This document shows positions 1 through 64,000 of a stretch of DNA of 64,000 bases, one piece after another. The stretch lies in assembly GCA_041748075.1 (NCBI GenBank), contig JBGTDX010000143.1, forward strand, positions 49,701 to 113,700. Direction: 5' to 3'. The position numbers and the translations under genes were made by a program. The stretch is from Thermoanaerobaculia bacterium (GTDB taxonomy: Bacteria > Acidobacteriota > Thermoanaerobaculia > Gp7-AA8). The notes below the pieces were generated by a model. The model ran no database searches. It was not told the DNA's origin and was given only the letters and a program-made list of their open reading frames with translations. Positions within the stretch are counted from its first letter, which is position 1; each line of letters opens with the position of its first letter.

Positions 1-1
1 T

Positions 2-247
2 TCGCTCGCCTTCTATCGCGACGAGCTCAAGCCGTCGGAGGCGACGCTTGCCTCGCGGATGTTCGAACCGGGCGACGGCAGCATTACGGTTGCGAGCGCG
101 ACCGCCAGCCGCCCGGAGAACGCGTCGCTTGTCTGCGACGGGCATCAGGGGATGGCCCTCGATCCCAGCGTTCACCGGGCGATCATCCGAACCCTGGATG
201 CGGGGAGACCCGGTGTTAGCGGCTCAATGATGAACCACGTACACTAG
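2..247 (+). CDS. Partial (5'-truncated) alpha/beta hydrolase, LCAT/PGAP1-like lipase C-terminus
   Basis: Frame is open from the window edge. EPGDGSITVASA and a downstream CDGHQG fit the Asp and His region of LCAT-like hydrolases. Confidence 0.5.
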   Translation, partial: SLAFYRDELKPSEATLASRMFEPGDGSITVASATASRPENASLVCDGHQGMALDPSVHRAIIRTLDAGRPGVSGSMMNHVH

Positions 248-402
248 TGGCCTGTATGGTGACCGTGAGATGGGCCTGAAGCGCGGGAACGAGCGCAGCC
301 GACTGCATGGACGACTCCACCGGATGTGATACCATCGATCAACTTATTGAAATGACTCACGGTTACGCCCGCGAGCGCGTAACGACATCAGCGGAGGGTC
401 GG

Positions 403-876
403 TTGTCCAAACAGAATCAGTCCACGTCCCAACAGCCACTCAAGGTCACGGACAAGAGAATCTTCACGGCCGAAGGCGAGGTCAGGGAAGAGTTCCGGGA
501 AACGGTCGAGGCTTCGGAGCAGAGGGCCGGCCCCGCCGAGGAACAGCCTCCGCCCGATCCGAAGCCCGCGGCAGACGAACCGCCGGCGCAGCCACACGGC
601 CGAAACGTCCGGGATCGCGGCGAGAACCCCGGAACTCCGTTCTCGGTCTTCCTGGAGTCCCTGATCGTGAACGCATACATGAGCATGGGAATGCTCCGCA
701 ACCCGTACGCACCCGAGACGACGGTCGATCTCGAAGCAGCCAGGCAGATGATTGACCTGATCATCATGCTCGAGGAAAAGACTCGAGGAAATCTCACGGA
801 AGAGGAGACGGATTTTCTGACTGCTCATCTGGGGGAGCTCAAGCTCAAGTATCTGCAGCGAAGCAAGGCCCTCTGA
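403..876 (+). CDS. DUF1844 family protein
   Basis: Contains KVTDKRIF, then DLEAARQMIDLIIMLEEKTRGNLTEEE. TTG at 403 follows GGAGG; the ORF track starts at 307. Confidence 0.8.
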   Translation: MSKQNQSTSQQPLKVTDKRIFTAEGEVREEFRETVEASEQRAGPAEEQPPPDPKPAADEPPAQPHGRNVRDRGENPGTPFSVFLESLIVNAYMSMGMLRNPYAPETTVDLEAARQMIDLIIMLEEKTRGNLTEEETDFLTAHLGELKLKYLQRSKAL

Positions 877-880
877 CTCA

Positions 881-2839
881 ATGACGCCGGTGAAACCGCG
901 AACCTCATACGCTCGGGTTCCGAGCGGGCCGATGATCGCGACCCAGCCGTGCAAAACGCGATCTGCCCGCGGCAGGGGGCAAGGGACGCGTGCACGCCGG
1001 GCGATTCTGATGCTCTGCCTTGCGCTTTTCCTGATCCCGGCAGTTTCCAGGGCCGCGACAACGGAAAGCTCACCGCAGGAGCTGTGGTTTATCGCGACCG
1101 AAGCGATCCGGGAGGGAGACCGCCCCGGGGCGGAAGCGACCGTTCAGCAGATTCTCCTCACAGGCCGCTCTGTGGGTGTCACCAGATTCCCCGTGTACGC
1201 CGATGCGACGGCAGCCTACGCGATGCAGGCCTTTCGCGCCGGCAATGACGATCTGGCGCAATGGTCTCTGCGTCTTGCCAGCATTCTCGATCCGAAACTC
1301 CCGGACGTCGACTTCACGGCTGCAGACATGGCATATGCGCGGTCGGACTGGCGAGCCTTTGGTGAGTCGATTCTCAACGGGTTTCGAAAGTCGAGCGCGA
1401 ATTACCGAACGCGGCTGCTGGCGACGTCCGATCTGATTCTCGTGACCTCGGCCGCCCTCGCGATCACGATCACACTCTTCGCTCTGCTGCTGTTCTACCG
1501 ATACGGCCGGGCAGCGGCTCATGACTTCTGCGAGGTCCTCAGCACGAAATCGAACCCGCGCGTATCCGCGGTTCTCGGATGGGGGTTGCTGTTCGCTCCT
1601 CTGTTCGTATGGCTGGGGCCTACGTGGTTGATTCTGTACTGGCTCGCGCTTTTCTTCGGATACGCCACCCGAGCCGAGAGGGCTGTGATCATCGGCGCCA
1701 TCGTGACCTTGGGTATTCTTCCGCTGGTCCTGGCGTGGACGTCGTTCCGCATCTCCGGAATCGACAGTCCGGTGATTCAGGCCGCGGTGGCGAGCGCCGA
1801 GAGAAGTCTGAATCCGGAACCGCTTCGCAGGCTCGAGCAACTCGCCGAGATCATGCCGGACGAGCCTCTGCTGTACCTGCTCATGGGCGACCTCGAGGTG
1901 CAACAGGCGAACGAGCGCGCCGCGGCGCAGCACTACCGGAGAGCGATCGATCTCGACGAGCGCGTTGCCGGGGCCCAGCTCAATCTCGGCAATCTCTACT
2001 TCTTCGAGAACGACTTCCAGACGGCGAGTCTTCAGTACGAGCGTGCGGCGCAACTGGATCCCTCGATGGCCATCGCGTACTACAACCACGCCGTGGCGAG
2101 TGGCGAGCTGTACAAATTCTCCGAGCAGGGCCAGCAACTCGCAGAGGCGAGAGATCGCGATCGCGCCTCGATTGCAAAATTGCTCGGGAATCCTCCCTTG
2201 ACCAAAGTCGTAATGCATGAGTTCCCGGTCGGACAGGCCTGGAATCTGGCAGAACGAATCGCCCGGAGCGGCGACGCGCGGGAGATCTACGGGAACCACG
2301 CTTTGTTCGAGCCGGCAGTTGCTTTGCGCAATCCCCTCACTCTGGCGGCGATCCTGGCGCTCGCGCTCGCGATCCTCCTCTGGGTGCTCCGCAGGAAAAA
2401 CGGATTTGCGGGAGAATGCCAGAAATGCGGACGCACATTCTGTTTCCGCTGCAAGGCGTCACGCGAGAGCGCTAGCTATTGCACGCAGTGCATTCACATT
2501 TATCTCAAAAGAGACGGGGTTTCCCTGGAGACCAAGCGGGACAAGATCCAGGAAGTCCAGGACTTTCAGGCGGCGACCCAGAGACGGAAGAAGATTCTCT
2601 CGGCGCTCGCCCCCGGCGCCGGGCACATCATCGGTGAGAGGACCCTCCGGGGGGTAGGGCTGCTGCTTCTCTTCGTGCTCTTCGTAACTCTCGCGCTGCT
2701 GATCGGAAATCTCGCGCCTCTTGCAGCTCCAGCCCCGGCCATGAAGATGAGCGTGCGAATGCTCGCCATCGGGCTGGCGGCACTCGTCTGGATCGTTGCG
2801 TTCATTTCCATGCTGCGGCACAAGTCGACGGCGTCATGA
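881..2839 (+). CDS. Polytopic membrane protein with TPR repeats and a Cys-rich Zn finger
   Basis: TPR-like helices (AQLNLGNLYF, AYYNHAV), several hydrophobic segments, and CQKC..CFRC..CTQCIH. The true start may be downstream (932 or 1010). Confidence 0.75.
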   Translation: MTPVKPRTSYARVPSGPMIATQPCKTRSARGRGQGTRARRAILMLCLALFLIPAVSRAATTESSPQELWFIATEAIREGDRPGAEATVQQILLTGRSVGVTRFPVYADATAAYAMQAFRAGNDDLAQWSLRLASILDPKLPDVDFTAADMAYARSDWRAFGESILNGFRKSSANYRTRLLATSDLILVTSAALAITITLFALLLFYRYGRAAAHDFCEVLSTKSNPRVSAVLGWGLLFAPLFVWLGPTWLILYWLALFFGYATRAERAVIIGAIVTLGILPLVLAWTSFRISGIDSPVIQAAVASAERSLNPEPLRRLEQLAEIMPDEPLLYLLMGDLEVQQANERAAAQHYRRAIDLDERVAGAQLNLGNLYFFENDFQTASLQYERAAQLDPSMAIAYYNHAVASGELYKFSEQGQQLAEARDRDRASIAKLLGNPPLTKVVMHEFPVGQAWNLAERIARSGDAREIYGNHALFEPAVALRNPLTLAAILALALAILLWVLRRKNGFAGECQKCGRTFCFRCKASRESASYCTQCIHIYLKRDGVSLETKRDKIQEVQDFQAATQRRKKILSALAPGAGHIIGERTLRGVGLLLLFVLFVTLALLIGNLAPLAAPAPAMKMSVRMLAIGLAALVWIVAFISMLRHKSTAS

Positions 2840-2848
2840 GGAACTTCG

Positions 2849-4129
2849 ATGGCTCTTGAAGGAACTCTAAAGGACTTCAGCCTCGCTGACATCTTCCAGT
2901 TGATCGGACTCCAGAGGAAGACAGGCGTGCTGACTCTTCGCGGCAAAGACGACACGGTCACCGTCACCTTTCTCGACGGAAAGGTCGTTTCAGCAGACTC
3001 ACTCAACCGGCGGCTCGAGCACAGGCTCGGCCACGTCCTGATCAAGACCGGAACGCTCACAGACGAACAACTCAACCGCGCGCTCGAAATTCAGCGGGAG
3101 ACCCTGCAGCGACTCGGATTCATCCTGACTCACTACGGCATCATCTCCACCGAAAGCCTCCGGGCTGCGCTCCAGCTTCAGATCCTCCAGATCATCTACA
3201 GGCTCTTCCGGTGGCAGGACGGCGAATACCACTTTTCGCAGGAAACCACCATCGAATACGACCGCGAGAACGTCGTCCCCATCACGGCGGAATCCGTCCT
3301 GATGGAAGGAGCGCGGATGATCGACGAGTGGCCGATGATCGAAAAGCGCGTCCGCTCGTATGACATGGTCTTCCGCAAAAAACCACTCGACGAAAAAACT
3401 GCTCGGCTGGTTGCTCAACCCGGCGAAACCGCCGATCCGGAAGACAGCAAAACGCGGCGCGCCAGAAGCGGAGACGGCATACGGATTTCTCGCGATGAAC
3501 AGCTCGTCTACGATCTGGTCGACGGCGAGCGCACGGTCGGAGACATCGTCGAGGCGAGCAGGCTCTCCGAATTCGATACAAATCGCGCGTTGTACGACCT
3601 GGTCGGGCGCGACCTCATCCAGGAAGTGGTCGACTCCGCGCCCCTCATGACGATCGACGAGAGCGTTCTCACGCCACTGCCTGTCGATGAAACTCCCACC
3701 GTCCTTCTCCCCCTCGTTGCGATTCTCGCCATTGTGGCCATGCTCTCACTCGCTACTTCCTGGAAAAACCCGATCAACATCACGAGTCCCATCGGACGCT
3801 CGCAGTCGGCCATCGAGGAGGCCCGCAAGGCAGTCTCGTTTCAGCGGATCCGAACCATCGGGGAGGCCGTCGACGGCTACAGGATGGTCAACGGCGGGTT
3901 GCCCGAGGAACTCGAGGACCTGACCCCCAACTTCATTGCCGAGGACGTGCTGCGCGATCCCTGGGGCAATCCGTACAAGTACCTCCAGCCTCCAGGCAAG
4001 TACCTGGTCATCGGTTTCACGCCCGACGGCCGTGCCGATACCGATCTGTTCTATTCGAGAGTCATCGAAACCCCGGGCATTGCGGCGAAGGGAACAGAGC
4101 CTACGGGTGGGATCGTACTGATCGACTGA
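2849..4129 (+). CDS. DUF4388 protein with tandem MshEN motif, TM helix and GspG-like C-terminal domain
   Basis: MALEGTLKDFSLADIFQLI..KTGVLTL (DUF4388), two RLGxxLxxxGxxxxxxLxxxLxxQ motifs, a TM segment, and DPWGNPYKY..GPDG-like GspG signature. GAGG RBS. Confidence 0.8.
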   Translation: MALEGTLKDFSLADIFQLIGLQRKTGVLTLRGKDDTVTVTFLDGKVVSADSLNRRLEHRLGHVLIKTGTLTDEQLNRALEIQRETLQRLGFILTHYGIISTESLRAALQLQILQIIYRLFRWQDGEYHFSQETTIEYDRENVVPITAESVLMEGARMIDEWPMIEKRVRSYDMVFRKKPLDEKTARLVAQPGETADPEDSKTRRARSGDGIRISRDEQLVYDLVDGERTVGDIVEASRLSEFDTNRALYDLVGRDLIQEVVDSAPLMTIDESVLTPLPVDETPTVLLPLVAILAIVAMLSLATSWKNPINITSPIGRSQSAIEEARKAVSFQRIRTIGEAVDGYRMVNGGLPEELEDLTPNFIAEDVLRDPWGNPYKYLQPPGKYLVIGFTPDGRADTDLFYSRVIETPGIAAKGTEPTGGIVLID

Positions 4130-4214
4130 AGAATTGATAATTGAGAATTCAGAATTCAGAAAGGGACTCGAGCGAGACTTTTCTGAATTCTCAATTCTCA
4201 ATTCTAATTCTTCA
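4127..4214. repeat. Palindromic element with GAATT(G/C)A heptamer arms (MITE-like)
   Basis: TGAA(GAATTSA)x4 GAAA, ~18 nt spacer, then the inverted arm ending TTCA. Lies between convergent genes and both terminal TGAs are their stop codons. Confidence 0.9.
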
Positions 4215-5750
4215 TCGATCGGCCTGGCCGGCGAGGAAGTCCGGCGTGAAGATCTTTTCGATCTGCTCCTCGGTGAGCAGCTTCTTCCGGCGCAGCAGGT
4301 CGGGAATGGGTGTACCGGATGAAGCGGACTCCTTTGCAATCTCCGCCGCGCGCATATAGCCGATCAATGGATTGAGCGCAGTGGCAAGCGCGGGAGAGGT
4401 GATGTAATACGCCCGGCAACGTTCCCTGTCGACCTCGATTCCGGCGATGCACCGATCGACGAACACCGGCAGGTAGTTGCTCAGGATCTGAATCGAGAAG
4501 AGCGTTTCGAATGCCATCATCGGCATCATGACGTTCAGTTCCAGCTGGCCGGCCTGCACCCCATAGGCAACCGCTGTATCTGCCCCGATGATGTGAAAGC
4601 AGATCTGATTCATGCATTCGAGCATCGACGGGTTCACCTTGCCGGGCATGATCGAAGACCCGGGCTGCACTGCCGGAAGGATGATCTCGGCAAGACCCGT
4701 CTGCGGTCCGGACGACAGCAGCCGTAGATCGTTGGTGATTCTCGTGAGCTCGAGCGCCAGGTTCCGAAGGGACGCCGATGTCGCGGAAACCGGCAACTGG
4801 GACTGCATGGCCTCTCTCAGATCATCGATCGGTTCGAGAGACAGCCGCGTCATCATCGCCAGATAGCCGACCACGACGAAACGATACCCGGGGGGCGTGT
4901 TGATCCCCGTGCCCGTCGCAGTCCCCCCGATACCGAGCTGGCGGAGCTCATCCGCTGAATCCGAAAGGAGCCGGGTTGCACGCCGGACTGCAGCGGCCCA
5001 TGCCTTGAATTCCTGTCCGAGTGTCACCGGCACGGCATCCTGGAGGTGCGTTCTGCCCGACTTGATCACATCCGAAAACTCTTCGCCTTTCCCATCAAGC
5101 GCGAATGCCAGGCCGTCGAGAGCCGGAAGCATCTCGCGGAGCAGCATGAGTGTCGCGAGGCGCGTGGCGGTGGGAAAGGTATCGTTGGTGGATTGAGCCA
5201 TGTTCACATGATCGTTTGGGTGGATGGGCTTGTAGTGGCCCGCTCTGCCGCCGCAACGCAGGTTCGCCAGGTTGGCGATCACTTCGTTGCAGTTCATGTT
5301 GAATGACGTCCCGGCACCTGCCTGAAAGACATCGACGGGAAACTGATCGAGATACGCCATGTCGATGTAGGGCTTCGCCGGACGTCCGGTGCCGTCGTGG
5401 ATGTCGTCTTCGTCCGCCAGCAGGCTTCCGGGCATCGGCAGATCATCCGATCCCGCCTTTCGCTTTCTTGCGAGTCTCCCGAAGGTCTGCGTCGTCTCGC
5501 CGATGATCTCATCGCAGGCATCACAGATGGCACGGGCTGATTTTCGATCCAGCCCTCCGAGCTCGTAGTTCGCCAGCGCAGCCGCCTTCTTGAGCAGTAC
5601 GAATGCGCGAATGAACGCGGGATGCTCGCGAAGGCCGCTCACCGGAAAGTTCTCGACCGCCCGTTGGGTTTGCGCTCCGTACAGGGCACTTCTGGGAACG
5701 CGAACCTCGCCCATCGTGTCGCGCTCGATACGGAAGGCTTTTTTCGTCAT
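4212..5750 (-). CDS. aspA: Aspartate ammonia-lyase (class II fumarase/aspartase family) with ~45-aa insertion
   Basis: RIERDTMGEV, DVFQAGAGTSFNMN, QSTNDTFPT, GRTHLQDA and GSSIMPGKVNP. Start re-picked at MTKK. FumC activity cannot be excluded. Confidence 0.8.
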   Translation of the reverse strand: MTKKAFRIERDTMGEVRVPRSALYGAQTQRAVENFPVSGLREHPAFIRAFVLLKKAAALANYELGGLDRKSARAICDACDEIIGETTQTFGRLARKRKAGSDDLPMPGSLLADEDDIHDGTGRPAKPYIDMAYLDQFPVDVFQAGAGTSFNMNCNEVIANLANLRCGGRAGHYKPIHPNDHVNMAQSTNDTFPTATRLATLMLLREMLPALDGLAFALDGKGEEFSDVIKSGRTHLQDAVPVTLGQEFKAWAAAVRRATRLLSDSADELRQLGIGGTATGTGINTPPGYRFVVVGYLAMMTRLSLEPIDDLREAMQSQLPVSATSASLRNLALELTRITNDLRLLSSGPQTGLAEIILPAVQPGSSIMPGKVNPSMLECMNQICFHIIGADTAVAYGVQAGQLELNVMMPMMAFETLFSIQILSNYLPVFVDRCIAGIEVDRERCRAYYITSPALATALNPLIGYMRAAEIAKESASSGTPIPDLLRRKKLLTEEQIEKIFTPDFLAGQADR

Positions 5751-5787
5751 TTGGTTGCTCCGAGTGAAAGAAGTCAGGGGGATCGGT

Positions 5788-5963
5788 CCGTCGTAGCCAA
5801 TTCCGTAGCGGTAGCCGTTGCCGTTGCCGAACCTTATAGCAATTACGTCGCCTGATGAACGTCGCGGAGCTTTCAAGCACACGGGAACTCCTGCTGAAAA
5901 CAGTGGTGGGCGAGGAAACATCCTCGGCTACGGCCACGGCTACGCCGACGGAAACGGAAACGA
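5788..5963. repeat. Degenerate hexamer-armed inverted element
   Basis: CCGTAG/CCGTTG units at ~5788-5829 and inverted CGGCTA/CGGCCA/CGGAAA units at ~5925-5963, around a ~95 nt spacer. Confidence 0.55.
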
Positions 5964-5981
5964 GCTTACCGGGCTACCGGC

Positions 5982-6566
5982 CTAACTGAGACCGCCTTGC
6001 CTCATCGCCGTGATCCTCGCCTTCGACTCATCGAACACTTCGCGATGAAGGCTCCGCCCGTGCGAGTCCATCGTCACGATGGCCATGAAGTCTTCCACCC
6101 AGAGGTGCCAGATGGCTTCGGGACTGCCGAGGTCCATCCAGTCGACCCCATCGACACGCTTGATCGACGCGGCGCACACCTGAGCGGCTCCGCCGACTGC
6201 ATGCAGATAGACTGCGCCATATTCACTGCAGGCGTCCAGCGTCTTCTCACCCATACCACCCTTGCCGATCACACCTCGTATCCCATAATCCCGCATGACT
6301 TCCCACTGATAGGGCTCTTCACGCGAGCTCGTAGTCGGCCCTGCGGCCTTGCAGACCCACGCGTCGCCCTCACGCACCATGACCGGGCCGCAGTGATAGA
6401 TGATCTGACCAGTAAGATCGACCGGAGGCGTGGTCCCTGTGTGGATCCGGTGGTGCACCGCATCACGACCCGTGTAGAGACGGCCCGTAATCGAGACCGT
6501 GTCCCCGACGTTTAGAGAACGAGTGGTTGCCTCGTCGAGGGGAGTCGTGATGCTGATCTTCGCCAT
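5982..6566 (-). CDS. Class I fumarate hydratase / Fe-S hydro-lyase, beta subunit
   Basis: TGRDAVH, YHCGPV, AGPTTSSRE, GKGGMG and MDSHG motifs. Confidence 0.9.
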   Translation of the reverse strand: MAKISITTPLDEATTRSLNVGDTVSITGRLYTGRDAVHHRIHTGTTPPVDLTGQIIYHCGPVMVREGDAWVCKAAGPTTSSREEPYQWEVMRDYGIRGVIGKGGMGEKTLDACSEYGAVYLHAVGGAAQVCAASIKRVDGVDWMDLGSPEAIWHLWVEDFMAIVTMDSHGRSLHREVFDESKARITAMRQGGLS

Positions 6567-6580
6567 GAAACCTCCGGGAC

Positions 6581-6670
6581 TGAAGAATTGAGAATTCAGA
6601 ATTCAGAATTCAGAAACGGACTTGCGCGCGATCCTTTCTGAACTCTGCATTCTCAATTCTCAATTCTTCA
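6581..6670. repeat. Second copy of the GAATT(G/C)A heptamer-armed palindrome
   Basis: Same TGAA..GAAA / TTTC..TTCA arms and a related spacer (CGGACTTGCGCGCGATCC). The right end supplies the stop codon of the alpha subunit gene. Confidence 0.9.
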
Positions 6671-7579
6671 GTACAACCACTCCGTCACCCGTCCCGTCTC
6701 ATCCAGCTCGCATCCCCGCCTCCGGTACGCCCAGCACATGTAGGCAACGCTGACGAAGTAGCTGGCCGGAAGCCGGTTCTGCGTGCCAATCTTGCACGCG
6801 AGCAGCGTGGTCTTTCCGCCAAAGCCCATCGGGCCGATTCCGGAACGGTTGGCTTTGTCGACCACGCGCTGCTCGAGCTCGGCGAGAAGAGGATCGGGAT
6901 TGGTGTCATCCATCGTGCGGAGCAACTGTTCCTTCGCGAAACCATAGCCGGTCCCCCGGTCCCCGCCGATGCAGACTCCGAGGATTCCGGGGCCGCAGCC
7001 CTGTCCCTGCGCCTGAAGGACCGCATCGAGAATCGCGTTCTCGACACCTTCGAGATCGCGACCTCCCAGGTCGGGGTGAGGAAGGCTGTACTGCGCGTTC
7101 ATGTTCTCGCAGCCTCCCCCTTTGAGCATCAGTTTCACTTCGACGTACGGCTCGCGCCATTGATGAAAATGAAAGACGGGCGAGCCTGGACCGGTATTGT
7201 CGCCACTGTTCCTGCCGGTGATGCTGTCGACACTGTTCTGACGCAGGAAGCCCACTCTCGTGGCTTCTCGAACCGCCTCGAGGGCCGTCTCCTCGAAGGC
7301 GATCTGATCGTAGCCCACCGGCGTGTGGACGTAAAACAGAATCGTTCCTGTGTCCTGACACAGAGGAAGTGAATTATCCCGGGCGAGACCTATATTGCAT
7401 CCAATGACATCGAGTGCGACGTCGGCGTTCGATCCTTCGATCTCGTGAGTCCGCGCCGCGCTCACCGCGCGGACGACATCGTCCGGAAGAATCGTACTGG
7501 TCCGGCGGATCAACTCGAGAAGACTGTCCTGGAGGGCAGTTTGGCTCGCGGGGGGGTCGATGAGAGGGCTGGATGTCAT
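6668..7579 (-). CDS. Class I fumarate hydratase / Fe-S hydro-lyase, alpha subunit
   Basis: PLCQDTG, KGGGCEN, GQGCGP, GIGPMGFGG and MCWAYRR (Fe-S cysteines). Confidence 0.9.
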   Translation of the reverse strand: MTSSPLIDPPASQTALQDSLLELIRRTSTILPDDVVRAVSAARTHEIEGSNADVALDVIGCNIGLARDNSLPLCQDTGTILFYVHTPVGYDQIAFEETALEAVREATRVGFLRQNSVDSITGRNSGDNTGPGSPVFHFHQWREPYVEVKLMLKGGGCENMNAQYSLPHPDLGGRDLEGVENAILDAVLQAQGQGCGPGILGVCIGGDRGTGYGFAKEQLLRTMDDTNPDPLLAELEQRVVDKANRSGIGPMGFGGKTTLLACKIGTQNRLPASYFVSVAYMCWAYRRRGCELDETGRVTEWLY

Positions 7580-7810
7580 GATCGTCTCCGGCGCAGGAGT
7601 CTATCGCGGGAAGAGTAGACAGTACACAGCAGATAGAGAACATGGCGCCCTCACCCGGCTGACGCTGATGTTGTTCGATGTCTCTCGCGGAATGAACGCC
7701 TCGGAAATGCCTGCCACGAATACCGGATACCATCTGTGGCGAGGATTCCGGTCTCCTGCCGTCGGCCGAGGGCTTCCCACTGGAAATGAAGATCGTCACT
7801 TCCCTGTTTA

Positions 7811-7837
7811 AAATCTTAGTCTGCTATTGTCAGATTT
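7811..7837. promoter_or_regulatory. AT-rich imperfect inverted repeat upstream of clpB, candidate heat-shock repressor site
   Basis: AAATCTTAGT-CTGCTAT-TGTCAGATTT has dyad ends and HAIR-like N7 spacing. It is not a CIRCE. Confidence 0.35.
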
Positions 7838-7856
7838 ATGAAAAGAGGGAACTACT

Positions 7857-10484
7857 TTGGATTTCAATAAATTAACGATCAAGGCCCAGGAAGCGGTTTC
7901 CGGCGCCCAGACTCTGGCGCGGCGGTCCGGACACTCGGAGTTCACCCCGGAACACCTTCTGGTCACGCTGCTCCAGCAGGAAGGCGGGATCGTCGGTCCC
8001 ATCCTCAACAAGCTCGGCGTGGAGCCCGGGCAGATCGAGATGGAAGTCGCCACGGAGCTGTCCAGGCGATCGAAGGTGGGCGGCGACACAGCGGAGCCGG
8101 GCATGTCCGGGACGCTTCGCAAAGTGTTCGATGCCGCCTTTACAGAGGCTGAGGCATTCAAAGACGAATTCGTCTCGACAGAGCACCTCCTTCTGGGAAT
8201 CGCCGCTACGAAGCAGTCGAGCGCCGCCGAGATTCTCAGGCGATCCGGCGTGACGCGGGACAAGGTGCTCGAGGCTCTCAAATCGGTTCGGGGAACACAG
8301 CGCGTGACGGACCAGAATCCCGAGGACCGGTACCAGGCGCTCGAACGATATGGAAGGGATCTGACAGCGCTCGCGAGACGCGGGAAACTCGATCCGGTCA
8401 TCGGAAGAGACGAGGAAATCCGGCGCCTGATTCAGGTTCTTTCGCGCCGGACGAAGAACAATCCGGTTCTGATCGGTGAGCCGGGAGTCGGCAAAACGGC
8501 GATCGTCGAGGGCCTGGCGCGGCGCATCGTGGAAGGAGACATCCCTGAGGGGCTGAAGAACAAGCGCGTCACATCTCTGGATCTCGGAGCCCTGATCGCA
8601 GGAGCGAAATACCGCGGAGAATTCGAGGACCGGCTCAAGGCCGTCATCAAGGAAGTCGAGGAGTCCGATGGAAAGGTGATCCTCTTCATCGACGAGCTGC
8701 ACACGCTGATCGGCGCGGGTGCATCGGAAGGAGCGATGGACGCGTCGAACCTGCTGAAACCGGCGCTCGCGCGTGGGGAGCTCAGGGCCATCGGTGCCAC
8801 GACGCTCAATGAATTTCAGAAGCACATCGAGAAGGATGCAGCGCTCGAGCGGCGCTTTCAGCCCGTGTACGTCGGTGAACCGTCCGTCGAAGATACGATC
8901 GGAATTCTGCGCGGCCTGAAGGAGCGTTACGAAGTGCATCACGGCGTCAAAATTCAGGACTCGGCTGTCGTCGCGGCGGCAATGCTTTCGCACCGGTACA
9001 TCGCGGATCGGTTTCTTCCCGACAAAGCGATCGACCTGATCGACGAGGCGGCCTCGAAGCTCCGTATCGAGATCGACTCGATGCCGACCGAGATCGACGA
9101 GATCGAACGGCGCGTGATCCAGCTCCAGATCGAAAAGCAGGCGCTGTCGAAGGAGTCTGATCCGATGTCCAGGGAGCGGCTCGCCGCAATCGAGGCCCAG
9201 CTGGCAGAGCTGCAGGAGAAGTCCTCCGGCCTCAAGTCTCAATGGGAGAGCGAGAAGGGAGTCATCCAGACCATCCGTGAGCTCAAGGAACGGATCGAGA
9301 ACACTCGCGACGAGGCCCAGCGTGCCGAGCGCGAGGGAGATCTCAACCTCGCTGCGGAGCTCCGTTACGGAAAGATGCCTCAACTCAATCAGGAGCTCGA
9401 GCGAGTTTCCTCGCAACTGGCAGAAATGCAGAAGTACGGTGGACTGCTCAAGGAGGAGGTCACCGAAGAGGACATCGCGGAGATCGTCTCCAAGTGGACG
9501 GGGATTCCGGTCACCAGGATGCTCGAGTCCGAGATCGAGAAGCTCGTTAAGATGGAAGACCGGCTTCAGAAGAGAGTCATCGGCCAGGAGGAAGCCGTGC
9601 TCGCGGTTTCGAACGCCGTGCGGCGCTCACGCGCGGGACTCAAGGATCCCGACCGGCCGATCGGCTCATTCATTTTCATGGGGCCGACGGGTGTAGGCAA
9701 GACCGAGCTCGCCCGGTCGCTCGCCCATTTCCTCTTCGACGACGATCACGCGATGATCCGCATCGACATGTCGGAGTACATGGAAAAGCACGCCGTATCG
9801 CGACTCATCGGAGCGCCGCCGGGCTACATCGGCTACGACGAGGGCGGCCAGCTCACCGAGGCCGTTCGCCGCCGGCCGTACGCGGTCGTGCTCTTCGACG
9901 AGATCGAAAAAGCGCACCCCGAAGTGTTCAACATCATGCTGCAGATTCTCGACGAAGGTCACCTGACGGACTCGAAGGGACGACACGTCAACTTCAAGAA
10001 CACCGTGATCATCATGACCTCCAACGTCGGCTCGCACTACATCCACGAGTACCAGCAGTCGGACAAGAGCCCTGCGGGAGAAGAACAGATGCGCAAGCGC
10101 GTCGAAGCCGAGCTTCACAATCACTTCCGCCCCGAATTCCTCAATCGCATCGATGACATCGTGGTGTTCCATGCGCTCGAGCTCGAGCACATCGTGAAGA
10201 TCATCGACATTCAGCTCAGGAACCTGTCGGCAATCCTCGCTGAGCGTGGTCTCACTCTCGAGGTCAGTCAGCCGGCAAGGGAGCGACTGGCGAGAGAGGG
10301 TTACGACCCTGCCTTCGGTGCCCGTCCACTCAAGCGTGCGCTGCAGCGCCTGGTCATCGACCCGCTGGCGATCGAGCTCCTCGAAGGTAAATTCAAGCCG
10401 GGAGAGACCGTCTACGTGCATGCCGACCCGAGCACCTCGGGCGTCGTGCTGGCGAACTCACCCGAAGTCGGGACAGTCAATTGA
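7857..10484 (+). CDS. clpB: ATP-dependent chaperone ClpB
   Basis: Two AAA+ modules ([16 protein letters not shown]), a coiled-coil M domain and FGARPLKR. 875 aa, TTG start. Confidence 0.97.
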
Positions 10485-10510
10485 ATGACGAATGACGACT
10501 GCGGGGGTGA

Positions 10511-10891
10511 TTACTTCTTCCCTATCATCCTGTCGTCTGACATCCCGTGTGTCGCAGACCAGGTCAGCAGCGCTGTTTCCTGCTCGGGCCAGCTTTTTCC
10601 CTCGAGCCGCGGAAGCGGGATGAACGTCGTGTCGCCCCTGCTGAGCGACGAGTAAATCGCCAGAATCAAATGCGCGAGAACCAGCGGCGCCTTCGAGGCA
10701 TCACTGTTGATGTCGTGCGCGCTGCCAGACAGAAGCGATATCTGCTCCTCGAAGCCGCTCTTCGCGAGATGGAAGGCCTCGGATGGGCTGTGCTCGAGCT
10801 TGCTGTAATAGCGGATCAACTCCCGGTCGAACAGACCACTCTCCTCGAGAGCAGTCCAGACTCGCCCCAGCTCCCATCGTTCGTCAGGCAT
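10511..10891 (-). CDS. Hypothetical protein (126 aa)
   Basis: Strong GGAGGTG RBS. Fills the gap between clpB and the repeats. No recognisable motif. Confidence 0.6.
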   Translation of the reverse strand: MPDERWELGRVWTALEESGLFDRELIRYYSKLEHSPSEAFHLAKSGFEEQISLLSGSAHDINSDASKAPLVLAHLILAIYSSLSRGDTTFIPLPRLEGKSWPEQETALLTWSATHGMSDDRMIGKK

Positions 10892-10958
10892 CGTTGCACC
10901 TCCGCTCTTTCAGCACTTCGTCAGCCCAAAGGCATCAGCTGAGGCGGCGGCCGAACAT

Positions 10959-11045
10959 GTGTCATCCTGAGCGCGGTGAAGGATCCCTCGAAGGCATGCG
11001 GTGTCGCCGAAATCAGGAGATCCTTCGCTTCGCTCAGGATGACAC
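10959..11045. repeat. REP-like palindrome, GTCATCCTGAGC family
   Basis: Perfect 15-bp outer arms GTGTCATCCTGAGCG/CGCTCAGGATGACAC plus inner GAAGGATC/GATCCTTC. Fragments occur at ~17910, 19867, 36916 and 58420-58445. Confidence 0.85.
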
Positions 11046-11068
11046 GCCGGCTCGCTCCACCTCAGGAT

Positions 11069-11202
11069 GTCATTCGTCATTCGTCCACTCGTCATTCGTC
11101 CACTCGTCATTCGTCCACTCGTCATTCGTCCACTCGTCATTCGTCCACTCGTCACTCGTCATTCGTCACTCGTCATTCGTCACTCGTCATTCGTCATTCG
11201 TC
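11069..11202. repeat. GTCA(T/C)TC heptamer tandem array with a higher-order 15-bp unit
   Basis: About 18 units. (GTCATTC GTCCACTC)x5 spans 11076-11150. Overlaps the last codons and stop of the peptidase gene. Confidence 0.95.
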
Positions 11203-12888
11203 CGGTGTTTCCCCCGCGCCCGCAAACACCGGCTCGATGTCCACCGGAATGTCTTCGAGCCGCGCGATGACTTCCTTGATCTCGGGGCTCGCGATTCCGT
11301 ACTTGTTTACGAGCCGCTCGGCCCTGGCAAAATCGCCCGTCGCTTCGATCAACAGAAGCTCGTTCGCGAGCGAGCGGGTGGCTTCCTCCATCCTCGCGAA
11401 GTCGACGCGGAACCGCCCATCTCCGGCCGGAACGATTCCGCCTTTCTCCCGGAACCAATTCCATTGAATCGCATTGCCTCTACCGTGGGCCGAGTCGATT
11501 CCGAATCGAAGGCTGCGGAACATCACGCCGGCGTTCGTGGCGAACATGGTCTCCCGGTCGAAGGCGGTTACGAGACCCTCGTCCATCGCGTACATGAGAT
11601 TCCACAGACTCAGCACATCCGCCTTGGCTTCCTCGATTGTCGAATAGAGGTTCTGCAGAAGCAGCCGTGTCTCGACCCGCTTGCCGTCCGGTGCTGTAAT
11701 CAGGCCGGGTCCCACGCCGTGCGACAACTCGTGAAAGAGGACGTGGTTGAAAAACGCATCAAACGTAACGAGGTCGATCTGGGAACTGTCGAGGACTCTC
11801 GCGGCGATCGGCTGTCCGCTTTGCCGGAACTTCGCCTCCATCACGTTCTTGAGCAGAACCATCTTCGATCCCTTGGCCTCCCGGACTTTCTCGTCGTTCG
11901 GCAGGTTGAAGGCCGCGGTCTGCACGCCGCGCCGGGCGTCGCCTGCCGTGAAAACCTCCTGCACGACGCGAATCGGTGAATCCGTGCCTCTGTTGGGGTT
12001 CTTGTGCTCGTCCGGAATCGGCAGATTGCGCTCCATGGCAGGCATATGGCTCGAATAAAGGGCAAGCTTCTCGGTTTCCGGCTTGTCGACGACGGTAATG
12101 AACGATTCGAACGATGCCTTGTAGTTGAACAGGTTGTCCTCGTACACCTCGTAGGGTCCGATGATGACCTCGAGGTCGGAATCGAGATCCATCCAGGCGA
12201 GGTCGCTCTCGAAGTAGTCGTTCGAGGAGAACGATGCGACCAGCTTCGTCAGGTAGTTGCGAAGCGACGCATTGCCCGTGAGCGCCGCCGCCTCAGTGAG
12301 AAGCCTTCCTGCAGGATCGAGGTGCTCTTTGTAATACGTGGAGTACGGGATGGCGACCAGCCGGTCTCCCTCCCTCCGGATCACGGTGAACAGGCCCTGA
12401 AAGCTTTCCTTGTCTCCGGGATTCGCAGCGATCCACGCCTCGAGCTCTTCTTTGGTCAGGTCTTCGGGATAGAAGCCTGCACCGGCGGGTTTGGGGCCGA
12501 CCGAAAGGAACGGTTCGTTCTCCTTCAAACGGTCCCAGGGGCCTTTCATGTTCTCGAAATAGGCGAGCGCCGGAGAGCTTCCGGCGGCCCGAAGCTGCTC
12601 ATGCCATGCGGGATTTCTCTCGGACACCTGACGGTAGAAGATCGCATCCATGTAGCGCGAGGCTTCGATCAGTTTCGCGAGAACCTGCTGTTCCCGGGAG
12701 TCGAGCAGGTTGCGGTCGTAGTCGATGACCGTTCGCGGGAGCTGGCTTCTCCGCTGCTCGATATCGGGGACCACTTCCAGCGCACCTTGCGTCTCCTGTG
12801 TGGCGGTCGTCGCTTCCTGTTGCTCACCGGCCCTGCATCCCAGGATGGACATCAGAAGAATGATCGTGATCGCCAGACGTACTTTCAA
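11194..12888 (-). CDS. Peptidase M49 (dipeptidyl-peptidase III-like) lipoprotein
   Basis: Lipobox ILGC, IGPYEVYED, AFNLPND, HELSHG and EEAKAD. TTG start after GGAGG. Confidence 0.85.
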   Translation of the reverse strand: MKVRLAITIILLMSILGCRAGEQQEATTATQETQGALEVVPDIEQRRSQLPRTVIDYDRNLLDSREQQVLAKLIEASRYMDAIFYRQVSERNPAWHEQLRAAGSSPALAYFENMKGPWDRLKENEPFLSVGPKPAGAGFYPEDLTKEELEAWIAANPGDKESFQGLFTVIRREGDRLVAIPYSTYYKEHLDPAGRLLTEAAALTGNASLRNYLTKLVASFSSNDYFESDLAWMDLDSDLEVIIGPYEVYEDNLFNYKASFESFITVVDKPETEKLALYSSHMPAMERNLPIPDEHKNPNRGTDSPIRVVQEVFTAGDARRGVQTAAFNLPNDEKVREAKGSKMVLLKNVMEAKFRQSGQPIAARVLDSSQIDLVTFDAFFNHVLFHELSHGVGPGLITAPDGKRVETRLLLQNLYSTIEEAKADVLSLWNLMYAMDEGLVTAFDRETMFATNAGVMFRSLRFGIDSAHGRGNAIQWNWFREKGGIVPAGDGRFRVDFARMEEATRSLANELLLIEATGDFARAERLVNKYGIASPEIKEVIARLEDIPVDIEPVFAGAGETPDE

Positions 12889-13051
12889 AATTCCTCCTTC
12901 GGCTACCGGAATCCGGCAGGTGTCGCGCGCAGGGCACATTCTCTCTCCATTCGCGCCGGCCGGCGGTGAATATCGTGAACGCCATCCTTCATTCTCCATC
13001 TGGCAAGTTGCGTTCCCCTCTGCTATCGTCACGACCAGGGAGTGTGCTGAC

Positions 13052-13660
13052 TTGATCGTTCAATGTCCCGAGTGCCAGTCGCGCTACAGCTACGACGATG
13101 AGCGGTTCGAGCGGAAGCCCTCGCGCAAGCTCCGCTGCTTTCAGTGCAGGGAGGTCTTCGAGGTCGTCAATCCTGCATACGCGGCCGCGCGGCCGATGAC
13201 GGACGCGGACGAAACCGGCGCGCACAAGCGGCTCGAAGTGCTGGAACGGGATCCGATCGACGAGGAGGCTGTCGAGAGGCCTAAGCGTCCCAGGAAACGG
13301 AAGAGGACGGAGGAGCGGGCGGGACCGATTCAGCCTGAGGGAGACCCGAAGATGCCCGATGGGCTGCGCTTCTCGCTGGCCGTGATCAGCGGTCCGGACT
13401 CCGGCAAGGTCTACAGGATCGACAAACCCAGGATCGTGATCGGGCGTTCCCATGGCGATCTATCCCTCACTGACTCGGAAACGTCGAGGTCGCATGCCGC
13501 CATCATCGTTTACGAGAACACGATCCTGCTCGACGATCTCGAGTCGACCAACGGAACGTTCCACAAGGGCAAACCTCTGACCGAGCCCATCCCGCTTCAC
13601 AATCACTCAGAGTTTCAGGTGGGAAACACTACACTGATGCTGATCGTCACACGCGAATAG
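13052..13660 (+). CDS. MJ0042-type zinc-ribbon + FHA domain protein
   Basis: IVQCPECQSRY..LRCFQCREVF, and FHA motifs IGR, SRSHA, STNGT. TTG start. Confidence 0.85.
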   Translation: MIVQCPECQSRYSYDDERFERKPSRKLRCFQCREVFEVVNPAYAAARPMTDADETGAHKRLEVLERDPIDEEAVERPKRPRKRKRTEERAGPIQPEGDPKMPDGLRFSLAVISGPDSGKVYRIDKPRIVIGRSHGDLSLTDSETSRSHAAIIVYENTILLDDLESTNGTFHKGKPLTEPIPLHNHSEFQVGNTTLMLIVTRE

Positions 13661-13699
13661 CCGCGAGAGGCGAGGAGCCCGAGGCAGCGTTTCTACCCG

Positions 13700-14551
13700 A
13701 TGACCATTCGAGAAGCGGACCGAAGCAGAACCCCACCATCCACTGCGAGGCTTTCTTTCGCCTCGGAGATCGCCACGCTATTCCGCTACCGGCAACTGAT
13801 CCTGACACTGACGGTGCGCGATCTCAAAGCGCGCTATCGAGGCTCGGTTCTGGGCTTTTTCTGGTCTCTGGCGAATCCACTGATGCTGCTGGGTGTGTAT
13901 ACGCTGGTCTTCACCCGATTTTTTCCCCGTCCCGACATCAACCCGTATTCGCTCTTTCTATTCGCAGGAATCCTTCCCTGGACGTTTTTCGCGGGCTCGA
14001 TCATGGAGACGACGACATCGATCTCGAGCAATGCGGGTCTCGTCAAGAAAGTGATGTTTCCGGCCGAGGCTCTGCCGCTGGTCGTTGTGTTCTCGCACCT
14101 GACGCATTTCGCGCTCGCCCTGCCGATTCTGCTGGCCGCCGCTCTGCTGTCGGCGCTCCTGGGCAAATCGCATCTGGGACTCGCGATCTTCGCAGTTCCG
14201 CTCATCATGATTCTACAGACGCTGTTCATCGCCGGACTGGCGCTGGCCATCTCTTCGGCCTCGGTGCTGTTCCGTGATCTCCGCGACCTGGTCGCCAATC
14301 TCATGCAGCTGGGATTCTTTCTCACGCCGATCATCTACTCGGTAGAGGCCATCCCATCCCGAGGGATCCGGGCTGTGCTGATGCTCAACCCGATGACCTC
14401 GTTCGTGGTTGCATACCAGAAGATCTTTTTTTACGGGCAATTACCCGGAGTTCCGGAGTCGCTGCTGATGGTGTTCTACACTGCAGTTTCTCTGGCTGCC
14501 GGCTTCATCGTGTTCGATCGTCTGCGCGACACGCTTGCGGAGGCCATCTGA
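13700..14551 (+). CDS. wzm: Polysaccharide export ABC transporter permease (Wzm)
   Basis: RDLKARYRGSVLGFFWSLANP, FFLTPIIY and NPMT; six TM segments. Confidence 0.9.
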   Translation: MTIREADRSRTPPSTARLSFASEIATLFRYRQLILTLTVRDLKARYRGSVLGFFWSLANPLMLLGVYTLVFTRFFPRPDINPYSLFLFAGILPWTFFAGSIMETTTSISSNAGLVKKVMFPAEALPLVVVFSHLTHFALALPILLAAALLSALLGKSHLGLAIFAVPLIMILQTLFIAGLALAISSASVLFRDLRDLVANLMQLGFFLTPIIYSVEAIPSRGIRAVLMLNPMTSFVVAYQKIFFYGQLPGVPESLLMVFYTAVSLAAGFIVFDRLRDTLAEAI

Positions 14552-15933
14552 CAGCCGCACTCTCTCTCCGTGATGTCTCCAAGAGCTACAGGCTCTTCGG
14601 CAGGCGATCGCAATTTCAGACGCTCAAGAGTGCGCTCCTGAGGCGCGATTTCAAAGCTTCGGGTGAATCGTCCGTTCTCGCGCTGCACGACATCACCTTC
14701 GAGGTCGACAAGGGCGAGTCGTTCGGGATCATCGGACGCAACGGGTCGGGCAAATCGACGCTGCTCAAGCTCATCTCGGGAATCCTCAAGCCAACGACAG
14801 GATCCCTCGCCGTGGACGGGCGAATCTCCGCGCTGATCGAGTTGGGTGCCGGCTTCCATCCCGAGATTACCGGAAGAGAGAACATCTACATAAACGGCAT
14901 CATGCTCGGGTTGACGCGTCGCGAGATCGACCGGAAGTTTCCGCATATCGTCGAGTTCGCCGGTATCGGCGAGTATCTCGATGAACCGGTCAAGACCTAC
15001 TCGTCAGGCATGTACGTCCGTCTCGGTTTCGCCGTCGCCGTTCATGTGGACCCGGACATCCTCCTCATTGACGAGGTGCTCGCAGTGGGTGACGAGGAGT
15101 TTTCACAGAAGTGTATCGCGAAGATTCAGGAGATGAAGTACCGGGGCGTGACAATGTTGTTCGTCACGCATCAGCTGGATCTTGTCCGCAACCTCTGCGA
15201 TCGAACGCTCTGGCTGGACGACGGAACAATCGCCGGAATGGGCGATCCGATTCGAGTGGTCGACGCCTATCTCCAGCGCATCTCCGGCACCGAGCTGGCG
15301 CCAGTCGCGGAAGATGACGAAACAGCGGAAGCGGAGAACGGAGAAGGGACGGACAGCGAGGATCTCGAGAGGGAAGAACGCTGGGGCTCGGGTGAGATTC
15401 TGATTCCGAGAGTCTCACTGACGGATCGCGACGGCAATGATCTGGTCGCCGTCGGCACCGGCACTCCGGTGACTGTGGAGCTCGAGGTGCGGGTCCGCGA
15501 ACCGCAGACCGATTTCGTGTTCGGGATCGGTATCTACCACGCCGATGGGACCTGCGTTTACGGCACCAATACGGAGCTGGAAGGGTGGCTGCCGGACCGC
15601 ATCGAGTCGAACGGAATCGTCAAGTTCGTCATCAGCGCACTCGATCTCGTGGCGGGCTCGTACAGGCTCGACACCGCAGTTCATTCACGCAACGGGCGCG
15701 CATTCGATTACCGGCGAGGTGTGGTCCGATTCGTCGTCGGATCCCGCATTCACGACGTCGGCGTGTACAGACCGAAGCACGAATGGAGGTTCGAGGGAGG
15801 CATCTCGTTCAAGTCCGTCGACGTGCTGACGCGGAATGTTCCGGCTCCCATGGCGGAGTACATCAAGGACAACGAGGAGCCGGCGCCGGCTTACAGGAAG
15901 CGACGGCCGAAACGCCGGAAAAGCGACACATGA
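14548..15933 (+). CDS. wzt: Polysaccharide export ABC transporter ATPase (Wzt) with C-terminal binding domain
   Basis: Walker A GRNGSGKST lies upstream of the ORF-track start (14812). YSSGM, DEVLAVGD and RWGSGE present. Start inferred at CTG 14548. Confidence 0.85.
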   Translation: MTAALSLRDVSKSYRLFGRRSQFQTLKSALLRRDFKASGESSVLALHDITFEVDKGESFGIIGRNGSGKSTLLKLISGILKPTTGSLAVDGRISALIELGAGFHPEITGRENIYINGIMLGLTRREIDRKFPHIVEFAGIGEYLDEPVKTYSSGMYVRLGFAVAVHVDPDILLIDEVLAVGDEEFSQKCIAKIQEMKYRGVTMLFVTHQLDLVRNLCDRTLWLDDGTIAGMGDPIRVVDAYLQRISGTELAPVAEDDETAEAENGEGTDSEDLEREERWGSGEILIPRVSLTDRDGNDLVAVGTGTPVTVELEVRVREPQTDFVFGIGIYHADGTCVYGTNTELEGWLPDRIESNGIVKFVISALDLVAGSYRLDTAVHSRNGRAFDYRRGVVRFVVGSRIHDVGVYRPKHEWRFEGGISFKSVDVLTRNVPAPMAEYIKDNEEPAPAYRKRRPKRRKSDT

Positions 15934-15944
15934 CGGCAGACTTT

Positions 15945-16301
15945 TCAGCGGGGGGGCGGTAATTTTCCGGCTGTCGCTTCTTCCGGTGGCAGCATGTAGA
16001 TGATCTCGCCCTCCCTGGACATACCAAGATCCTCACGGGCGATTCGTTCCACGACGAAGGTGGAGCTCTTGAGGCTTTCGATCTCGCGCTCCAGGCGCTC
16101 GTTCTCCTTTCGAAGAATCTCGATGTCCGTTTCGAGCTTCTGTACGGTTGCGCGGGAACGCTGCAACTCGGAAATTCCCTGCTCACTGAAGACGAACGAG
16201 ATCAGAAAAATTACCGTCAGAATGCTCGACAGGAGCACGACGACCTTGAGCGTGACTTTGGTCGAACGCCGGGGCTCGCGAGCAGAAACTGCAGAATTCA
16301 A
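15945..16301 (-). CDS. ftsB: FtsB/DivIC septum formation initiator
   Basis: TM helix, coiled coil, and ERIAREDLGMSREGE. Start uncertain (TTG 16301 or GTG 16310). Confidence 0.8.
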   Translation of the reverse strand: MNSAVSAREPRRSTKVTLKVVVLLSSILTVIFLISFVFSEQGISELQRSRATVQKLETDIEILRKENERLEREIESLKSSTFVVERIAREDLGMSREGEIIYMLPPEEATAGKLPPPR

Positions 16302-16424
16302 GATGAACACAGTGTCCGGAGATCCGTCGAGAGTGTCAAGCCGCCATTCGACCGGTTTGGGTTGTGAGTTGTGGGGGTTGCGTCTCCAGCCGCGAGTCGC
16401 GGGTTGCAACGCTCCTGACCCCTG

Positions 16425-16453
16425 CCCTCCTTCCGCTGCGGCGGGAGGGAGGG
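16425..16453. repeat. CCCTCC..GGGAGGG hairpin (REP-like)
   Basis: CCCTCCTTCCGC-TGCG-GCGGGAGGGAGGG, in the divergent ftsB/allB gap. Confidence 0.45.
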
Positions 16454-16493
16454 TTCTCACAGTGCGCGCCGGGAGTCCGGGTATGATCCGCGC

Positions 16494-17846
16494 ATGTCTG
16501 ACGATCTCGTTATCCGGAGCCGGCGCGTCGTCACGACTGCGGGCGTCGCGCCCGCTTCAATTCATATCAGGGATGGCCTGATCGACAGCATCTCCTCATT
16601 CGACGACCTCGGCGATACGACGCGAATCGTCGATTGCGGCGAACACGTCGTCATGCCCGGACTCGTCGATTCGCACGTTCACGTCAATGAGCCGGGGCGG
16701 ACGGAGTGGGAGGGCTTCGAGACCGCCACCCGCGCCGCGGCTGCCGGGGGCGTCACGACGATCGTTGACATGCCGCTCAACAGCATCCCGCCCACGACGA
16801 CCGTGCGCCACCTCGAAGAGAAAATTGCCGCCCTCAAAGGCAAGTGTCACGTCGATGTCGGTCTCTGGGGCGGCGCCGTCCCGGGCAACGCCGGCGAGCT
16901 TCGACCGATGCTCGTCGCAGGGGTGCTCGGATTCAAAGCTTTTCTCATCGACTCGGGGGTCGAGGAGTTTCCACACGTAAATGCCCCGGAGCTCCAATCG
17001 GCCATGACAACCCTGCGAGGTACCGATGCGCCGCTCCTGGTGCATGCCGAACTGGCTGGACCGATCGAGGCGGCGCGTACTTCCGGGCCTTCCGGTTCAT
17101 ACCTTCAGTACCTTCACTCACGTCCACCCGCCGCGGAGGTGGAGGCAATCGAGCTCGTCGCGCGGCTCTGCAAAGCGACCGGTGCGCGCGCACACATCGT
17201 CCACCTCTCAGCCTACGAGGGTCTGGACATCATCCGCCGCGCGCGGGACGCCGGGATTCGTCTGTCCGCGGAAACAACGCCGCACTACCTGCATCTCGAG
17301 GCGAGCACGATTCCGGACGGAGCGACCGAGTTCAAGTGCGCACCCCCGATCCGGGACGAGGCGAATCGACAGAAATTATGGGATGGCCTGTCAGAGGGCG
17401 TCATCGAGATGGTCGTCAGCGATCACTCACCCTGTACCCCGGAGCTCAAGCAGCGCGAACGTGGAGACTTTGCAGCCGCGTGGGGAGGCATCGCTTCGGT
17501 GCAGTTCCTCCTTCCGGTGGTGTGGAGCGAGGCGAACGAGCGCGGCCACGACCTGAGGAGTCTGAGCCGCTGGCTGTCGGAGGGACCGGCGAGGCTGTCG
17601 GGACTCGATGACCGGAAGGGGAAGCTCGCGCCCGGCTACGATGCGGATCTGGTGGTCTGGAGCCCGGAAGAATCGTTCGCCGTCCGTGCCGACAGCATTC
17701 ACCACCGCCACAAACTCACCCCGTACCTGCACGAACAACTCTACGGAGTTGTGAAACAGACATGGCTCCGGGGAATGCGGGTGTATGCAGACGGTCAGTT
17801 CGCTACGGCGGCAGGACGCTGGATCAAAGGGCGTCGCGCGATGTGA
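16494..17846 (+). CDS. allB: Allantoinase
   Basis: DSHVHVNEPGRTEWEGF, DMPLNSIP, FKCAPPIR, SDHSP and AWGGI. Purine cluster context. Confidence 0.93.
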   Translation: MSDDLVIRSRRVVTTAGVAPASIHIRDGLIDSISSFDDLGDTTRIVDCGEHVVMPGLVDSHVHVNEPGRTEWEGFETATRAAAAGGVTTIVDMPLNSIPPTTTVRHLEEKIAALKGKCHVDVGLWGGAVPGNAGELRPMLVAGVLGFKAFLIDSGVEEFPHVNAPELQSAMTTLRGTDAPLLVHAELAGPIEAARTSGPSGSYLQYLHSRPPAAEVEAIELVARLCKATGARAHIVHLSAYEGLDIIRRARDAGIRLSAETTPHYLHLEASTIPDGATEFKCAPPIRDEANRQKLWDGLSEGVIEMVVSDHSPCTPELKQRERGDFAAAWGGIASVQFLLPVVWSEANERGHDLRSLSRWLSEGPARLSGLDDRKGKLAPGYDADLVVWSPEESFAVRADSIHHRHKLTPYLHEQLYGVVKQTWLRGMRVYADGQFATAAGRWIKGRRAM

Positions 17847-18026
17847 CCGCCACGAACCTGACCAGCGCCGCATCGTGAGAGAAGCGAGACTGTAAGAAAA
17901 GTCAGCGCGTGTGTCATCCGAGCGAAGTTCAGGATGACATCGCGCTCCGATGCTCCCGCAATACTCGCCTCGGAACGATCACATCACAACTCGCAACTCA
18001 CAACCTGTCTGCTACTCTTGCCGTGC

Positions 18027-19499
18027 ATGACTGACTTCCGCGACCTGATCGATCTTGCCGGCGAGGCCGTCGGCGGCGCGGTACTTTACGCGAATGATGA
18101 TTTCTTCGCAGACAAAGAGAATCTCCTTCACGCTGCAGCTCCTGTGTGGAAAGAGCATGAATACACAGACCGCGGCAAGTGGATGGATGGATGGGAGAGC
18201 CGGCGCAAACGGCAGGCTGGCCACGACTTTGTCATCATCCGCCTCGGCCTGCCGGGGATCCTCCGCGGAGTGGTCGTCGATACGAGTTTCTTCCGGGGAA
18301 ACTATCCCGAGGAGTGCTCGATCGAAGCCTGCTACGCGGCTCCCGACGCAGACGTGGAGAAACTTCTGTCAGCAAACTGGTTCGAGGTGCTTCCGAAGTC
18401 CGGACTTTCGGGTGACGGTCACAATCTCTTCTCGATCGACAATTCGAACGCTGTCACGCATCTGCGGTTCAACATCTATCCGGACGGTGGCGTTGCGAGG
18501 CTGAGAGCTCACGGAGACGTGGTTCCGGACTGGAGGCTCGCCGGCGGCCTTGCAAACGAGCTCGATCTCGCCGCCGTGGAGCATGGTGGTGAGGTCCTTA
18601 CGTGTAGCGACATGTTCTTCGGGCCGAAACACAATCTCATCATGCCAGGCCGTTCTTTGAACATGAGCGGCGGCTGGGAAACGAAACGGCGACGAGGACC
18701 GGGTCATGACTGGGTCATCCTGAAACTGGCGACCGAGTGCGAGCTGCACCGCGTGGAGATCGACACGAATCACTTCAAAGGTAACTACCCCGATACCGCG
18801 TCGATCGAAGGTTGCCGGATCAGCGGGACGGAGCTCTCAAACGCCGAATGGACGGAGGTGCTCTCGCAGACGAAGATGCAGGCTCATACCCGGCACTTCT
18901 TCGCAGATGAACTGTCTCACCGGGGGCCGTTCACGCATCTTCGCCTCAATGTGTATCCGGACGGCGGCATCAGCAGACTTCGCGTGCACGCCGTGGCAAC
19001 GGAGGCGGGACGGCTCGAGCAGGTCGTCCGTCTCATCAACTGTCTTCCGGATCCGGCGCCGCAGCTACTCGCCTGCTGTGCTTCGACCGCGTGGGTCGAG
19101 GGCGTGATCGCTGCACGTCCTTTTGCTGACTGGAACGATCTGACGAGTCGCGCGGATGCAATCTGGCGTTCTCTCGGTCGCGAGGCCTGGCTCGAGGCAT
19201 TCCGCGCACATCCTCGCATCGGCGAGCGGAAAACTTCTCAGCCATGGGCAGCCGAAGAGCAGGCGTCGACGCGAAGCGCGGCGGACGACGTGATCGCGGC
19301 GCTCGAGGCGGGCAACCGTGAGCACGAAGAGCGGTTCGGACACATCTTCATCGTCTGCGCTACAGGGAGGTCTGCTGAGGAGATGCTGTCCATGCTGCGG
19401 CAGCGGCTTCATAATTCTCCCGAGACCGAACTGGAAGTCGCAGCCGAAGAGCAGCGCAAAATCACGCATCTGAGACTGAAGAAACTGGTGACTGTATGA
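18027..19499 (+). CDS. alc: Fused allantoicase / OHCU decarboxylase
   Basis: Two allantoicase repeats (DGWESRRKR, GWETKRRR, YPDGG), then a UraD domain (CC..W, AHPRIG, FIVCATG, EQRKI). Confidence 0.9.
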   Translation: MTDFRDLIDLAGEAVGGAVLYANDDFFADKENLLHAAAPVWKEHEYTDRGKWMDGWESRRKRQAGHDFVIIRLGLPGILRGVVVDTSFFRGNYPEECSIEACYAAPDADVEKLLSANWFEVLPKSGLSGDGHNLFSIDNSNAVTHLRFNIYPDGGVARLRAHGDVVPDWRLAGGLANELDLAAVEHGGEVLTCSDMFFGPKHNLIMPGRSLNMSGGWETKRRRGPGHDWVILKLATECELHRVEIDTNHFKGNYPDTASIEGCRISGTELSNAEWTEVLSQTKMQAHTRHFFADELSHRGPFTHLRLNVYPDGGISRLRVHAVATEAGRLEQVVRLINCLPDPAPQLLACCASTAWVEGVIAARPFADWNDLTSRADAIWRSLGREAWLEAFRAHPRIGERKTSQPWAAEEQASTRSAADDVIAALEAGNREHEERFGHIFIVCATGRSAEEMLSMLRQRLHNSPETELEVAAEEQRKITHLRLKKLVTV

Positions 19500-19837
19500 G
19501 CGGCATCACGACCCACGTACTCGACACATCCCTCGGGCGTCCGGCTCCCGGCGTCGCGATACGGCTCGAGCTCAAAGAGGACCCGAGCCGGTGGTCACTG
19601 GTCGGCGAAGGAAAGACCGATGCCGACGGACGTCAGAGAACTCTGATGGCGGACCGTGTGCTGAAACCCGGAAGCTACCGGTTGACGTTCGACGTGGGAG
19701 ACTATTTCCGGGCTCACGACCGAGCAAGTTTCTTTCCTCATGTTTCGATCGAATTCGAGATCACGGACGCCTCGCAGCATTACCACGTGCCACTGTTGCT
19801 CAGTCCGTACGGGTACTCGACGTATCGTGGAAGCTGA
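19496..19837 (+). CDS. uraH: 5-hydroxyisourate hydrolase
   Basis: ITTHVLD, HYHVPLLLSPYGYSTYRGS. ATGA overlap with alc. Confidence 0.96.
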   Translation: MSGITTHVLDTSLGRPAPGVAIRLELKEDPSRWSLVGEGKTDADGRQRTLMADRVLKPGSYRLTFDVGDYFRAHDRASFFPHVSIEFEITDASQHYHVPLLLSPYGYSTYRGS

Positions 19838-19880
19838 GGAATCGGAGGCTGGCTGCCGGGAAGGCCTGTCATCCTGACGG

Positions 19881-21332
19881 CTAACTTCGCGACTTCATGA
19901 TCTTGACGAAGGAGCGGCTGCGCAGTTCCTCGATTGTGAGACCAGTGACGAGCGCCTCCTCTTCCGTGATGGCACCGCAGTTGACTCCGCGGAGGAAGTA
20001 GTTGAGCAACCCCTGTCCCGTCGCGGCGTCGTCGAACACATCGCCGACGAGGGTCGCCTGCCCTGCTTTCTCAATGAAGTTGCGAAGGCGATCGGTCGCT
20101 GCATGCAACCCTTCGATGAAAAATGCATACACTGCGGCGTATCGCGTCGGAAGCTGTGCGGGGTTGAGATCCCATCCCTGGTAGTAGGCATTGATGAGCG
20201 AGTGGCGGATGTGCTCCGTGTGAAGCCGCCATGCGCGATGCACACTCTCCCGGTTCTCGCGCACCTGGTCGGTTGAGAGCGGGCGTTCACCGGTTGCCCG
20301 ATGAGGCGCAATCGGCATGATGTTCGTCGCACCGTCCGAGAGCCAGAGCCCTGTGCCGGCGTACGCGACCTGCATCATGTTCCGGGCAAAGTCGCACATC
20401 GGATGATCCATTCGCTGGTGAGCAGCCGTGATGTTGCAGCTCGCGGTGTAGTCGTACGTTCCAAAGTGGGCAGCTACCGCCCGCCCGCGGGCTGCTTCGA
20501 GAAACAGCGGCAGGTTCGAGCCCCCTTTCGCGTTGATGATCGATTGCGTTGTCTCGATCATGAACTCCAGGCGGAGGGAACCGGCCTCGAGGCTCAGCTT
20601 ACGCTCCAGCTCATCGAAGAGGTCACCGAGAAGCGAGACCTGCTCGGGCAACTGGATCTTGGGAAGCGTCACCACGAAGCCCGATGGTAGTTTTCCACCG
20701 CTGCGCTCGACCAGATTCGTGAGAAAGATGTCGAGCGTGCGGATGCTCCGGCGCATCAGCTCCTGACTGAAGGGTTTGATGCGGATGCCGATGAATGGGG
20801 GTAGCGTGCCGTTCTTCATTCCGCTGGCAACCTCTCGTGCCGCCGCGGCAGCGTGCCCGTCCTCTTCATTGTCCGAACGGTTGCCGTAGCCGTCCTCGAA
20901 ATCAACCCGGAAGTCTTCCACCGGTTCCCGGCGCAGCTTCTCCACCACGCGTGAGTAAACGGTGTAGGCAAGCCATGCCGGCTCGCTGACCGTCCGGACG
21001 GCTTCGGCATCCCTTTCGAGACTGGCCAGAAGCGCTTTCGATTCCGCGATGCTCTCCGGAAGGGACGCTGCGCCCGTCAGACCGATCGCCCGGGCGAAAA
21101 TGAATGGGTCCGATGCGTACTCCTCGAGCGCGCGAATTGCCAGAGTGCCGAGCTTCCCCGTCGTATCGGATCTGAACAACTGCGCGCCACCATAGACTGT
21201 GTGCACCGGCTGACGGTCACCCGAGCCTCCGGGAAAGCGGCGCGCGAATGCATCGAGCGCCTGCTCGAGCGGACGCGTCGATGCGTCGACGTCGGCGGCG
21301 CTCAGGCTGTTCGTTACTGCAGCGTCGGTCAT
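19881..21332 (-). CDS. CitE/HpcH aldolase-malate synthase superfamily protein (probably DUF6986)
   Basis: RQPVHTVYGG, RVDFEDGYG, TLPK, MIET, HFGTYDYTA, QGWDL and FDDAAT. Confidence 0.7.
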   Translation of the reverse strand: MTDAAVTNSLSAADVDASTRPLEQALDAFARRFPGGSGDRQPVHTVYGGAQLFRSDTTGKLGTLAIRALEEYASDPFIFARAIGLTGAASLPESIAESKALLASLERDAEAVRTVSEPAWLAYTVYSRVVEKLRREPVEDFRVDFEDGYGNRSDNEEDGHAAAAAREVASGMKNGTLPPFIGIRIKPFSQELMRRSIRTLDIFLTNLVERSGGKLPSGFVVTLPKIQLPEQVSLLGDLFDELERKLSLEAGSLRLEFMIETTQSIINAKGGSNLPLFLEAARGRAVAAHFGTYDYTASCNITAAHQRMDHPMCDFARNMMQVAYAGTGLWLSDGATNIMPIAPHRATGERPLSTDQVRENRESVHRAWRLHTEHIRHSLINAYYQGWDLNPAQLPTRYAAVYAFFIEGLHAATDRLRNFIEKAGQATLVGDVFDDAATGQGLLNYFLRGVNCGAITEEEALVTGLTIEELRSRSFVKIMKSRS

Positions 21333-21350
21333 GTGTGTCCTTTTCGAGAG

Positions 21351-21410
21351 TGACGAATTCAGAATCGAAAACTCCCACTTTCTGAATTCTGCATTCTAAA
21401 TTCTCAATTC
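21351..21410. repeat. Third, degenerate GAATTCA heptamer-armed element
   Basis: TGAC GAATTCA GAATCGA, a spacer, then TTTC TGAATTC TGCATTC TAAATTC TCAATTC. Confidence 0.8.
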
Positions 21411-21417
21411 CGTCCCT

Positions 21418-22209
21418 CTACCTCGTCCGCAGCACCGACGCAGCCGCCCAGCCGGCGAGAATGATGCCGCCCAGCACGATCAGGCTGTGTCTGTTTCCGT
21501 AGGTCGCGATCGGGAAATGGCTGCTCAACATGATCAGGACCACCGGAACCACCATGAAGCTGTTGTGCTTCGAGCGCCCCTTTGCCCGATCCGCCAGCCA
21601 TTGCTCCGGTTCGCGGTCCTCCATCGCCGCGGCGATTAGACGCCGTTGCGCCGGAAGAATCCGGACCCAGACGTTCGCGGCCATCGCCGTGCCCATGACC
21701 GCACCCACCTGAAGCCAGGCCGCACGCGAGCTGAAAAGGATCATCGAGCCGTACGCAAGGGCCATGAGCATGAGGAAAGTAAGGAAGCCTCCGACATATC
21801 CGTTCTTTCCCAGGGGCGACATCCAGAGCGCGTCGTATGCAAACCAGCCGGCAACGAGAAGAGCCACACTCGCCGCGATCGACGCGTGAAGCGACAGCGG
21901 AGAGTCCGCGTCCGTCAGGAGACCACCGAGGTAATAGACGACCACGAGCAGCAGTGCGCCCGTGATCCAGGTGATCGCCGCTTCCCAGCGGAACCAGTGG
22001 AGTGTTCTTTTCAGCTCAGGCCTGGTCTGTTTCTCGACGACGTAAAAGCCGCCGCTGTGGACCATCCAGACGGCGCCTCCCTCTTTCGGATCATGCAGCC
22101 GCGCATCGAGCCACATGAAGAGCCACGTCTGTCCGATCCAGAGGATCGCGGCAAATACGTGAATCCAGCGAATGAGGAGATTGAGCCATTCCTGAAGGGT
22201 GTAGTTCAT
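21418..22209 (-). CDS. puuD: Membrane urate hydroxylase PuuD, N-terminal domain only
   Basis: EWLNLLIRWIHV..WIG, WMVHSGGFY, LHWFRWEA, MAANVW..I.PAQ and RSKHN..PV...M.S.HFP. No CxxCH. Confidence 0.85.
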   Translation of the reverse strand: MNYTLQEWLNLLIRWIHVFAAILWIGQTWLFMWLDARLHDPKEGGAVWMVHSGGFYVVEKQTRPELKRTLHWFRWEAAITWITGALLLVVVYYLGGLLTDADSPLSLHASIAASVALLVAGWFAYDALWMSPLGKNGYVGGFLTFLMLMALAYGSMILFSSRAAWLQVGAVMGTAMAANVWVRILPAQRRLIAAAMEDREPEQWLADRAKGRSKHNSFMVVPVVLIMLSSHFPIATYGNRHSLIVLGGIILAGWAAASVLRTR

Positions 22210-22261
22210 GGCGGGGGGACTATAGCAAAGTGGGAGGGATGGATGATGGGATAGAGATACG

Positions 22262-22313
22262 AAATGTTGAATGTTGAATGTTGAATTGAATGTTGAATGC
22301 CCACCCTCAACAC
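22262..22313. repeat. AATGTTG heptamer array with short inverted arm
   Basis: About five AATGTTG units followed by CCCACCC and an inverted TCAACA. Confidence 0.8.
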
Positions 22314-22321
22314 CGGAGCGG

Positions 22322-24625
22322 CTACCGTCCGTGCTCTTTCTCGTATTCCATCAGCCGCATGAGAATCTCCTCGTGGGTGGCCGGGAGCATCAGCTGCACG
22401 GGTGCTCCGCCTGAGGCAAATGAGACAGCGTGTTTGATCGCAGTCCAGACAGAGATGGCCAGCAGCAGCGGCGGCTCCCCCGTCGCTTTGCTCCCCGCGA
22501 TGTTCACCGGATTCTCGATATCGAGATAGTCGACGTTGAAAACCTCGGGAAGGTCCTGGATGTTCGGAATCTTGTACGTGGTCGGCGAGTGCGAGAGAAG
22601 CTCTCCCCGATCGGAGTACACGAGATCCTCTGTCGTCACCCAGCCCATTCCCTGGACGAACGCTCCCGTCATCTGCCCTCGGTCGATGCCCGGGTTGATC
22701 GGTTTGCCAATATCCATCAGCACGTCCGAGCGCAGCACATGCATCTCGCCCGTGAAGCGATCGATGAGGACTTCGGATGCAGCACATCCCTGCGTGAAGT
22801 AGAGGAAGGGGTTGCCGGTCCCGGTCGACCAGTCCCAGTCGATCCCCGGGGTCGCATAGAATCCGTGCTCCGCCAGGCTGATGCGACGCAGATAGGTCTC
22901 CCATACCAGTTCCTGAAATCTGAGTCTTCGTTCGGGATCTCTCGCGTCGAAAACGAATCCGCCTTCGAAGAGGATGCTTGTCGCATCCGGGCTTCCGCCT
23001 CCCAGAAGTTCCGCCGCACAGGATGCGAGCCGTTCGCGAAGCCTGCTGCAGGCATCCACCGCGGCTTTTCCATTCAAGTCGGCACCACTGGACGCTGCTG
23101 TGGCCGACGTGTTGGGGTTTTTCTCGGTGGAGGTGATCATTAAGATCACATGTCCGGGCTCGAGCCCGAACTGGCCCGCAACGAGCTGCCGGATCTTCGT
23201 GTTGACGCCCTGCCCCATCTCCGTCGCACCCGTGGAAACCTGGATCGTTCCGTCGAGGTAGATGTTGACCAGAGCATTAGCCTGATTCAGAAACCGGGAA
23301 TTGAACGAAATGCCGAATTTCACGGCAGTCAGAGAGATCCCCTTCAGATGAGTCCTGGATGACGCGTTGAACGTCGCAATCTCGTCACGACGATTCCTGT
23401 ACTCACACCGCTGAGTCAGTTCTTCGAAAAGGTGCGGCAGGTTGTTGCCGTGAACGATCTGACCATACGGCGTGACGTTGCGATCGCCGGTTCCATAGCA
23501 ATTGCGGAGCCGGATCTCCAGCGGATCCGTGTTCAGGACGCACCCGATGTCCTCGATGATGCTCTCGATCGTGGCGACACCCTGGGGCCCTCCGAAGCCG
23601 CGGAAGGCGGTGTTCGGAGGTGTGTGTGTGCGGCACACCCTGCCGGCGATTCGGGCATTCGGAATGTAATACGCATTGTCGACGTGCGTCATCGCCCGCC
23701 CCATCACGGCGGTGGACAGATCCGCGTAGGCGCCGCCGTCCGAGTACATCTGCACATCGAGCGCGGTGATCTCCCCCCGGGCCGAGAAACCGACCTTGTA
23801 GCGGTTCTGGAACGGATGACGTTTGCCCGTAGCCTGCATGTCGTCATCCTTGTTGAAGACGATGCGTGCAGGGCGCCGGGTCTTCTGAGCGACGAGCGCT
23901 ACCATGGCAGCCGGATGGGTCGCCTGGCACTCCTTCCCACCGAAGGCGCCCCCCATCCGCTTCGTCTCGCAAACGACCTGATTGAGTCTCAGGCCCAGAA
24001 GATGAGAGATGACGTGCTGCACTTCGCTGGGATTCTGGGTGGATGAATGAACCCGGATTGCGCCGAACTCATCGGGCCAGGCAATGGCTGCCTGCGATTC
24101 GAGATAGAAGTGATCCTGTCCCCTGGAGAAGAATGTCCCTTCGAGAACGTGGGCGGCCTCTGCAAACGCAGCCTCCGGATCACCGCGCTGAATCAGGAGA
24201 GGATTTCCGATGAACTCTCCGCGCGCGATCGCGGCGTCGATGGTGAGGATCGGGGGAAGCTCTTCGATGTCGACCAGCACGGCGCGACGGGAGAGCTTGA
24301 CCGCGTGTCTGGTCTCCCCGGCGATGACGACGATCGGCTGGCCCATGAAGACGACGGTGTCTTCCGCAAGCAAAAGCTCGTCGCCAATGATCGGCCCGAA
24401 AAGGTTCGAGTGCAGGTCTGCTGCGGTGAAGAGGCCGACGATGCCGGGAACCGCCGCCGCGGCCGCGAGATCGACCGAGCGAATCCGTCCGTGAGAGACG
24501 GGGCTGGGAAAGAAGTCGACGAAGAGCTCGTTGCGCGCCGGGCTGATGTCGTCGACATACAAAGACTCACCGGTCACATGACCGGCGGCAGAATCGTGCG
24601 GAATGTTCCTGCCTACGATCGACAT
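22322..24625 (-). CDS. xdhB: Xanthine dehydrogenase molybdopterin subunit
   Basis: HDSA..HVTG, GGAFGGKE, AFRGFGGPQG, TAASSG and SKATGEPP. Confidence 0.93.
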   Translation of the reverse strand: MSIVGRNIPHDSAAGHVTGESLYVDDISPARNELFVDFFPSPVSHGRIRSVDLAAAAAVPGIVGLFTAADLHSNLFGPIIGDELLLAEDTVVFMGQPIVVIAGETRHAVKLSRRAVLVDIEELPPILTIDAAIARGEFIGNPLLIQRGDPEAAFAEAAHVLEGTFFSRGQDHFYLESQAAIAWPDEFGAIRVHSSTQNPSEVQHVISHLLGLRLNQVVCETKRMGGAFGGKECQATHPAAMVALVAQKTRRPARIVFNKDDDMQATGKRHPFQNRYKVGFSARGEITALDVQMYSDGGAYADLSTAVMGRAMTHVDNAYYIPNARIAGRVCRTHTPPNTAFRGFGGPQGVATIESIIEDIGCVLNTDPLEIRLRNCYGTGDRNVTPYGQIVHGNNLPHLFEELTQRCEYRNRRDEIATFNASSRTHLKGISLTAVKFGISFNSRFLNQANALVNIYLDGTIQVSTGATEMGQGVNTKIRQLVAGQFGLEPGHVILMITSTEKNPNTSATAASSGADLNGKAAVDACSRLRERLASCAAELLGGGSPDATSILFEGGFVFDARDPERRLRFQELVWETYLRRISLAEHGFYATPGIDWDWSTGTGNPFLYFTQGCAASEVLIDRFTGEMHVLRSDVLMDIGKPINPGIDRGQMTGAFVQGMGWVTTEDLVYSDRGELLSHSPTTYKIPNIQDLPEVFNVDYLDIENPVNIAGSKATGEPPLLLAISVWTAIKHAVSFASGGAPVQLMLPATHEEILMRLMEYEKEHGR

Positions 24626-24655
24626 GTCAGCTGTCGTCCCGAGCATGTGAAACGC

Positions 24656-26098
24656 TCACGATGACACTCCTTCCGCGGCGCATTCGTAATAGAACTTGAG
24701 CATGATGTTCTCGGCCAGCTGTCCTCGAAAGGCGGCCGTCCCCCGCACGTCGGAGATGGGACTGATCTCCTCCCGTGCCATCCGTCCCGCGGACCGGAAG
24801 GTATCGAAAGAGAACGCTCTGCCGTCAAGGAAGCTCTCCGTCCGGCCCAGTCGCAGCACGGTCGGCCCCACTCCACCGTAAACCACCACAGGGCTCTCCA
24901 CGTTTCCGCCGGAGACGCTCATCCGGATCGCGGCGGTAAGCGTCGAGATGTCGAGATGCTTCCGCTTCGATACTTTGTAGAGTTTGAGCAGGTCACTCCG
25001 ATTCGCCACTCCGTCGGGAAGAGGAATCAGAATTCGCGTAATGATCTCGTCGTGGCGCAGATCGAGTTTCTTGTATCCGAGATAGAACGACGCGATCGGA
25101 ACCTCGCGCCTTCCTTCGATTCCCGCGAGCTCTACCTTCGCATCCATGACGTAAAGGAAGGGAAGCGAGTCTGCGATCGGCGAGGCATTGGCAACATTAC
25201 CCGCAAGCGTTCCGGCGTACCGGACTTGCGGAGCACCGAACAGCTCGAGGATGGTCCCGAACTCCGGGACGAGATCGCGGATGGTCTCGTCCAGTTGCGC
25301 CAGCGTTACCGTGGCACCGACCGACAGCACTCCGCCCTCGAGCGATGACTCTCCGAGCTCGGGCACATGCGACAGGTTCATGACGACCGGCGGATCGAAG
25401 CCCCGCTTGTTGTGCTGTACGACCACGTCCGTGCCACCCTGAACGATCACGGTCCCGGGATGGTCACTTCTGAAGCGGACGGCCTCATCGACCGTGGTCG
25501 GCGCGAAAAACTTTCTGCCTTCGTGCTCGACCAGCAGAGGTCGGCCGAGCTGCTCGCGCAGGCCGGGAAGCATCGGTTCTGCAGGATACATCTCGGCCAT
25601 CGTCCTCACGACCGATCGGTTGACGCTCAGCCCAGCCTGAATGATCGGCTCGTAGCCGGTGCAGCGGCAGAGATTTCCCGTGAGCGCACTCCGGATCGTT
25701 CTCGCGGTCGGAATCTCGGGCGACTCGTACATCGCACACATCGCCACGATGAATCCCGGCGTGCAGTAACCGCACTGCGCTCCGTGACACCGCACCATCG
25801 CATCCTGCACCGGATGGAGCTCGTCGCTCGATCCCAGACCCTCGACGGTCACTACATGCGTACCATGAATCTGGTAGAGGAACTGGATGCAGGCATTGAT
25901 CGGACGATAGGAGAGTCCGTCCCCATCGATCCTTCCCACCAGAACGCTGCAGGCTCCGCAATCTCCTTCCTCACAAACGATCTTGGTTCCCGTCGCGCAG
26001 AGCCGATAGCGGAGAAAATTTGCTACGGTCTCGAAGATTGCCGGGCCGGAGATCCTGAACGGCTTTCCGTTGACGAAGAAAAAAACTGAGCCGTCCAT
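24656..26098 (-). CDS. xdhA: Xanthine dehydrogenase small subunit (2Fe-2S + FAD)
   Basis: CEEGDCGAC, QCGYCTPG, NLCRCTGY, GNVANASPIAD and KVSKR..DIS. Confidence 0.93.
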   Translation of the reverse strand: MDGSVFFFVNGKPFRISGPAIFETVANFLRYRLCATGTKIVCEEGDCGACSVLVGRIDGDGLSYRPINACIQFLYQIHGTHVVTVEGLGSSDELHPVQDAMVRCHGAQCGYCTPGFIVAMCAMYESPEIPTARTIRSALTGNLCRCTGYEPIIQAGLSVNRSVVRTMAEMYPAEPMLPGLREQLGRPLLVEHEGRKFFAPTTVDEAVRFRSDHPGTVIVQGGTDVVVQHNKRGFDPPVVMNLSHVPELGESSLEGGVLSVGATVTLAQLDETIRDLVPEFGTILELFGAPQVRYAGTLAGNVANASPIADSLPFLYVMDAKVELAGIEGRREVPIASFYLGYKKLDLRHDEIITRILIPLPDGVANRSDLLKLYKVSKRKHLDISTLTAAIRMSVSGGNVESPVVVYGGVGPTVLRLGRTESFLDGRAFSFDTFRSAGRMAREEISPISDVRGTAAFRGQLAENIMLKFYYECAAEGVSS

Positions 26099-26277
26099 GA
26101 GTGGAGCGATGGTACCAAAGTGGAGCGGGAATCAGTCCAGGGGTCAGAAGCCGGCAGGGGAACCGCCGTGGATCTCTGCGACAGCGACTCCGCACGAGGC
26201 ATGAAGGAAACGGAAGAGTGGCTACTCACTCATGGCTCCCGATTACCGGCTTCCTGCTCCTCCCTTATAATCATCGG

Positions 26278-27714
26278 ATGAAAAGGGACCAACCTTCCAA
26301 TCCCCTCAGCGAGCGTTACGCTTCGCGGGAAATGGCGAGCATCTTCTCGCCGCACTTCAAATACTCCACATGGCGACGCCTCTGGGTCGCCCTGGCAGAG
26401 GCCCAGCGTGAGCTCGGTCTGCCCATCGAGGCCGAGCAGGTCGAAGAGCTGCGAGCCTGGATCGACGAGATCAACTATGCCGATGCAGAACGGCGCGAGC
26501 GGGAGGTGCGCCACGACGTCATGGCTCACATCTACGCCTACGGCGTGCAGGCCCCTCTGTCCAAGGGCATCATTCACCTTGGAGCGACCTCCGCTTTCGT
26601 CACCGATAATGGCGACCTGCTCCAGATGGCCGAAGGAATGCGTCTCTTCCGACGAAGGCTCGTGAACCTCATGGCGAAACTCCGCGCATTTGCCTGGCAG
26701 TGGCGGGAGCTTCCGACGCTTGCGTTCACCCACTTTCAGCCTGCACAGCTGACCACAGTCGGGAAGCGAGCCGCGCTCTGGCTTCACGACCTCCTGCTCG
26801 ATTACGAGGAGCTCACTGTCCGGGAAGACGCACTTCGTTTCCTCGGCGTGAAGGGCGCAACGGGAACGCAGGCCTCATTCCTCGAGTTGTTCGACGGGGA
26901 CGCCTCGAAGGTCGACCGTCTCGAGGAGCTCGTCGCCACGAAGATGGGATTCTCGAAGTCCTATCCGGTGTCGGGCCAGACGTATTCGAGAAAAGTCGAC
27001 TCGCAGGTCGTCAACATGCTTGCGGGCTTCGCGCAGTCCGCCTCGAAGTTCGCCTACGACATGAGGCTGCTGCAGCACCTGCATGAGATCGAGGAGCCGT
27101 TTGAAACCGATCAGGTCGGTTCCTCCGCGATGGCCTACAAGCGCAACCCGATGCGCGCAGAACGGATTGATGGTCTGGCACGTCACCTGATCGTGCTCAT
27201 GCAGGACCCTGCAATGACCGCCGCGACTCAGTGGTTCGAGCGAACTCTCGACGATTCCGCGAACCGCAGAATTGCCATACCGGAGGCGTTTCTCTGCGCC
27301 GATGCGATCGCGCTGCTGTACGACAACATCGTGAGCGGCCTCGTCGTGCATCAGGACGTCATCGCATCGAATGTCCGCCGCGAGCTTCCCTTCATCGCGA
27401 CCGAGAATGTGATGATGGAAGGAGTGCGTCGGGGTGGCGACCGCCAGGTGCTTCACGAGCGGGTTCGCATCCATGCTCAGGAAGCGGCCGGGCGATTGAA
27501 GTCCGGTTCCCCGGACAACGACTTGTTCGACCGGATCGCCTCAGACCCCCTGTTCGGAATCGAGCGCGAAACCATCAATCAGATGACCCGGCCCGAGGAC
27601 TTTACGGGACTCTCCTCGGCTCAGGTGGGCAGGTTCCTCGCCGACCAGATCGATCCGGTCCTCGAAAGAGAGAAGGAGATGCTGACGACGGCAGTTGGCG
27701 AGGTGCGGGTCTGA
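26278..27714 (+). CDS. purB: Adenylosuccinate lyase
   Basis: RHDVMAH, IHLGATS, THFQPAQ and GSSAMAYKRNP. TATAAT lies 6 nt before the ATG. Confidence 0.95.
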   Translation: MKRDQPSNPLSERYASREMASIFSPHFKYSTWRRLWVALAEAQRELGLPIEAEQVEELRAWIDEINYADAERREREVRHDVMAHIYAYGVQAPLSKGIIHLGATSAFVTDNGDLLQMAEGMRLFRRRLVNLMAKLRAFAWQWRELPTLAFTHFQPAQLTTVGKRAALWLHDLLLDYEELTVREDALRFLGVKGATGTQASFLELFDGDASKVDRLEELVATKMGFSKSYPVSGQTYSRKVDSQVVNMLAGFAQSASKFAYDMRLLQHLHEIEEPFETDQVGSSAMAYKRNPMRAERIDGLARHLIVLMQDPAMTAATQWFERTLDDSANRRIAIPEAFLCADAIALLYDNIVSGLVVHQDVIASNVRRELPFIATENVMMEGVRRGGDRQVLHERVRIHAQEAAGRLKSGSPDNDLFDRIASDPLFGIERETINQMTRPEDFTGLSSAQVGRFLADQIDPVLEREKEMLTTAVGEVRV

Positions 27715-28607
27715 TGAATCGCACAACCCTCGCCAGGTGGTGCAGCCGGAGCACGGTACGGTTCGGGCTCGCCGCCGCCTTCCTGATCGTCCAGGGATGT
27801 ATCGCAACCAGCGTGCCCCCACAGACCGATCCCGGGATCATCACGGGTCTTGCAAGCTGGTACGGGCAGGAATTCTCCGGACGAGCGACAGCCAACGGAG
27901 AGATTTTCGATCCGATGCTACTCACTGCAGCGCACCGCGATCTGCCGTTCGGCACTTTCGTCGAGGTTCGCAACACCCGGAACAACCGGACGGTACAGGT
28001 CCGAATCAATGACCGCGGGCCATTCATCGGAAACCGGATCATCGACCTTTCCTGGGCCGCGGCCGAACAAATCGGCATGGTCGAAGCCGGAGTCATCCCC
28101 GTTGAGCTGCTGATCATCGGACAGGCCCGTTCGCCGGCCGCAGCTCCCGGTCACCGCGCTACCCGGGCTCCACTCGATGCTCCCCCTCCAGCTATCCCGT
28201 TCCCACTGCCGGACAGCTCACCCGCATTGGAAGAATCCGAGGTGGTCGTTACCGACATCGAGGTTGTCGAGGTGCGGCGCGGAGAAGAAGTCAGGAAGCG
28301 TGTAGGCGCCGACGGCATCACGATCGAAGGGGGATCTTCAACCTCGGGAGGAACCACGAGAGCTCTGCCGCGCGCAAATCCCCCTCCGTCCCGATTCGTC
28401 GTGCAACTCGGTTCGTTTCTCAATAGGGCGAACGCGGAGACGCTCCTCACAAAAGTCAGCGCCCTCCTGCGCTCCGCTTATGTCGAGCAGAGCGGTGAGC
28501 TCTACCGGGTACGCGTCGGTCCCTTCTACACGCGGGAGGCCGCGATCGAAGCACGGGAAACGCTCGAAGCCGCCGGATTCTCTGGCGTCCTGATGCCCAC
28601 CGAATGA
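27714..28607 (+). CDS. rlpA: RlpA family lytic transglycosylase lipoprotein with SPOR domain
   Basis: GLASWYG, TAAHRDLPFG, INDRGPF and IIDLS; C-terminal VQLGSF..YRVRVGP. Confidence 0.92.
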   Translation: MNRTTLARWCSRSTVRFGLAAAFLIVQGCIATSVPPQTDPGIITGLASWYGQEFSGRATANGEIFDPMLLTAAHRDLPFGTFVEVRNTRNNRTVQVRINDRGPFIGNRIIDLSWAAAEQIGMVEAGVIPVELLIIGQARSPAAAPGHRATRAPLDAPPPAIPFPLPDSSPALEESEVVVTDIEVVEVRRGEEVRKRVGADGITIEGGSSTSGGTTRALPRANPPPSRFVVQLGSFLNRANAETLLTKVSALLRSAYVEQSGELYRVRVGPFYTREAAIEARETLEAAGFSGVLMPTE

Positions 28608-28657
28608 CCGTGACCCGCGTTGGCGTGAGTCATCAGCGCACGGGATGAACCCCGGCC

Positions 28658-29074
28658 TCACACCAGCTCAGCGCCTGCGAAGAAAAAGTTGATCTCGATC
28701 TCCGCATTTTCCTGTGAATCCGACCCATGGATTGCGTTTCGCTCAATCGATTCACCGAAGTCTTTCCGGATGGTTCCGCTCTCCGCCTTCGATGGATCCG
28801 TTGCTCCCATGACGGCGCGAAGATGAGGAACCGCGTCGGCATCGCGCTCGAGAGCCACGACGAACACGGGGCCGGACGTCATGTAGGCGACCAGGTCGGG
28901 GAAAAACGGCCGCTCCCGATGTACGCCGTAAAAGGCCTCTGCCTGAGCTTTCGAAAGATGGACCTTTCGGATTCCGAGGATTCTGAACCCCTCGCCCTCG
29001 AGACGTGAGATGATTTTTCCGAAATTGCCTTTCTCGACCGAGTCAGGCTTGATGATGGTAAAAGTTCTGGTCAT
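28658..29074 (-). CDS. ndk: Nucleoside diphosphate kinase
   Basis: TFTIIKPD, GTIR and NAIHGSDS. Confidence 0.97.
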   Translation of the reverse strand: MTRTFTIIKPDSVEKGNFGKIISRLEGEGFRILGIRKVHLSKAQAEAFYGVHRERPFFPDLVAYMTSGPVFVVALERDADAVPHLRAVMGATDPSKAESGTIRKDFGESIERNAIHGSDSQENAEIEINFFFAGAELV

Positions 29075-29381
29075 GAATGTCCTTCCTGGTGGGCTGTGCT
29101 GCCCGATGGTCCTGCAGCGGCGCGGATTATACATGGGCGTGCAGTTGTCTTCCCCAGGGGCGATCGCGCCAGCGGGAGCGGAGGACCGGGCGAAATCGGT
29201 TACCGAATCGTCACATCCCGAACAGTCTCGCGCGTGGAGAATAATGGGGCGCCGTGCAGGTGCACTTTTGGGCCGTCTTTCTCGCTAATGGATGACAAGG
29301 GAGGAAGTCACCATGTTGCCCCGAGTTGACTGTGCAGTCGTCCGTTTCAGAGCTCCTATCTCATATCGCGGATGTCGCTGA

Positions 29382-30143
29382 ATGTTCGAAACTACAGTCG
29401 TCGAATCGAGAAAGCGTCCAGGACGGGCGGGCTCACTCGCCATCCTTCCGGTCTCGATCGGACTGCATGCCGCGGCTCTGACGGGCGCGATCGCGACGAC
29501 CATATGGGCAATCGATTTCCCATCGATGGCTCCCTCCCAGATCGTTCTCTACTCTCTGGCGGTGCCGCTTCCACCGATGCCACCTCCACCGCCGCCGCCA
29601 GCCGGTTCACGTCCTGTCACCGCCGAGCCGCCGAGAGTTCCCGTCCGCGCAGACGAACTGGCACCGACGATGATTCCTGATTACATCCCCGAGGTTCTTC
29701 CGGCTTCAACTGTGAGTGTTGCCGATGTGATCAACCGTGAGCCGGGTGTTTTGTACGGGATCGAGGGCGGCGTCGAGGGAGGAGTCCTCGGGGGAATCGT
29801 GGGCGGAATGGCCGGAGGAGTACTCGGAGGCGTGATCAGCGGCGATCCACCCGAAATGCTTCGCGCTGAGTACGATGTAGCGCGACCCCGGTTCGTCTCC
29901 CAGATGTTCCCCCAGTATCCTGAGGCCGCACGGTGGAGGGGAATTGACGGAATCGTCGTCGTCGATTACATCATCGGCAAAGACGGCAGAGTCAAAGACG
30001 TCATCGTGCTCCAGGAAGCGCATCCTCTCCTGACAAAGGCGGCCGTCCAGGCAGTCCTGCGCTGGAGATTCAGGCCGACCCTGGTCAACGGCGAACCTGT
30101 CGAAGTGATCCACAAGCTCTCGATCGTCTTTGCCCTGGAGTGA
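29382..30143 (+). CDS. Energy transducer TonB
   Basis: TM with SxxLH, Pro-rich linker, GGVxGG repeats, and YPEAAR..WRFRP. Confidence 0.88.
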   Translation: MFETTVVESRKRPGRAGSLAILPVSIGLHAAALTGAIATTIWAIDFPSMAPSQIVLYSLAVPLPPMPPPPPPPAGSRPVTAEPPRVPVRADELAPTMIPDYIPEVLPASTVSVADVINREPGVLYGIEGGVEGGVLGGIVGGMAGGVLGGVISGDPPEMLRAEYDVARPRFVSQMFPQYPEAARWRGIDGIVVVDYIIGKDGRVKDVIVLQEAHPLLTKAAVQAVLRWRFRPTLVNGEPVEVIHKLSIVFALE

Positions 30144-30148
30144 CGGGA

Positions 30149-30829
30149 CTAGCTGTTCGATCCTCGACGCATCACAGCAACGGGCAGATCTCCGATGATC
30201 TCCGCCTGCCGGTCAGGACCGATGGCGAGTGCGGCAACAGGAGGAATCCCGATTCCCAGCGTAACCTGCGGCAGAGACATCAGCCGCCGCAGCGATTCGT
30301 CCTCGGCAGGATTGAATCCCGTGACGATTGCTGATTCCGGAACGAGATCCAGTCCGACGAGCGCCTCACTGCTGACTCCTGCGGTGAACGCCCCCATGGC
30401 TGCCGCGCCCGCCCCGATACCGGCGACGATAGCGCCCTGGCTCAGCGCTTCCTGGATCGCTGCGAGCAGCGGAGAGTCCCGCAGGACATCGAGCAGGGTC
30501 TCAGCCACACCTCCACCGAGATAAATCATCCCGGCGGAACGAACGGCATCGATGTTCTTCCCGCGTCGCGCGTCTCTGGACCGGTAGATCGGCACGTTGA
30601 TCACGTCCACGCGCGGTTCCACGCCTTTCAGGTATGTACCGAAATGATGGCCGTACTCGCTCGATCCCGAGGCGGTCGGCAGAAACGCGACTGTAGGCCG
30701 CTCCGAGGGCATCTTCGAGACGAGGAACCGATCGATCTCCTTCGTTTCCCCGAAGGAGAACTCTCCCCCTCCGATGAGAACGAGCCATCCTTTGGTCGCG
30801 GCTCCCGGAACTCGAAGAGGTTTCATCAT
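30149..30829 (-). CDS. Peptidase S51/cyanophycinase-like protein, apparently non-catalytic
   Basis: LVLIGGGE, FLPTAS and IYLGGG present, but GIGAGA stands in place of GxSAGA. Confidence 0.7.
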   Translation of the reverse strand: MMKPLRVPGAATKGWLVLIGGGEFSFGETKEIDRFLVSKMPSERPTVAFLPTASGSSEYGHHFGTYLKGVEPRVDVINVPIYRSRDARRGKNIDAVRSAGMIYLGGGVAETLLDVLRDSPLLAAIQEALSQGAIVAGIGAGAAAMGAFTAGVSSEALVGLDLVPESAIVTGFNPAEDESLRRLMSLPQVTLGIGIPPVAALAIGPDRQAEIIGDLPVAVMRRGSNS

Positions 30830-30856
30830 GCGACAGGGTGGCCCCGCGAGGGCTCG

Positions 30857-31852
30857 CTACGAAGCCGTCCAGACCTCCGTCACCCTCGCTCCCAGGTCCG
30901 CGGGTGAGTCGACGACGTGAATTCCGGCAGCACGCAGCGCAGACATTTTCTCGGCTGCCGTGCCCGTGCCCCCGCTGATGATCGCACCGGCGTGTCCCAT
31001 GCGGCGCCCCGGTGGCGCCGTCTGTCCCGCAATGAACGCGACCACCGGCTTCCTCACGTAGGCCTTCACGTACTCGGCAGCATCTTCCTCGGCAGTGCCG
31101 CCGATCTCCCCGATCATCACGATCGCTTCAGTCTGCGGGTCGAGCTCGAAAGCGGCGAGACAGTCGATGAAGTTCGTACCAGGCAACGGATCGCCTCCGA
31201 TTCCGACTGCCGTCGACTGGCCGATGCTTAGACGCGAGAGCTGTCCTACCGCCTCGTACGTGAGCGTCCCCGAGCGTGAAACGATCCCGATCGGACCTTC
31301 GCGGTGAATGTGCCCCGGCATGATCCCGATCTTCGCTTTTCCCGGCGTAATGATCCCCGGACAGTTGGGCCCGATCAGACGCGACACTCCGGCACGAGCC
31401 AGCGCATCAGCCCCGCCGGCGGTCCAGGTCTTCGAAGGGTCTTCGCCACCACCGGCGGCAATCAGACCACGCATCGTCTCCGCATGGGCCATCAGCCTCG
31501 CCGTGTTCTGTTTGAGCATGAAGTCGTGGGCGCGCACCATGTCGTTGACGGGGATACCTTCCGTGATGCAGATGATCAGTTCGATCCCGGCATCGCACGC
31601 TTCCATGATCGCGTCCGCAGCGAAACGGGGAGGCACGAAGATCAGCGCGCAGTTCGCTCCCTCGGCGCCCCTCGCTTCCTCAACGCTTTCGAATACGGGA
31701 AACCCTTCGTGCTTGCTTCCACCCTTGCCCGGCGTCACACCGCCGATCACCCTCGTTCCATATTCTCTGCAGGCGATCGCATGGAAGGTGCCCTCGCGGC
31801 CTGTGATGCCCTGCACCACAACACGCGTGTTCTCGTCAGCCCAGATTGCCAT
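30857..31852 (-). CDS. sucD: Succinyl-CoA synthetase alpha subunit with ~40-aa insertion
   Basis: [28 protein letters not shown] and MGHAGA. Confidence 0.95.
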
Positions 31853-31898
31853 TCAATTTCTCCGAAATGTCTGCTTTATTGAACTGCGGCTATCGACT

Positions 31899-33065
31899 TC
31901 AGCTCTGCAGCCCGGCGGCCTGCACCACCTTCTCCGCCGCGTCCTTCATCCCGTCAGCCGTGATGAGATTCAAACCCGAATCGGCGAGTATCTGCTTGCC
32001 GAGCTCCACGTTCGTTCCCTCGAGACGGACCACGACCGGCACGGGCAAGCCGACCTCACGCGAAGCCTGCACCACCCCTTCGGCGATTCGGTCGCAGCGC
32101 ATGATGCCACCAAATATGTTGATCAATATTGCTTTAACATTTTTGTCACTCAATATGATACGAAATGCGTTCTTCACCTGCTCGGCGTTCGCCCCGCCTC
32201 CCACGTCGAGAAAGTTGGCCGGCTGGCCGCCTGCAAGCTTGATGATGTCCATGGTTGCCATCGCGAGGCCCGCGCCGTTCACCATACAACCCACGTTGCC
32301 GTCCAGCTTGATGTAGTTGAGTCCGAACTTGGACGCTTCGACTTCGAGGGGATCTTCTTCGAACAGATCGCGCATCTCACCGATCTCGGTGTGACGGAAG
32401 AGGGCGTTGTCATCGAAGTTCATTTTGCAGTCGAGGGCCAGTACGTGGCCCTCTTTCGTAACGAGCAAAGGATTGATTTCGGCGAGCGCCGCGTCGGTGT
32501 CGACATAAGCCCGCATCATCTTCTGAATGAAGTCGACGCCCTGTCGGAACGACTCTCCTTCCAGGCCAAGCGCCCTCGCCACCGCACGGGCCTGGAACGG
32601 CTGCGCTCCGAGAACGGGATCGATCGGCTCGCGGTGAATCGCGTCTGGATCCCTCGCCGCGACCTCTTCGATCTCCATACCTCCCTGCCGGGAGGCCATG
32701 ATCACGGGCTTGCCGAGTTTGCGATCGAGCGTGATTCCGAGATAGAGCTCGCGGTCGATGTTGAGGGCTTCTTCGATCAGTACTTTCCGAACGACCACCC
32801 CGTCGGGGCCTGTCTGGTGGGTCACCAGGGTCATTCCGAGGATCTGCCGGGTAAGGTCGACGGCCTCGTCGGGGTTGGATGCGAGTTTGATTCCGCCACC
32901 CTTTCCCCGCCCACCCGCGTGGATCTGAGCCTTGACGACGACGCGTCCTCCGAGCTCCCTGGCAGCATCGCGCGCGCCGTGCGGATCCTCGACAACGACG
33001 CCACGAGGCGTGGGCACACCATATCTTCTGAGAATCTCTTTCGCCTGATACTCGTGTACTTTCAT
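31899..33065 (-). CDS. sucC: Succinyl-CoA synthetase beta subunit
   Basis: [28 protein letters not shown] and [10 protein letters not shown]. Confidence 0.97.
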
Positions 33066-33103
33066 AGGGTGTGAGGTTTTATCACAAAGATGAAATGGAG
33101 CCG

Positions 33104-34288
33104 ATGAAAGAAAAAGTGCTGCCGGTGGCTGAGGGTGAACTGATCGAGGTCACTGCGATGAAGCTGGTCGCGGGCGGAGATTCGATCGCACGCGTCGCCG
33201 GATTCCCGCTATTCATCCCTGGCCTCTATCCGGGCGACCGGGCTGAGGTCGAGGTGACAGAGGTCAGGAAAGGCTTCGGACGCGCTCGCGTGAGCAGGCT
33301 GCAGGAAGCGAGCTCATGGCGGCGGGCAGAACCATGCCCGATTGCCGGCGAGTGCGGCGGATGCAGCTGGACCTCGCTGCGGCTCGACCGTCAGCTCGAA
33401 GCGAAACGCGAGATTCTGATGGACTCGCTCCAGCGCGTCGGCAAGCTCGATGTGCACGCAATTCCTCTCGTGAGACTGCACCCGTCCCCACTCAACTACC
33501 GGCTTCGAAGCCGGCTGCAGGTAAGCGCGGACGTTGATCGCTCGCTCGGCTTCTTTGCGTCACGCACGAACCGCGTCGTCCCCCTGGTGCCGGAGTGCGA
33601 AGTGGTGGGGCCCGAAGTGATCGCGCACATGGAGGACCTTCGCCGAGTTGCGGCGGACTCGGAGATCACATCGATAGAGACGTTCGAGAGTGGGAGCTCG
33701 TTTGCAGTTGCCGCGAGTCCGGGCGATGGCGTCCCTGTGTCGATACGGGTTCGCGGTTTCGACTACCACCTGTCGACCGCGGCTTTCTTTCAGGTGAACA
33801 GGCACCTGCTCGGCACAATGATCGATCTGGTCCTGTCACTTGCAGGCCGCACGAGGACACGCGGCAGCGCGCTCGATCTGTACGCCGGCGTCGGATTCTT
33901 CACCGTACCGCTCGGGTCGATCTTCGAGCAGGTCACGGGCGTGGAGTCATCAACGGTTTCATTCCGATACGGGAAAGTGAACACGAAAAGGCTGTCAAAC
34001 GTTCAGATGGTTCGTGACGATGTAGAACGGTTTCTCTCGAGCGATCCGCAGGCAGACTTCGTCATGCTGGATCCGCCGCGAGCCGGACTCGCCTCGGGCG
34101 TCGTCGAAGAACTGGCCCATCTGAATGCCTCGACGATTTGCTATCTCTCGTGCGACCCTGTAACCTTTTCTCGTGACGCTTCAAGGCTTGGGCGTCACGG
34201 CTGGATTCTCCGCACGCTCGACCTGCTGGACCTCTTCCCCAACACGCATCACATAGAAACTCTCTCCTCGTTCGTGCGTGAACGATGA
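33104..34288 (+). CDS. rlmD: TRAM-domain RNA m5U methyltransferase (RlmD/TrmA family)
   Basis: [35 protein letters not shown] and [10 protein letters not shown]. Confidence 0.85.
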
Positions 34289-36560
34289 AGCTCGCGATTC
34301 AAACATACCCGCCGCACTTCCTCTGACGCTGTTCGCAGCATGTCTGGCCGTCGCGCCATCGCTGGTCGAAGGTGAGCGCGCTGTCTTCGGCACTCTCCTT
34401 TGCGCGGTTCTCTCGCTCCTCACCAACGCACCGCGTCGCGTGTCCCTTCTGCTTCTCTGTTGTGCTCTGGGTCTGTACACCGGGATACGCCATGCCGGCA
34501 GCGTCGAGCGCAGCTCGGCGATCGCAGGTTCGCTCGCGGAAGACCGCTTCGTCCGCATTGAAGCGCCCCTTACACGTGAGTGGCGATCCACACCCAACCA
34601 GACATTCCTGCTTCGTTCGGGCTCCTTCCGGATGACGACACCGCACGCAGAGCGCTTCGACCAGCCTCTGCTCATCGTGCTCGCTACTACGCCACCGCCG
34701 TTTCACGACGAGAAGTTCATTGGTGCTGAGGGATTCCTGAGGCTCTCGGAGAACGGCCGCTACACGATGAACGTCAAATCAGCGCGACTGATCTCCTATC
34801 GGGGCGCATTGAAGTGGTGGGATCCGGCATTCTGGAATCGACGTCTGTCGCAGGAACTTTCCACCTACTCCGAATCCGACGCCAGATCCGTTGCGCTGGT
34901 GCAGGCGGTTGCACTCGGACAGAGCGAGCGATTGCCCGAGGAAGTCAGGGAAGACTACCTGCGGGGCGGCATCTACCACCTTCTGGTCTTCTCGGGAATG
35001 CAGATCGCGATCGCAGCAGCGGCAATGACGGCAGTGCTGCGGCTGGTGGGCGCAGGGGCCGTCGCGGATTGGATGCTTCTGCTGCTGTCGATCATCGCTC
35101 CCCGTTTTGCGGGCGACGAACCGTCGGTTGCCCGGGCGGCGTGGATGATCGGACTGTACGCGCTGGCACGACTGCTCGGGCGTCCCACGCCGATCGCGAA
35201 TCTGCTGTTCGTCTCCGCAATGATCCGACTGGTCGCCTTTCCCGGAGAGCTGACGCACCCCGGCTTTGCGCTGACTTACGGGGCGACGGGTGGGCTCATT
35301 CTGGTGGGCAAACCCCTCGCGGCGCTGATCGCGAATCGCCCGGGACGGGCCTTTGCCTGGAGCGCAGGCGCCGAGCTCGCAACGACGCCCCTGACCTTGC
35401 TCTTCTTCAATCACTATGTGATCGGCGGCTCGGTACTGACGATGCTGGTCGGCCCGCTGATCACCGGCATGCTCGCGGTTTCCGCCCTGGCCCTCGCGGC
35501 CGTCTGGATCCATCCGGCTGCAATTCCGCTGTTGCTCCGGATCGTCGGGAGCCTCGACCGGGTGACGTCCGTCGCCTCCGGCTACTTCGGGGTCCAGATG
35601 AATCTCTGCGGCCTCGCCGCGGCTCCCGACGCGACCCTGCTGATCGGATGCGTCTTCATGTTCCTCCTGGTGGTCTCGCTCTCAAAGCACACGCACATCG
35701 TCCTTCGAATCTCTCTGTTGATTCTTCCCGTGGTGATTTCAATCTGGGTTGCGAATCTGAAAGCGAGCGTCGAGCACCCCCGGATCGAACTGCTCGACGT
35801 AGGCCAGGGCGATGCGATCCTGCTTCGAAATGGCAACGGAGCGATACTGGTCGACGGCGGAGGGCGATTGAACGATGAACGATTCGGTCGCACCGTTCTG
35901 CTGCCGCTCTTGCTCGACCGAGGAGTCCGGAGACTGGATGCGATAGCACTCAGCCATCCCGACCTCGATCATTGCGGAGGCTTCTCAGCAGTACTCGAAC
36001 ATCTGGACGTCGGAGAGCTGTGGTTGTCACGGCGCCATCTCGGTCATCCGTGTACCGACCGGCTCGTAGAACTTGCCGATGCCCGCAATACGCTCACGAT
36101 CTTCGTCGATTCTGCCGCAGTGATTCACCGGGCGGGAATCGAATTCCGTCCGATCATTCCCCGCCTCCGGTTCAAGCGTTCTCCCACAAACAACAGCTCA
36201 GTGGTCTACCACGTGACCATGGGTGGACGAACCCTGCTTCTGACCGGAGACATCGAAAAAGACGCCGAGAAACTCCTGAGCGAGGAAGAATCTCATCGGA
36301 TCATGGCGGACGTGCTGAAAGTCGCACATCATGGCAGTCGGAGCTCGAGTACGACGCCCTTTCTCGACGCAGTACGCCCACGTCTGGCACTGATCTCCTG
36401 CGGCCGCAGGAACCGGTTCGGGCATCCCGATCCGACTGTCATCGATCGCCTGCACGAACATGTGCCGGTGGTTGCCGGCACTCATCACTCGGGTTCGATA
36501 TCACTTCAGATCGTGAGGGGCGTCATCCGCCTGTCGCGTGAAATTGACACTCCCCGGTGA
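34278..36560 (+). CDS. comEC: DNA uptake protein ComEC/Rec2
   Basis: HLLVFSGMQ competence domain; DVGQGD, SHPDLDHCGG, LTGD and KVAHHGS metallo-beta-lactamase domain. Confidence 0.92.
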   Translation: MNDEARDSNIPAALPLTLFAACLAVAPSLVEGERAVFGTLLCAVLSLLTNAPRRVSLLLLCCALGLYTGIRHAGSVERSSAIAGSLAEDRFVRIEAPLTREWRSTPNQTFLLRSGSFRMTTPHAERFDQPLLIVLATTPPPFHDEKFIGAEGFLRLSENGRYTMNVKSARLISYRGALKWWDPAFWNRRLSQELSTYSESDARSVALVQAVALGQSERLPEEVREDYLRGGIYHLLVFSGMQIAIAAAAMTAVLRLVGAGAVADWMLLLLSIIAPRFAGDEPSVARAAWMIGLYALARLLGRPTPIANLLFVSAMIRLVAFPGELTHPGFALTYGATGGLILVGKPLAALIANRPGRAFAWSAGAELATTPLTLLFFNHYVIGGSVLTMLVGPLITGMLAVSALALAAVWIHPAAIPLLLRIVGSLDRVTSVASGYFGVQMNLCGLAAAPDATLLIGCVFMFLLVVSLSKHTHIVLRISLLILPVVISIWVANLKASVEHPRIELLDVGQGDAILLRNGNGAILVDGGGRLNDERFGRTVLLPLLLDRGVRRLDAIALSHPDLDHCGGFSAVLEHLDVGELWLSRRHLGHPCTDRLVELADARNTLTIFVDSAAVIHRAGIEFRPIIPRLRFKRSPTNNSSVVYHVTMGGRTLLLTGDIEKDAEKLLSEEESHRIMADVLKVAHHGSRSSSTTPFLDAVRPRLALISCGRRNRFGHPDPTVIDRLHEHVPVVAGTHHSGSISLQIVRGVIRLSREIDTPR

Positions 36561-36573
36561 GGGAGCCTAAGAT
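36544..36573 (+). promoter_or_regulatory. Sigma70-type promoter, probably leaderless
   Basis: TTGACA-18 nt-TAAGAT, 5 nt before ATG 36579, with no SD. Confidence 0.6.
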
Positions 36574-36578
36574 CAACC

Positions 36579-36896
36579 ATGTTTCCAGGACTGATTCGAA
36601 TCGGCTTGTGGTTGGTTCTGATCGTCCTGACACTCGCTCTGCTCCGGGAAGGCCTGCTCGATCCGGCGAGCGACCTGGCCGTCGCGTCGGGACCTCTCAT
36701 TGAGAAGAGTCTGATTCTGGGTGTCGCTCTGGCCGCCGTCGGGGCTGTTCTCTGGGTGTTCCAGAAGCTCCTTGGCGCACCCCCGAAGAGCCGGTGCAGG
36801 GAGTGCCACCGACCCGTACCTAAAGGGGACCTCTACTGCCGCAGACATCTTCGTCAGATCATCTACGAAGAGAATGATCGCGAACACCGCGCCTGA
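36579..36896 (+). CDS. Small two-TM protein with C-terminal zinc ribbon
   Basis: Two hydrophobic helices followed by CRECHRPV....YCRRH. Confidence 0.7.
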   Translation: MFPGLIRIGLWLVLIVLTLALLREGLLDPASDLAVASGPLIEKSLILGVALAAVGAVLWVFQKLLGAPPKSRCRECHRPVPKGDLYCRRHLRQIIYEENDREHRA

Positions 36897-37071
36897 GTGA
36901 GGGCGTTGGGCCGTATGTCATTCCGAGCAGGTGAATGACTGACCCTCATTGTGGCGAGCATAACCACGTGTCATCGGTACGTTCCCGCGGGCAGGGTTCA
37001 TTAGAAGAGGCTGTGAAGGGCCCCCCTGGCCCGAGACGACGTCATCCAGACCCGGCAGGACTCGATTCGCT

Positions 37072-37145
37072 TCATTCGTCATTCGTCATTCGTCATTCGT
37101 CATTCGTCATTCGTCATTCGTCATTCGTCATTCGTCATTCGTCAT
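37072..37145. repeat. Perfect (TCATTCG)x10 array
   Basis: Ten exact copies ending at the putative miaA -10 box. A short inverted GAATGAC lies at ~36933. Confidence 0.97.
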
Positions 37146-37156
37146 ATCCTCTCCGC

Positions 37157-38110
37157 ATGCCCGATGAAGCCAACCGATTCCCGCTGATCGTGATCTCCGG
37201 CCCCACGGGCGTGGGGAAGTCCGAAACCGCGACAGCCGTAGCGCTCGATGTCGGTGGGGAGGTAGTCAACTACGACTCGATCCAGATCTACCAGGGGTTC
37301 GATATCGGGAGCGCGAAGCCATCGGCGGCACAGCGACTCGCCGTTCCTCATCACCTGTTCGATATCGCGGAGGCGGACGAACCCTTCCATGCCGCAGCGT
37401 TTGCCGAAACGGCAAGGTCTGCCTGCGCGAGGATTCAGGCTGAGGGGCACATACCCGTGCTGACGGGCGGAACCGGTTTTTACCTTCGTGCGCTTCTTGC
37501 CGGCCTTCCAGAGATGCCGCCGGCTGACGCAGGCATCCGGCAGCGGCTTCGAGCCATCACGGGTTCTCCCGGCGGAAGTGCGCGCCTTCATCGATGGCTG
37601 ATGAGAATTGATCCGGGGAGCGGCCGGAAGATTGCACCGGCCGACCGCCACCGGGTCGAACGTGCTCTCGAGGTGTATCTCGTCAGCGGCCTTCCCATCT
37701 CGTCCTGGAGGGCACCGACCGCCCTGACGGACGAATCGATCCGCGCCTGCAAATTCGCTTTATCCCTCGATCGGGAGCGGCTCGTGGAGCGGATTGAATC
37801 CCGCGTCGACGCGATGTTCGAAGGAGGTCTGATCGAAGAAACGGACCGTCTGCTGGTGAAGTATCCTCCGCACTGCAGGCCCTTCGGGGCCATCGGGTAC
37901 CGGGAAGCTTCGCGATTTCTTGCCGGGGAAATATCCCGCGAGCAGGCGGCTGCGGAGACAAAACGGAGAACCCGCGCCTACGCGAAACGTCAAATGACGT
38001 GGTTGCGGAGCGAGCGGGGGATTCACTGGGTCGACGCCGGAATGGGCCCGCTCCCTGCAGCACGTGAAATCTCCCGGCTCTGGCGCGAGCATTGCCATAG
38101 CGAAGGATGA
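37157..38110 (+). CDS. miaA: tRNA dimethylallyltransferase
   Basis: GPTGVGKS, DSIQIYQGFDIGSAKP, GGTGFY and YAKRQMTW. Confidence 0.95.
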   Translation: MPDEANRFPLIVISGPTGVGKSETATAVALDVGGEVVNYDSIQIYQGFDIGSAKPSAAQRLAVPHHLFDIAEADEPFHAAAFAETARSACARIQAEGHIPVLTGGTGFYLRALLAGLPEMPPADAGIRQRLRAITGSPGGSARLHRWLMRIDPGSGRKIAPADRHRVERALEVYLVSGLPISSWRAPTALTDESIRACKFALSLDRERLVERIESRVDAMFEGGLIEETDRLLVKYPPHCRPFGAIGYREASRFLAGEISREQAAAETKRRTRAYAKRQMTWLRSERGIHWVDAGMGPLPAAREISRLWREHCHSEG

Positions 38111-38160
38111 GCCACGTCATAAGAGGAGAGAAGCAGTCCGGACTCCGGACCCGATCCACC

Positions 38161-39489
38161 ATGAAAACGACTACGACCACCCTGTGCAGCCTTCTGTTCG
38201 TCGCCACGCTCATCATGTCCGGATGCGGAACCGCGGATACTCCGCCTCCATCCACTCCGATCGCATTCGATGACCTGGCCGTCGACCCACGAATCGGGTT
38301 CACGGGGCCCGTACCCTCCCGATCGGTCACCAGGGGCTTCGATACAGCCCTTCGCGACATTCGCGCGGGACGGCTGACCGAAGCCGAGCGGCGCCTGTCA
38401 GGAATCGCCGAACGAAATCCGGAGTACCTGCCGGCGCAGACCGCTCTGGCAGCAGTCGCGCTTCGGGAGGCAAATCCGGATCGGGCACAATCCCTGATCG
38501 ATCGCGTCCTCGAGAGGCAGCCCGACTTTCTTGCGGCGCGGATACTCGAAGCCGAAACTGCCGGGGCACGCGACGATCTCGAGCGGGCCTTCACCCTGTA
38601 TCGAGATCTGATCGGGCGCGAGGATTTCCCCGCGACATCCCGACCCCGACACGCTCACTTTCAGCAGCGCTGGTTCGAGAGACTCTTCAATCAGGCGGTC
38701 AGAGAACGGGACATCGAACGATCGATCGCCCTGCTCAGGGATTCTCTGACCGTCATGCCGGAGGCACGCGCTGCACGGCAGCTCCTGGTCGACAAACTCA
38801 TCGAGACCAGAAGATTCGACGACGCCCGGCGACAGGTGCAGCCGCTCATAGATCCGTCCCAACCGAGCCCGCCGGAAGTCGAAGCAGCTCTGGCGGAGAT
38901 CGACGTCGGCAAGGGGCGTTACCGGGAAGCGATCGAGCGGCTCGAGCCCCTCGCGCGCGACGATCCGGGACGATACGCCGCTCGTCTCGAGGCCGTGAAA
39001 CAGCGATGGAGTGAATCGAACATGCCTCCTCGCTATCACAACGCCCTCGCCTCCCCATCCATCACGCGTGCGGAACTTGCCGTGCTGATGTACTGGAAAG
39101 TTCCATTCGTACGCTTCGCACAGAACCTCACACAGCCCCCGATCGCCATCGACATCGCGGAAGTCGAAGGCCGCGAGGAGTTCGTCAGGGCACTTGCTCT
39201 ACGGCTCTATCAGGTCGATCCGGTAACTCGTGCTGCGGTGCCCTACAGAACTGTCGGGTCGGCTGGTTTTCTCCGTCTTGCCGGCAGGCTGCTCACTCTG
39301 CGCGGCATCCCTCCATGTGCAGAGGGAGCTCAGGACGACAACGACCTGGCCCAGGCCGTGAAAATGTTGCGCGCCTGCGGTGCACCATTGGGCTCATGGA
39401 ACGCTTCCAGCGACATGACCGTATCGGGCAAAAGGGCCGGAGAGGTTCTCGATGCCATCGCCGCTGCGACGACAAGCCGAACTCAATGA
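38161..39489 (+). CDS. TPR lipoprotein with SLH-like C-terminal region
   Basis: Lipobox MSGC, TPR-like helices, and an ITRAELAV SLH-like motif. Confidence 0.65.
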   Translation: MKTTTTTLCSLLFVATLIMSGCGTADTPPPSTPIAFDDLAVDPRIGFTGPVPSRSVTRGFDTALRDIRAGRLTEAERRLSGIAERNPEYLPAQTALAAVALREANPDRAQSLIDRVLERQPDFLAARILEAETAGARDDLERAFTLYRDLIGREDFPATSRPRHAHFQQRWFERLFNQAVRERDIERSIALLRDSLTVMPEARAARQLLVDKLIETRRFDDARRQVQPLIDPSQPSPPEVEAALAEIDVGKGRYREAIERLEPLARDDPGRYAARLEAVKQRWSESNMPPRYHNALASPSITRAELAVLMYWKVPFVRFAQNLTQPPIAIDIAEVEGREEFVRALALRLYQVDPVTRAAVPYRTVGSAGFLRLAGRLLTLRGIPPCAEGAQDDNDLAQAVKMLRACGAPLGSWNASSDMTVSGKRAGEVLDAIAAATTSRTQ

Positions 39490-39518
39490 ACAATCAAACC
39501 GTAACCGGGGCCTTCGAC

Positions 39519-40202
39519 TCACCCGAACAGGGAAAGCCGCGGAATTCCGAACCGGTTCCGTAGAAGCCTCTTGAAGTTCGCTTCTCTGGTCTTGCGCAGA
39601 GTCTCGCCCTCGAGCTTCCGATAGGGGCGAAGCGCGGCATCAAGCTCCTGTTCCAGAGCATCTCGATCCTCAGCGGAAATCGTGGACGCCAGATGATCGA
39701 ACAAGGTCTGCTCGATCCGGAGCAGTTCCTCCTCGATCGCCGGCACGCTGCGCCGGGAACGGAGAGAAGAAACTTCCGATGCCGCTGCTTCCAGACCCTC
39801 ACGCGGCGCACCGGCGGGAACAGACCGTGCGGCAATCAGAAGGGACTCGCCGAGAGTCTGAAGCTGCTTCGCGGGCCGGGCTTCGGGAACTGTGGACTCC
39901 GAACCCACCAGAAGATCCTTCCGGTCAGACCAGAGATCTTTCACCGCGTGCCGGCAGTAACTGAGACTGGAGATCGTTTTTCTGCGTCCCCCCTCCGCAC
40001 GCTTGTCGAAACAGGCGTCGATCGCTTCAATCACAACCGCGAGCGGAATCCCATCGTCCCGCCAGCTCTTGAGCAGAGACCAGTCCTTCGCCGAGAAGAG
40101 GAAAGGAGTTCCCCGGCGCGCTGCAAAGTGGGCTTCGATCTCGAGAAAATATTCGCCGGCCGAGATCGATTCAGGCTCGGGCGGCTCAGTTGGTTTCGTC
40201 AA
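39519..40202 (-). CDS. Hypothetical helical protein
   Basis: YFLEIEAHFAARRG..SAKDW..W...GIPL..V and C-terminal GIPRLSLF. Start inferred at TTG 40202. Confidence 0.7.
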   Translation of the reverse strand: MTKPTEPPEPESISAGEYFLEIEAHFAARRGTPFLFSAKDWSLLKSWRDDGIPLAVVIEAIDACFDKRAEGGRRKTISSLSYCRHAVKDLWSDRKDLLVGSESTVPEARPAKQLQTLGESLLIAARSVPAGAPREGLEAAASEVSSLRSRRSVPAIEEELLRIEQTLFDHLASTISAEDRDALEQELDAALRPYRKLEGETLRKTREANFKRLLRNRFGIPRLSLFG

Positions 40203-40318
40203 GAATCTTCCGAAGCATCCGGACCAGCTCTCCGACTTCGAAAGGCTTGCCAAGGATCCCTCGGACCCCAAACTCGGCCAGGGTCGTCGTCGACCACGAG
40301 GATCTCTTCTCCAATCAC
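40186..40318 (-). pseudogene. CheY-like receiver gene with large internal deletion
   Basis: GTG-IGEEILVVDDDP in one frame is joined out of frame to LAEFGVRGILGKPFEVGELVRMLRKILDETN*. Confidence 0.7.
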
Positions 40319-40594
40319 CTGCTCCGACGCTCCCTGATCCGGCAGACCTGGCTCTTGCACTCGAAATCCACCTCGAATGGTTGAGGACTGCTGGCCCTCC
40401 CCCCCGGAGAAAGTTAACACAGTCACACGGGAATCTGGACACTCTACTGGAGCGTTGCGGCCTCACCTGGCGCCCTACTTACTGACGATTGGAGAAAAAA
40501 GAGCTATATTTGAGCAAAATTATTGCTACCGACCAGCTCGGCAACGCTGTCGTATTTGAGAATTCGCCAGCCCCAGGCTCACCCGGGAGTATGC

Positions 40595-42259
40595 ATGATC
40601 GATTCGAGTAAACGCCCTGCTTCCGCCGAGGTGACTGTGTTCACCCCGATGCTGTCGCCTGCGCGCCACTCTCTCGATGACTCACCGGTTACGCTGGGCC
40701 GCGCAGCTGAGTGCACCATCCCCATCAAGGATCGCTACCTTTCGCGCAAGCATGCCGAGATCGTTTCATCGAACGGTGGATGGGTTCTCAAAGACTGCGG
40801 CAGCGCGAACGGAACGTTTCTCAACGGAACCCGGGTACAGCACGACCTTCCGCTGAAATCGGGAGACCGGATCAAGCTCGGCGACACCGAGATCGTTTTC
40901 CAGTCCGATCCTTCTACGGAACGAATGATCTCGGTCCCTGATCGCGAACTGAGCGCAACGATCTCGATCCCCCTGACGGAAATCACAAATCAATTGAGCG
41001 AGCCTTCGGGCAAAAGTCTCGAGAGGCTCCGGATTCTCAACGCCCTCGCCATGGAGCTCATTGAAGACCGTCCGCTCGATGAGGTGTTCAGTTTCATCGT
41101 CGATCGCGTGATGGAACATCTCCGTCCGTCCCGTGCGGCGATTGGCGTGATATCCGAGAGTGGCAGATCGTTCGACAGCGTCGAGGTGCGGCGCCAGAAC
41201 ACCTCGGATACCTCGGACCTGTCGATCAGCAAAACGCTGCTGGCCGAGGTGGTCGAAGAGCGGAAAGCACTCGCGTACGTCGACGTTTCCGTTGACGAGA
41301 AGTTGAGCCGCGCAATGTCCATTGTCGCTCAGGGAATCCACTCGGTCCTTTGTGCCCCCATCATGATCGGCAATGCGGTCGTCGGCGTGCTCTATGTCGA
41401 CTATCTGTTCACGCAGAGGACGATTTCAGAGGAAGACGTACGCCTGGTCGCACAGATCGGCCAGTTCGCGGCAGTCAAGCTCGAGACCACCCGACTGCGG
41501 GAAGCTGCGTTTCAGAAACAGAGAATCGATGAGGAGCTTCGAACTGCGTATCTGATCCAGCGCGGACTTCTCCCGGAGTCTTCCCCTGTGGTTCCAGGGT
41601 ACTCATTCTCCGGCATGAGCAAGCCCTGTCGCGCCGTGAGCGGTGACTACTACGACTTCGTCGCTCGACCGGATGGGAAGGTCTACTTCGTCATCGCGGA
41701 CGTGAGCGGCAAGGGGCTGACAGCCGCCCTGCTCATGGCAGGTCTTCAGGCCGCTTTCCGGATCTTCACCAAATCCGATCCTGATCCGTCGACACTGGTC
41801 AAGCAGCTGAATGGCGCACTTCACGAGAACCTTCCACAATCGAAATTCGTCACGTTGTTCGCCGGACGCCTCGACCCCGAAGCCGGCGAGATCGAGTTCG
41901 CGAACGCGGGCCACAACCCTCCCTTGATCGTCACCGCGAACAGCGTTGCCCGTCTCGCAAATACGGACATCCTGCTGGGTATGTTCACGAACGCCGAGTA
42001 TCGCAACCAGGCACTCAAACTCGAACCGGGCGACGCGCTCATTCTCTACACGGACGGGGTCACTGAAGCTTCACGCGGCGACGATGAAGAAGAATTCGGC
42101 ATGGATCGGCTGCAGGAGGTTGTCGGACCACTCTTCGGCCATGAGGCTGAGGAGCTGACCCGGCGCCTCGAGGAATCCGTTACCGAGTACCTGGGAGAGA
42201 CGCATTGCGGGGACGACGTAACCATGGTCGTGGTCTGCCGCAATCCTTCAGCCGCCTGA
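40595..42259 (+). CDS. FHA + GAF + SpoIIE/PP2C phosphatase
   Basis: LGR..SRKHA..SANGT (FHA); SVLCAPI..GVLYVD (GAF); GDYYD, ADVSGKG, NAGH, YTDGVTE and DDVT (PP2C). Confidence 0.92.
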   Translation: MIDSSKRPASAEVTVFTPMLSPARHSLDDSPVTLGRAAECTIPIKDRYLSRKHAEIVSSNGGWVLKDCGSANGTFLNGTRVQHDLPLKSGDRIKLGDTEIVFQSDPSTERMISVPDRELSATISIPLTEITNQLSEPSGKSLERLRILNALAMELIEDRPLDEVFSFIVDRVMEHLRPSRAAIGVISESGRSFDSVEVRRQNTSDTSDLSISKTLLAEVVEERKALAYVDVSVDEKLSRAMSIVAQGIHSVLCAPIMIGNAVVGVLYVDYLFTQRTISEEDVRLVAQIGQFAAVKLETTRLREAAFQKQRIDEELRTAYLIQRGLLPESSPVVPGYSFSGMSKPCRAVSGDYYDFVARPDGKVYFVIADVSGKGLTAALLMAGLQAAFRIFTKSDPDPSTLVKQLNGALHENLPQSKFVTLFAGRLDPEAGEIEFANAGHNPPLIVTANSVARLANTDILLGMFTNAEYRNQALKLEPGDALILYTDGVTEASRGDDEEEFGMDRLQEVVGPLFGHEAEELTRRLEESVTEYLGETHCGDDVTMVVVCRNPSAA

Positions 42260-42330
42260 AATCGAAGAGGGATACCGTACTGCCGAGGTAACACTCCTCG
42301 AAGCCGGAAAACCCCGAAGACTTCACATCA

Positions 42331-42894
42331 TCACTCCGGTCGAGGCGAGTCCTTGCTGGCTCTCAGCCACTCCTCAATCGCTGCCGTGGCACGGTCGTTC
42401 TTGAAGTTGTACCAGGCTCTCTCGATCGTCCGGTCGCGGGCGATGAGTTTCCGGAACTCCTTCGCAGCGTCTGTAGTCGAGAGTGCCCTGTGCAGGTCGT
42501 TCCGGACCGGGCCGGGCTCCATCGCCTCGACGAATGCCACGCGATCTCCCGCCTCACTCTCTTCGCTCCTTCCGGGCACCTTCCGGTACGACTCCTCGTT
42601 CCGAGCGCGCCGGATGCCGTCGGAGTCGGAGACCGGAACGTCGATCACTTCTCCGCTGGACATGTCGAGGAAGTGCTCGATCTGTCCGGAGTCGTCCAGA
42701 TAGGCGACCTGCAGTCCTTCCAGATCGATCGCCGTGCCGTCCGTCGCGGCGGCGGCCGGGGCAGGCCCGGGCGGCGCACCCCATCCCGCGTTCCGTCTCA
42801 GAAACTCCGCATTTCGTGCCTCAGCGGTTCCCTCACGGCGCCGCATCCAGCCCCGGAGTGCGAGTCGGATCTTCTGCATCAGAGAAATGGCCAT
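42331..42894 (-). CDS. UPF0158-like protein
   Basis: FLDMSSGEV, L..AL....A...FR, and W..F.........EEWL pattern. Confidence 0.6.
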   Translation of the reverse strand: MAISLMQKIRLALRGWMRRREGTAEARNAEFLRRNAGWGAPPGPAPAAAATDGTAIDLEGLQVAYLDDSGQIEHFLDMSSGEVIDVPVSDSDGIRRARNEESYRKVPGRSEESEAGDRVAFVEAMEPGPVRNDLHRALSTTDAAKEFRKLIARDRTIERAWYNFKNDRATAAIEEWLRASKDSPRPE

Positions 42895-42968
42895 ATCGAG
42901 AGTGTAGTGCACACGCTGCCCGTGTCACGAACGCCGGGGCGAAAGCCGTACAGCTACAATGTCAGCCC

Positions 42969-44033
42969 ATGATCCGTGTCGCGTTGCTGCATGAGGGGCG
43001 CCTCGAACAGGGCGGGCTCGAACTGATCGATCGGTGGACCGAGAGCTCCGGGGACAAGCTGTGGGTCGATATTGACGGTTCGACGCAAGAGGAAGTCGAG
43101 CCGCTGCTCGAGATCCGCTTCGGCTTCCACGAGCTTGCTGCTGAGGACTGCTTTTCGGATAGCACCCTGCCGAAGTATGACCCTTTCCCCGACTACGACT
43201 TTCTGGTTTTCCGTGCGTTGAATCTCAACCTGATCGAGCATGGGGTCGCCACGACAAAGCTCGCGGTATTTCTCTCGCGTAATTACCTCTTCACAGTTCA
43301 CACCGATTCGATGCCTTCGATCGAATCCGTCTGGCAACGCCTGCCACAGGACCGGCGGCTGCTCGAAGAGGGCACCGAGTTTCTCCTCTACTCGATCCTC
43401 GATACTCTGATCGATCTCCACTTCCCGCTCATCGACGAAATCGAAGAAATGGTCGACGAGACTCAGGAGCTGATCTTCCGGTCGCCGAGCCCCCAGCTTC
43501 TCGACTCCCTGTTGAAACTCAAGAAGGACCTCAACACCCTGCGGCGATACTCGCTGCCTCAGCGGGACCTGCTGAATCAGATCAGTCGCGGCGAGTCAAA
43601 GTTCATCGCATCCAGGAACCGGATCTACTTTCGGGATTTGTACGATCACATGTTCCGGATCACCGAGTCGATCGACGTGGAACGCGATCTGGTCGCCGGT
43701 ACCATGGAAGCCTACCTTTCCGTGCAGGCGAACAAGCTCAACGAGATCGTGAAGCTGCTCACGGTGTTTTCGGCGATCATGCTGCCGCTGAATCTGATCG
43801 CCGCGATCTACGGGATGAATTTCGTCTACATGCCGGAGCTGAGCTGGCGATGGGGCTACGCGTTCGCCCTGGGACTGATGGCTCTGGTTGCCGCAACGAT
43901 GCTGGTCTTCTTTGCCAGGAAAAACTGGCTGTGGGGCCGCAAGGATCTCCAGCGGCTGCGCCACCATTCCTATAAGGCGATCACCCGGCCCGTACGGTTC
44001 GTCCGGGTTGCGGCAAGAAAGGCAGCGAAGTAG
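42969..44033 (+). CDS. corA: Magnesium/cobalt transporter CorA
   Basis: LWVDI, FHELAAED, YFRDLYDH and YGMNF..MPEL. Confidence 0.95.
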   Translation: MIRVALLHEGRLEQGGLELIDRWTESSGDKLWVDIDGSTQEEVEPLLEIRFGFHELAAEDCFSDSTLPKYDPFPDYDFLVFRALNLNLIEHGVATTKLAVFLSRNYLFTVHTDSMPSIESVWQRLPQDRRLLEEGTEFLLYSILDTLIDLHFPLIDEIEEMVDETQELIFRSPSPQLLDSLLKLKKDLNTLRRYSLPQRDLLNQISRGESKFIASRNRIYFRDLYDHMFRITESIDVERDLVAGTMEAYLSVQANKLNEIVKLLTVFSAIMLPLNLIAAIYGMNFVYMPELSWRWGYAFALGLMALVAATMLVFFARKNWLWGRKDLQRLRHHSYKAITRPVRFVRVAARKAAK

Positions 44034-44148
44034 AAGGGAGGCGCGCGGTCCACCAGATCCGTCAACGAGCGGAAAATGGGACCGAACATGCAATGTTCGG
44101 CCACAACCCGTAGAATTCACTAGCCCCTGGTTTGCATACGTCACTTCC

Positions 44149-45021
44149 ATGAGTCACGAACGCCTCGAAACAAGCCTGGAGATCGATCGCGCATCCGCGC
44201 TGGAGATCGTGCGCATCATCAGCGCACAGGACCAGACGGTCGCCGCTGCGGTGGCGGCCGAGGAAGCACCGATTGCGCGGGCAATCGATGCCATCGCCGA
44301 CCGGATGCGCGGCGGCGGCCGGCTCTTCTATGTCGGAGCAGGAACGAGCGGCCGCATCGCCATGCTCGATGCATCAGAGCTGCCGCCTACATACGGAATC
44401 GATCCGGACCTGGTGCAGGTGATCATGGCGGGAGGCGACAAAGCGTACTTCCACGCCGTCGAGGGAGCGGAAGACTCCGAAGAGGATGCCGTCCAGCAGA
44501 TCAGCACGCGCGTTCGTCCGGAAGACTCGGTGGTAGGCATCGCGGCCTCCGGTTCGACACCGTTCACCGTCACGGCGATCCGGCGTGCCAACATGCAGGG
44601 CGCTCTCACCGTGGGGGTGACCTCAGTACGAGACTCATTTCTTTCCCGTGAGTGCGACATTCCGATCGCCGCTTTCACGGGACCCGAGGTGATACTGGGC
44701 TCGTCGCGCATGAAGAGCGGGACGGCGCAGAAAATGATCCTGAACATGATCTCGACGGGTGTGATGATCCGGCTCGGAAAGGTCTATTCGAATCTGATGG
44801 TGGAGATGCCGGCAACAAACCGGAAGCTTCGGGCCAGGGGGGTGCTGATGGTCGAGCTCGCGGCGGGATGCGACAGGCAGACCGCCGAGAATCTCATCGA
44901 GCGCGCGGATGGAGAGATCACGACCGCAATCATCATGCTGCGGAGGAATCTCGGCGCAGCAGCCGCGCGCGAGGTCCTTTCACGCTCGCCCGGCGGACTG
45001 CGGGAGGCGCTCGAAGGTTGA
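44149..45021 (+). CDS. murQ: N-acetylmuramic acid 6-phosphate etherase
   Basis: GAGTSGR..LDASELPPTYG, VEGAED, GPEV and RMKSGTAQK. Confidence 0.93.
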   Translation: MSHERLETSLEIDRASALEIVRIISAQDQTVAAAVAAEEAPIARAIDAIADRMRGGGRLFYVGAGTSGRIAMLDASELPPTYGIDPDLVQVIMAGGDKAYFHAVEGAEDSEEDAVQQISTRVRPEDSVVGIAASGSTPFTVTAIRRANMQGALTVGVTSVRDSFLSRECDIPIAAFTGPEVILGSSRMKSGTAQKMILNMISTGVMIRLGKVYSNLMVEMPATNRKLRARGVLMVELAAGCDRQTAENLIERADGEITTAIIMLRRNLGAAAAREVLSRSPGGLREALEG

Positions 45022-46232
45022 ACCGGCTAGAACGTCTCATCTCCATCACGAACAAGCCTGTTCGTCACGTCATCGGACTCATGTCGGGCACTTCGGTGGA
45101 CGGCATCGACGCCGCGCTCACCGAGATCGAGGGTCATGGTGGAACTGCGAAGGTCCGGCTGCTCGATTTCAGGACGTATCCGTTTCCGCCGGAAATGCGG
45201 AGCCGGATCTTTCGGCTATTCGATCCGGCAAGTGCACGCATCGATCAGATCTGCAATCTGGACTTTCTGCTCGGCGAGCTGTTCGCCGCAGCGGTGAATC
45301 ATCTGCTGCAAGAGGTCGGAATGGACGCGCGTGAGATCGACATCGTCGGATCCGCTGGCCAGACGATCTGGCACGATCCGCAACCCGTACGCGAGGCGGC
45401 GTCCGTCGCATGGATGGACGGTCCCCTCGAGACACGCTCGACCTTCGCAATCGGCCAGAGCGCCGTGATCGCCGAACGAACGGGCATCGTCACAATTGGC
45501 GACATGCGCGTTCGTGACGTTGCAGCCGGCGGGCATGGTGCTCCCCTGATCGCATATGCCGACTGGGTCCTGCTGCGTGACTCGAACAAAGGGCGGTGCA
45601 TTCAGAACATCGGAGGGATCGGCAACGTCACGTGGCTTCCAGCAGGCGGCGGCATCGGCGATGTCGTTGCCTTCGACACCGGCCCGGGAAACATGGTGAT
45701 CGACGCATTGACCGACGTAGCCACCGGAGGAAAACAGAAGTACGATCGGAATGGAACGATTGCAGCGAAAGGACGTGTCATCGATTCCATTCTGACCAGC
45801 TGGCTCCATGACCCCTACTTCCGCAAGTCTCCCCCCAAGACCACCGGCAGGGAACAGTTCGGAGTTCAGTTCGCCAGAAGAGCGATGACCGAGGCCCAGG
45901 GCGTCGCCATTGAAGATCTGATCGCAACCGCCACCGCTCTCACTGCTCACACGATTGCAAACGCGTATGCAGAGTTCATCAGGCCGCTCGGTTCTATCGA
46001 TGAGGTCGTCGTGGGCGGCGGCGGTGCCGACAATTCGACGATGATGCGCGTGCTCGGCCGCCTTCTTGCACCCGCTCCACTTCTGCGCCACGAAGACCTC
46101 GGAATCGCCAGCGCAGCCAAGGAAGCCATCGCGATCGCAGTGATCGCCAATGACTCCGTGATGGGAATGAACACGAACGTCAGCGGGGCCACTGGGGGCA
46201 CACCGACCGTTCTCGGCAAGATCAATTTATGA
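45018..46232 (+). CDS. anmK: Anhydro-N-acetylmuramic acid kinase
   Basis: IGLMSGTSVDGID, GGHGAPL, NIGGIGN, FDTGPGN and PKTTGRE. TTGA overlap with murQ. Confidence 0.93.
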   Translation: MNRLERLISITNKPVRHVIGLMSGTSVDGIDAALTEIEGHGGTAKVRLLDFRTYPFPPEMRSRIFRLFDPASARIDQICNLDFLLGELFAAAVNHLLQEVGMDAREIDIVGSAGQTIWHDPQPVREAASVAWMDGPLETRSTFAIGQSAVIAERTGIVTIGDMRVRDVAAGGHGAPLIAYADWVLLRDSNKGRCIQNIGGIGNVTWLPAGGGIGDVVAFDTGPGNMVIDALTDVATGGKQKYDRNGTIAAKGRVIDSILTSWLHDPYFRKSPPKTTGREQFGVQFARRAMTEAQGVAIEDLIATATALTAHTIANAYAEFIRPLGSIDEVVVGGGGADNSTMMRVLGRLLAPAPLLRHEDLGIASAAKEAIAIAVIANDSVMGMNTNVSGATGGTPTVLGKINL

Positions 46233-47368
46233 AAAGCCGTTCACTTCACGGGCGCGCATTCTTCGGCGGCCTGATTCGCGACCACGTCACGGTGACGATG
46301 GCTGGCGAGACGATCGTCGAAGTCGAGGCCGGTCCTCCGCCGGCCAATGCAGAGCGGATCGAAGGAGTCATTCTTCCCGGCTTCATCGACATGCACGTGC
46401 ACGGCGCTGCGGGTGCCGACTTCATGGATGCCGATTCCTCATCCGTTTCCCGAATCACGAACCATCATGTCCGGCACGGAACCACCGCCCTTGCCGCAAC
46501 GACTCTGTCCGCAGCCCCGGCCCATCTGGCTTCGGCCGTGCGGACCATTGCGACCATGGCCGAACTAAGTGTGCCGGGCGGCTCCGAGATTGTCGGAATT
46601 CACCTCGAAGGCCCATTCCTGAGTCCGGCGAAAGCAGGGGCCCAGGACGTCGATTCGCTTCGGCCAGCCGACATTGTCGAAGTCGAGGAGCTGATTCGCA
46701 TGGCACCCGGAATGCGGTGGGTCATGACCCTGGCTCCGGAGATCGACGGCACGGGAACCTTCATCGAAAGATTCCGTGACGAAATGGTGATCTCGATCGG
46801 ACACACCAACGCAACATTCGGCGAAGCGCTCGAAGCGTTCGATCGGGGTGCCAGCCACGTCACGCACCTGTTCAACGCAATGCGGCCCCTGCATCATCGG
46901 GAGCCCGGCGTCATCGGCGCAATTCTGACGACCGAAGACGTTACCGCGGAGCTGATCGCCGACGGCGTGCATGTTCATCCGGCAGTACTGCGCTACTTCA
47001 CGAAAGCCCTGCCGGGCAGAATCTGTCTCGTTACCGATGCTATCCGCGCGTGCGGCATGCCGCATGGCACCTACAGCCTGTATCAGCACCAGGTGACCGT
47101 CGATGATGCGGGCGCCCGACTGCCGAACGGAAACCTGGCCGGGAGCACCCTCACGATGATGCAGGCCGTCTGCAACATGGTGGAGCTTGCGGGACTGCCG
47201 CTCGAGATGATCGTCCCGCTCGCGACCGAGGTTCCCGCGCGGATTCTCGGCGTCGAAGAGCGCAAGGGCCGGCTGGAAGTCGGTTTCGATGCGGACCTGG
47301 TGATCATTTCACGACAACTCGCCCTCGAGCGCGTCTTTGCCCGGGGTGTGGAGGTTGTCGCTGCATGA
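46229..47368 (+). CDS. nagA: N-acetylglucosamine-6-phosphate deacetylase
   Basis: PGFIDMHVHG, HLEGPF, THLFNAM, IADGVH and LAGS. Confidence 0.95.
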   Translation: MKSRSLHGRAFFGGLIRDHVTVTMAGETIVEVEAGPPPANAERIEGVILPGFIDMHVHGAAGADFMDADSSSVSRITNHHVRHGTTALAATTLSAAPAHLASAVRTIATMAELSVPGGSEIVGIHLEGPFLSPAKAGAQDVDSLRPADIVEVEELIRMAPGMRWVMTLAPEIDGTGTFIERFRDEMVISIGHTNATFGEALEAFDRGASHVTHLFNAMRPLHHREPGVIGAILTTEDVTAELIADGVHVHPAVLRYFTKALPGRICLVTDAIRACGMPHGTYSLYQHQVTVDDAGARLPNGNLAGSTLTMMQAVCNMVELAGLPLEMIVPLATEVPARILGVEERKGRLEVGFDADLVIISRQLALERVFARGVEVVAA

Positions 47369-48114
47369 AATGGGAGATCGTCGAGAACTACCAGGCGCTC
47401 TCGGCCTTCGCGGGACGACTGCTGCTGGATGCAATCCGGCAACATCCGGCAATCATCCTCGGGCTGCCGACCGGACGAACGCCCGAAGGCATGTATGAGT
47501 ACATCGTCGAGGAATGCGGGCGCGAATATCGCTGCTTCAACGCCGCCCGGACGTTCAACCTCGACGAGTATGTCGGCATCCCTCCTTCACATCCCGGAAG
47601 CTATTACACGTACATGCGCCACCACCTGTTCGATCACGTCGATATCCGCGAGAGCAACATCCACATCCCTGACGGTTCAGCACCGGATCTCGAGCTCGAA
47701 TGCAGGCGTTACGAAATGGAGCTCGCACAGGCCGGTGGCCTCGATCTGACCGTCCTCGGTCTGGGACGGAACGGACACATCGGATTCAACGAGCCAGGAA
47801 CGCCCTTCGACTCGCGGACCCGCGTGGTGGGACTGACAGAAAGCACGCGCCGCGCAAATGCTCCAGAGTTTCAGGCCGGTCACGTACCGACTCGAGCAAT
47901 CACGATCGGCATAGAGACGATTCTGGACTCGAAACGCATCGTGCTATTCGCAAGCGGCAGGGAGAAAGCCGCGATCGTACGACGCTTCGCCACCGAAGAG
48001 CCCAGCGAAATGCTGCCCGCCTCCGCGTTGCGCGGACATCCCGACGTCACCGTAGTCGTCGACCAGAAAGCCGCGGAACTGATCGAGGAGCTCCCGGGTG
48101 TCGGTCGTCCGTAA
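47365..48114 (+). CDS. nagB: Glucosamine-6-phosphate deaminase
   Basis: LGLPTGRTP, FNLDEY, GRNGHIGFNEPG and PASAL. Confidence 0.95.
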   Translation: MKWEIVENYQALSAFAGRLLLDAIRQHPAIILGLPTGRTPEGMYEYIVEECGREYRCFNAARTFNLDEYVGIPPSHPGSYYTYMRHHLFDHVDIRESNIHIPDGSAPDLELECRRYEMELAQAGGLDLTVLGLGRNGHIGFNEPGTPFDSRTRVVGLTESTRRANAPEFQAGHVPTRAITIGIETILDSKRIVLFASGREKAAIVRRFATEEPSEMLPASALRGHPDVTVVVDQKAAELIEELPGVGRP

Positions 48115-48172
48115 CCGGTGACCGACTACAGAAGACGCTCCCACGGCACCATTCTCGCTTCTGCCGGACTGA

Positions 48173-49159
48173 ATGCCGAATCCTGAAGAAGCGCTGCGAC
48201 GGAGAAGTCTGCCTCGCCGCGTCGCAAGCTGGGTCGCGATCCTCATCGCGGTCGTCTTCATTTACCGGGTGGCGACCGTCTACGTCGTGCGGCCGGAAGC
48301 ATGCGCTCCTCCCGAACGTCCGGCCCGTCCGCTCGTCGACGACTCCCGCGACGGCCGCGAGGCCAGATACCCGCCGCGAAGCATGGAGACCGAGCTCACC
48401 GTGGTGACCTACAACATTCAGGGCCATGGGGGCCTGCTGAATTCGAATCACATGAAGGAAGTCGCCGAAGTGATCCGGCAAGTGGATGCAGACGTGGTGG
48501 GACTGCAGGAGATTCACCGCGGCACATGGCAGTCGCGGTTCCTGGATCAAGCCGCTGAGCTCGCGACACAGACTGGAAGGAACGTGGTCTTCGGGCGCAG
48601 CTTCGATTCTTATGGCGGCAGCTACGGGAATGCCGTTCTTTCGCGGAGCAGGATTCCAGGATCGAGGGTGCACCATCTCCCCGGTCGGGGAGAACCGCGA
48701 TCTCTACTCGAGGCGACCGTGATCCTGAACGGAGCTCCGGTCAATGTCTACGTCACGCACCTGACTGCCTGGGGCAGGTTCCAGCGTGCTTCACGAGCCG
48801 CGCAGATTGCCTGTATCGCTGAGATCATCGAACGTTCGGAACATCCGTTCGTTCTGCTCGGCGACTTCAACACGACGCCGGGAAATCCGGAGATCACACC
48901 GCTGACCGCCAGTCCTCTGGTGCGGCAGGCCGTGAATCCCTCGGCGGCCACACACATCCTCACGCAACAACATCTCGATTACATTTTCCCCGACTCCGGC
49001 TGGGACGTGCTGCATGCGAACGTCCTGACCTCGGGGCCTTCCGACCACTGGCCGGTAGTTGCCCGTCTGGTGACCCGAATTCGATCGAACACCACGCAAG
49101 CGACGGATAATCTGACGTCCCGACAGCTGGACGCTGCGGGACAGGGGGACAGGAAATGA
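48173..49159 (+). CDS. Endonuclease/exonuclease/phosphatase family protein, membrane-anchored
   Basis: TYNI, LQE, GNAVLS, THL, GDFN, LDYI and SDH.P. Confidence 0.88.
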   Translation: MPNPEEALRRRSLPRRVASWVAILIAVVFIYRVATVYVVRPEACAPPERPARPLVDDSRDGREARYPPRSMETELTVVTYNIQGHGGLLNSNHMKEVAEVIRQVDADVVGLQEIHRGTWQSRFLDQAAELATQTGRNVVFGRSFDSYGGSYGNAVLSRSRIPGSRVHHLPGRGEPRSLLEATVILNGAPVNVYVTHLTAWGRFQRASRAAQIACIAEIIERSEHPFVLLGDFNTTPGNPEITPLTASPLVRQAVNPSAATHILTQQHLDYIFPDSGWDVLHANVLTSGPSDHWPVVARLVTRIRSNTTQATDNLTSRQLDAAGQGDRK

Positions 49160-50472
49160 ATCCGAGAAAATACTTTGGAATCGAAAAGGTTCGAGGAACG
49201 ACGCACATCTCGGTCCCGCTGGTTCTCTTCGTCTTCCTCGTCGTCGTCCTGTTTGCGCTCGTGGTGATCGTCTGGTCCGTCAAGAAGAAGCCGGATCCCG
49301 AGTTTCATGTCACCAGTCGTGGCGGCATGGTGGATCTATTGCCATCGGTTGCAGGGCTCACGCATGGTTCCGTCCTGAGCGGTAATCGCGTCGAGGTTCT
49401 CCAGGATGGGAAATACTTCGATGCGATGCTGGCGGACATCGCCTCAGCGAAGCAGAGCGTTCACTTCGAGACATTCCTGTGGCACGAAGGACTGATCGGC
49501 CGGAAGCTCGCGCAGGCGTTTGCAGACAGCGCGCGCCGGGGCGTGGAGGTTCGCGTACTTCTGGATGCATCGGGAACGCGTCCCATGGAGGATGAGGTCG
49601 AGCAGTTGATGAAAGACGCGGGCTGCCAGGTGGAAAAGTTTCACACATTCACGCTGGGAAATCTGGGAAGGATCAACAATCGGACGCACCGCAAAATCAC
49701 CGTCATCGACGGTCGAATCGGATATACCGGCGGCCACGGCATCGCGGACGAATGGACAGGCTCCGCCCGCAACAACAAAGAATACCGTGACACTGCCGTA
49801 CGCCTTCAGGGGCCCATCGTCAACAAACTGCAATCCGCTTTTTCCGAGAACTGGGTTCAGGAAACGGGGGAAGCATTCACGGGCGAGAAGTTCTTCCCGG
49901 ACCTCCAGGGAGCCGGACCCACGGATGCGCACCTGGCATATGTAACCCCTTCGGGTGCAGGATCCGCCGTCGAGATCCTCTACTACCTTTCCATCATCGC
50001 CGCCGAGCGCGAAGTCATCATCCAGAATCCTTACTTCCTTCCGGATTCATCAATGATTCAGGTTCTTGGCGAAGCGGTGGCCCGCGGAATTTCAGTCTCC
50101 GTGATGCTTCCTTCGGCCGACGCGACCGATAACGCTCTGGTTCAGCACGCGAGTCATCATCGCTTCGAAGAACTGCTGGAACGCGGGGTTCGTATCTTCG
50201 AGTACGACAAAACGCTGCTGCATCAGAAAGTCATCATCGTCGACGGCATCTGGTCCGCCGTCGGCTCGACGAACTTCGACGACCGGTCGCTGGAGATCAA
50301 CGATGAAGTGAGCGTCGGGATCCTGGATCGCGCGATCGCCACAGAGCTGAAGCGGGCCTACGAAGAAGATCTGCGCCATTCTCGCGAGCTCGAGCTCCAC
50401 GCATGGCGCAAGCGCGGAATATGGCACCGGATGATGGACCGCATTGCCCATCTGGGGAACGAGCAGTTATGA
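49156..50472 (+). CDS. cls: Cardiolipin synthase (PLD family, ClsB-like)
   Basis: Two HKD motifs (HRKITVIDG, HQKVIIVDG..GSTNFD). Confidence 0.88.
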   Translation: MNPRKYFGIEKVRGTTHISVPLVLFVFLVVVLFALVVIVWSVKKKPDPEFHVTSRGGMVDLLPSVAGLTHGSVLSGNRVEVLQDGKYFDAMLADIASAKQSVHFETFLWHEGLIGRKLAQAFADSARRGVEVRVLLDASGTRPMEDEVEQLMKDAGCQVEKFHTFTLGNLGRINNRTHRKITVIDGRIGYTGGHGIADEWTGSARNNKEYRDTAVRLQGPIVNKLQSAFSENWVQETGEAFTGEKFFPDLQGAGPTDAHLAYVTPSGAGSAVEILYYLSIIAAEREVIIQNPYFLPDSSMIQVLGEAVARGISVSVMLPSADATDNALVQHASHHRFEELLERGVRIFEYDKTLLHQKVIIVDGIWSAVGSTNFDDRSLEINDEVSVGILDRAIATELKRAYEEDLRHSRELELHAWRKRGIWHRMMDRIAHLGNEQL

Positions 50473-50542
50473 ATGAGGCCGGTTGGCTGGCTACTCTCAT
50501 TGTTGCTCCCCACCCCTCTGTCGCTATACTCCCCCCTTCATC

Positions 50543-51412
50543 ATGAGCCTTGCGTTCGGGGACAGCGCACGATGGTCAGTCGTCACGCTCCAGGAGAGCG
50601 ATGCGGGACGCGTGCTCGAATACCTCGGACGCAATCCTCTGATGAACGTCTACCTCATCTCCCGGATTCGTGACGATGGCATCGTGGCGAACAGCACTAC
50701 TGAGGTACGACGTAACGGAGAAACCGTCTGCGTGGCTACCCTCGGCTCCAACATCGTCCTCGCATCACAGCCGCCGCGGAACTCCGAGAGTCTCGGGCCG
50801 GCAATGTCCATACTCGCCGAGCGGATCACTGCGAGAGGCATTCCGGTCCGCGCAATCGTCTCGGAAAGCGAGCTGGTCGAGCACCTGTGGCGTCATCTTG
50901 CCTCGAAAGTCGATCCCCCCACGGTGGTCCGGCTCAATCAACCGGTCTATGCGCTCCACCGCAAGCCTGCAGACATGTTTTCCGGACTCTCCAACGTCCG
51001 CTTTTCCACCCTGGCGGATCTCGACGAGTTGGTCCCCGCCTGCGCGGCAATGCACAACGAAGAAGTCGGGATCGATCCACTGGAGCGGGATGCCTTCGGC
51101 TATCGAGAACGGATCAGGGAGCTCATTCTCGGCGGACGGTCACTCATCCTGCGCAGGGAATCCCAAATTGCCTTCAAGTGTGAGCTCTCAGCGGTGACCG
51201 CCTCGGCCGTGCAGATCATGGGAGTCTGGACCGCACCCGCGCTCCGACACCATGGACTCGCGAAGCTCGCGCTGCGGGAAGTCTGCGGACACCTGCTTCA
51301 GCAGGGCAGGAGCATCACACTTTTTGTAAACGACTTCAATGAACCGGCCATCCGCCTCTACCGGTCTCTCGGTTTCGAACAGATCGGAACGAACCGCGCT
51401 CTGATCTGGTAA
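50543..51412 (+). CDS. GNAT acetyltransferase (DUF4081-like)
   Basis: QIMGVWT.P.LRHHGLA, LFVN..N.PA.RLY..LGF. Confidence 0.8.
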   Translation: MSLAFGDSARWSVVTLQESDAGRVLEYLGRNPLMNVYLISRIRDDGIVANSTTEVRRNGETVCVATLGSNIVLASQPPRNSESLGPAMSILAERITARGIPVRAIVSESELVEHLWRHLASKVDPPTVVRLNQPVYALHRKPADMFSGLSNVRFSTLADLDELVPACAAMHNEEVGIDPLERDAFGYRERIRELILGGRSLILRRESQIAFKCELSAVTASAVQIMGVWTAPALRHHGLAKLALREVCGHLLQQGRSITLFVNDFNEPAIRLYRSLGFEQIGTNRALIW

Positions 51413-51426
51413 TCCCCCGTGCGACC

Positions 51427-51490
51427 GGTTCTGGGAGACCCCTGAACCCACAACCCAGAACCCACAACCCAGGACCCAGAACCCAGAACC
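51427..51490. repeat. (G/C)AACCCA heptamer array with short inverted arm
   Basis: GGTTCTGGG, a spacer, then ~6.5 SAACCCA units. Confidence 0.85.
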
Positions 51491-51604
51491 GGGCGGGGCG
51501 GGGGAAGGGGGCGCAATCTTTGCAGAATCGGCAACGTGCCGGGCGCAACAGCGCGGCGAGATCACCGCGGGAGGACCAGCCCGCAAATGGAGGGACGGTC
51601 ACAG

Positions 51605-51817
51605 ATGTCAGAAATAGGCGTAGTCAAATGGTTCAACAACGACAAAGGATTTGGCTTCATCACCCGGGATGGCGGGGAGGATGTATTCGTCCACCACACA
51701 GCCATCGTCAACCAGAGCGGCTACCGCTCCCTCAACGAAGGTGACCGCGTCGAGTTCGACCTCAAGCAGGGACCCAAGGGTCTCCAGGCCGAAAACGTCC
51801 GGAAAGCAGAAGAGTAG
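51605..51817 (+). CDS. csp: Cold-shock protein
   Basis: [20 protein letters not shown] and GPKG.QA.NV. GGAGG RBS. Confidence 0.96.
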
Positions 51818-51833
51818 TCCCAGCAAGCCCGGC

Positions 51834-51865
51834 GCCGCAACCTTCGGCGTTCTGAAGGTTGCGGC
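51834..51865. terminator. Hairpin between convergent genes
   Basis: Perfect 12-bp stem GCCGCAACCTTC/GAAGGTTGCGGC. No clear U-tract. Confidence 0.55.
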
Positions 51866-51877
51866 AACTGGACAGCC

Positions 51878-52054
51878 TCAACCCTCTTCGGATTCGGATC
51901 GCGTCACAAGGATCGCTCCGAGCATTCCTCCGATCGCCAGTGCCGGGAGGAACTCCCCTTCTCCCCTGAGCACGAACAGAGCCGCAGCGATTCCACCACT
52001 CACGATAATCAACACACGCAGGGTCACGTCCTGCCATACAAAACGGGGCTTCAT
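51878..52054 (-). CDS. Small 58-aa two-TM membrane protein (below ORF-track cutoff)
   Basis: GAGGTG RBS. Translates as MKPRFVWQDVTLRVLIIVSGGIAAALFVLRGEGEFLPALAIGGMLGAILVTRSESEEG. Confidence 0.6.
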   Translation of the reverse strand: MKPRFVWQDVTLRVLIIVSGGIAAALFVLRGEGEFLPALAIGGMLGAILVTRSESEEG

Positions 52055-52125
52055 CTCACACCTCGACCTTGGACAAGTTCTTGTCGAAGAGAAGCGTCCT
52101 GCCTGCCGGCGAATTCCAGAGACGC

Positions 52126-54105
52126 CTACATCCGGGCGGGGACCGGCACTCCGATCAGACTCAGCGCGCGGTGCATCGTCTGTCGGAACACTTCGGCGCA
52201 GGCCGCTCGTCGCTGGCGCTCCGCGGGATCCGTCTCATTGAGGATCGGGAATTTGTGGTAGAACGAGTTGAAGCGCTGAGCAAGCTCGAGAAGGTGGTGG
52301 GTCAGGATCGAAAGCTCCAGGGCGTCGACGGCACGCCGCACCGCGCCAGGGGTCTCCGCGCTCATCCGCACGATCTCCCACATCTCGTCGGCCATCTCTC
52401 CCCCGATGGTCAACTGGTCGATCGAAGCATCATCCACCATGGGATCGACGCCTCGCTCCGTCATCCGGCGGAAAATGTTTTCCGCCCGGACCGTGGAGTA
52501 TTGAAGGTACGGCCCCGAGTCTCCTTCGAACGTCAGCGCCTCGTTGAAGTCGAAAGCGATGACCTTGTTGCGTCCGTACTTGAGCATGAAATAGCGCAGC
52601 GCTCCAACGGCGATCTCTTTGCCCAGGGCGGCCGTATCGAAGCCTGCTTCGCCCGCGTCCTTCCCTTCTCCACTGAGACCTGAAGTGATCGCCTCGGTAG
52701 CCTTTGCCTCCATGGCATCAAGCAGGTCGTCAGCCTTGACGCCCAGTCCCTTCCGGCCCGACATCTCGAGGAACGCCCTGGACGCATCCTCATCCCGAAC
52801 ATTCATTCCGAGGGTCCGGGCCGTCTCCGGCGTGAGCGCCACCATCTCGTAGGAGAAGTGGATCGACCGGGAGGCCTCCTCCGTAAACCCGAGCAGGCGA
52901 AGCCCTTCGCGCACGATCTTCTGCAGGTAGGCCTGCCGGATGTCGATCACGTTGTAGACGGTATCCGCGCCGCCGAAACGCGGCGCATCGGGGTGCAGAT
53001 CGGACTTGCTGGTGGTCTCCCAGAGCACCTTTCCATCCGGATATCGGAGAAACTCCCGATATCCGAAGTTTCGCTCGAGCAGCCCGAACTTCCACAGCTG
53101 GTACGCGATGTCTTTTCCGACGTAGGTTACGGTTCCATTGGATCGCACGAGGATCTTGTCGGGCTCTTCCAGACCTTCGAACTCGGGAGAGTCGGAGAGC
53201 TTCATGACCCAGCAGCCTGCGTGTTTTCCCTCGGTCTCGTAAATTGTCGCGTTCGAGGCTTTGAGCAACTCGAACGCACGGTCCCAGAAGTGCAGCTCGA
53301 GGATGTCGCTCTCTTTGGTCAGGACGTCGTAGATGATGTCCAGACGACGGGCGGTCTCGACGTGATGCCGCACGATGGCTTCGGCAATCAACGCGGCAAG
53401 CCCTGCCGTCGGCCCCTCTCTTTTTTCGATCAGGTGAAGCGTTTCACGCCGCCATTCCAGCGCTTCCGGATTGGACTCGTACATCGCGCCTGTCCGCGCG
53501 TACAGATCCCAGCAGTAGAAGTCGAACCTCTGTTCTCGATCGGCAATTCTCTCTCTGACGAAGTCCTCGCCCACGCCGAGAATCCTTTCGAATCCGACCA
53601 CGACGTCGGCCACCTGGACTCCTGTGTCATCGATGTAATTCTGTGTCTCGACGGTGTAGCCGAGCCAGCGAAGGCATCTGACGAGCGTGTCACCCAGCAC
53701 GGCGTTACGGAGATGTCCGATATGCGCAGCCTTGTTGGGATTGATGTTCGTGTGTTCGACGATGATGCGATCCCGAGCGGGCGGGGGCGGCAGCATCACG
53801 GACCGGAGGTGAGCGGCGGTAAAGCTCCCGCGATCGATCCTGAAGTTCAGATAGCCGGCGCCTTCCACACTCGCGCCGCGCACCAGTGGAGGCAGGTCGA
53901 GCTTCTCGAGTAATGATTCGGCGATCTGACGGGGCGGCTTCTTGAGCGCACGCGCCAGCTCCAAAGCGAGCGGAGTCGCCAGGTCGCCCATCGCGAGCCG
54001 GGGCGGGGCCTGCAGGACCACCCGATCCACCGCATGACCATAGAGGGTGAGAACCCTGTCTTTCAAAGCCTGGGAGATACGTTCTGAAATCTCTTCGAGA
54101 ATCAT
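52126..54105 (-). CDS. argS: Arginine--tRNA ligase
   Basis: EHTNINPNKAAHIGHLRN, MSGRKG and FEGDSGPYLQY. ATGA overlap with the upstream gene. Confidence 0.95.
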   Translation of the reverse strand: MILEEISERISQALKDRVLTLYGHAVDRVVLQAPPRLAMGDLATPLALELARALKKPPRQIAESLLEKLDLPPLVRGASVEGAGYLNFRIDRGSFTAAHLRSVMLPPPPARDRIIVEHTNINPNKAAHIGHLRNAVLGDTLVRCLRWLGYTVETQNYIDDTGVQVADVVVGFERILGVGEDFVRERIADREQRFDFYCWDLYARTGAMYESNPEALEWRRETLHLIEKREGPTAGLAALIAEAIVRHHVETARRLDIIYDVLTKESDILELHFWDRAFELLKASNATIYETEGKHAGCWVMKLSDSPEFEGLEEPDKILVRSNGTVTYVGKDIAYQLWKFGLLERNFGYREFLRYPDGKVLWETTSKSDLHPDAPRFGGADTVYNVIDIRQAYLQKIVREGLRLLGFTEEASRSIHFSYEMVALTPETARTLGMNVRDEDASRAFLEMSGRKGLGVKADDLLDAMEAKATEAITSGLSGEGKDAGEAGFDTAALGKEIAVGALRYFMLKYGRNKVIAFDFNEALTFEGDSGPYLQYSTVRAENIFRRMTERGVDPMVDDASIDQLTIGGEMADEMWEIVRMSAETPGAVRRAVDALELSILTHHLLELAQRFNSFYHKFPILNETDPAERQRRAACAEVFRQTMHRALSLIGVPVPARM

Positions 54106-54719
54106 TCGCCGCCTTCCAGGCTCCAGTGAGTGGTGTCGTTCCAGCGCTGCAGTACGTAGCGATTGGCGCGTCGCTCGAACACATTGATTGCCGCATTGTC
54201 CTGAGCGAAACTGCGCGCGCTCTCGAGAGGCAACTGCAACAGGTTCGTCGCGGCGATGCGGATGGCGGTACCGTGGGAAACCACTACGGGTATCGCCTCT
54301 TTCGCCGCCTCGATCTCGGCAAAGGCGCGCTGCATCCTCTGCATAACGTCGAAATACGATTCGCCGTCGGGACAGGCCAGCCGAGGATCCGCAGCCCATC
54401 GTTTGTAGAAATCCGCCTCATCTTGTCGGACGGTCATGAACGGTACACCCTCCCAGCGACCGCAATTCATCTCCCGCAGGTCCGCGAGCTGGCGAACCTC
54501 GAGCCCGAGCCTGGAAGCGATCGCCTCCGCCGTCGCAACGGCTCTCGGCAGCGTCGAACAGAACACCGCAGTCGGGCCGAAGCCCACCAGCCGCCGCGCC
54601 ACTCCTTCGACCTGCTCAGCGCCCCGATCCGACAGACCGCTGTCGCTCCACCCCTGCGTGATTCCCTGCGAGTTGTGGGTCGTCTCGCCATGGCGGACGA
54701 GTATCAACCGCTCGATCAT
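54102..54719 (-). CDS. Histidine phosphatase family protein
   Basis: LVRHGET, LREMNCGRWEG, GES and VSHG. Confidence 0.9.
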   Translation of the reverse strand: MIERLILVRHGETTHNSQGITQGWSDSGLSDRGAEQVEGVARRLVGFGPTAVFCSTLPRAVATAEAIASRLGLEVRQLADLREMNCGRWEGVPFMTVRQDEADFYKRWAADPRLACPDGESYFDVMQRMQRAFAEIEAAKEAIPVVVSHGTAIRIAATNLLQLPLESARSFAQDNAAINVFERRANRYVLQRWNDTTHWSLEGGE

Positions 54720-56299
54720 TCCGACCCGGCCTTCCCACCCTGCTCCAGCAGAGACCCGGCGGTCATTTCAGCCGGTTGGGCAATGTCGAGGATCTGCAGG
54801 ATCGTGGGGGCCACGTTCTCCAGAGCTCCACGCTGCTTCAACGGACCGAAACGTTCAAGGGGATCGAAGAGAATCAAAGGAACCGGATTGGTCGTGTGGG
54901 CCGTGTGCGGCTGAGAAGTGGACGGGTCGTACATCATCTCGCAGTTCCCGTGATCGGCAGTGATCAGCGCAACGCCTCCCGCGCGCTCAACCGCGGCGGT
55001 GATCCGTCCAAGCGCCTGGTCGGTGAATTCCGCCGCAGCCACAGCCGCTGCCATCGAGCCCGTATGGCCAACCATGTCGGGATTCGCGATGTTCAATACG
55101 ATCACGTCGTATCTTCGGTCATCGATCGCTTCGACCACGCGATCGGTGAGCTCCGGGAGCGACATTTCGGGTTGAAGATCGTACGTGGCGACCTTTGGTG
55201 ACGGCACGAGCACTCTGTCTTCACCGGTAAGCATCTGATCCGAGCCGCCATTGAAAAAGAACGTCACGTGAGCGTATTTCTCCGTCTCCGCAATCCGAAG
55301 TTGTCGCAAGCCCTCTTCGGAAAAGATCTGTCCCAGATGCTTCTCTACGACCGGCGGGGGAAAGAGCATGGGCAGATCCCACTCCTGATGGTACTGGTTC
55401 ATCGTAATCAACTCGACTTCCGGCACGACGGCACGATCGAACTCGTTGAACTCGGGTTCCCGGAAGGCGGCGACGATCTCCCGCATTCGGTCCGCTCTGA
55501 AGTTGAAGAAGACCACGGCATCACCGTCGCGGATCTTGCCGCGATGAGTTCCATTGCCGAGGAGCAGTGCATGCGGCTCCATGAATTCATCGGTGATCCC
55601 GGCTTCATAGTGACGGTCGATCGAGCCGAACGGTGTTTTGGTTTCGATTCCCATTCCGACCGTCATCAGGTCGTAACCCCGCTTGACCCGATCCCACCGG
55701 CGGTCCCGGTCCATCGTGTAGAAGCGTCCGATCATCGTAGACAGATGCACTTGCGGCTTATCGTCGATGTGATCCAGCAGCTTCCGCACATTGTTTTTTG
55801 ACGACATCGGCGGCGCGTCACGACCGTCCAGGATCGCGTGAATGAATACCGAGGGCATGCCGTCCTGCACGGGCATCCCTGCGGCGACTGCCGCATCGAT
55901 GAGCCCGTGCAGATGCTCCTGCAGTGAATGAACGCCGCCATCGGATAGAAGCCCGACAAAATGAATCCACCTGCCGGCGCGTTTCACTCTCTCCAGGGCC
56001 GCGACAAGCACCGGGTTGGCGGCGAGCTCGCCGCCGCTGGCCGCTTTACTGATTCTGATGATGTCCTGATCGACCACCCTGCCCGCGCCAATGTTCAGAT
56101 GGCCGACTTCCGAATTGCCCATCTGTCCTTCAGGCAGCCCGACGCGCAAACCGGAGGCTTCCAGCGTGGTCCAACTGTGGTCCTGAAAGAGCTCGTCCAG
56201 AACCGGCTTCCTGGCCTGAGCCACGGCATTCCATTCGGTCTCGCGGCGGCATCCAAGGCCGTCGATGACGATGAGAATCAGGAAGGGTCGGCTGGTCAT
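54716..56299 (-). CDS. gpmI: 2,3-bisphosphoglycerate-independent phosphoglycerate mutase
   Basis: GQMGNSEVGH, DGRD, AETEKYAHVT, NPDMVGHTG and TADHGN. Start 56299 or 56320. Confidence 0.95.
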   Translation of the reverse strand: MTSRPFLILIVIDGLGCRRETEWNAVAQARKPVLDELFQDHSWTTLEASGLRVGLPEGQMGNSEVGHLNIGAGRVVDQDIIRISKAASGGELAANPVLVAALERVKRAGRWIHFVGLLSDGGVHSLQEHLHGLIDAAVAAGMPVQDGMPSVFIHAILDGRDAPPMSSKNNVRKLLDHIDDKPQVHLSTMIGRFYTMDRDRRWDRVKRGYDLMTVGMGIETKTPFGSIDRHYEAGITDEFMEPHALLLGNGTHRGKIRDGDAVVFFNFRADRMREIVAAFREPEFNEFDRAVVPEVELITMNQYHQEWDLPMLFPPPVVEKHLGQIFSEEGLRQLRIAETEKYAHVTFFFNGGSDQMLTGEDRVLVPSPKVATYDLQPEMSLPELTDRVVEAIDDRRYDVIVLNIANPDMVGHTGSMAAAVAAAEFTDQALGRITAAVERAGGVALITADHGNCEMMYDPSTSQPHTAHTTNPVPLILFDPLERFGPLKQRGALENVAPTILQILDIAQPAEMTAGSLLEQGGKAGSE

Positions 56300-56446
56300 G
56301 ATCTGTATTGCGCGCTTCATCAGGGAGCGATCGGTTCCGAGGCAGAGCAGGCGCGCGCACCTGAGAATCGGCACGATACCAAAATCGGTTTGTGGTTGGG
56401 AACTCGAGACGATGGCCGGACGGCGAGCTACTGCCCGGCCGGTTGG

Positions 56447-56635
56447 TTATGCAGTCTTCTCGCGCTTGAAGACCATTCCGATGTGATCGGTCGCTCCGGT
56501 TTTGAAATTGATCGACGTGATGCTCACCAGCTCCCAGCCCTCATCACCGAGACGGTTCAACTCCTCGGCCCGCCTGGGGTCCATCGAGTAGTTCTCCGAC
56601 CGGACGTTGATGATCTTGTACTCCCACACCTTCAT
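56447..56635 (-). CDS. DUF4177 family small protein
   Basis: WEYK..LNRLGDEGWELVS..FKR. Confidence 0.85.
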   Translation of the reverse strand: MKVWEYKIINVRSENYSMDPRRAEELNRLGDEGWELVSITSINFKTGATDHIGMVFKREKTA

Positions 56636-56814
56636 ATACGTCTCCCCACGCCTTCAATTTTTCGGAAAATTTTCGAGCTCGGCAGTTTAGCACAGCCGGC
56701 CAGGAGCTCCATATGCCGGGAGCGGCAGGCGCGGCCTGGAACGACGTACCGCTCGCCCGTTGCCGGCCGCTCCGTAATCCTTTGGCATCAGGCAAGTTCC
56801 GGCGCGCAGATGCG

Positions 56815-56843
56815 TTGACTTGCCAGACAGCCAATGTTAGCTT
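56815..56843 (+). promoter_or_regulatory. Sigma70-type promoter of the RomR-like gene
   Basis: TTGACT-17 nt-TAGCTT with an extended TGn. Confidence 0.5.
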
Positions 56844-56870
56844 GCTTCGTACATCGGAGCGAAATCACAA

Positions 56871-58385
56871 ATGCCGAAACGAATCCTTCTCGCAGACGAC
56901 AGCATCACCATCCAGAAGGTTGTCGAACTCACTTTCTCGGATGGAGATTACGAAATCGTCTCTGCCAACAACGGCGCACGCGCCCTTCAGAAACTCGCCG
57001 AGTCGATGCCTGACATTATCTTGTCCGACATCATCATGCCGGAGAAAAACGGATATGAGGTCTGCGAGTTCGTCAAATCGCACCCCGAGTATCGCGATAT
57101 CCCGGTCATTCTGCTGACCGGAACGTTCGAGCCCTTCGATCCCGACCGTGCAGAAAAGGCCGGTTGCGATGCCGTCGTCACAAAGCCGTTCGAATCACAG
57201 AGCCTTATCAACAAGGTTGAAGAACTCATCCAGAGGCGCCGTATCCGCCTCGATGAATCGCAGGCTTCGCGAGGTGACGCATTCGTCAGCCAACCCCTCG
57301 ATTCGTTCACTGCCTCACCGGCGATCGAACAGCCCGCGCAGGCCGAATCGCCGGGTATGACCATGCCGTGGCAGATGCCGACCGTAGAGCAGGGCTCCGG
57401 CGAACCCAGCCCCGATGCAGAAGGCCCTTTCTCGGAGCAAGAGCCAACCCCGCTTCCTGCTGCTTCGCAGGAAGAATCACCCTTCGGTTCTGATGGTGGA
57501 TGGCAACCGATCCGCTCCGAGCCCGAACCGTCGGGCGAAGAGTTTCCCGCCGAACCATTCGACCCGAGCCCTTCATCCGACGACACGGAGTCCTCTGCGG
57601 GATTCGAGGGCGAGTCGATCTTTGCCCCGCAGGATGCTCAATCCGAGCCTGAAGACGGTGCCGGCGAAGAATCGGGCGCCGATCTTGTCACCGAGCCTGC
57701 TTCGGCAGACGACGAACCGTTTGCGCCCGCCGAGCAAAGCGCCGAGGTGGCGGCCGAGGACGCTTCAACACGCGCATGGGCCGTTCCCGTCGACGGGGTC
57801 TGGGCCGAGCCGGCCGTAACGGATGAGCACGAAGAGTCCGAGACCGGACGGACCCTTTCGTTCCCCGCGGGCTCCGAACCAGACGCCAGCGAAGAAGCGG
57901 CCCCCTCCGATGAGGCGGTTATTTCGGACAATGAGGCACAGTCGCCCTGGGGTCAGCCCGCCGAGCAGTCGGAAGCCACGCAGCAGGACGATGGGATTTC
58001 AGCGGACCCACCCGTCGTGATTGAAGAAGGCGCCGTACCGAACGACGTCTGGAACGTCGAGCCGGTGGAGGAGGAAAGCTCCCCCGCCGAGCAGGAGCAG
58101 GCCGATCCTGAATCTCTCGTGGCCGCATCGGAGGCCTCCCGGGAGTCGGACCCCTGGAGGTCCGACGAGGAAACCGCAGCTCCTGCCGAGGAAATGCCTT
58201 CAGAGGTGGCATCGACCTCCAGGCAGGCCGGCCGCTCGCTCACCGACGAAGATGTGGAACGGATTGCACGCCGCGTCGTCGAGCTGATGACCGGGGATGT
58301 GGTGAAGAACATCGCATGGGAAGTCGTTCCCGACATCGCCGAGATGGTTGTGCGTGAGCGCGTCCGCGAGCTCGAAGACGACTAG
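56871..58385 (+). CDS. romR: RomR-like response regulator (receiver, acidic disordered linker, RomR-C motif)
   Basis: MPKRILLADDSITIQKVV receiver, ~330 aa E/P/S/A-rich linker, and C-terminal IAWEVVPDIAEMVVRE. Confidence 0.7.
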   Translation: MPKRILLADDSITIQKVVELTFSDGDYEIVSANNGARALQKLAESMPDIILSDIIMPEKNGYEVCEFVKSHPEYRDIPVILLTGTFEPFDPDRAEKAGCDAVVTKPFESQSLINKVEELIQRRRIRLDESQASRGDAFVSQPLDSFTASPAIEQPAQAESPGMTMPWQMPTVEQGSGEPSPDAEGPFSEQEPTPLPAASQEESPFGSDGGWQPIRSEPEPSGEEFPAEPFDPSPSSDDTESSAGFEGESIFAPQDAQSEPEDGAGEESGADLVTEPASADDEPFAPAEQSAEVAAEDASTRAWAVPVDGVWAEPAVTDEHEESETGRTLSFPAGSEPDASEEAAPSDEAVISDNEAQSPWGQPAEQSEATQQDDGISADPPVVIEEGAVPNDVWNVEPVEEESSPAEQEQADPESLVAASEASRESDPWRSDEETAAPAEEMPSEVASTSRQAGRSLTDEDVERIARRVVELMTGDVVKNIAWEVVPDIAEMVVRERVRELEDD

Positions 58386-58494
58386 TGGAAGAAAGAATGC
58401 CATCCCTGTAGCTGGCCACGGATGACCACGGTGTCATCCTGAGCCAGAAAAAGGCGCGATTTCTCGCGCCCTTTCAGATTGCATTTCACAAAGC

Positions 58495-59064
58495 TCAGTT
58501 GTCGCTGATCCAGTTTACGATCTCGTCCGCCACTTCTTCCGATGCATATTCGAGCTGATTGCCCTGGCGTCCCGAATGACGGACCTTGGCAACGATCGCT
58601 CCCTTCGAATCGCGCAGGATCATCTCGATGCCGACACCGGCCTGCGCGAGATGAACGCCGGCGTATGGAATCCATCGCTTGCCTGAGCTCGGCCGCTCGG
58701 CCCAATAAACCGCCGTCTCAGCGGTCAGGGTCCCTTTGCGCCCGTCGTTGCCTTTTCTTCGGAGAGCTGCGTCGAATGTCTCTTCGGCCGACTCGAGCAT
58801 CGCCCTGTTGGTGATGGACGACTTGTTGCCGACCTTACCCATCTTGATCGTATAGTCGTTCAAGTTGACACCGGGTGCAATGAACGCCCACTCCACACCA
58901 TCACCCTCGACCATGTCGCTGTAGTCTTCGATGATGCCTTTGTCGTAGTCCCCTGATTTGTAATCGCTTGTATCGACAAACCGATCGCGAGCTTCTGCCG
59001 GAGCGGCAGCGATCAGAAACACGAGTACCGAACAGCCGAGTGCTGACATGAGTTTGCGCAACAT
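58495..59064 (-). CDS. Exported hypothetical protein
   Basis: Signal peptide ending AEA, GGAGG RBS, normal codon usage. Confidence 0.7.
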   Translation of the reverse strand: MLRKLMSALGCSVLVFLIAAAPAEARDRFVDTSDYKSGDYDKGIIEDYSDMVEGDGVEWAFIAPGVNLNDYTIKMGKVGNKSSITNRAMLESAEETFDAALRRKGNDGRKGTLTAETAVYWAERPSSGKRWIPYAGVHLAQAGVGIEMILRDSKGAIVAKVRHSGRQGNQLEYASEEVADEIVNWISDN

Positions 59065-59156
59065 GAGCTTTGAACCTCCGGAAATTGGTTAGAACGGATA
59101 ATTTAGGCCAAAATCATCCAGTTTTCAACTGGACGAAGCGTTATTTGGGAGGTTGC

Positions 59157-59711
59157 ATGAAGATCTACACGAGGGGTGGTGACGAGGGTCACACATCGTT
59201 CTTCGGTGGAGAACGGGTCGCGAAAAATCATCCGACGATCGAGGCTTACGGAACGGTCGACGAACTGAGCTCCGTTCTCGGTCTGGCCCGCGCTGCGGCT
59301 GGCGGATCCCGACTCGATGCCCACCTCGCTTCGATTCAGAGCGACCTGTTCGAAATCGGGGCAGTCCTCGCTTCGCCGAACAGCGCCGGCCGATTCAGCG
59401 GGCCATCGCCGGAGCGGGTCACCGCCCTGGAGGAGGCCATCGACACCATGGAGGCCGGGCTGACACCGCTCCGGGCCTTCATCCTTCCGGGGGGCTCGTC
59501 TCAGTCGGCCAGTCTCCACCACGCGCGCACCGTCTGCCGGAGAGCGGAACGGAGAATTCTCGACATCGGAGACGACTCCGATGAAACCCGGGCAACGATC
59601 GTCTACCTCAATCGACTATCGGACTTTCTGTTCGTCGCCGCCCGCTTCGCGAATCTCGAAGCGGGCGTGGACGACGTTCCCTGGAAACAGGACAAAAACT
59701 CTCTGCCCTGA
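59157..59711 (+). CDS. pduO: Cob(I)alamin adenosyltransferase, PduO type
   Basis: MKIYTRGGDEG.T, AYGTVDEL, FILPGG, RTVCRRAER and YLNRLSD. Confidence 0.93.
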   Translation: MKIYTRGGDEGHTSFFGGERVAKNHPTIEAYGTVDELSSVLGLARAAAGGSRLDAHLASIQSDLFEIGAVLASPNSAGRFSGPSPERVTALEEAIDTMEAGLTPLRAFILPGGSSQSASLHHARTVCRRAERRILDIGDDSDETRATIVYLNRLSDFLFVAARFANLEAGVDDVPWKQDKNSLP

Positions 59712-59728
59712 TTGACGAGGAATGAGAT

Positions 59729-60607
59729 CTATCTGCCCCGCTCCACCGAGTTCAACCATGCCGACCACCAGAGATCCCTGAGCATCGAAGCACCCGCGGC
59801 CATCCGGGCTGCAGCGAACTCTCGCGCTTCCGCCGTACCGGCTCCCCGGAGACCCCCGTCACGATCGATCCGGTAGAGAGTCTCCACCAGGGCGTTCGAC
59901 TCCTTGATGAACTCGAGTGCCGTTGAAAAGTACTCCTTCCGATGGGTGGCTTCACGCAGCCTGGGGATGACGGGATCGAGCTCCATGACCCTCGAGACGA
60001 ACTGAGTTTCGAATCGGCTGTGCGTGTCGCAGTCGAACGCATACCCTTCCGGATTCGGCTCGACCCACCCGTTGTAATTGATGGTCGTATGGTGTGGGTT
60101 CGCCGCGTCGGCAACGTAATGCCCAAGGACGCCTGCGTACTGAATGATGTTCTGCTCGATCTGAGCGCGGTCCCTGGCCGGCAGGTCGCTCTGCCTCCAG
60201 AGCCTCCACTGCACTTCCATCAGCTCGGAAAGCTCGGCGATTCTCCATGGCGAGAATCCGGGCGAGGTGTTCTCGATGCCGCGGCGCCGCAAGGTGTTCG
60301 AGTCGGTGAGCAGTTGAATGAAATCGTAACGGCTGGGCGGCAATTCGAGATTGTCGACAAACTCATAATCGAGATAGTGCTCGGGAGGGTTCGCAGCGTT
60401 CAGCGACCGTCCGCTTCCCCGCCAGCGATCAGGATCGTAACCGAGGTAGATCAGCTCGGGGTAGTGGCGATGAAAGAAGTGCGGCATGTCGGAAGGGACT
60501 TCGAAAGTCGCGGCTTCGCTGACCATGTAGTGACCCTTCTGTCCCCATGCGAAAAGGAAGGAGGGAAAAGCGAGGAAGAGTAAGGTGATTGCAGCTGTCT
60601 GTCTCAT
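59729..60607 (-). CDS. S1/P1 nuclease / Zn-dependent phospholipase C family, exported
   Basis: Signal peptide then WGQKGH, HYLD, GHYVAD..NPHH and HSRFE. Confidence 0.82.
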   Translation of the reverse strand: MRQTAAITLLFLAFPSFLFAWGQKGHYMVSEAATFEVPSDMPHFFHRHYPELIYLGYDPDRWRGSGRSLNAANPPEHYLDYEFVDNLELPPSRYDFIQLLTDSNTLRRRGIENTSPGFSPWRIAELSELMEVQWRLWRQSDLPARDRAQIEQNIIQYAGVLGHYVADAANPHHTTINYNGWVEPNPEGYAFDCDTHSRFETQFVSRVMELDPVIPRLREATHRKEYFSTALEFIKESNALVETLYRIDRDGGLRGAGTAEAREFAAARMAAGASMLRDLWWSAWLNSVERGR

Positions 60608-60709
60608 GGGACCGCCATTGTCGCGAGCCGCCGCACCGTGGTCAACTGCTGGATCGGAATTGTCCCGGAAGGTTGCAGGTTCTCAGCTCGGAAGCCGGAC
60701 CGGACCGGT

Positions 60710-60738
60710 TTGACCCTCGGGGTCAGATCGCCTAGAAT
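60710..60738 (+). promoter_or_regulatory. Sigma70 promoter for tRNA-Pro
   Basis: TTGACC-17 nt-TAGAAT followed by a C-rich discriminator. Confidence 0.65.
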
Positions 60739-60809
60739 CCCCCTTCTTCGCGCGCCGCCCTCATAGAGCGCGCCGCCAACAAAAATGCGCGGCATCGCGC
60801 ACCGTCCAT

Positions 60810-60886
60810 CGGGGCATAGCTCAGCCTGGTAGAGCGCACGGTTCGGGACCGTGAGGTCGGAGGTTCAAGTCCTCTTGCCCCGACCA
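60810..60886 (+). tRNA. tRNA-Pro (CGG)
   Basis: Acceptor stem CGGGGCA/TGCCCCG, anticodon arm CACGG-TTCGGGA-CCGTG, T loop GTTCAAG, encoded CCA. 77 nt. Confidence 0.97.
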
Positions 60887-61009
60887 TTTCCCTTCCCTCG
60901 CAATCGAGTCGTTCCACAATGACGGTCCCGTCGTTGGCGCGCTCCGGATTGCGCACCGGAATTGCGCTTCTCCTGAGCCCGTTTCCCTGTTCCAGAAAGA
61001 GGTGCCACC

Positions 61010-62065
61010 ATGAAGTCGCTGCTTGTTGCTTCGATTCTCCTCGCCTTCACCGTTGCTCTCGCAGCGCAGGAGCCGGCCCTCGCCGAAGAGGTCGAGGTCA
61101 ATCTGGTCCTGGTGGACGCCACCGTCACCGACAGATCGGGAAACCAGATTCTCGGTCTCGACAAGGACGATTTCATCATCAAAGAAAACGGTGTGGTGCA
61201 GCAGATCGCATCCCTCGACTACTTCACGAACCGGCGGCTTCTCACGGGCCCCGAAGACAAAGCGGCATTCAAAGTCGAGAGAGTCCGTGAAGAGCGGTAT
61301 TTCGTGCTCTTCTTCCACAAGTTCCTTGCCCCGCCGTCGAGCCTCAACTTCCAGAGCCAGCTGGTTCGTGCCCGGCAGGGTGCCATCGACTTCATCGAGA
61401 ATGAACTGCTGCCTGAGGACAAAGTCGCGGTCGCAGGGTTTGACTCCCGGTTGAAGATGTTCGCGGATTTCACTTCAGACAAGAAAGTGCTCCGGAAAGC
61501 GCTGATGGATGCCTCGAGCTTCTCGAACGGCATCACGAAGACTCCCGCCTACGCCTCGGACGAGCTTTCGATCATGAACCGTATGGATTCACGGAAGATG
61601 ATTTACAGGACGGGACGTATTTACGACGCCATCGAGCTCCTGGCCGATTCACTTCCCGACGTGGCCGCTCGTACTGTCATGGTTCTGTTTACGCCGGGTA
61701 TCGGCGATGTGAGCGATACCAATCCCAATTTCCTCGACAACCAGGAAACCTGGTACGAGCCGATGCGCCGCGCACTCAACAGAAAGAACGTGAGTGTCTA
61801 CACGGTAAACCTGTTGAGAAACACCGGCCTGTACCTGCAGGAGCAGACACTTTCCAGGCTGGCCGCCGAGACCGGCGGTGAGTATTACCGAGGCTTCGTC
61901 GGCTTCGAGACTCCCTTGCGCGAGATCGAGAACGTCAACAACGGCTACTACATGATCAGCTACTACACCGACAAACCGAAGAGTGGAAGCGGCTATCAGA
62001 AGATCGACGTCACGCTCAGGAACCCCGAGTTCCGCGTGAAGGCCCGCGAGGGATACGGGTGGTGA
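61010..62065 (+). CDS. VWA domain protein (VWFA-related acidobacterial type)
   Basis: Signal peptide, VNLVLVDATVTD..G..I.GL...DF.I.ENG, LAAETGG, Y.ISY and ..AREGY. Confidence 0.85.
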   Translation: MKSLLVASILLAFTVALAAQEPALAEEVEVNLVLVDATVTDRSGNQILGLDKDDFIIKENGVVQQIASLDYFTNRRLLTGPEDKAAFKVERVREERYFVLFFHKFLAPPSSLNFQSQLVRARQGAIDFIENELLPEDKVAVAGFDSRLKMFADFTSDKKVLRKALMDASSFSNGITKTPAYASDELSIMNRMDSRKMIYRTGRIYDAIELLADSLPDVAARTVMVLFTPGIGDVSDTNPNFLDNQETWYEPMRRALNRKNVSVYTVNLLRNTGLYLQEQTLSRLAAETGGEYYRGFVGFETPLREIENVNNGYYMISYYTDKPKSGSGYQKIDVTLRNPEFRVKAREGYGW

Positions 62066-62068
62066 TTG

Positions 62069-62236
62069 CGAATGACGAGTGACGAGTGACAAATAGGGCA
62101 CCGAACGCCAGGTGAGAGCGGTACTCTATTCGTCATTCGTCATTCGTCATTCGTCATTCGTCATTCGTCACTCGTCATTCGTCATTCGTCACTCGTCATT
62201 CGTCACTCGTCACTCGTCATTCGTCATTCGTCACTC
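62069..62236. repeat. GA(A/G)TGAC / GTCA(T/C)TC heptamer-armed inverted element
   Basis: Three forward units (62070-62090), a ~40 nt spacer, then ~15 inverted units (62132-62236) containing the pxpBC stop. Confidence 0.95.
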
Positions 62237-63720
62237 CACTTCACTTCGTCTCCGGGCATGAGCTGCGCGAGCTTCCACCGCTCGCCCGACAGGACCGTCA
62301 TCGGCTGCAGGTAGCCGCCGGTGACCGGGTGATCGGGACCCATCACCACCAGGTCTCCTCCCGCGTGCCACTGCACGGTTCCGAACTGCATGCCGCAGGA
62401 GGGCAGATCAGCAGGAATGCCGGCCGTCACCTCGCCGCATGTGAGACGGATCCCGACCCGATTGAGATCACGCGTCACCGTCCATCGGCGATCCAGCAAC
62501 CGTTCGAAGAGCTCATCGGAGACCGTATGGGGGCCACGCCGGACAGCAATTCTCGTGCGATCGGTACGCAGGCTGTCTCTCAGCCTCGTGGTATTGCCGA
62601 GACCTTCACGAGCGCGCAAAGTGTCGCCCGTCTTCACGACCCACGGCTCGAGTGAAAACCGAGGATTCAGATCGATCACGCCACCGCGAACTGCAAGCAC
62701 GCCGCGCATTCCGCCGGTGATCCGGCCGATCTCCAGCACATCGCCTCCCCTGACGGCGATCTGCCGCGTGTCGCGAAGAACGGCGCCGTTCAGGATGGCT
62801 TCGACTGAAGAACCGAACCATGACAAAAGGCCTGGCCGGCTGAACTCGAGCACCGGACCGACCATCGCGCACTCGAGCACAGCCTCTTCCGGTTCGTTGC
62901 CGACGGCTCGATTTGACAACCTGGCGGCCTCCTCATCGAAAGGTCCGGATGGTGGAAGCCCGTACTCCAGACGTCCGGGATCGCGAGGTGCCGCGATCAC
63001 CGTGTTCTGTCCCGCAGCGACGAAGGTAGCCAGAAGCTCGCCTTCGATAGGAGGCTGCATTTCCTTGAGCTCCGGCGGCGCGAGAAGCTCCTCGACGGGA
63101 TCGATGCAGACGGAATCTCCCGCGGCGAGCAGGTTCGGCGGAACCCTTTCCGGATCCCAGAGCACGGCGTCGGTACGGCCAATCAGGTTCCACCCGCCCG
63201 GGGAACGCGCCGGATAGAACGCGCACATCGGCCCGGCAATGGCGAATGCACCCGCGGGAACGCTGGCGCGCGGCCGCGGGTGCCTTCCGAGAACCCAGGA
63301 GGTCGGAAGTCCCTCGAGGTAGGCGAATCCAGGGCGAAATCCGCAGTAGCGGACCGTCAGGCGCAGCTGACCCATTTCGCGGATCAGTTCGTCGCGCGAG
63401 ACTCCCGTCACCTCCATGAGCAACGGCAGATCGGGCGAGGCATCGGGATGGACGCTGACACGGAAGCGATGCTCGCGGCGCCGGGCAGAAGTCGTCGCCA
63501 GGCGGGATGCACCACTGACAGCCTCATGCAGGGCCTCCCGCGTACCGGCTGCGGGTTGCTTCCGGAACACGACGTAAATCGACGCGTGGCCGATCGTACA
63601 ACTTTCGACTTCTGAAAGAGCTCGGACCGCGCCATCCGCTGCAGCCAGCTCGACGCCGCTCACGCTCCCGCCAAACTCGGCCAGAAGCGCGTTGTCTCCT
63701 GCGGTGTAGTACTGCAGCAT
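62224..63720 (-). CDS. pxpBC: Fused 5-oxoprolinase subunits B/C (allophanate hydrolase 1+2)
   Basis: GFRPGFAYL, YP..SPGGWNLIGRT, N..VGN, NRVGIRL and DHPVTGGY. Confidence 0.85.
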   Translation of the reverse strand: MLQYYTAGDNALLAEFGGSVSGVELAAADGAVRALSEVESCTIGHASIYVVFRKQPAAGTREALHEAVSGASRLATTSARRREHRFRVSVHPDASPDLPLLMEVTGVSRDELIREMGQLRLTVRYCGFRPGFAYLEGLPTSWVLGRHPRPRASVPAGAFAIAGPMCAFYPARSPGGWNLIGRTDAVLWDPERVPPNLLAAGDSVCIDPVEELLAPPELKEMQPPIEGELLATFVAAGQNTVIAAPRDPGRLEYGLPPSGPFDEEAARLSNRAVGNEPEEAVLECAMVGPVLEFSRPGLLSWFGSSVEAILNGAVLRDTRQIAVRGGDVLEIGRITGGMRGVLAVRGGVIDLNPRFSLEPWVVKTGDTLRAREGLGNTTRLRDSLRTDRTRIAVRRGPHTVSDELFERLLDRRWTVTRDLNRVGIRLTCGEVTAGIPADLPSCGMQFGTVQWHAGGDLVVMGPDHPVTGGYLQPMTVLSGERWKLAQLMPGDEVKWSDE

Positions 63721-63804
63721 CGGCGCATGGTAGCGCGATCAGCGATTTGCGTGCGCGCGTGATCCGAAGGGCGAAGCGTCACGAAACTTGCTATGGTTGA
63801 AAAC

Positions 63805-64000
63805 ATGAACCGGCACAGCTCGTCCTCACGCACGATCGACCTCGAAGACCTCGCCCGGCAGGCGATGATCGAGCGCAACCTCATTCCCGACTTCAGCGAA
63901 GAGGTCATGCGGGAGGCTGAAGCGCTCGAGGGTCCGGCGCGCGAGAGCGACGCGTCGATCAGCGATCTCACCGAAATTCTGTGGTGCTCGATCGACAACG
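63805..64000 (+). CDS. Partial (3'-truncated) RNB-domain ribonuclease (RNase II/R family)
   Basis: LARQAMIERNLIPDFS..DLTEILWCSIDN; open to the window end. Confidence 0.7.
   Translation, partial: MNRHSSSSRTIDLEDLARQAMIERNLIPDFSEEVMREAEALEGPARESDASISDLTEILWCSIDN

Follow-up and report, generated by a model that had tools for sequence, protein, structure and literature searches.

Inverted pairs of tandem heptamer arrays behind stop codons: a possible class of intergenic hairpins in Thermoanaerobaculia

Several intergenic sites in a 64,000-nt stretch of Thermoanaerobaculia DNA (the window) carry a tandem array of 7-nt units, a spacer, and the same unit inverted, yet the units themselves are unrelated from site to site. 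What would give unrelated units one period and one layout? A first-pass annotation had counted at least eight heptamer-armed inverted loci and ascribed them to a common mechanism beyond slippage. The host is a soil bacterium. We compared the window with 80 related loci, mostly from Thermoanaerobaculia (81 sources with the window); these loci were drawn only from within 10 kb around one gene, the related genomes are not independent, and the gene calls in the loci are crude, being the longest ORFs filtered by third-position G+C. In each element, a tandem array rich in G and poor in C, with units of 7 nt or, less commonly, 8 nt, is followed by a unique spacer (9 to ~270 nt) and then by the complementary C-rich array. 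With about even confidence, we read these zipper-type intergenic hairpins as a lineage-wide class in Thermoanaerobaculia (Acidobacteriota), made up of REP-like post-stop hairpins. The features of the window are as follows.

4127–4214, unstranded: GAATTSA-armed hairpin, arms of 4.6 and 4.6 units; RNA fold z −8.9 (+), −8.1 (−)
5788–5963, unstranded: hexamer-armed imperfect inverted repeat, GTAGCC/GTTGCC-type units, spacer ~95 nt; z −3.0
6579–6672, unstranded: GAATTSA-armed hairpin, arms of 38 nt, 92% complementary; z −11.4 sense, −9.3 antisense
10482–10498, + strand: GAATGAC x2.3, overlapping the stop codon of ClpB; G-rich on the sense strand of that gene
10959–11045, unstranded: non-heptameric palindromic repeat with GTCATCCTGAGCG termini, of another dispersed family; z −6.9
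11069–11203, − strand: GAATGAC/GAGTGAC array of 18.4 units with a 15-nt (7+8) higher-order period
13661–13699, + strand: the window's own copy of a 'hot' operon junction, with only about three degenerate GCGAGRR units
17984–18004, − strand: short array, TCACAAC x3 on the + strand, just 5' of the allantoicase gene
21347–21410, unstranded: GAATTSA-armed hairpin with unequal arms, ~2 versus 4.4 units; z −2.9, weak
22263–22299, + strand: AATGTTG x5.6, single arm; z −0.4
37072–37145, − strand: perfect (TCATTCG)x10.6 array ending 11 nt ahead of the likely miaA start
51427–51513, unstranded: SAACCCA x7.9 array plus a 9–11 nt inverted closing piece; z −3.8
62065–62236, unstranded: GARTGAC-armed hairpin between convergent genes, arms of 3.1 versus 15.1 units; z −5.1

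The nine loci named in the first-pass annotation resolve into four clear heptamer hairpins (4127–4214, 6579–6672, 21347–21410 and 62065–62236), one hexamer element, one marginal case (51427–51490) and three that are not single paired elements; the first-pass observation is real but claims too much. The hairpin at 4127–4214 spans the entire gap between two convergent genes, its ends being both stop codons (4127–4129 on the + strand, 4212–4214 on the − strand), and that at 6579–6672 separates the fumarase alpha stop (6668–6670, − strand) from the beta gene's ribosome-binding site and start. The two have terminal and innermost unit variants in common, and partly also loop sequence, and the second is likely a paralogous copy of the first. 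The element at 21347–21410 sits between two − strand genes of a purine-catabolism cluster and is kept in the relative L001 with a different arm copy number and loop, while the long arm at 62065–62236 runs into the last codons of a − strand gene and bears out the reported arm inequality of 3 versus 15 units. The hexamer version at 5788–5963 holds up too: it is an inverted repeat, long-range and imperfect, that separates the class I fumarase beta and class II fumarase genes (both − strand); we looked for G/C asymmetry in its arms and saw none. The array at 51427–51490, flanked by a GNAT-family gene and a gene for a cold-shock protein, has the 9–11 nt inverted piece that closes the stem as its only partner and is followed directly by a G-tract (51491–51513); its unit is found at two other sites in L001.

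The three remaining loci fall short of single paired elements. No inverted arm of the 22262–22313 array was found in the window, and the L001 ortholog of this array (302–387) possesses both arms. At 36933–37145 the best reverse-complement double unit is mismatched at 4 of 14 positions, and a lone inverted unit (36933–36939), 122 nt off, is unsupported as the partner of the 37072–37145 array. Between 10482 and 11202, inverted arrays of 2.3 and 18.4 units stand 570 nt apart, with a conserved gene and a separate palindromic element between them; a single element is ruled out by L001, which carries different units at the two sites, a GAATGTT-armed hairpin at the ClpB end and AGAGTGA x3 at the end of the M49-like peptidase gene. 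The gene at 10511–10891, the sole case of a gene enclosed by paired arms, was rejected as cargo, being conserved in a relative without matching arms.

Period 7 is strongly enriched. Tandem Repeats Finder reported 15 period-7 rows covering 640 nt among 41 rows in the window, about tenfold more than in 20 dinucleotide shuffles (means of 1.55 rows and 27 nt), although two of the 15 (2093–2107 and 35869–35883) are two-copy, intragenic and chance-like. Across the 80 loci, 197 such rows (5428 nt) compare with 71.7 rows (1290 nt) in shuffles. Inverted pairing in the window exceeds chance: 7 of the 15 rows have a reverse-complement double unit with at most 2 mismatches within 300 nt, versus 0/15 each for complement-only, reverse-only and direct controls. 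Over the 80 loci and the window, 110 of 203 heptamer rows had an inverted partner versus 26 and 14 in two controls, an outcome that does not refute the first-pass reading; the paired rows collapse to 63 elements in 35 of the 81 sources, and unpaired, one-sided arrays are common (93/203 rows). The period is soft, as octamers pair too (37/122 rows) and a 15-nt higher-order unit (8.9 copies, 95% matches) runs through the longest array of the window. There is little sign of selection on exact arm pairing, because shuffling the unit order of one arm in 32 elements worsened the fold in only 17, and clearly in 6.

The elements stand outside genes, at stop codons or a few bases past them. Though ORFs make up 76.5% of the sequence, 121 of the 203 heptamer rows lie outside the crude ORFs, and 49% of these 121 fall at −25 to +40 nt from a stop codon, versus 8% of random non-ORF 30-mers. 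Within the elements, the G-rich arm is the 5' arm in 44 of 49 non-tied cases, in 30 of 34 non-tied unit types when each distinct unit is counted once, and in every non-tied octamer row (24/24). The G-rich strand of the elements is the sense strand of the upstream gene: post-stop arrays are G-rich on that strand in 24 versus 4 paired and 25 versus 8 unpaired cases, whereas plain post-stop sequence, the control, has no G bias (192 versus 209). The 11069–11203 array, which covers the last codons and stop of the M49-like gene, likewise has its G-rich strand on the sense strand of that gene. Two window arrays, 22263–22299 and 37072–37145, run the other way, with their C-rich strand on the sense side of the genes beside them.

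Orientation bears on two further readings. Cruciforms, G-quadruplex or i-motif structures, or repeated sites for a nucleoid or topology protein have been proposed already for BIMEs and for the G-rich heptamers found in Xanthomonas and Nostoc, and would suit the potentially quadruplex-forming GGGGWGT arrays of L046, L050 and others, the G-tract behind the SAACCCA array and the roughly equal folding of both strands. However, GAATTSA, GARTGAC and AATGTTG have no G-runs and still obey the layout and the orientation rule, and orientation tracks the direction of the neighbouring gene even where ClpB and the M49-like gene lie on opposite strands 600 nt apart, which favours transcription or translation over DNA topology and leaves action at the DNA level highly unlikely. 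We also think it very unlikely, if slightly less so, that the G-rich strand was made by directional templated synthesis, growing 5' to 3' inward from either side of a break or stalled end, in the manner of two telomere-type tracts joined head to head, with a few genome-specific templates. A 5' G-rich arm on both strands is the exact polarity of such a fusion, units are genome-specific, and an element appears in a zero-length spacer; against this, no candidate polymerase or template was found, a soft period (7, 8 and 7+8 in one array) is ill-suited to a fixed template, one-sided arrays abound, and slippage alone explains the copy-number changes.

In the relatives compared, the elements change much faster than the sequence flanking them. 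The hot operon junction, where a zinc-ribbon/FHA gene is followed by an ABC-2 permease gene, is empty in 4 relatives and holds hairpins of unrelated sequence in 16 others, so that the empty sites anticipated by the first-pass annotation do exist. It is filled in L003 and empty in L004, at a flank identity of 94–95%, the stop and start codons being fused in the empty state (L004), and in L043 and L072 it is occupied by a different dispersed palindromic family. Between L050 and L046 all units have been swapped in concert with identical flanks, and arm copy numbers differ at orthologous sites of the window and L001. The 64-kb window alone contains at least four unrelated units, and 106 canonical units are seen over the relatives; separate elements have a unit in common in 14 of 48 same-genome pairs versus 131 of 1905 between-genome pairs, a level of within-genome sharing matched by 0 of 5000 permutations. 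Most copies have loops unrelated to one another. Two filled/empty or replaced comparisons show no target-site duplication, nor any conserved terminus beyond the unit itself in the copies compared, and the 57 ORFs of the window, scanned against Pfam, include no transposase, recombinase, RAYT or reverse transcriptase family, in agreement with the earlier statement that the window encodes no candidate enzyme.

These data could point to non-autonomous mobile elements, MITE- or REP/BIME-like, with heptamer arrays as termini, moved in trans by an enzyme encoded elsewhere and merely preferring, or tolerated at, hairpin-friendly gene ends. Genome-specific units that recur at unlinked sites, the agreement of the two GAATTSA copies, the L003/L004 pair and the second family at the hot junction all speak for such mobility; the lack of the enzyme families in the window, of target-site duplications and of a terminus past the unit speaks against it, as do the mostly unrelated loops and the G-first order of 30 of 34 unit types, unexpected of many unrelated transposons, and arm numbers and even units that differ at orthologous sites fit evolution in place. 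We consider mobile elements of this kind rather unlikely. At the other extreme, slippage might inflate any short palindrome or terminator stem that lies in a gap poor in genes, the arrays being least harmful right after stops, with neither function nor spread. The heptanucleotide excess across prokaryotes, put down to polymerase slippage (Mrazek, 2007, as cited in PMC4679880 and PMC4692102), the freely varying copy numbers and arms whose unit order is not clearly mirrored agree with a neutral by-product, which leaves unexplained the G-first order and sense-strand rule, the within-genome unit sharing and the stable, unrelated hairpins that 16 of 20 relatives carry at one junction; we judge it unlikely.

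In the reading that we prefer, REP-like post-stop hairpins, arrays would lengthen, shorten and homogenise through replication slippage, with the bias to ~7-nt steps known from prokaryotes, as supported by the 15-nt higher-order unit, the copy-number differences at orthologs and the concerted L050/L046 replacement. Recombination, gene conversion or mobilisation in trans may now and then carry copies of whole elements or units to further gene ends, as is supported by the unit sharing within genomes and the variants common to the 4127 and 6579 elements. The earlier suggestion of a common mechanism beyond slippage is partly supported. Unit sharing, common variants and strict arm order speak for more than independent slippage at random sequence; a dedicated mechanism for the period is disfavoured because of the known heptanucleotide excess, the soft period, the absence of an enzyme family among the window ORFs and of target-site duplications in the comparisons made, and the rejection of the one enclosed gene as cargo, and the period is most likely explicable without any enzyme.

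The elements would be retained since a long transcribed hairpin immediately after a stop is of use, or at any rate tolerated, in a REP-like role such as 3'-end protection, termination or insulation, or tuning of cistron coupling. We infer this RNA-level role from sequence. Six window elements fold with z from −2.9 to −11.4 versus shuffles, and so do all 16 filled versions of the hot site (z −3.6 to −14.2); of 26 elements in tandem context, only 16 have the sense strand as the better-folding one (Wilcoxon p 0.067). The elements do not have the G+C-rich stem and T-run typical of intrinsic terminators, and a terminator scan of 3500–23000 found 9 terminator-like sites versus 13.9 expected, none at the elements within. 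As for the order of the arms, we speculate that a C-rich arm transcribed first would face Rho; 22263–22299 and 37072–37145, being C-rich on the sense strand, therefore do not fit Rho avoidance.

Among the sources cited here, the convergent pairs of GGGAATC heptamers in Xanthomonas come closest as a precedent; their arrays adjoin stop codons and form 70–75 convergent pairs per genome (Rehm et al., 2015; PMC4692102). As described in that report, the Xanthomonas GGGAATC and Nostoc GGGGAYT repeats resemble our elements in being tandem heptamers, mostly intergenic, at or overlapping the upstream stop codon, with the G-rich strand as coding strand where they follow genes, in convergent pairs able to form stem-loops, in varying in length and sequence among close relatives at kept positions, and in having no link to insertion sequences; Nostoc has only a few inverted pairs (PMC4692102). 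There, one unit dominates a genome and the repeats are read as G-quadruplex-forming (PMC4692102), whereas here at least four unrelated units occur in one stretch of 64 kb, most window units are incapable of quadruplexes, octamer versions exist and the host belongs to a different phylum. What is new relative to Xanthomonas is many different repeat units under one strict orientation rule. Long prokaryotic SSRs also have period 7, the commonest long unit in many genomes (Mrazek, Guo and Shah, 2007); as summarised in PMC4679880 and PMC4692102, that survey describes no inverted pairing, stop-codon position or orientation rule.

REP/BIME elements are likewise intergenic, often form inverted dimers that make larger hairpins, come in species-specific families and have proposed roles in mRNA stability and termination (Di Nocera et al., 2013, PMC3733652; Ton-Hoang et al., 2012, PMC3333891). 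The REP unit is itself a palindrome of 20–40 nt with a GTAG or CGTC tag; the arms of our elements, in contrast, are non-palindromic tandem arrays, and we found neither a tag nor a RAYT. TAACTGA repeats of marine Beggiatoaceae, cyanobacteria and Bacteroidetes are intergenic tandem heptamers at gene boundaries with a suspected post-transcriptional role; unlike our elements, in the account cited they have a single unit, lie just upstream of start codons and are nearly all direct, with 169 direct sets versus 1 indirect (MacGregor, 2015; PMC4679880). Cyanobacterial STRR repeats, which include three tandem heptanucleotides in Calothrix PCC 7601 (as mentioned in PMC4692102) and are used for fingerprinting, share with our elements intergenic tandem heptamers in several unit families per genome; they are described as direct arrays rather than inverted pairs, with different units and in a different host phylum.

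Period 7 is the main tandem-repeat period of the window, with 15 of 41 rows (a row being one Tandem Repeats Finder array call) and 640 nt, against means of 1.55 rows and 27 nt in dinucleotide shuffles. By searching the genome collection with the M49-like peptidase gene (11194-13032), we obtained 80 related loci, nearly all from metagenome-assembled genomes of Thermoanaerobaculia (Acidobacteriota). The M49-like protein of the closest locus, L001, is 86% identical to that of the window, most others being 58-66% identical, and L001 is collinear with window positions 8145-22568. Two records are labelled Gammaproteobacteria (L020) and Bathyarchaeia (L075), labels that may be binning errors, their M49-like genes being 60% and 50% identical to the window protein. 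The relatives were sampled up to 10 kb on each side of a single gene and are not phylogenetically independent, which applies to all counts across them, including the following.

Tandem-repeat periods in the 80 loci compared with shuffles
Period 7: 197 rows and 5428 nt; 71.7 rows and 1290 nt per shuffle
Period 8: 121 rows and 3319 nt; 85 rows and 1664 nt per shuffle
Periods 5, 10 and 11: no enrichment over shuffles
Periods 6, 9 and 12: enriched, as coding repeats would predict

A period-7 row is absent from 18 of the 80 loci. The inverted pairing that the first-pass annotation had noticed in the window is borne out across this sample. Among the 203 rows of window and loci with an exactly 7-nt consensus, 110 have an inverted partner (two reverse-complement units with at most 2 mismatches, no more than 300 nt away), compared with 26 in a complement-only and 14 in a reverse-only control; within the window alone, 7 of 15 rows have one and none does in either control. 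Octamer rows are also paired (37/122; controls 4 and 5), and inverted pairing is near-absent at periods 9 and 10 (4/225 and 1/70 rows). Merging the arms gives 63 paired elements of 52-349 nt from 35 of 81 sources, in which each arm is a tandem array that pairs solely with the opposite arm and is not itself palindromic. These heptamer elements, together with one unrelated palindromic element, are the longest inverted repeats in the whole window. The longest window array (11074-11203) has period 15, a heptamer plus an octamer variant, in 8.9 copies with 95% matches (81% at period 7). Nine loci of the window had been named as inverted elements; four are clear heptamer hairpins, and the remainder are weaker or not single pairs.

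Inverted-element loci of the window
4127-4214: clear heptamer hairpin, exactly filling the gap between two convergent stop codons
5788-5963: hexamer hairpin, weaker than the heptamer ones
6579-6672: clear heptamer hairpin, spanning the fumarase alpha stop codon to the ribosome-binding site of the beta gene
10482-11202: two separate sites, not one element
21347-21410: clear heptamer hairpin
22262-22313: one-armed array
36933-37145: one-armed array
51427-51490: array with a merely short closing stem
62065-62236: clear heptamer hairpin

The surrounding sequence (G+C about 60%) encodes ordinary housekeeping functions, including class I and class II fumarases, ClpB, succinyl-CoA ligase, MiaA, arginyl-tRNA synthetase, a cold-shock protein and a purine-catabolism cluster. 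At 4212-7579 the class II fumarase gene adjoins the split class I alpha and beta genes, all on the minus strand, with repeats parting class II from beta (5788-5963) and beta from alpha (6579-6672). The purine/urate cluster (16494-26098) comprises xanthine dehydrogenase subunits, a urate-oxidase-N-like protein, DUF6986, an allantoicase fused to OHCU decarboxylase, HIU hydrolase and an amidohydrolase.

The arrays concentrate at gene ends. Although ORFs, called crudely in the loci, cover 76.5% of the sequence, 121 of the 203 heptamer rows lie outside them, and 49% of these 121 fall within -25 to +40 nt of a stop codon, against 8% of random non-ORF 30-mers. Arrays overlap stop or last codons at 10482, 11203 and 62236. 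Orientation is equally constrained. Of 49 non-tied elements outside ORFs, 44 have G-rich 5' arms and C-rich 3' arms (binomial p = 8e-9), an order that reads identically from either strand. It holds in 34 of 37 elements with strong skew and in all 24 non-tied octamer rows; counted per distinct unit, 30 are G-first, 4 C-first and 2 tied. Every heptamer locus named in the first-pass annotation obeys it. Ordinary inverted repeats have a mild G-first bias between genes (202 vs 143) and none inside ORFs (338 vs 329). Where an array directly follows a stop codon, its G-rich strand is the sense strand of the gene that ends there, whether the array is paired (24 vs 4) or unpaired (25 vs 8), and plain post-stop sequence is without sense-strand G bias (192 vs 209). 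The rule tracks the gene rather than the chromosome strand: ClpB (plus strand) and the M49-like gene (minus strand), 600 nt apart, are each followed by GAATGAC on their own sense strand.

Since a 7-nt unit containing a stop triplet places stops in every frame, we considered stop triplets as the cause of both position and G-first order. This explanation was rejected: such a triplet occurs in the 5'-arm units of 16 of 51 elements (17.8 expected from letter-shuffled units) and in the units of 19 of 60 stop-abutting arrays (19.2 expected). That the G-first order serves to avoid Rho is speculation, and two window arrays misfit it.

One layout accommodates many sequences. The 203 rows contain 106 distinct canonical units, 71 of them seen once, with at least four in the 64-kb window and several inside single 20-kb loci such as L023. 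Separate elements nevertheless share a unit (at most 1 mismatch) far more within a source (14/48 pairs) than between sources (131/1905), a within-source count reached by none of 5000 permutations. Some window units recur elsewhere, GAATTSA in the distant L019 and L023, AATGTTG in L001, L002, L069 and L070, and SAACCCA in L001. A single element is the probable source of those at 4127-4214 and 6579-6672, because the two have in common a terminal variant, a truncated innermost unit and part of the loop. Other loops are unrelated, of 9-271 nt and ordinary composition; GGGCGG, considered as a conserved loop motif, is present in just 4 of 39. Single-linkage clustering of the units, with one mismatch allowed, was dropped because it linked almost the whole set into a chain.

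Empty and filled versions of orthologous sites, which the first-pass annotation had suggested seeking, do exist among the relatives. The clearest case is a junction at which an ABC-2 permease gene follows a zinc-ribbon/FHA gene. In four loci (L004, L005, L056 and L066) the junction is empty and the stop codon of one gene is fused to the start codon of the next. In 16 others it is filled, by heptamer hairpins of several unrelated sequences, by two octamer hairpins, by a plain G+C-rich hairpin or by a member of a second palindromic family, whose termini are GTCATCCTGAGCG. Each of these 16 fillings folds far beyond its shuffles (z -3.6 to -14.2; 0/100 shuffles as good in each case), and the flanks of a filled (L003) and an empty (L004) junction are 94-95% identical. 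Directly behind the M49-like gene, arrays of at least six unrelated units occur in some genomes and nothing in most. The window and L001 differ at each of the following sites.

Orthologous sites in the window and in L001
21347-21410: occupied in both, the arm numbers and loops being different
22263-22299: one arm in the window, two arms in L001
Site behind the M49-like gene: GARTGAC x18 in the window, AGAGTGA x3 in L001
Site behind ClpB: GAATGAC x2.3 in the window, a GAATGTT-armed hairpin in L001
Near 19850: almost empty in the window, a composite of about 330 nt in L001

Replacement is also seen between L050 and L046, which are 94% identical overall. At one shared site, 57 and 42 nt of flanking sequence are identical while every unit has changed (CGGGTGT vs GGGGWGT) and the loop is unalignable; a second site is filled in L050, its place being taken in L046 by some 45 nt of other sequence, and a third is conserved. 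No target-site duplication was seen in the L003/L004 and L050/L046 comparisons. We considered the gene between the arms of 10482-11202 as cargo, a role we reject for this ORF (10511-10891, minus strand, 126 aa, downstream of the M49-like gene), since L001 has it too, conserved at 81% DNA identity, without matching arms. It has no Pfam or NCBIfam match, and an atlas search returned unnamed look-alikes only.

The closest precedent is the heptameric repeats of Rehm et al. (2015; PMC4692102). According to that paper, the Xanthomonas GGGAATC arrays are 89-93% intergenic, lie at or overlap the stop codon, sit on the coding strand when downstream of genes, and form 70-75 'convergent' pairs per genome; their lengths vary between close species while positions are kept, they are unlinked to mobile elements, and they are interpreted through G-quadruplex formation. 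Our elements resemble the Xanthomonas/Nostoc type, as there described, in their mostly non-genic 7-nt tandem arrays, their stop-codon position with a G-rich coding strand and their frequent nearby convergent pairs with the G strand inward. They differ in belonging to another phylum, in including octamers, in having many units per genome rather than one dominant unit, and in lacking a G-tract of at least three in each unit, so that most cannot form quadruplexes: GGG is absent from GAATTSA, GARTGAC and AATGTTG and present in the SAACCCA complement and some relatives' GGGGWGT units. That such units share the layout and orientation rule makes the quadruplex explanation weaker and suggests that the rule is general.

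Other known systems (REP/BIME, MITEs, STRR repeats, TAACTGA repeats) show partial likeness, and each fails one defining feature. The REP/BIME unit is a short (20-40 nt) imperfect palindrome, unlike the tandem arrays that form the arms here; GTAG (in hexamer units at 5788-5832) and CGTC (in TCATTCG arrays) lie inside the repeat and are not end tags. MITEs have inverted arms in common with our elements, for which no target-site duplication was seen in the L003/L004 and L050/L046 comparisons and no parent insertion sequence was seen. In agreement with the first-pass annotation, no candidate enzyme, RAYT (IS200/IS605-type tyrosine transposase) included, was found among 57 window ORFs scanned against Pfam. 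Nor do the elements resemble intrinsic (Rho-independent) terminators: within 3500-23000, none has a G+C-rich stem with a T-run, and the nine terminator-like sites of that stretch all lie away from its elements. Known RNA families were likewise rejected; no element matches an Rfam covariance model at E up to 1, the sole match in the window being one tRNA-Pro. Our literature search found no account of such repeats in Thermoanaerobaculia or Acidobacteria, and for Acidobacteria only REPs.

A common generating or mobilising mechanism had been proposed in preference to independent slippage. Replication slippage would nonetheless be the engine of array length and homogenisation, given the soft period (7, 8, and 7+8 as 15 nt), the freely differing copy numbers of orthologs and the concerted replacement of units; it is also the explanation already offered for the general prokaryotic excess of heptanucleotides, as cited in PMC4679880 and PMC4692102. 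What slippage alone leaves unexplained is the sharing of units within genomes and the paralogous copies, so some copying of units or elements between sites in a genome must occur, and the proposal is partly supported. As for its agent, no enzyme, target duplication or conserved end was found among the window ORFs and compared sites.

The post-stop position, the sense-strand rule and the junction before the permease gene together point to a tie with how the upstream gene is transcribed or translated. The simplest interpretation, reached indirectly, is that the elements are REP-like RNA hairpins at gene ends. At the RNA level, strand preference is a weak trend, with the sense strand folding better in 16 of 26 tandem-context elements (p = 0.067). 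A mirrored order of units in the two arms, as hairpin-templated correction or selection on exact pairing would leave, was not supported: of 32 elements, 17 fold better with their units in true order than with chunk-shuffled arms, and 6 clearly so. A bolder reading, which we consider improbable, is that the G-first order, shared by dozens of unrelated units of 7 and 8 nt, on either strand and in at least two phyla (counting Xanthomonas, as described by Rehm et al.), marks a dedicated directional process and that lineages without classical terminators use these 'zipper' hairpins as their main gene-end punctuation. Candidate processes would be templated or reiterative G-strand synthesis inward from both sides, as in head-to-head fused telomeric tracts, or a transcription-coupled repeat generator.

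Among the long microsatellites of bacteria, heptamer repeats are the most common, and this lineage offers a natural experiment on them. Many unrelated units follow one rule of placement and orientation, so the unit sequence, and quadruplex formation in particular, cannot be the point. The junction before the permease gene, filled independently by unrelated hairpins in most relatives and empty in others, allows a function to be tested by comparing genomes that have an element there with genomes that have none. Should the elements act as hairpins at gene ends, they would be relevant to the way in which G+C-rich bacteria that have few classical terminators finish or insulate their transcripts.

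The GTCATCCTGAGCG family is dispersed, at 10959-11045, 17926-17938, 19868-19880 and 58433-58445 in the window, at 2894-2976 and 11870-11947 in L001, and in L037, L043, L056, L063 and L072. Its motif has 11 window matches at up to 2 mismatches (3.7 expected) and exact matches in 6 of 80 loci; a literature text search with strings of the element returned unrelated primer matches only. The family shares gene-end niches with the heptamer hairpins and in L001 lies centrally within nested heptamer arms. Four G-tracts resembling a quadruplex (51491-51513) directly follow the SAACCCA array, upstream of the cold-shock protein gene (51536-51817), and similar G-rich tails stand behind this unit in L001. 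Finally, gene-sized cassettes are swapped for unrelated sequence at fixed positions between L050 (7277-7915 and 16297-16388) and L046 (8726-9220 and 16248-16954, respectively), which may reflect turnover of small accessory genes.
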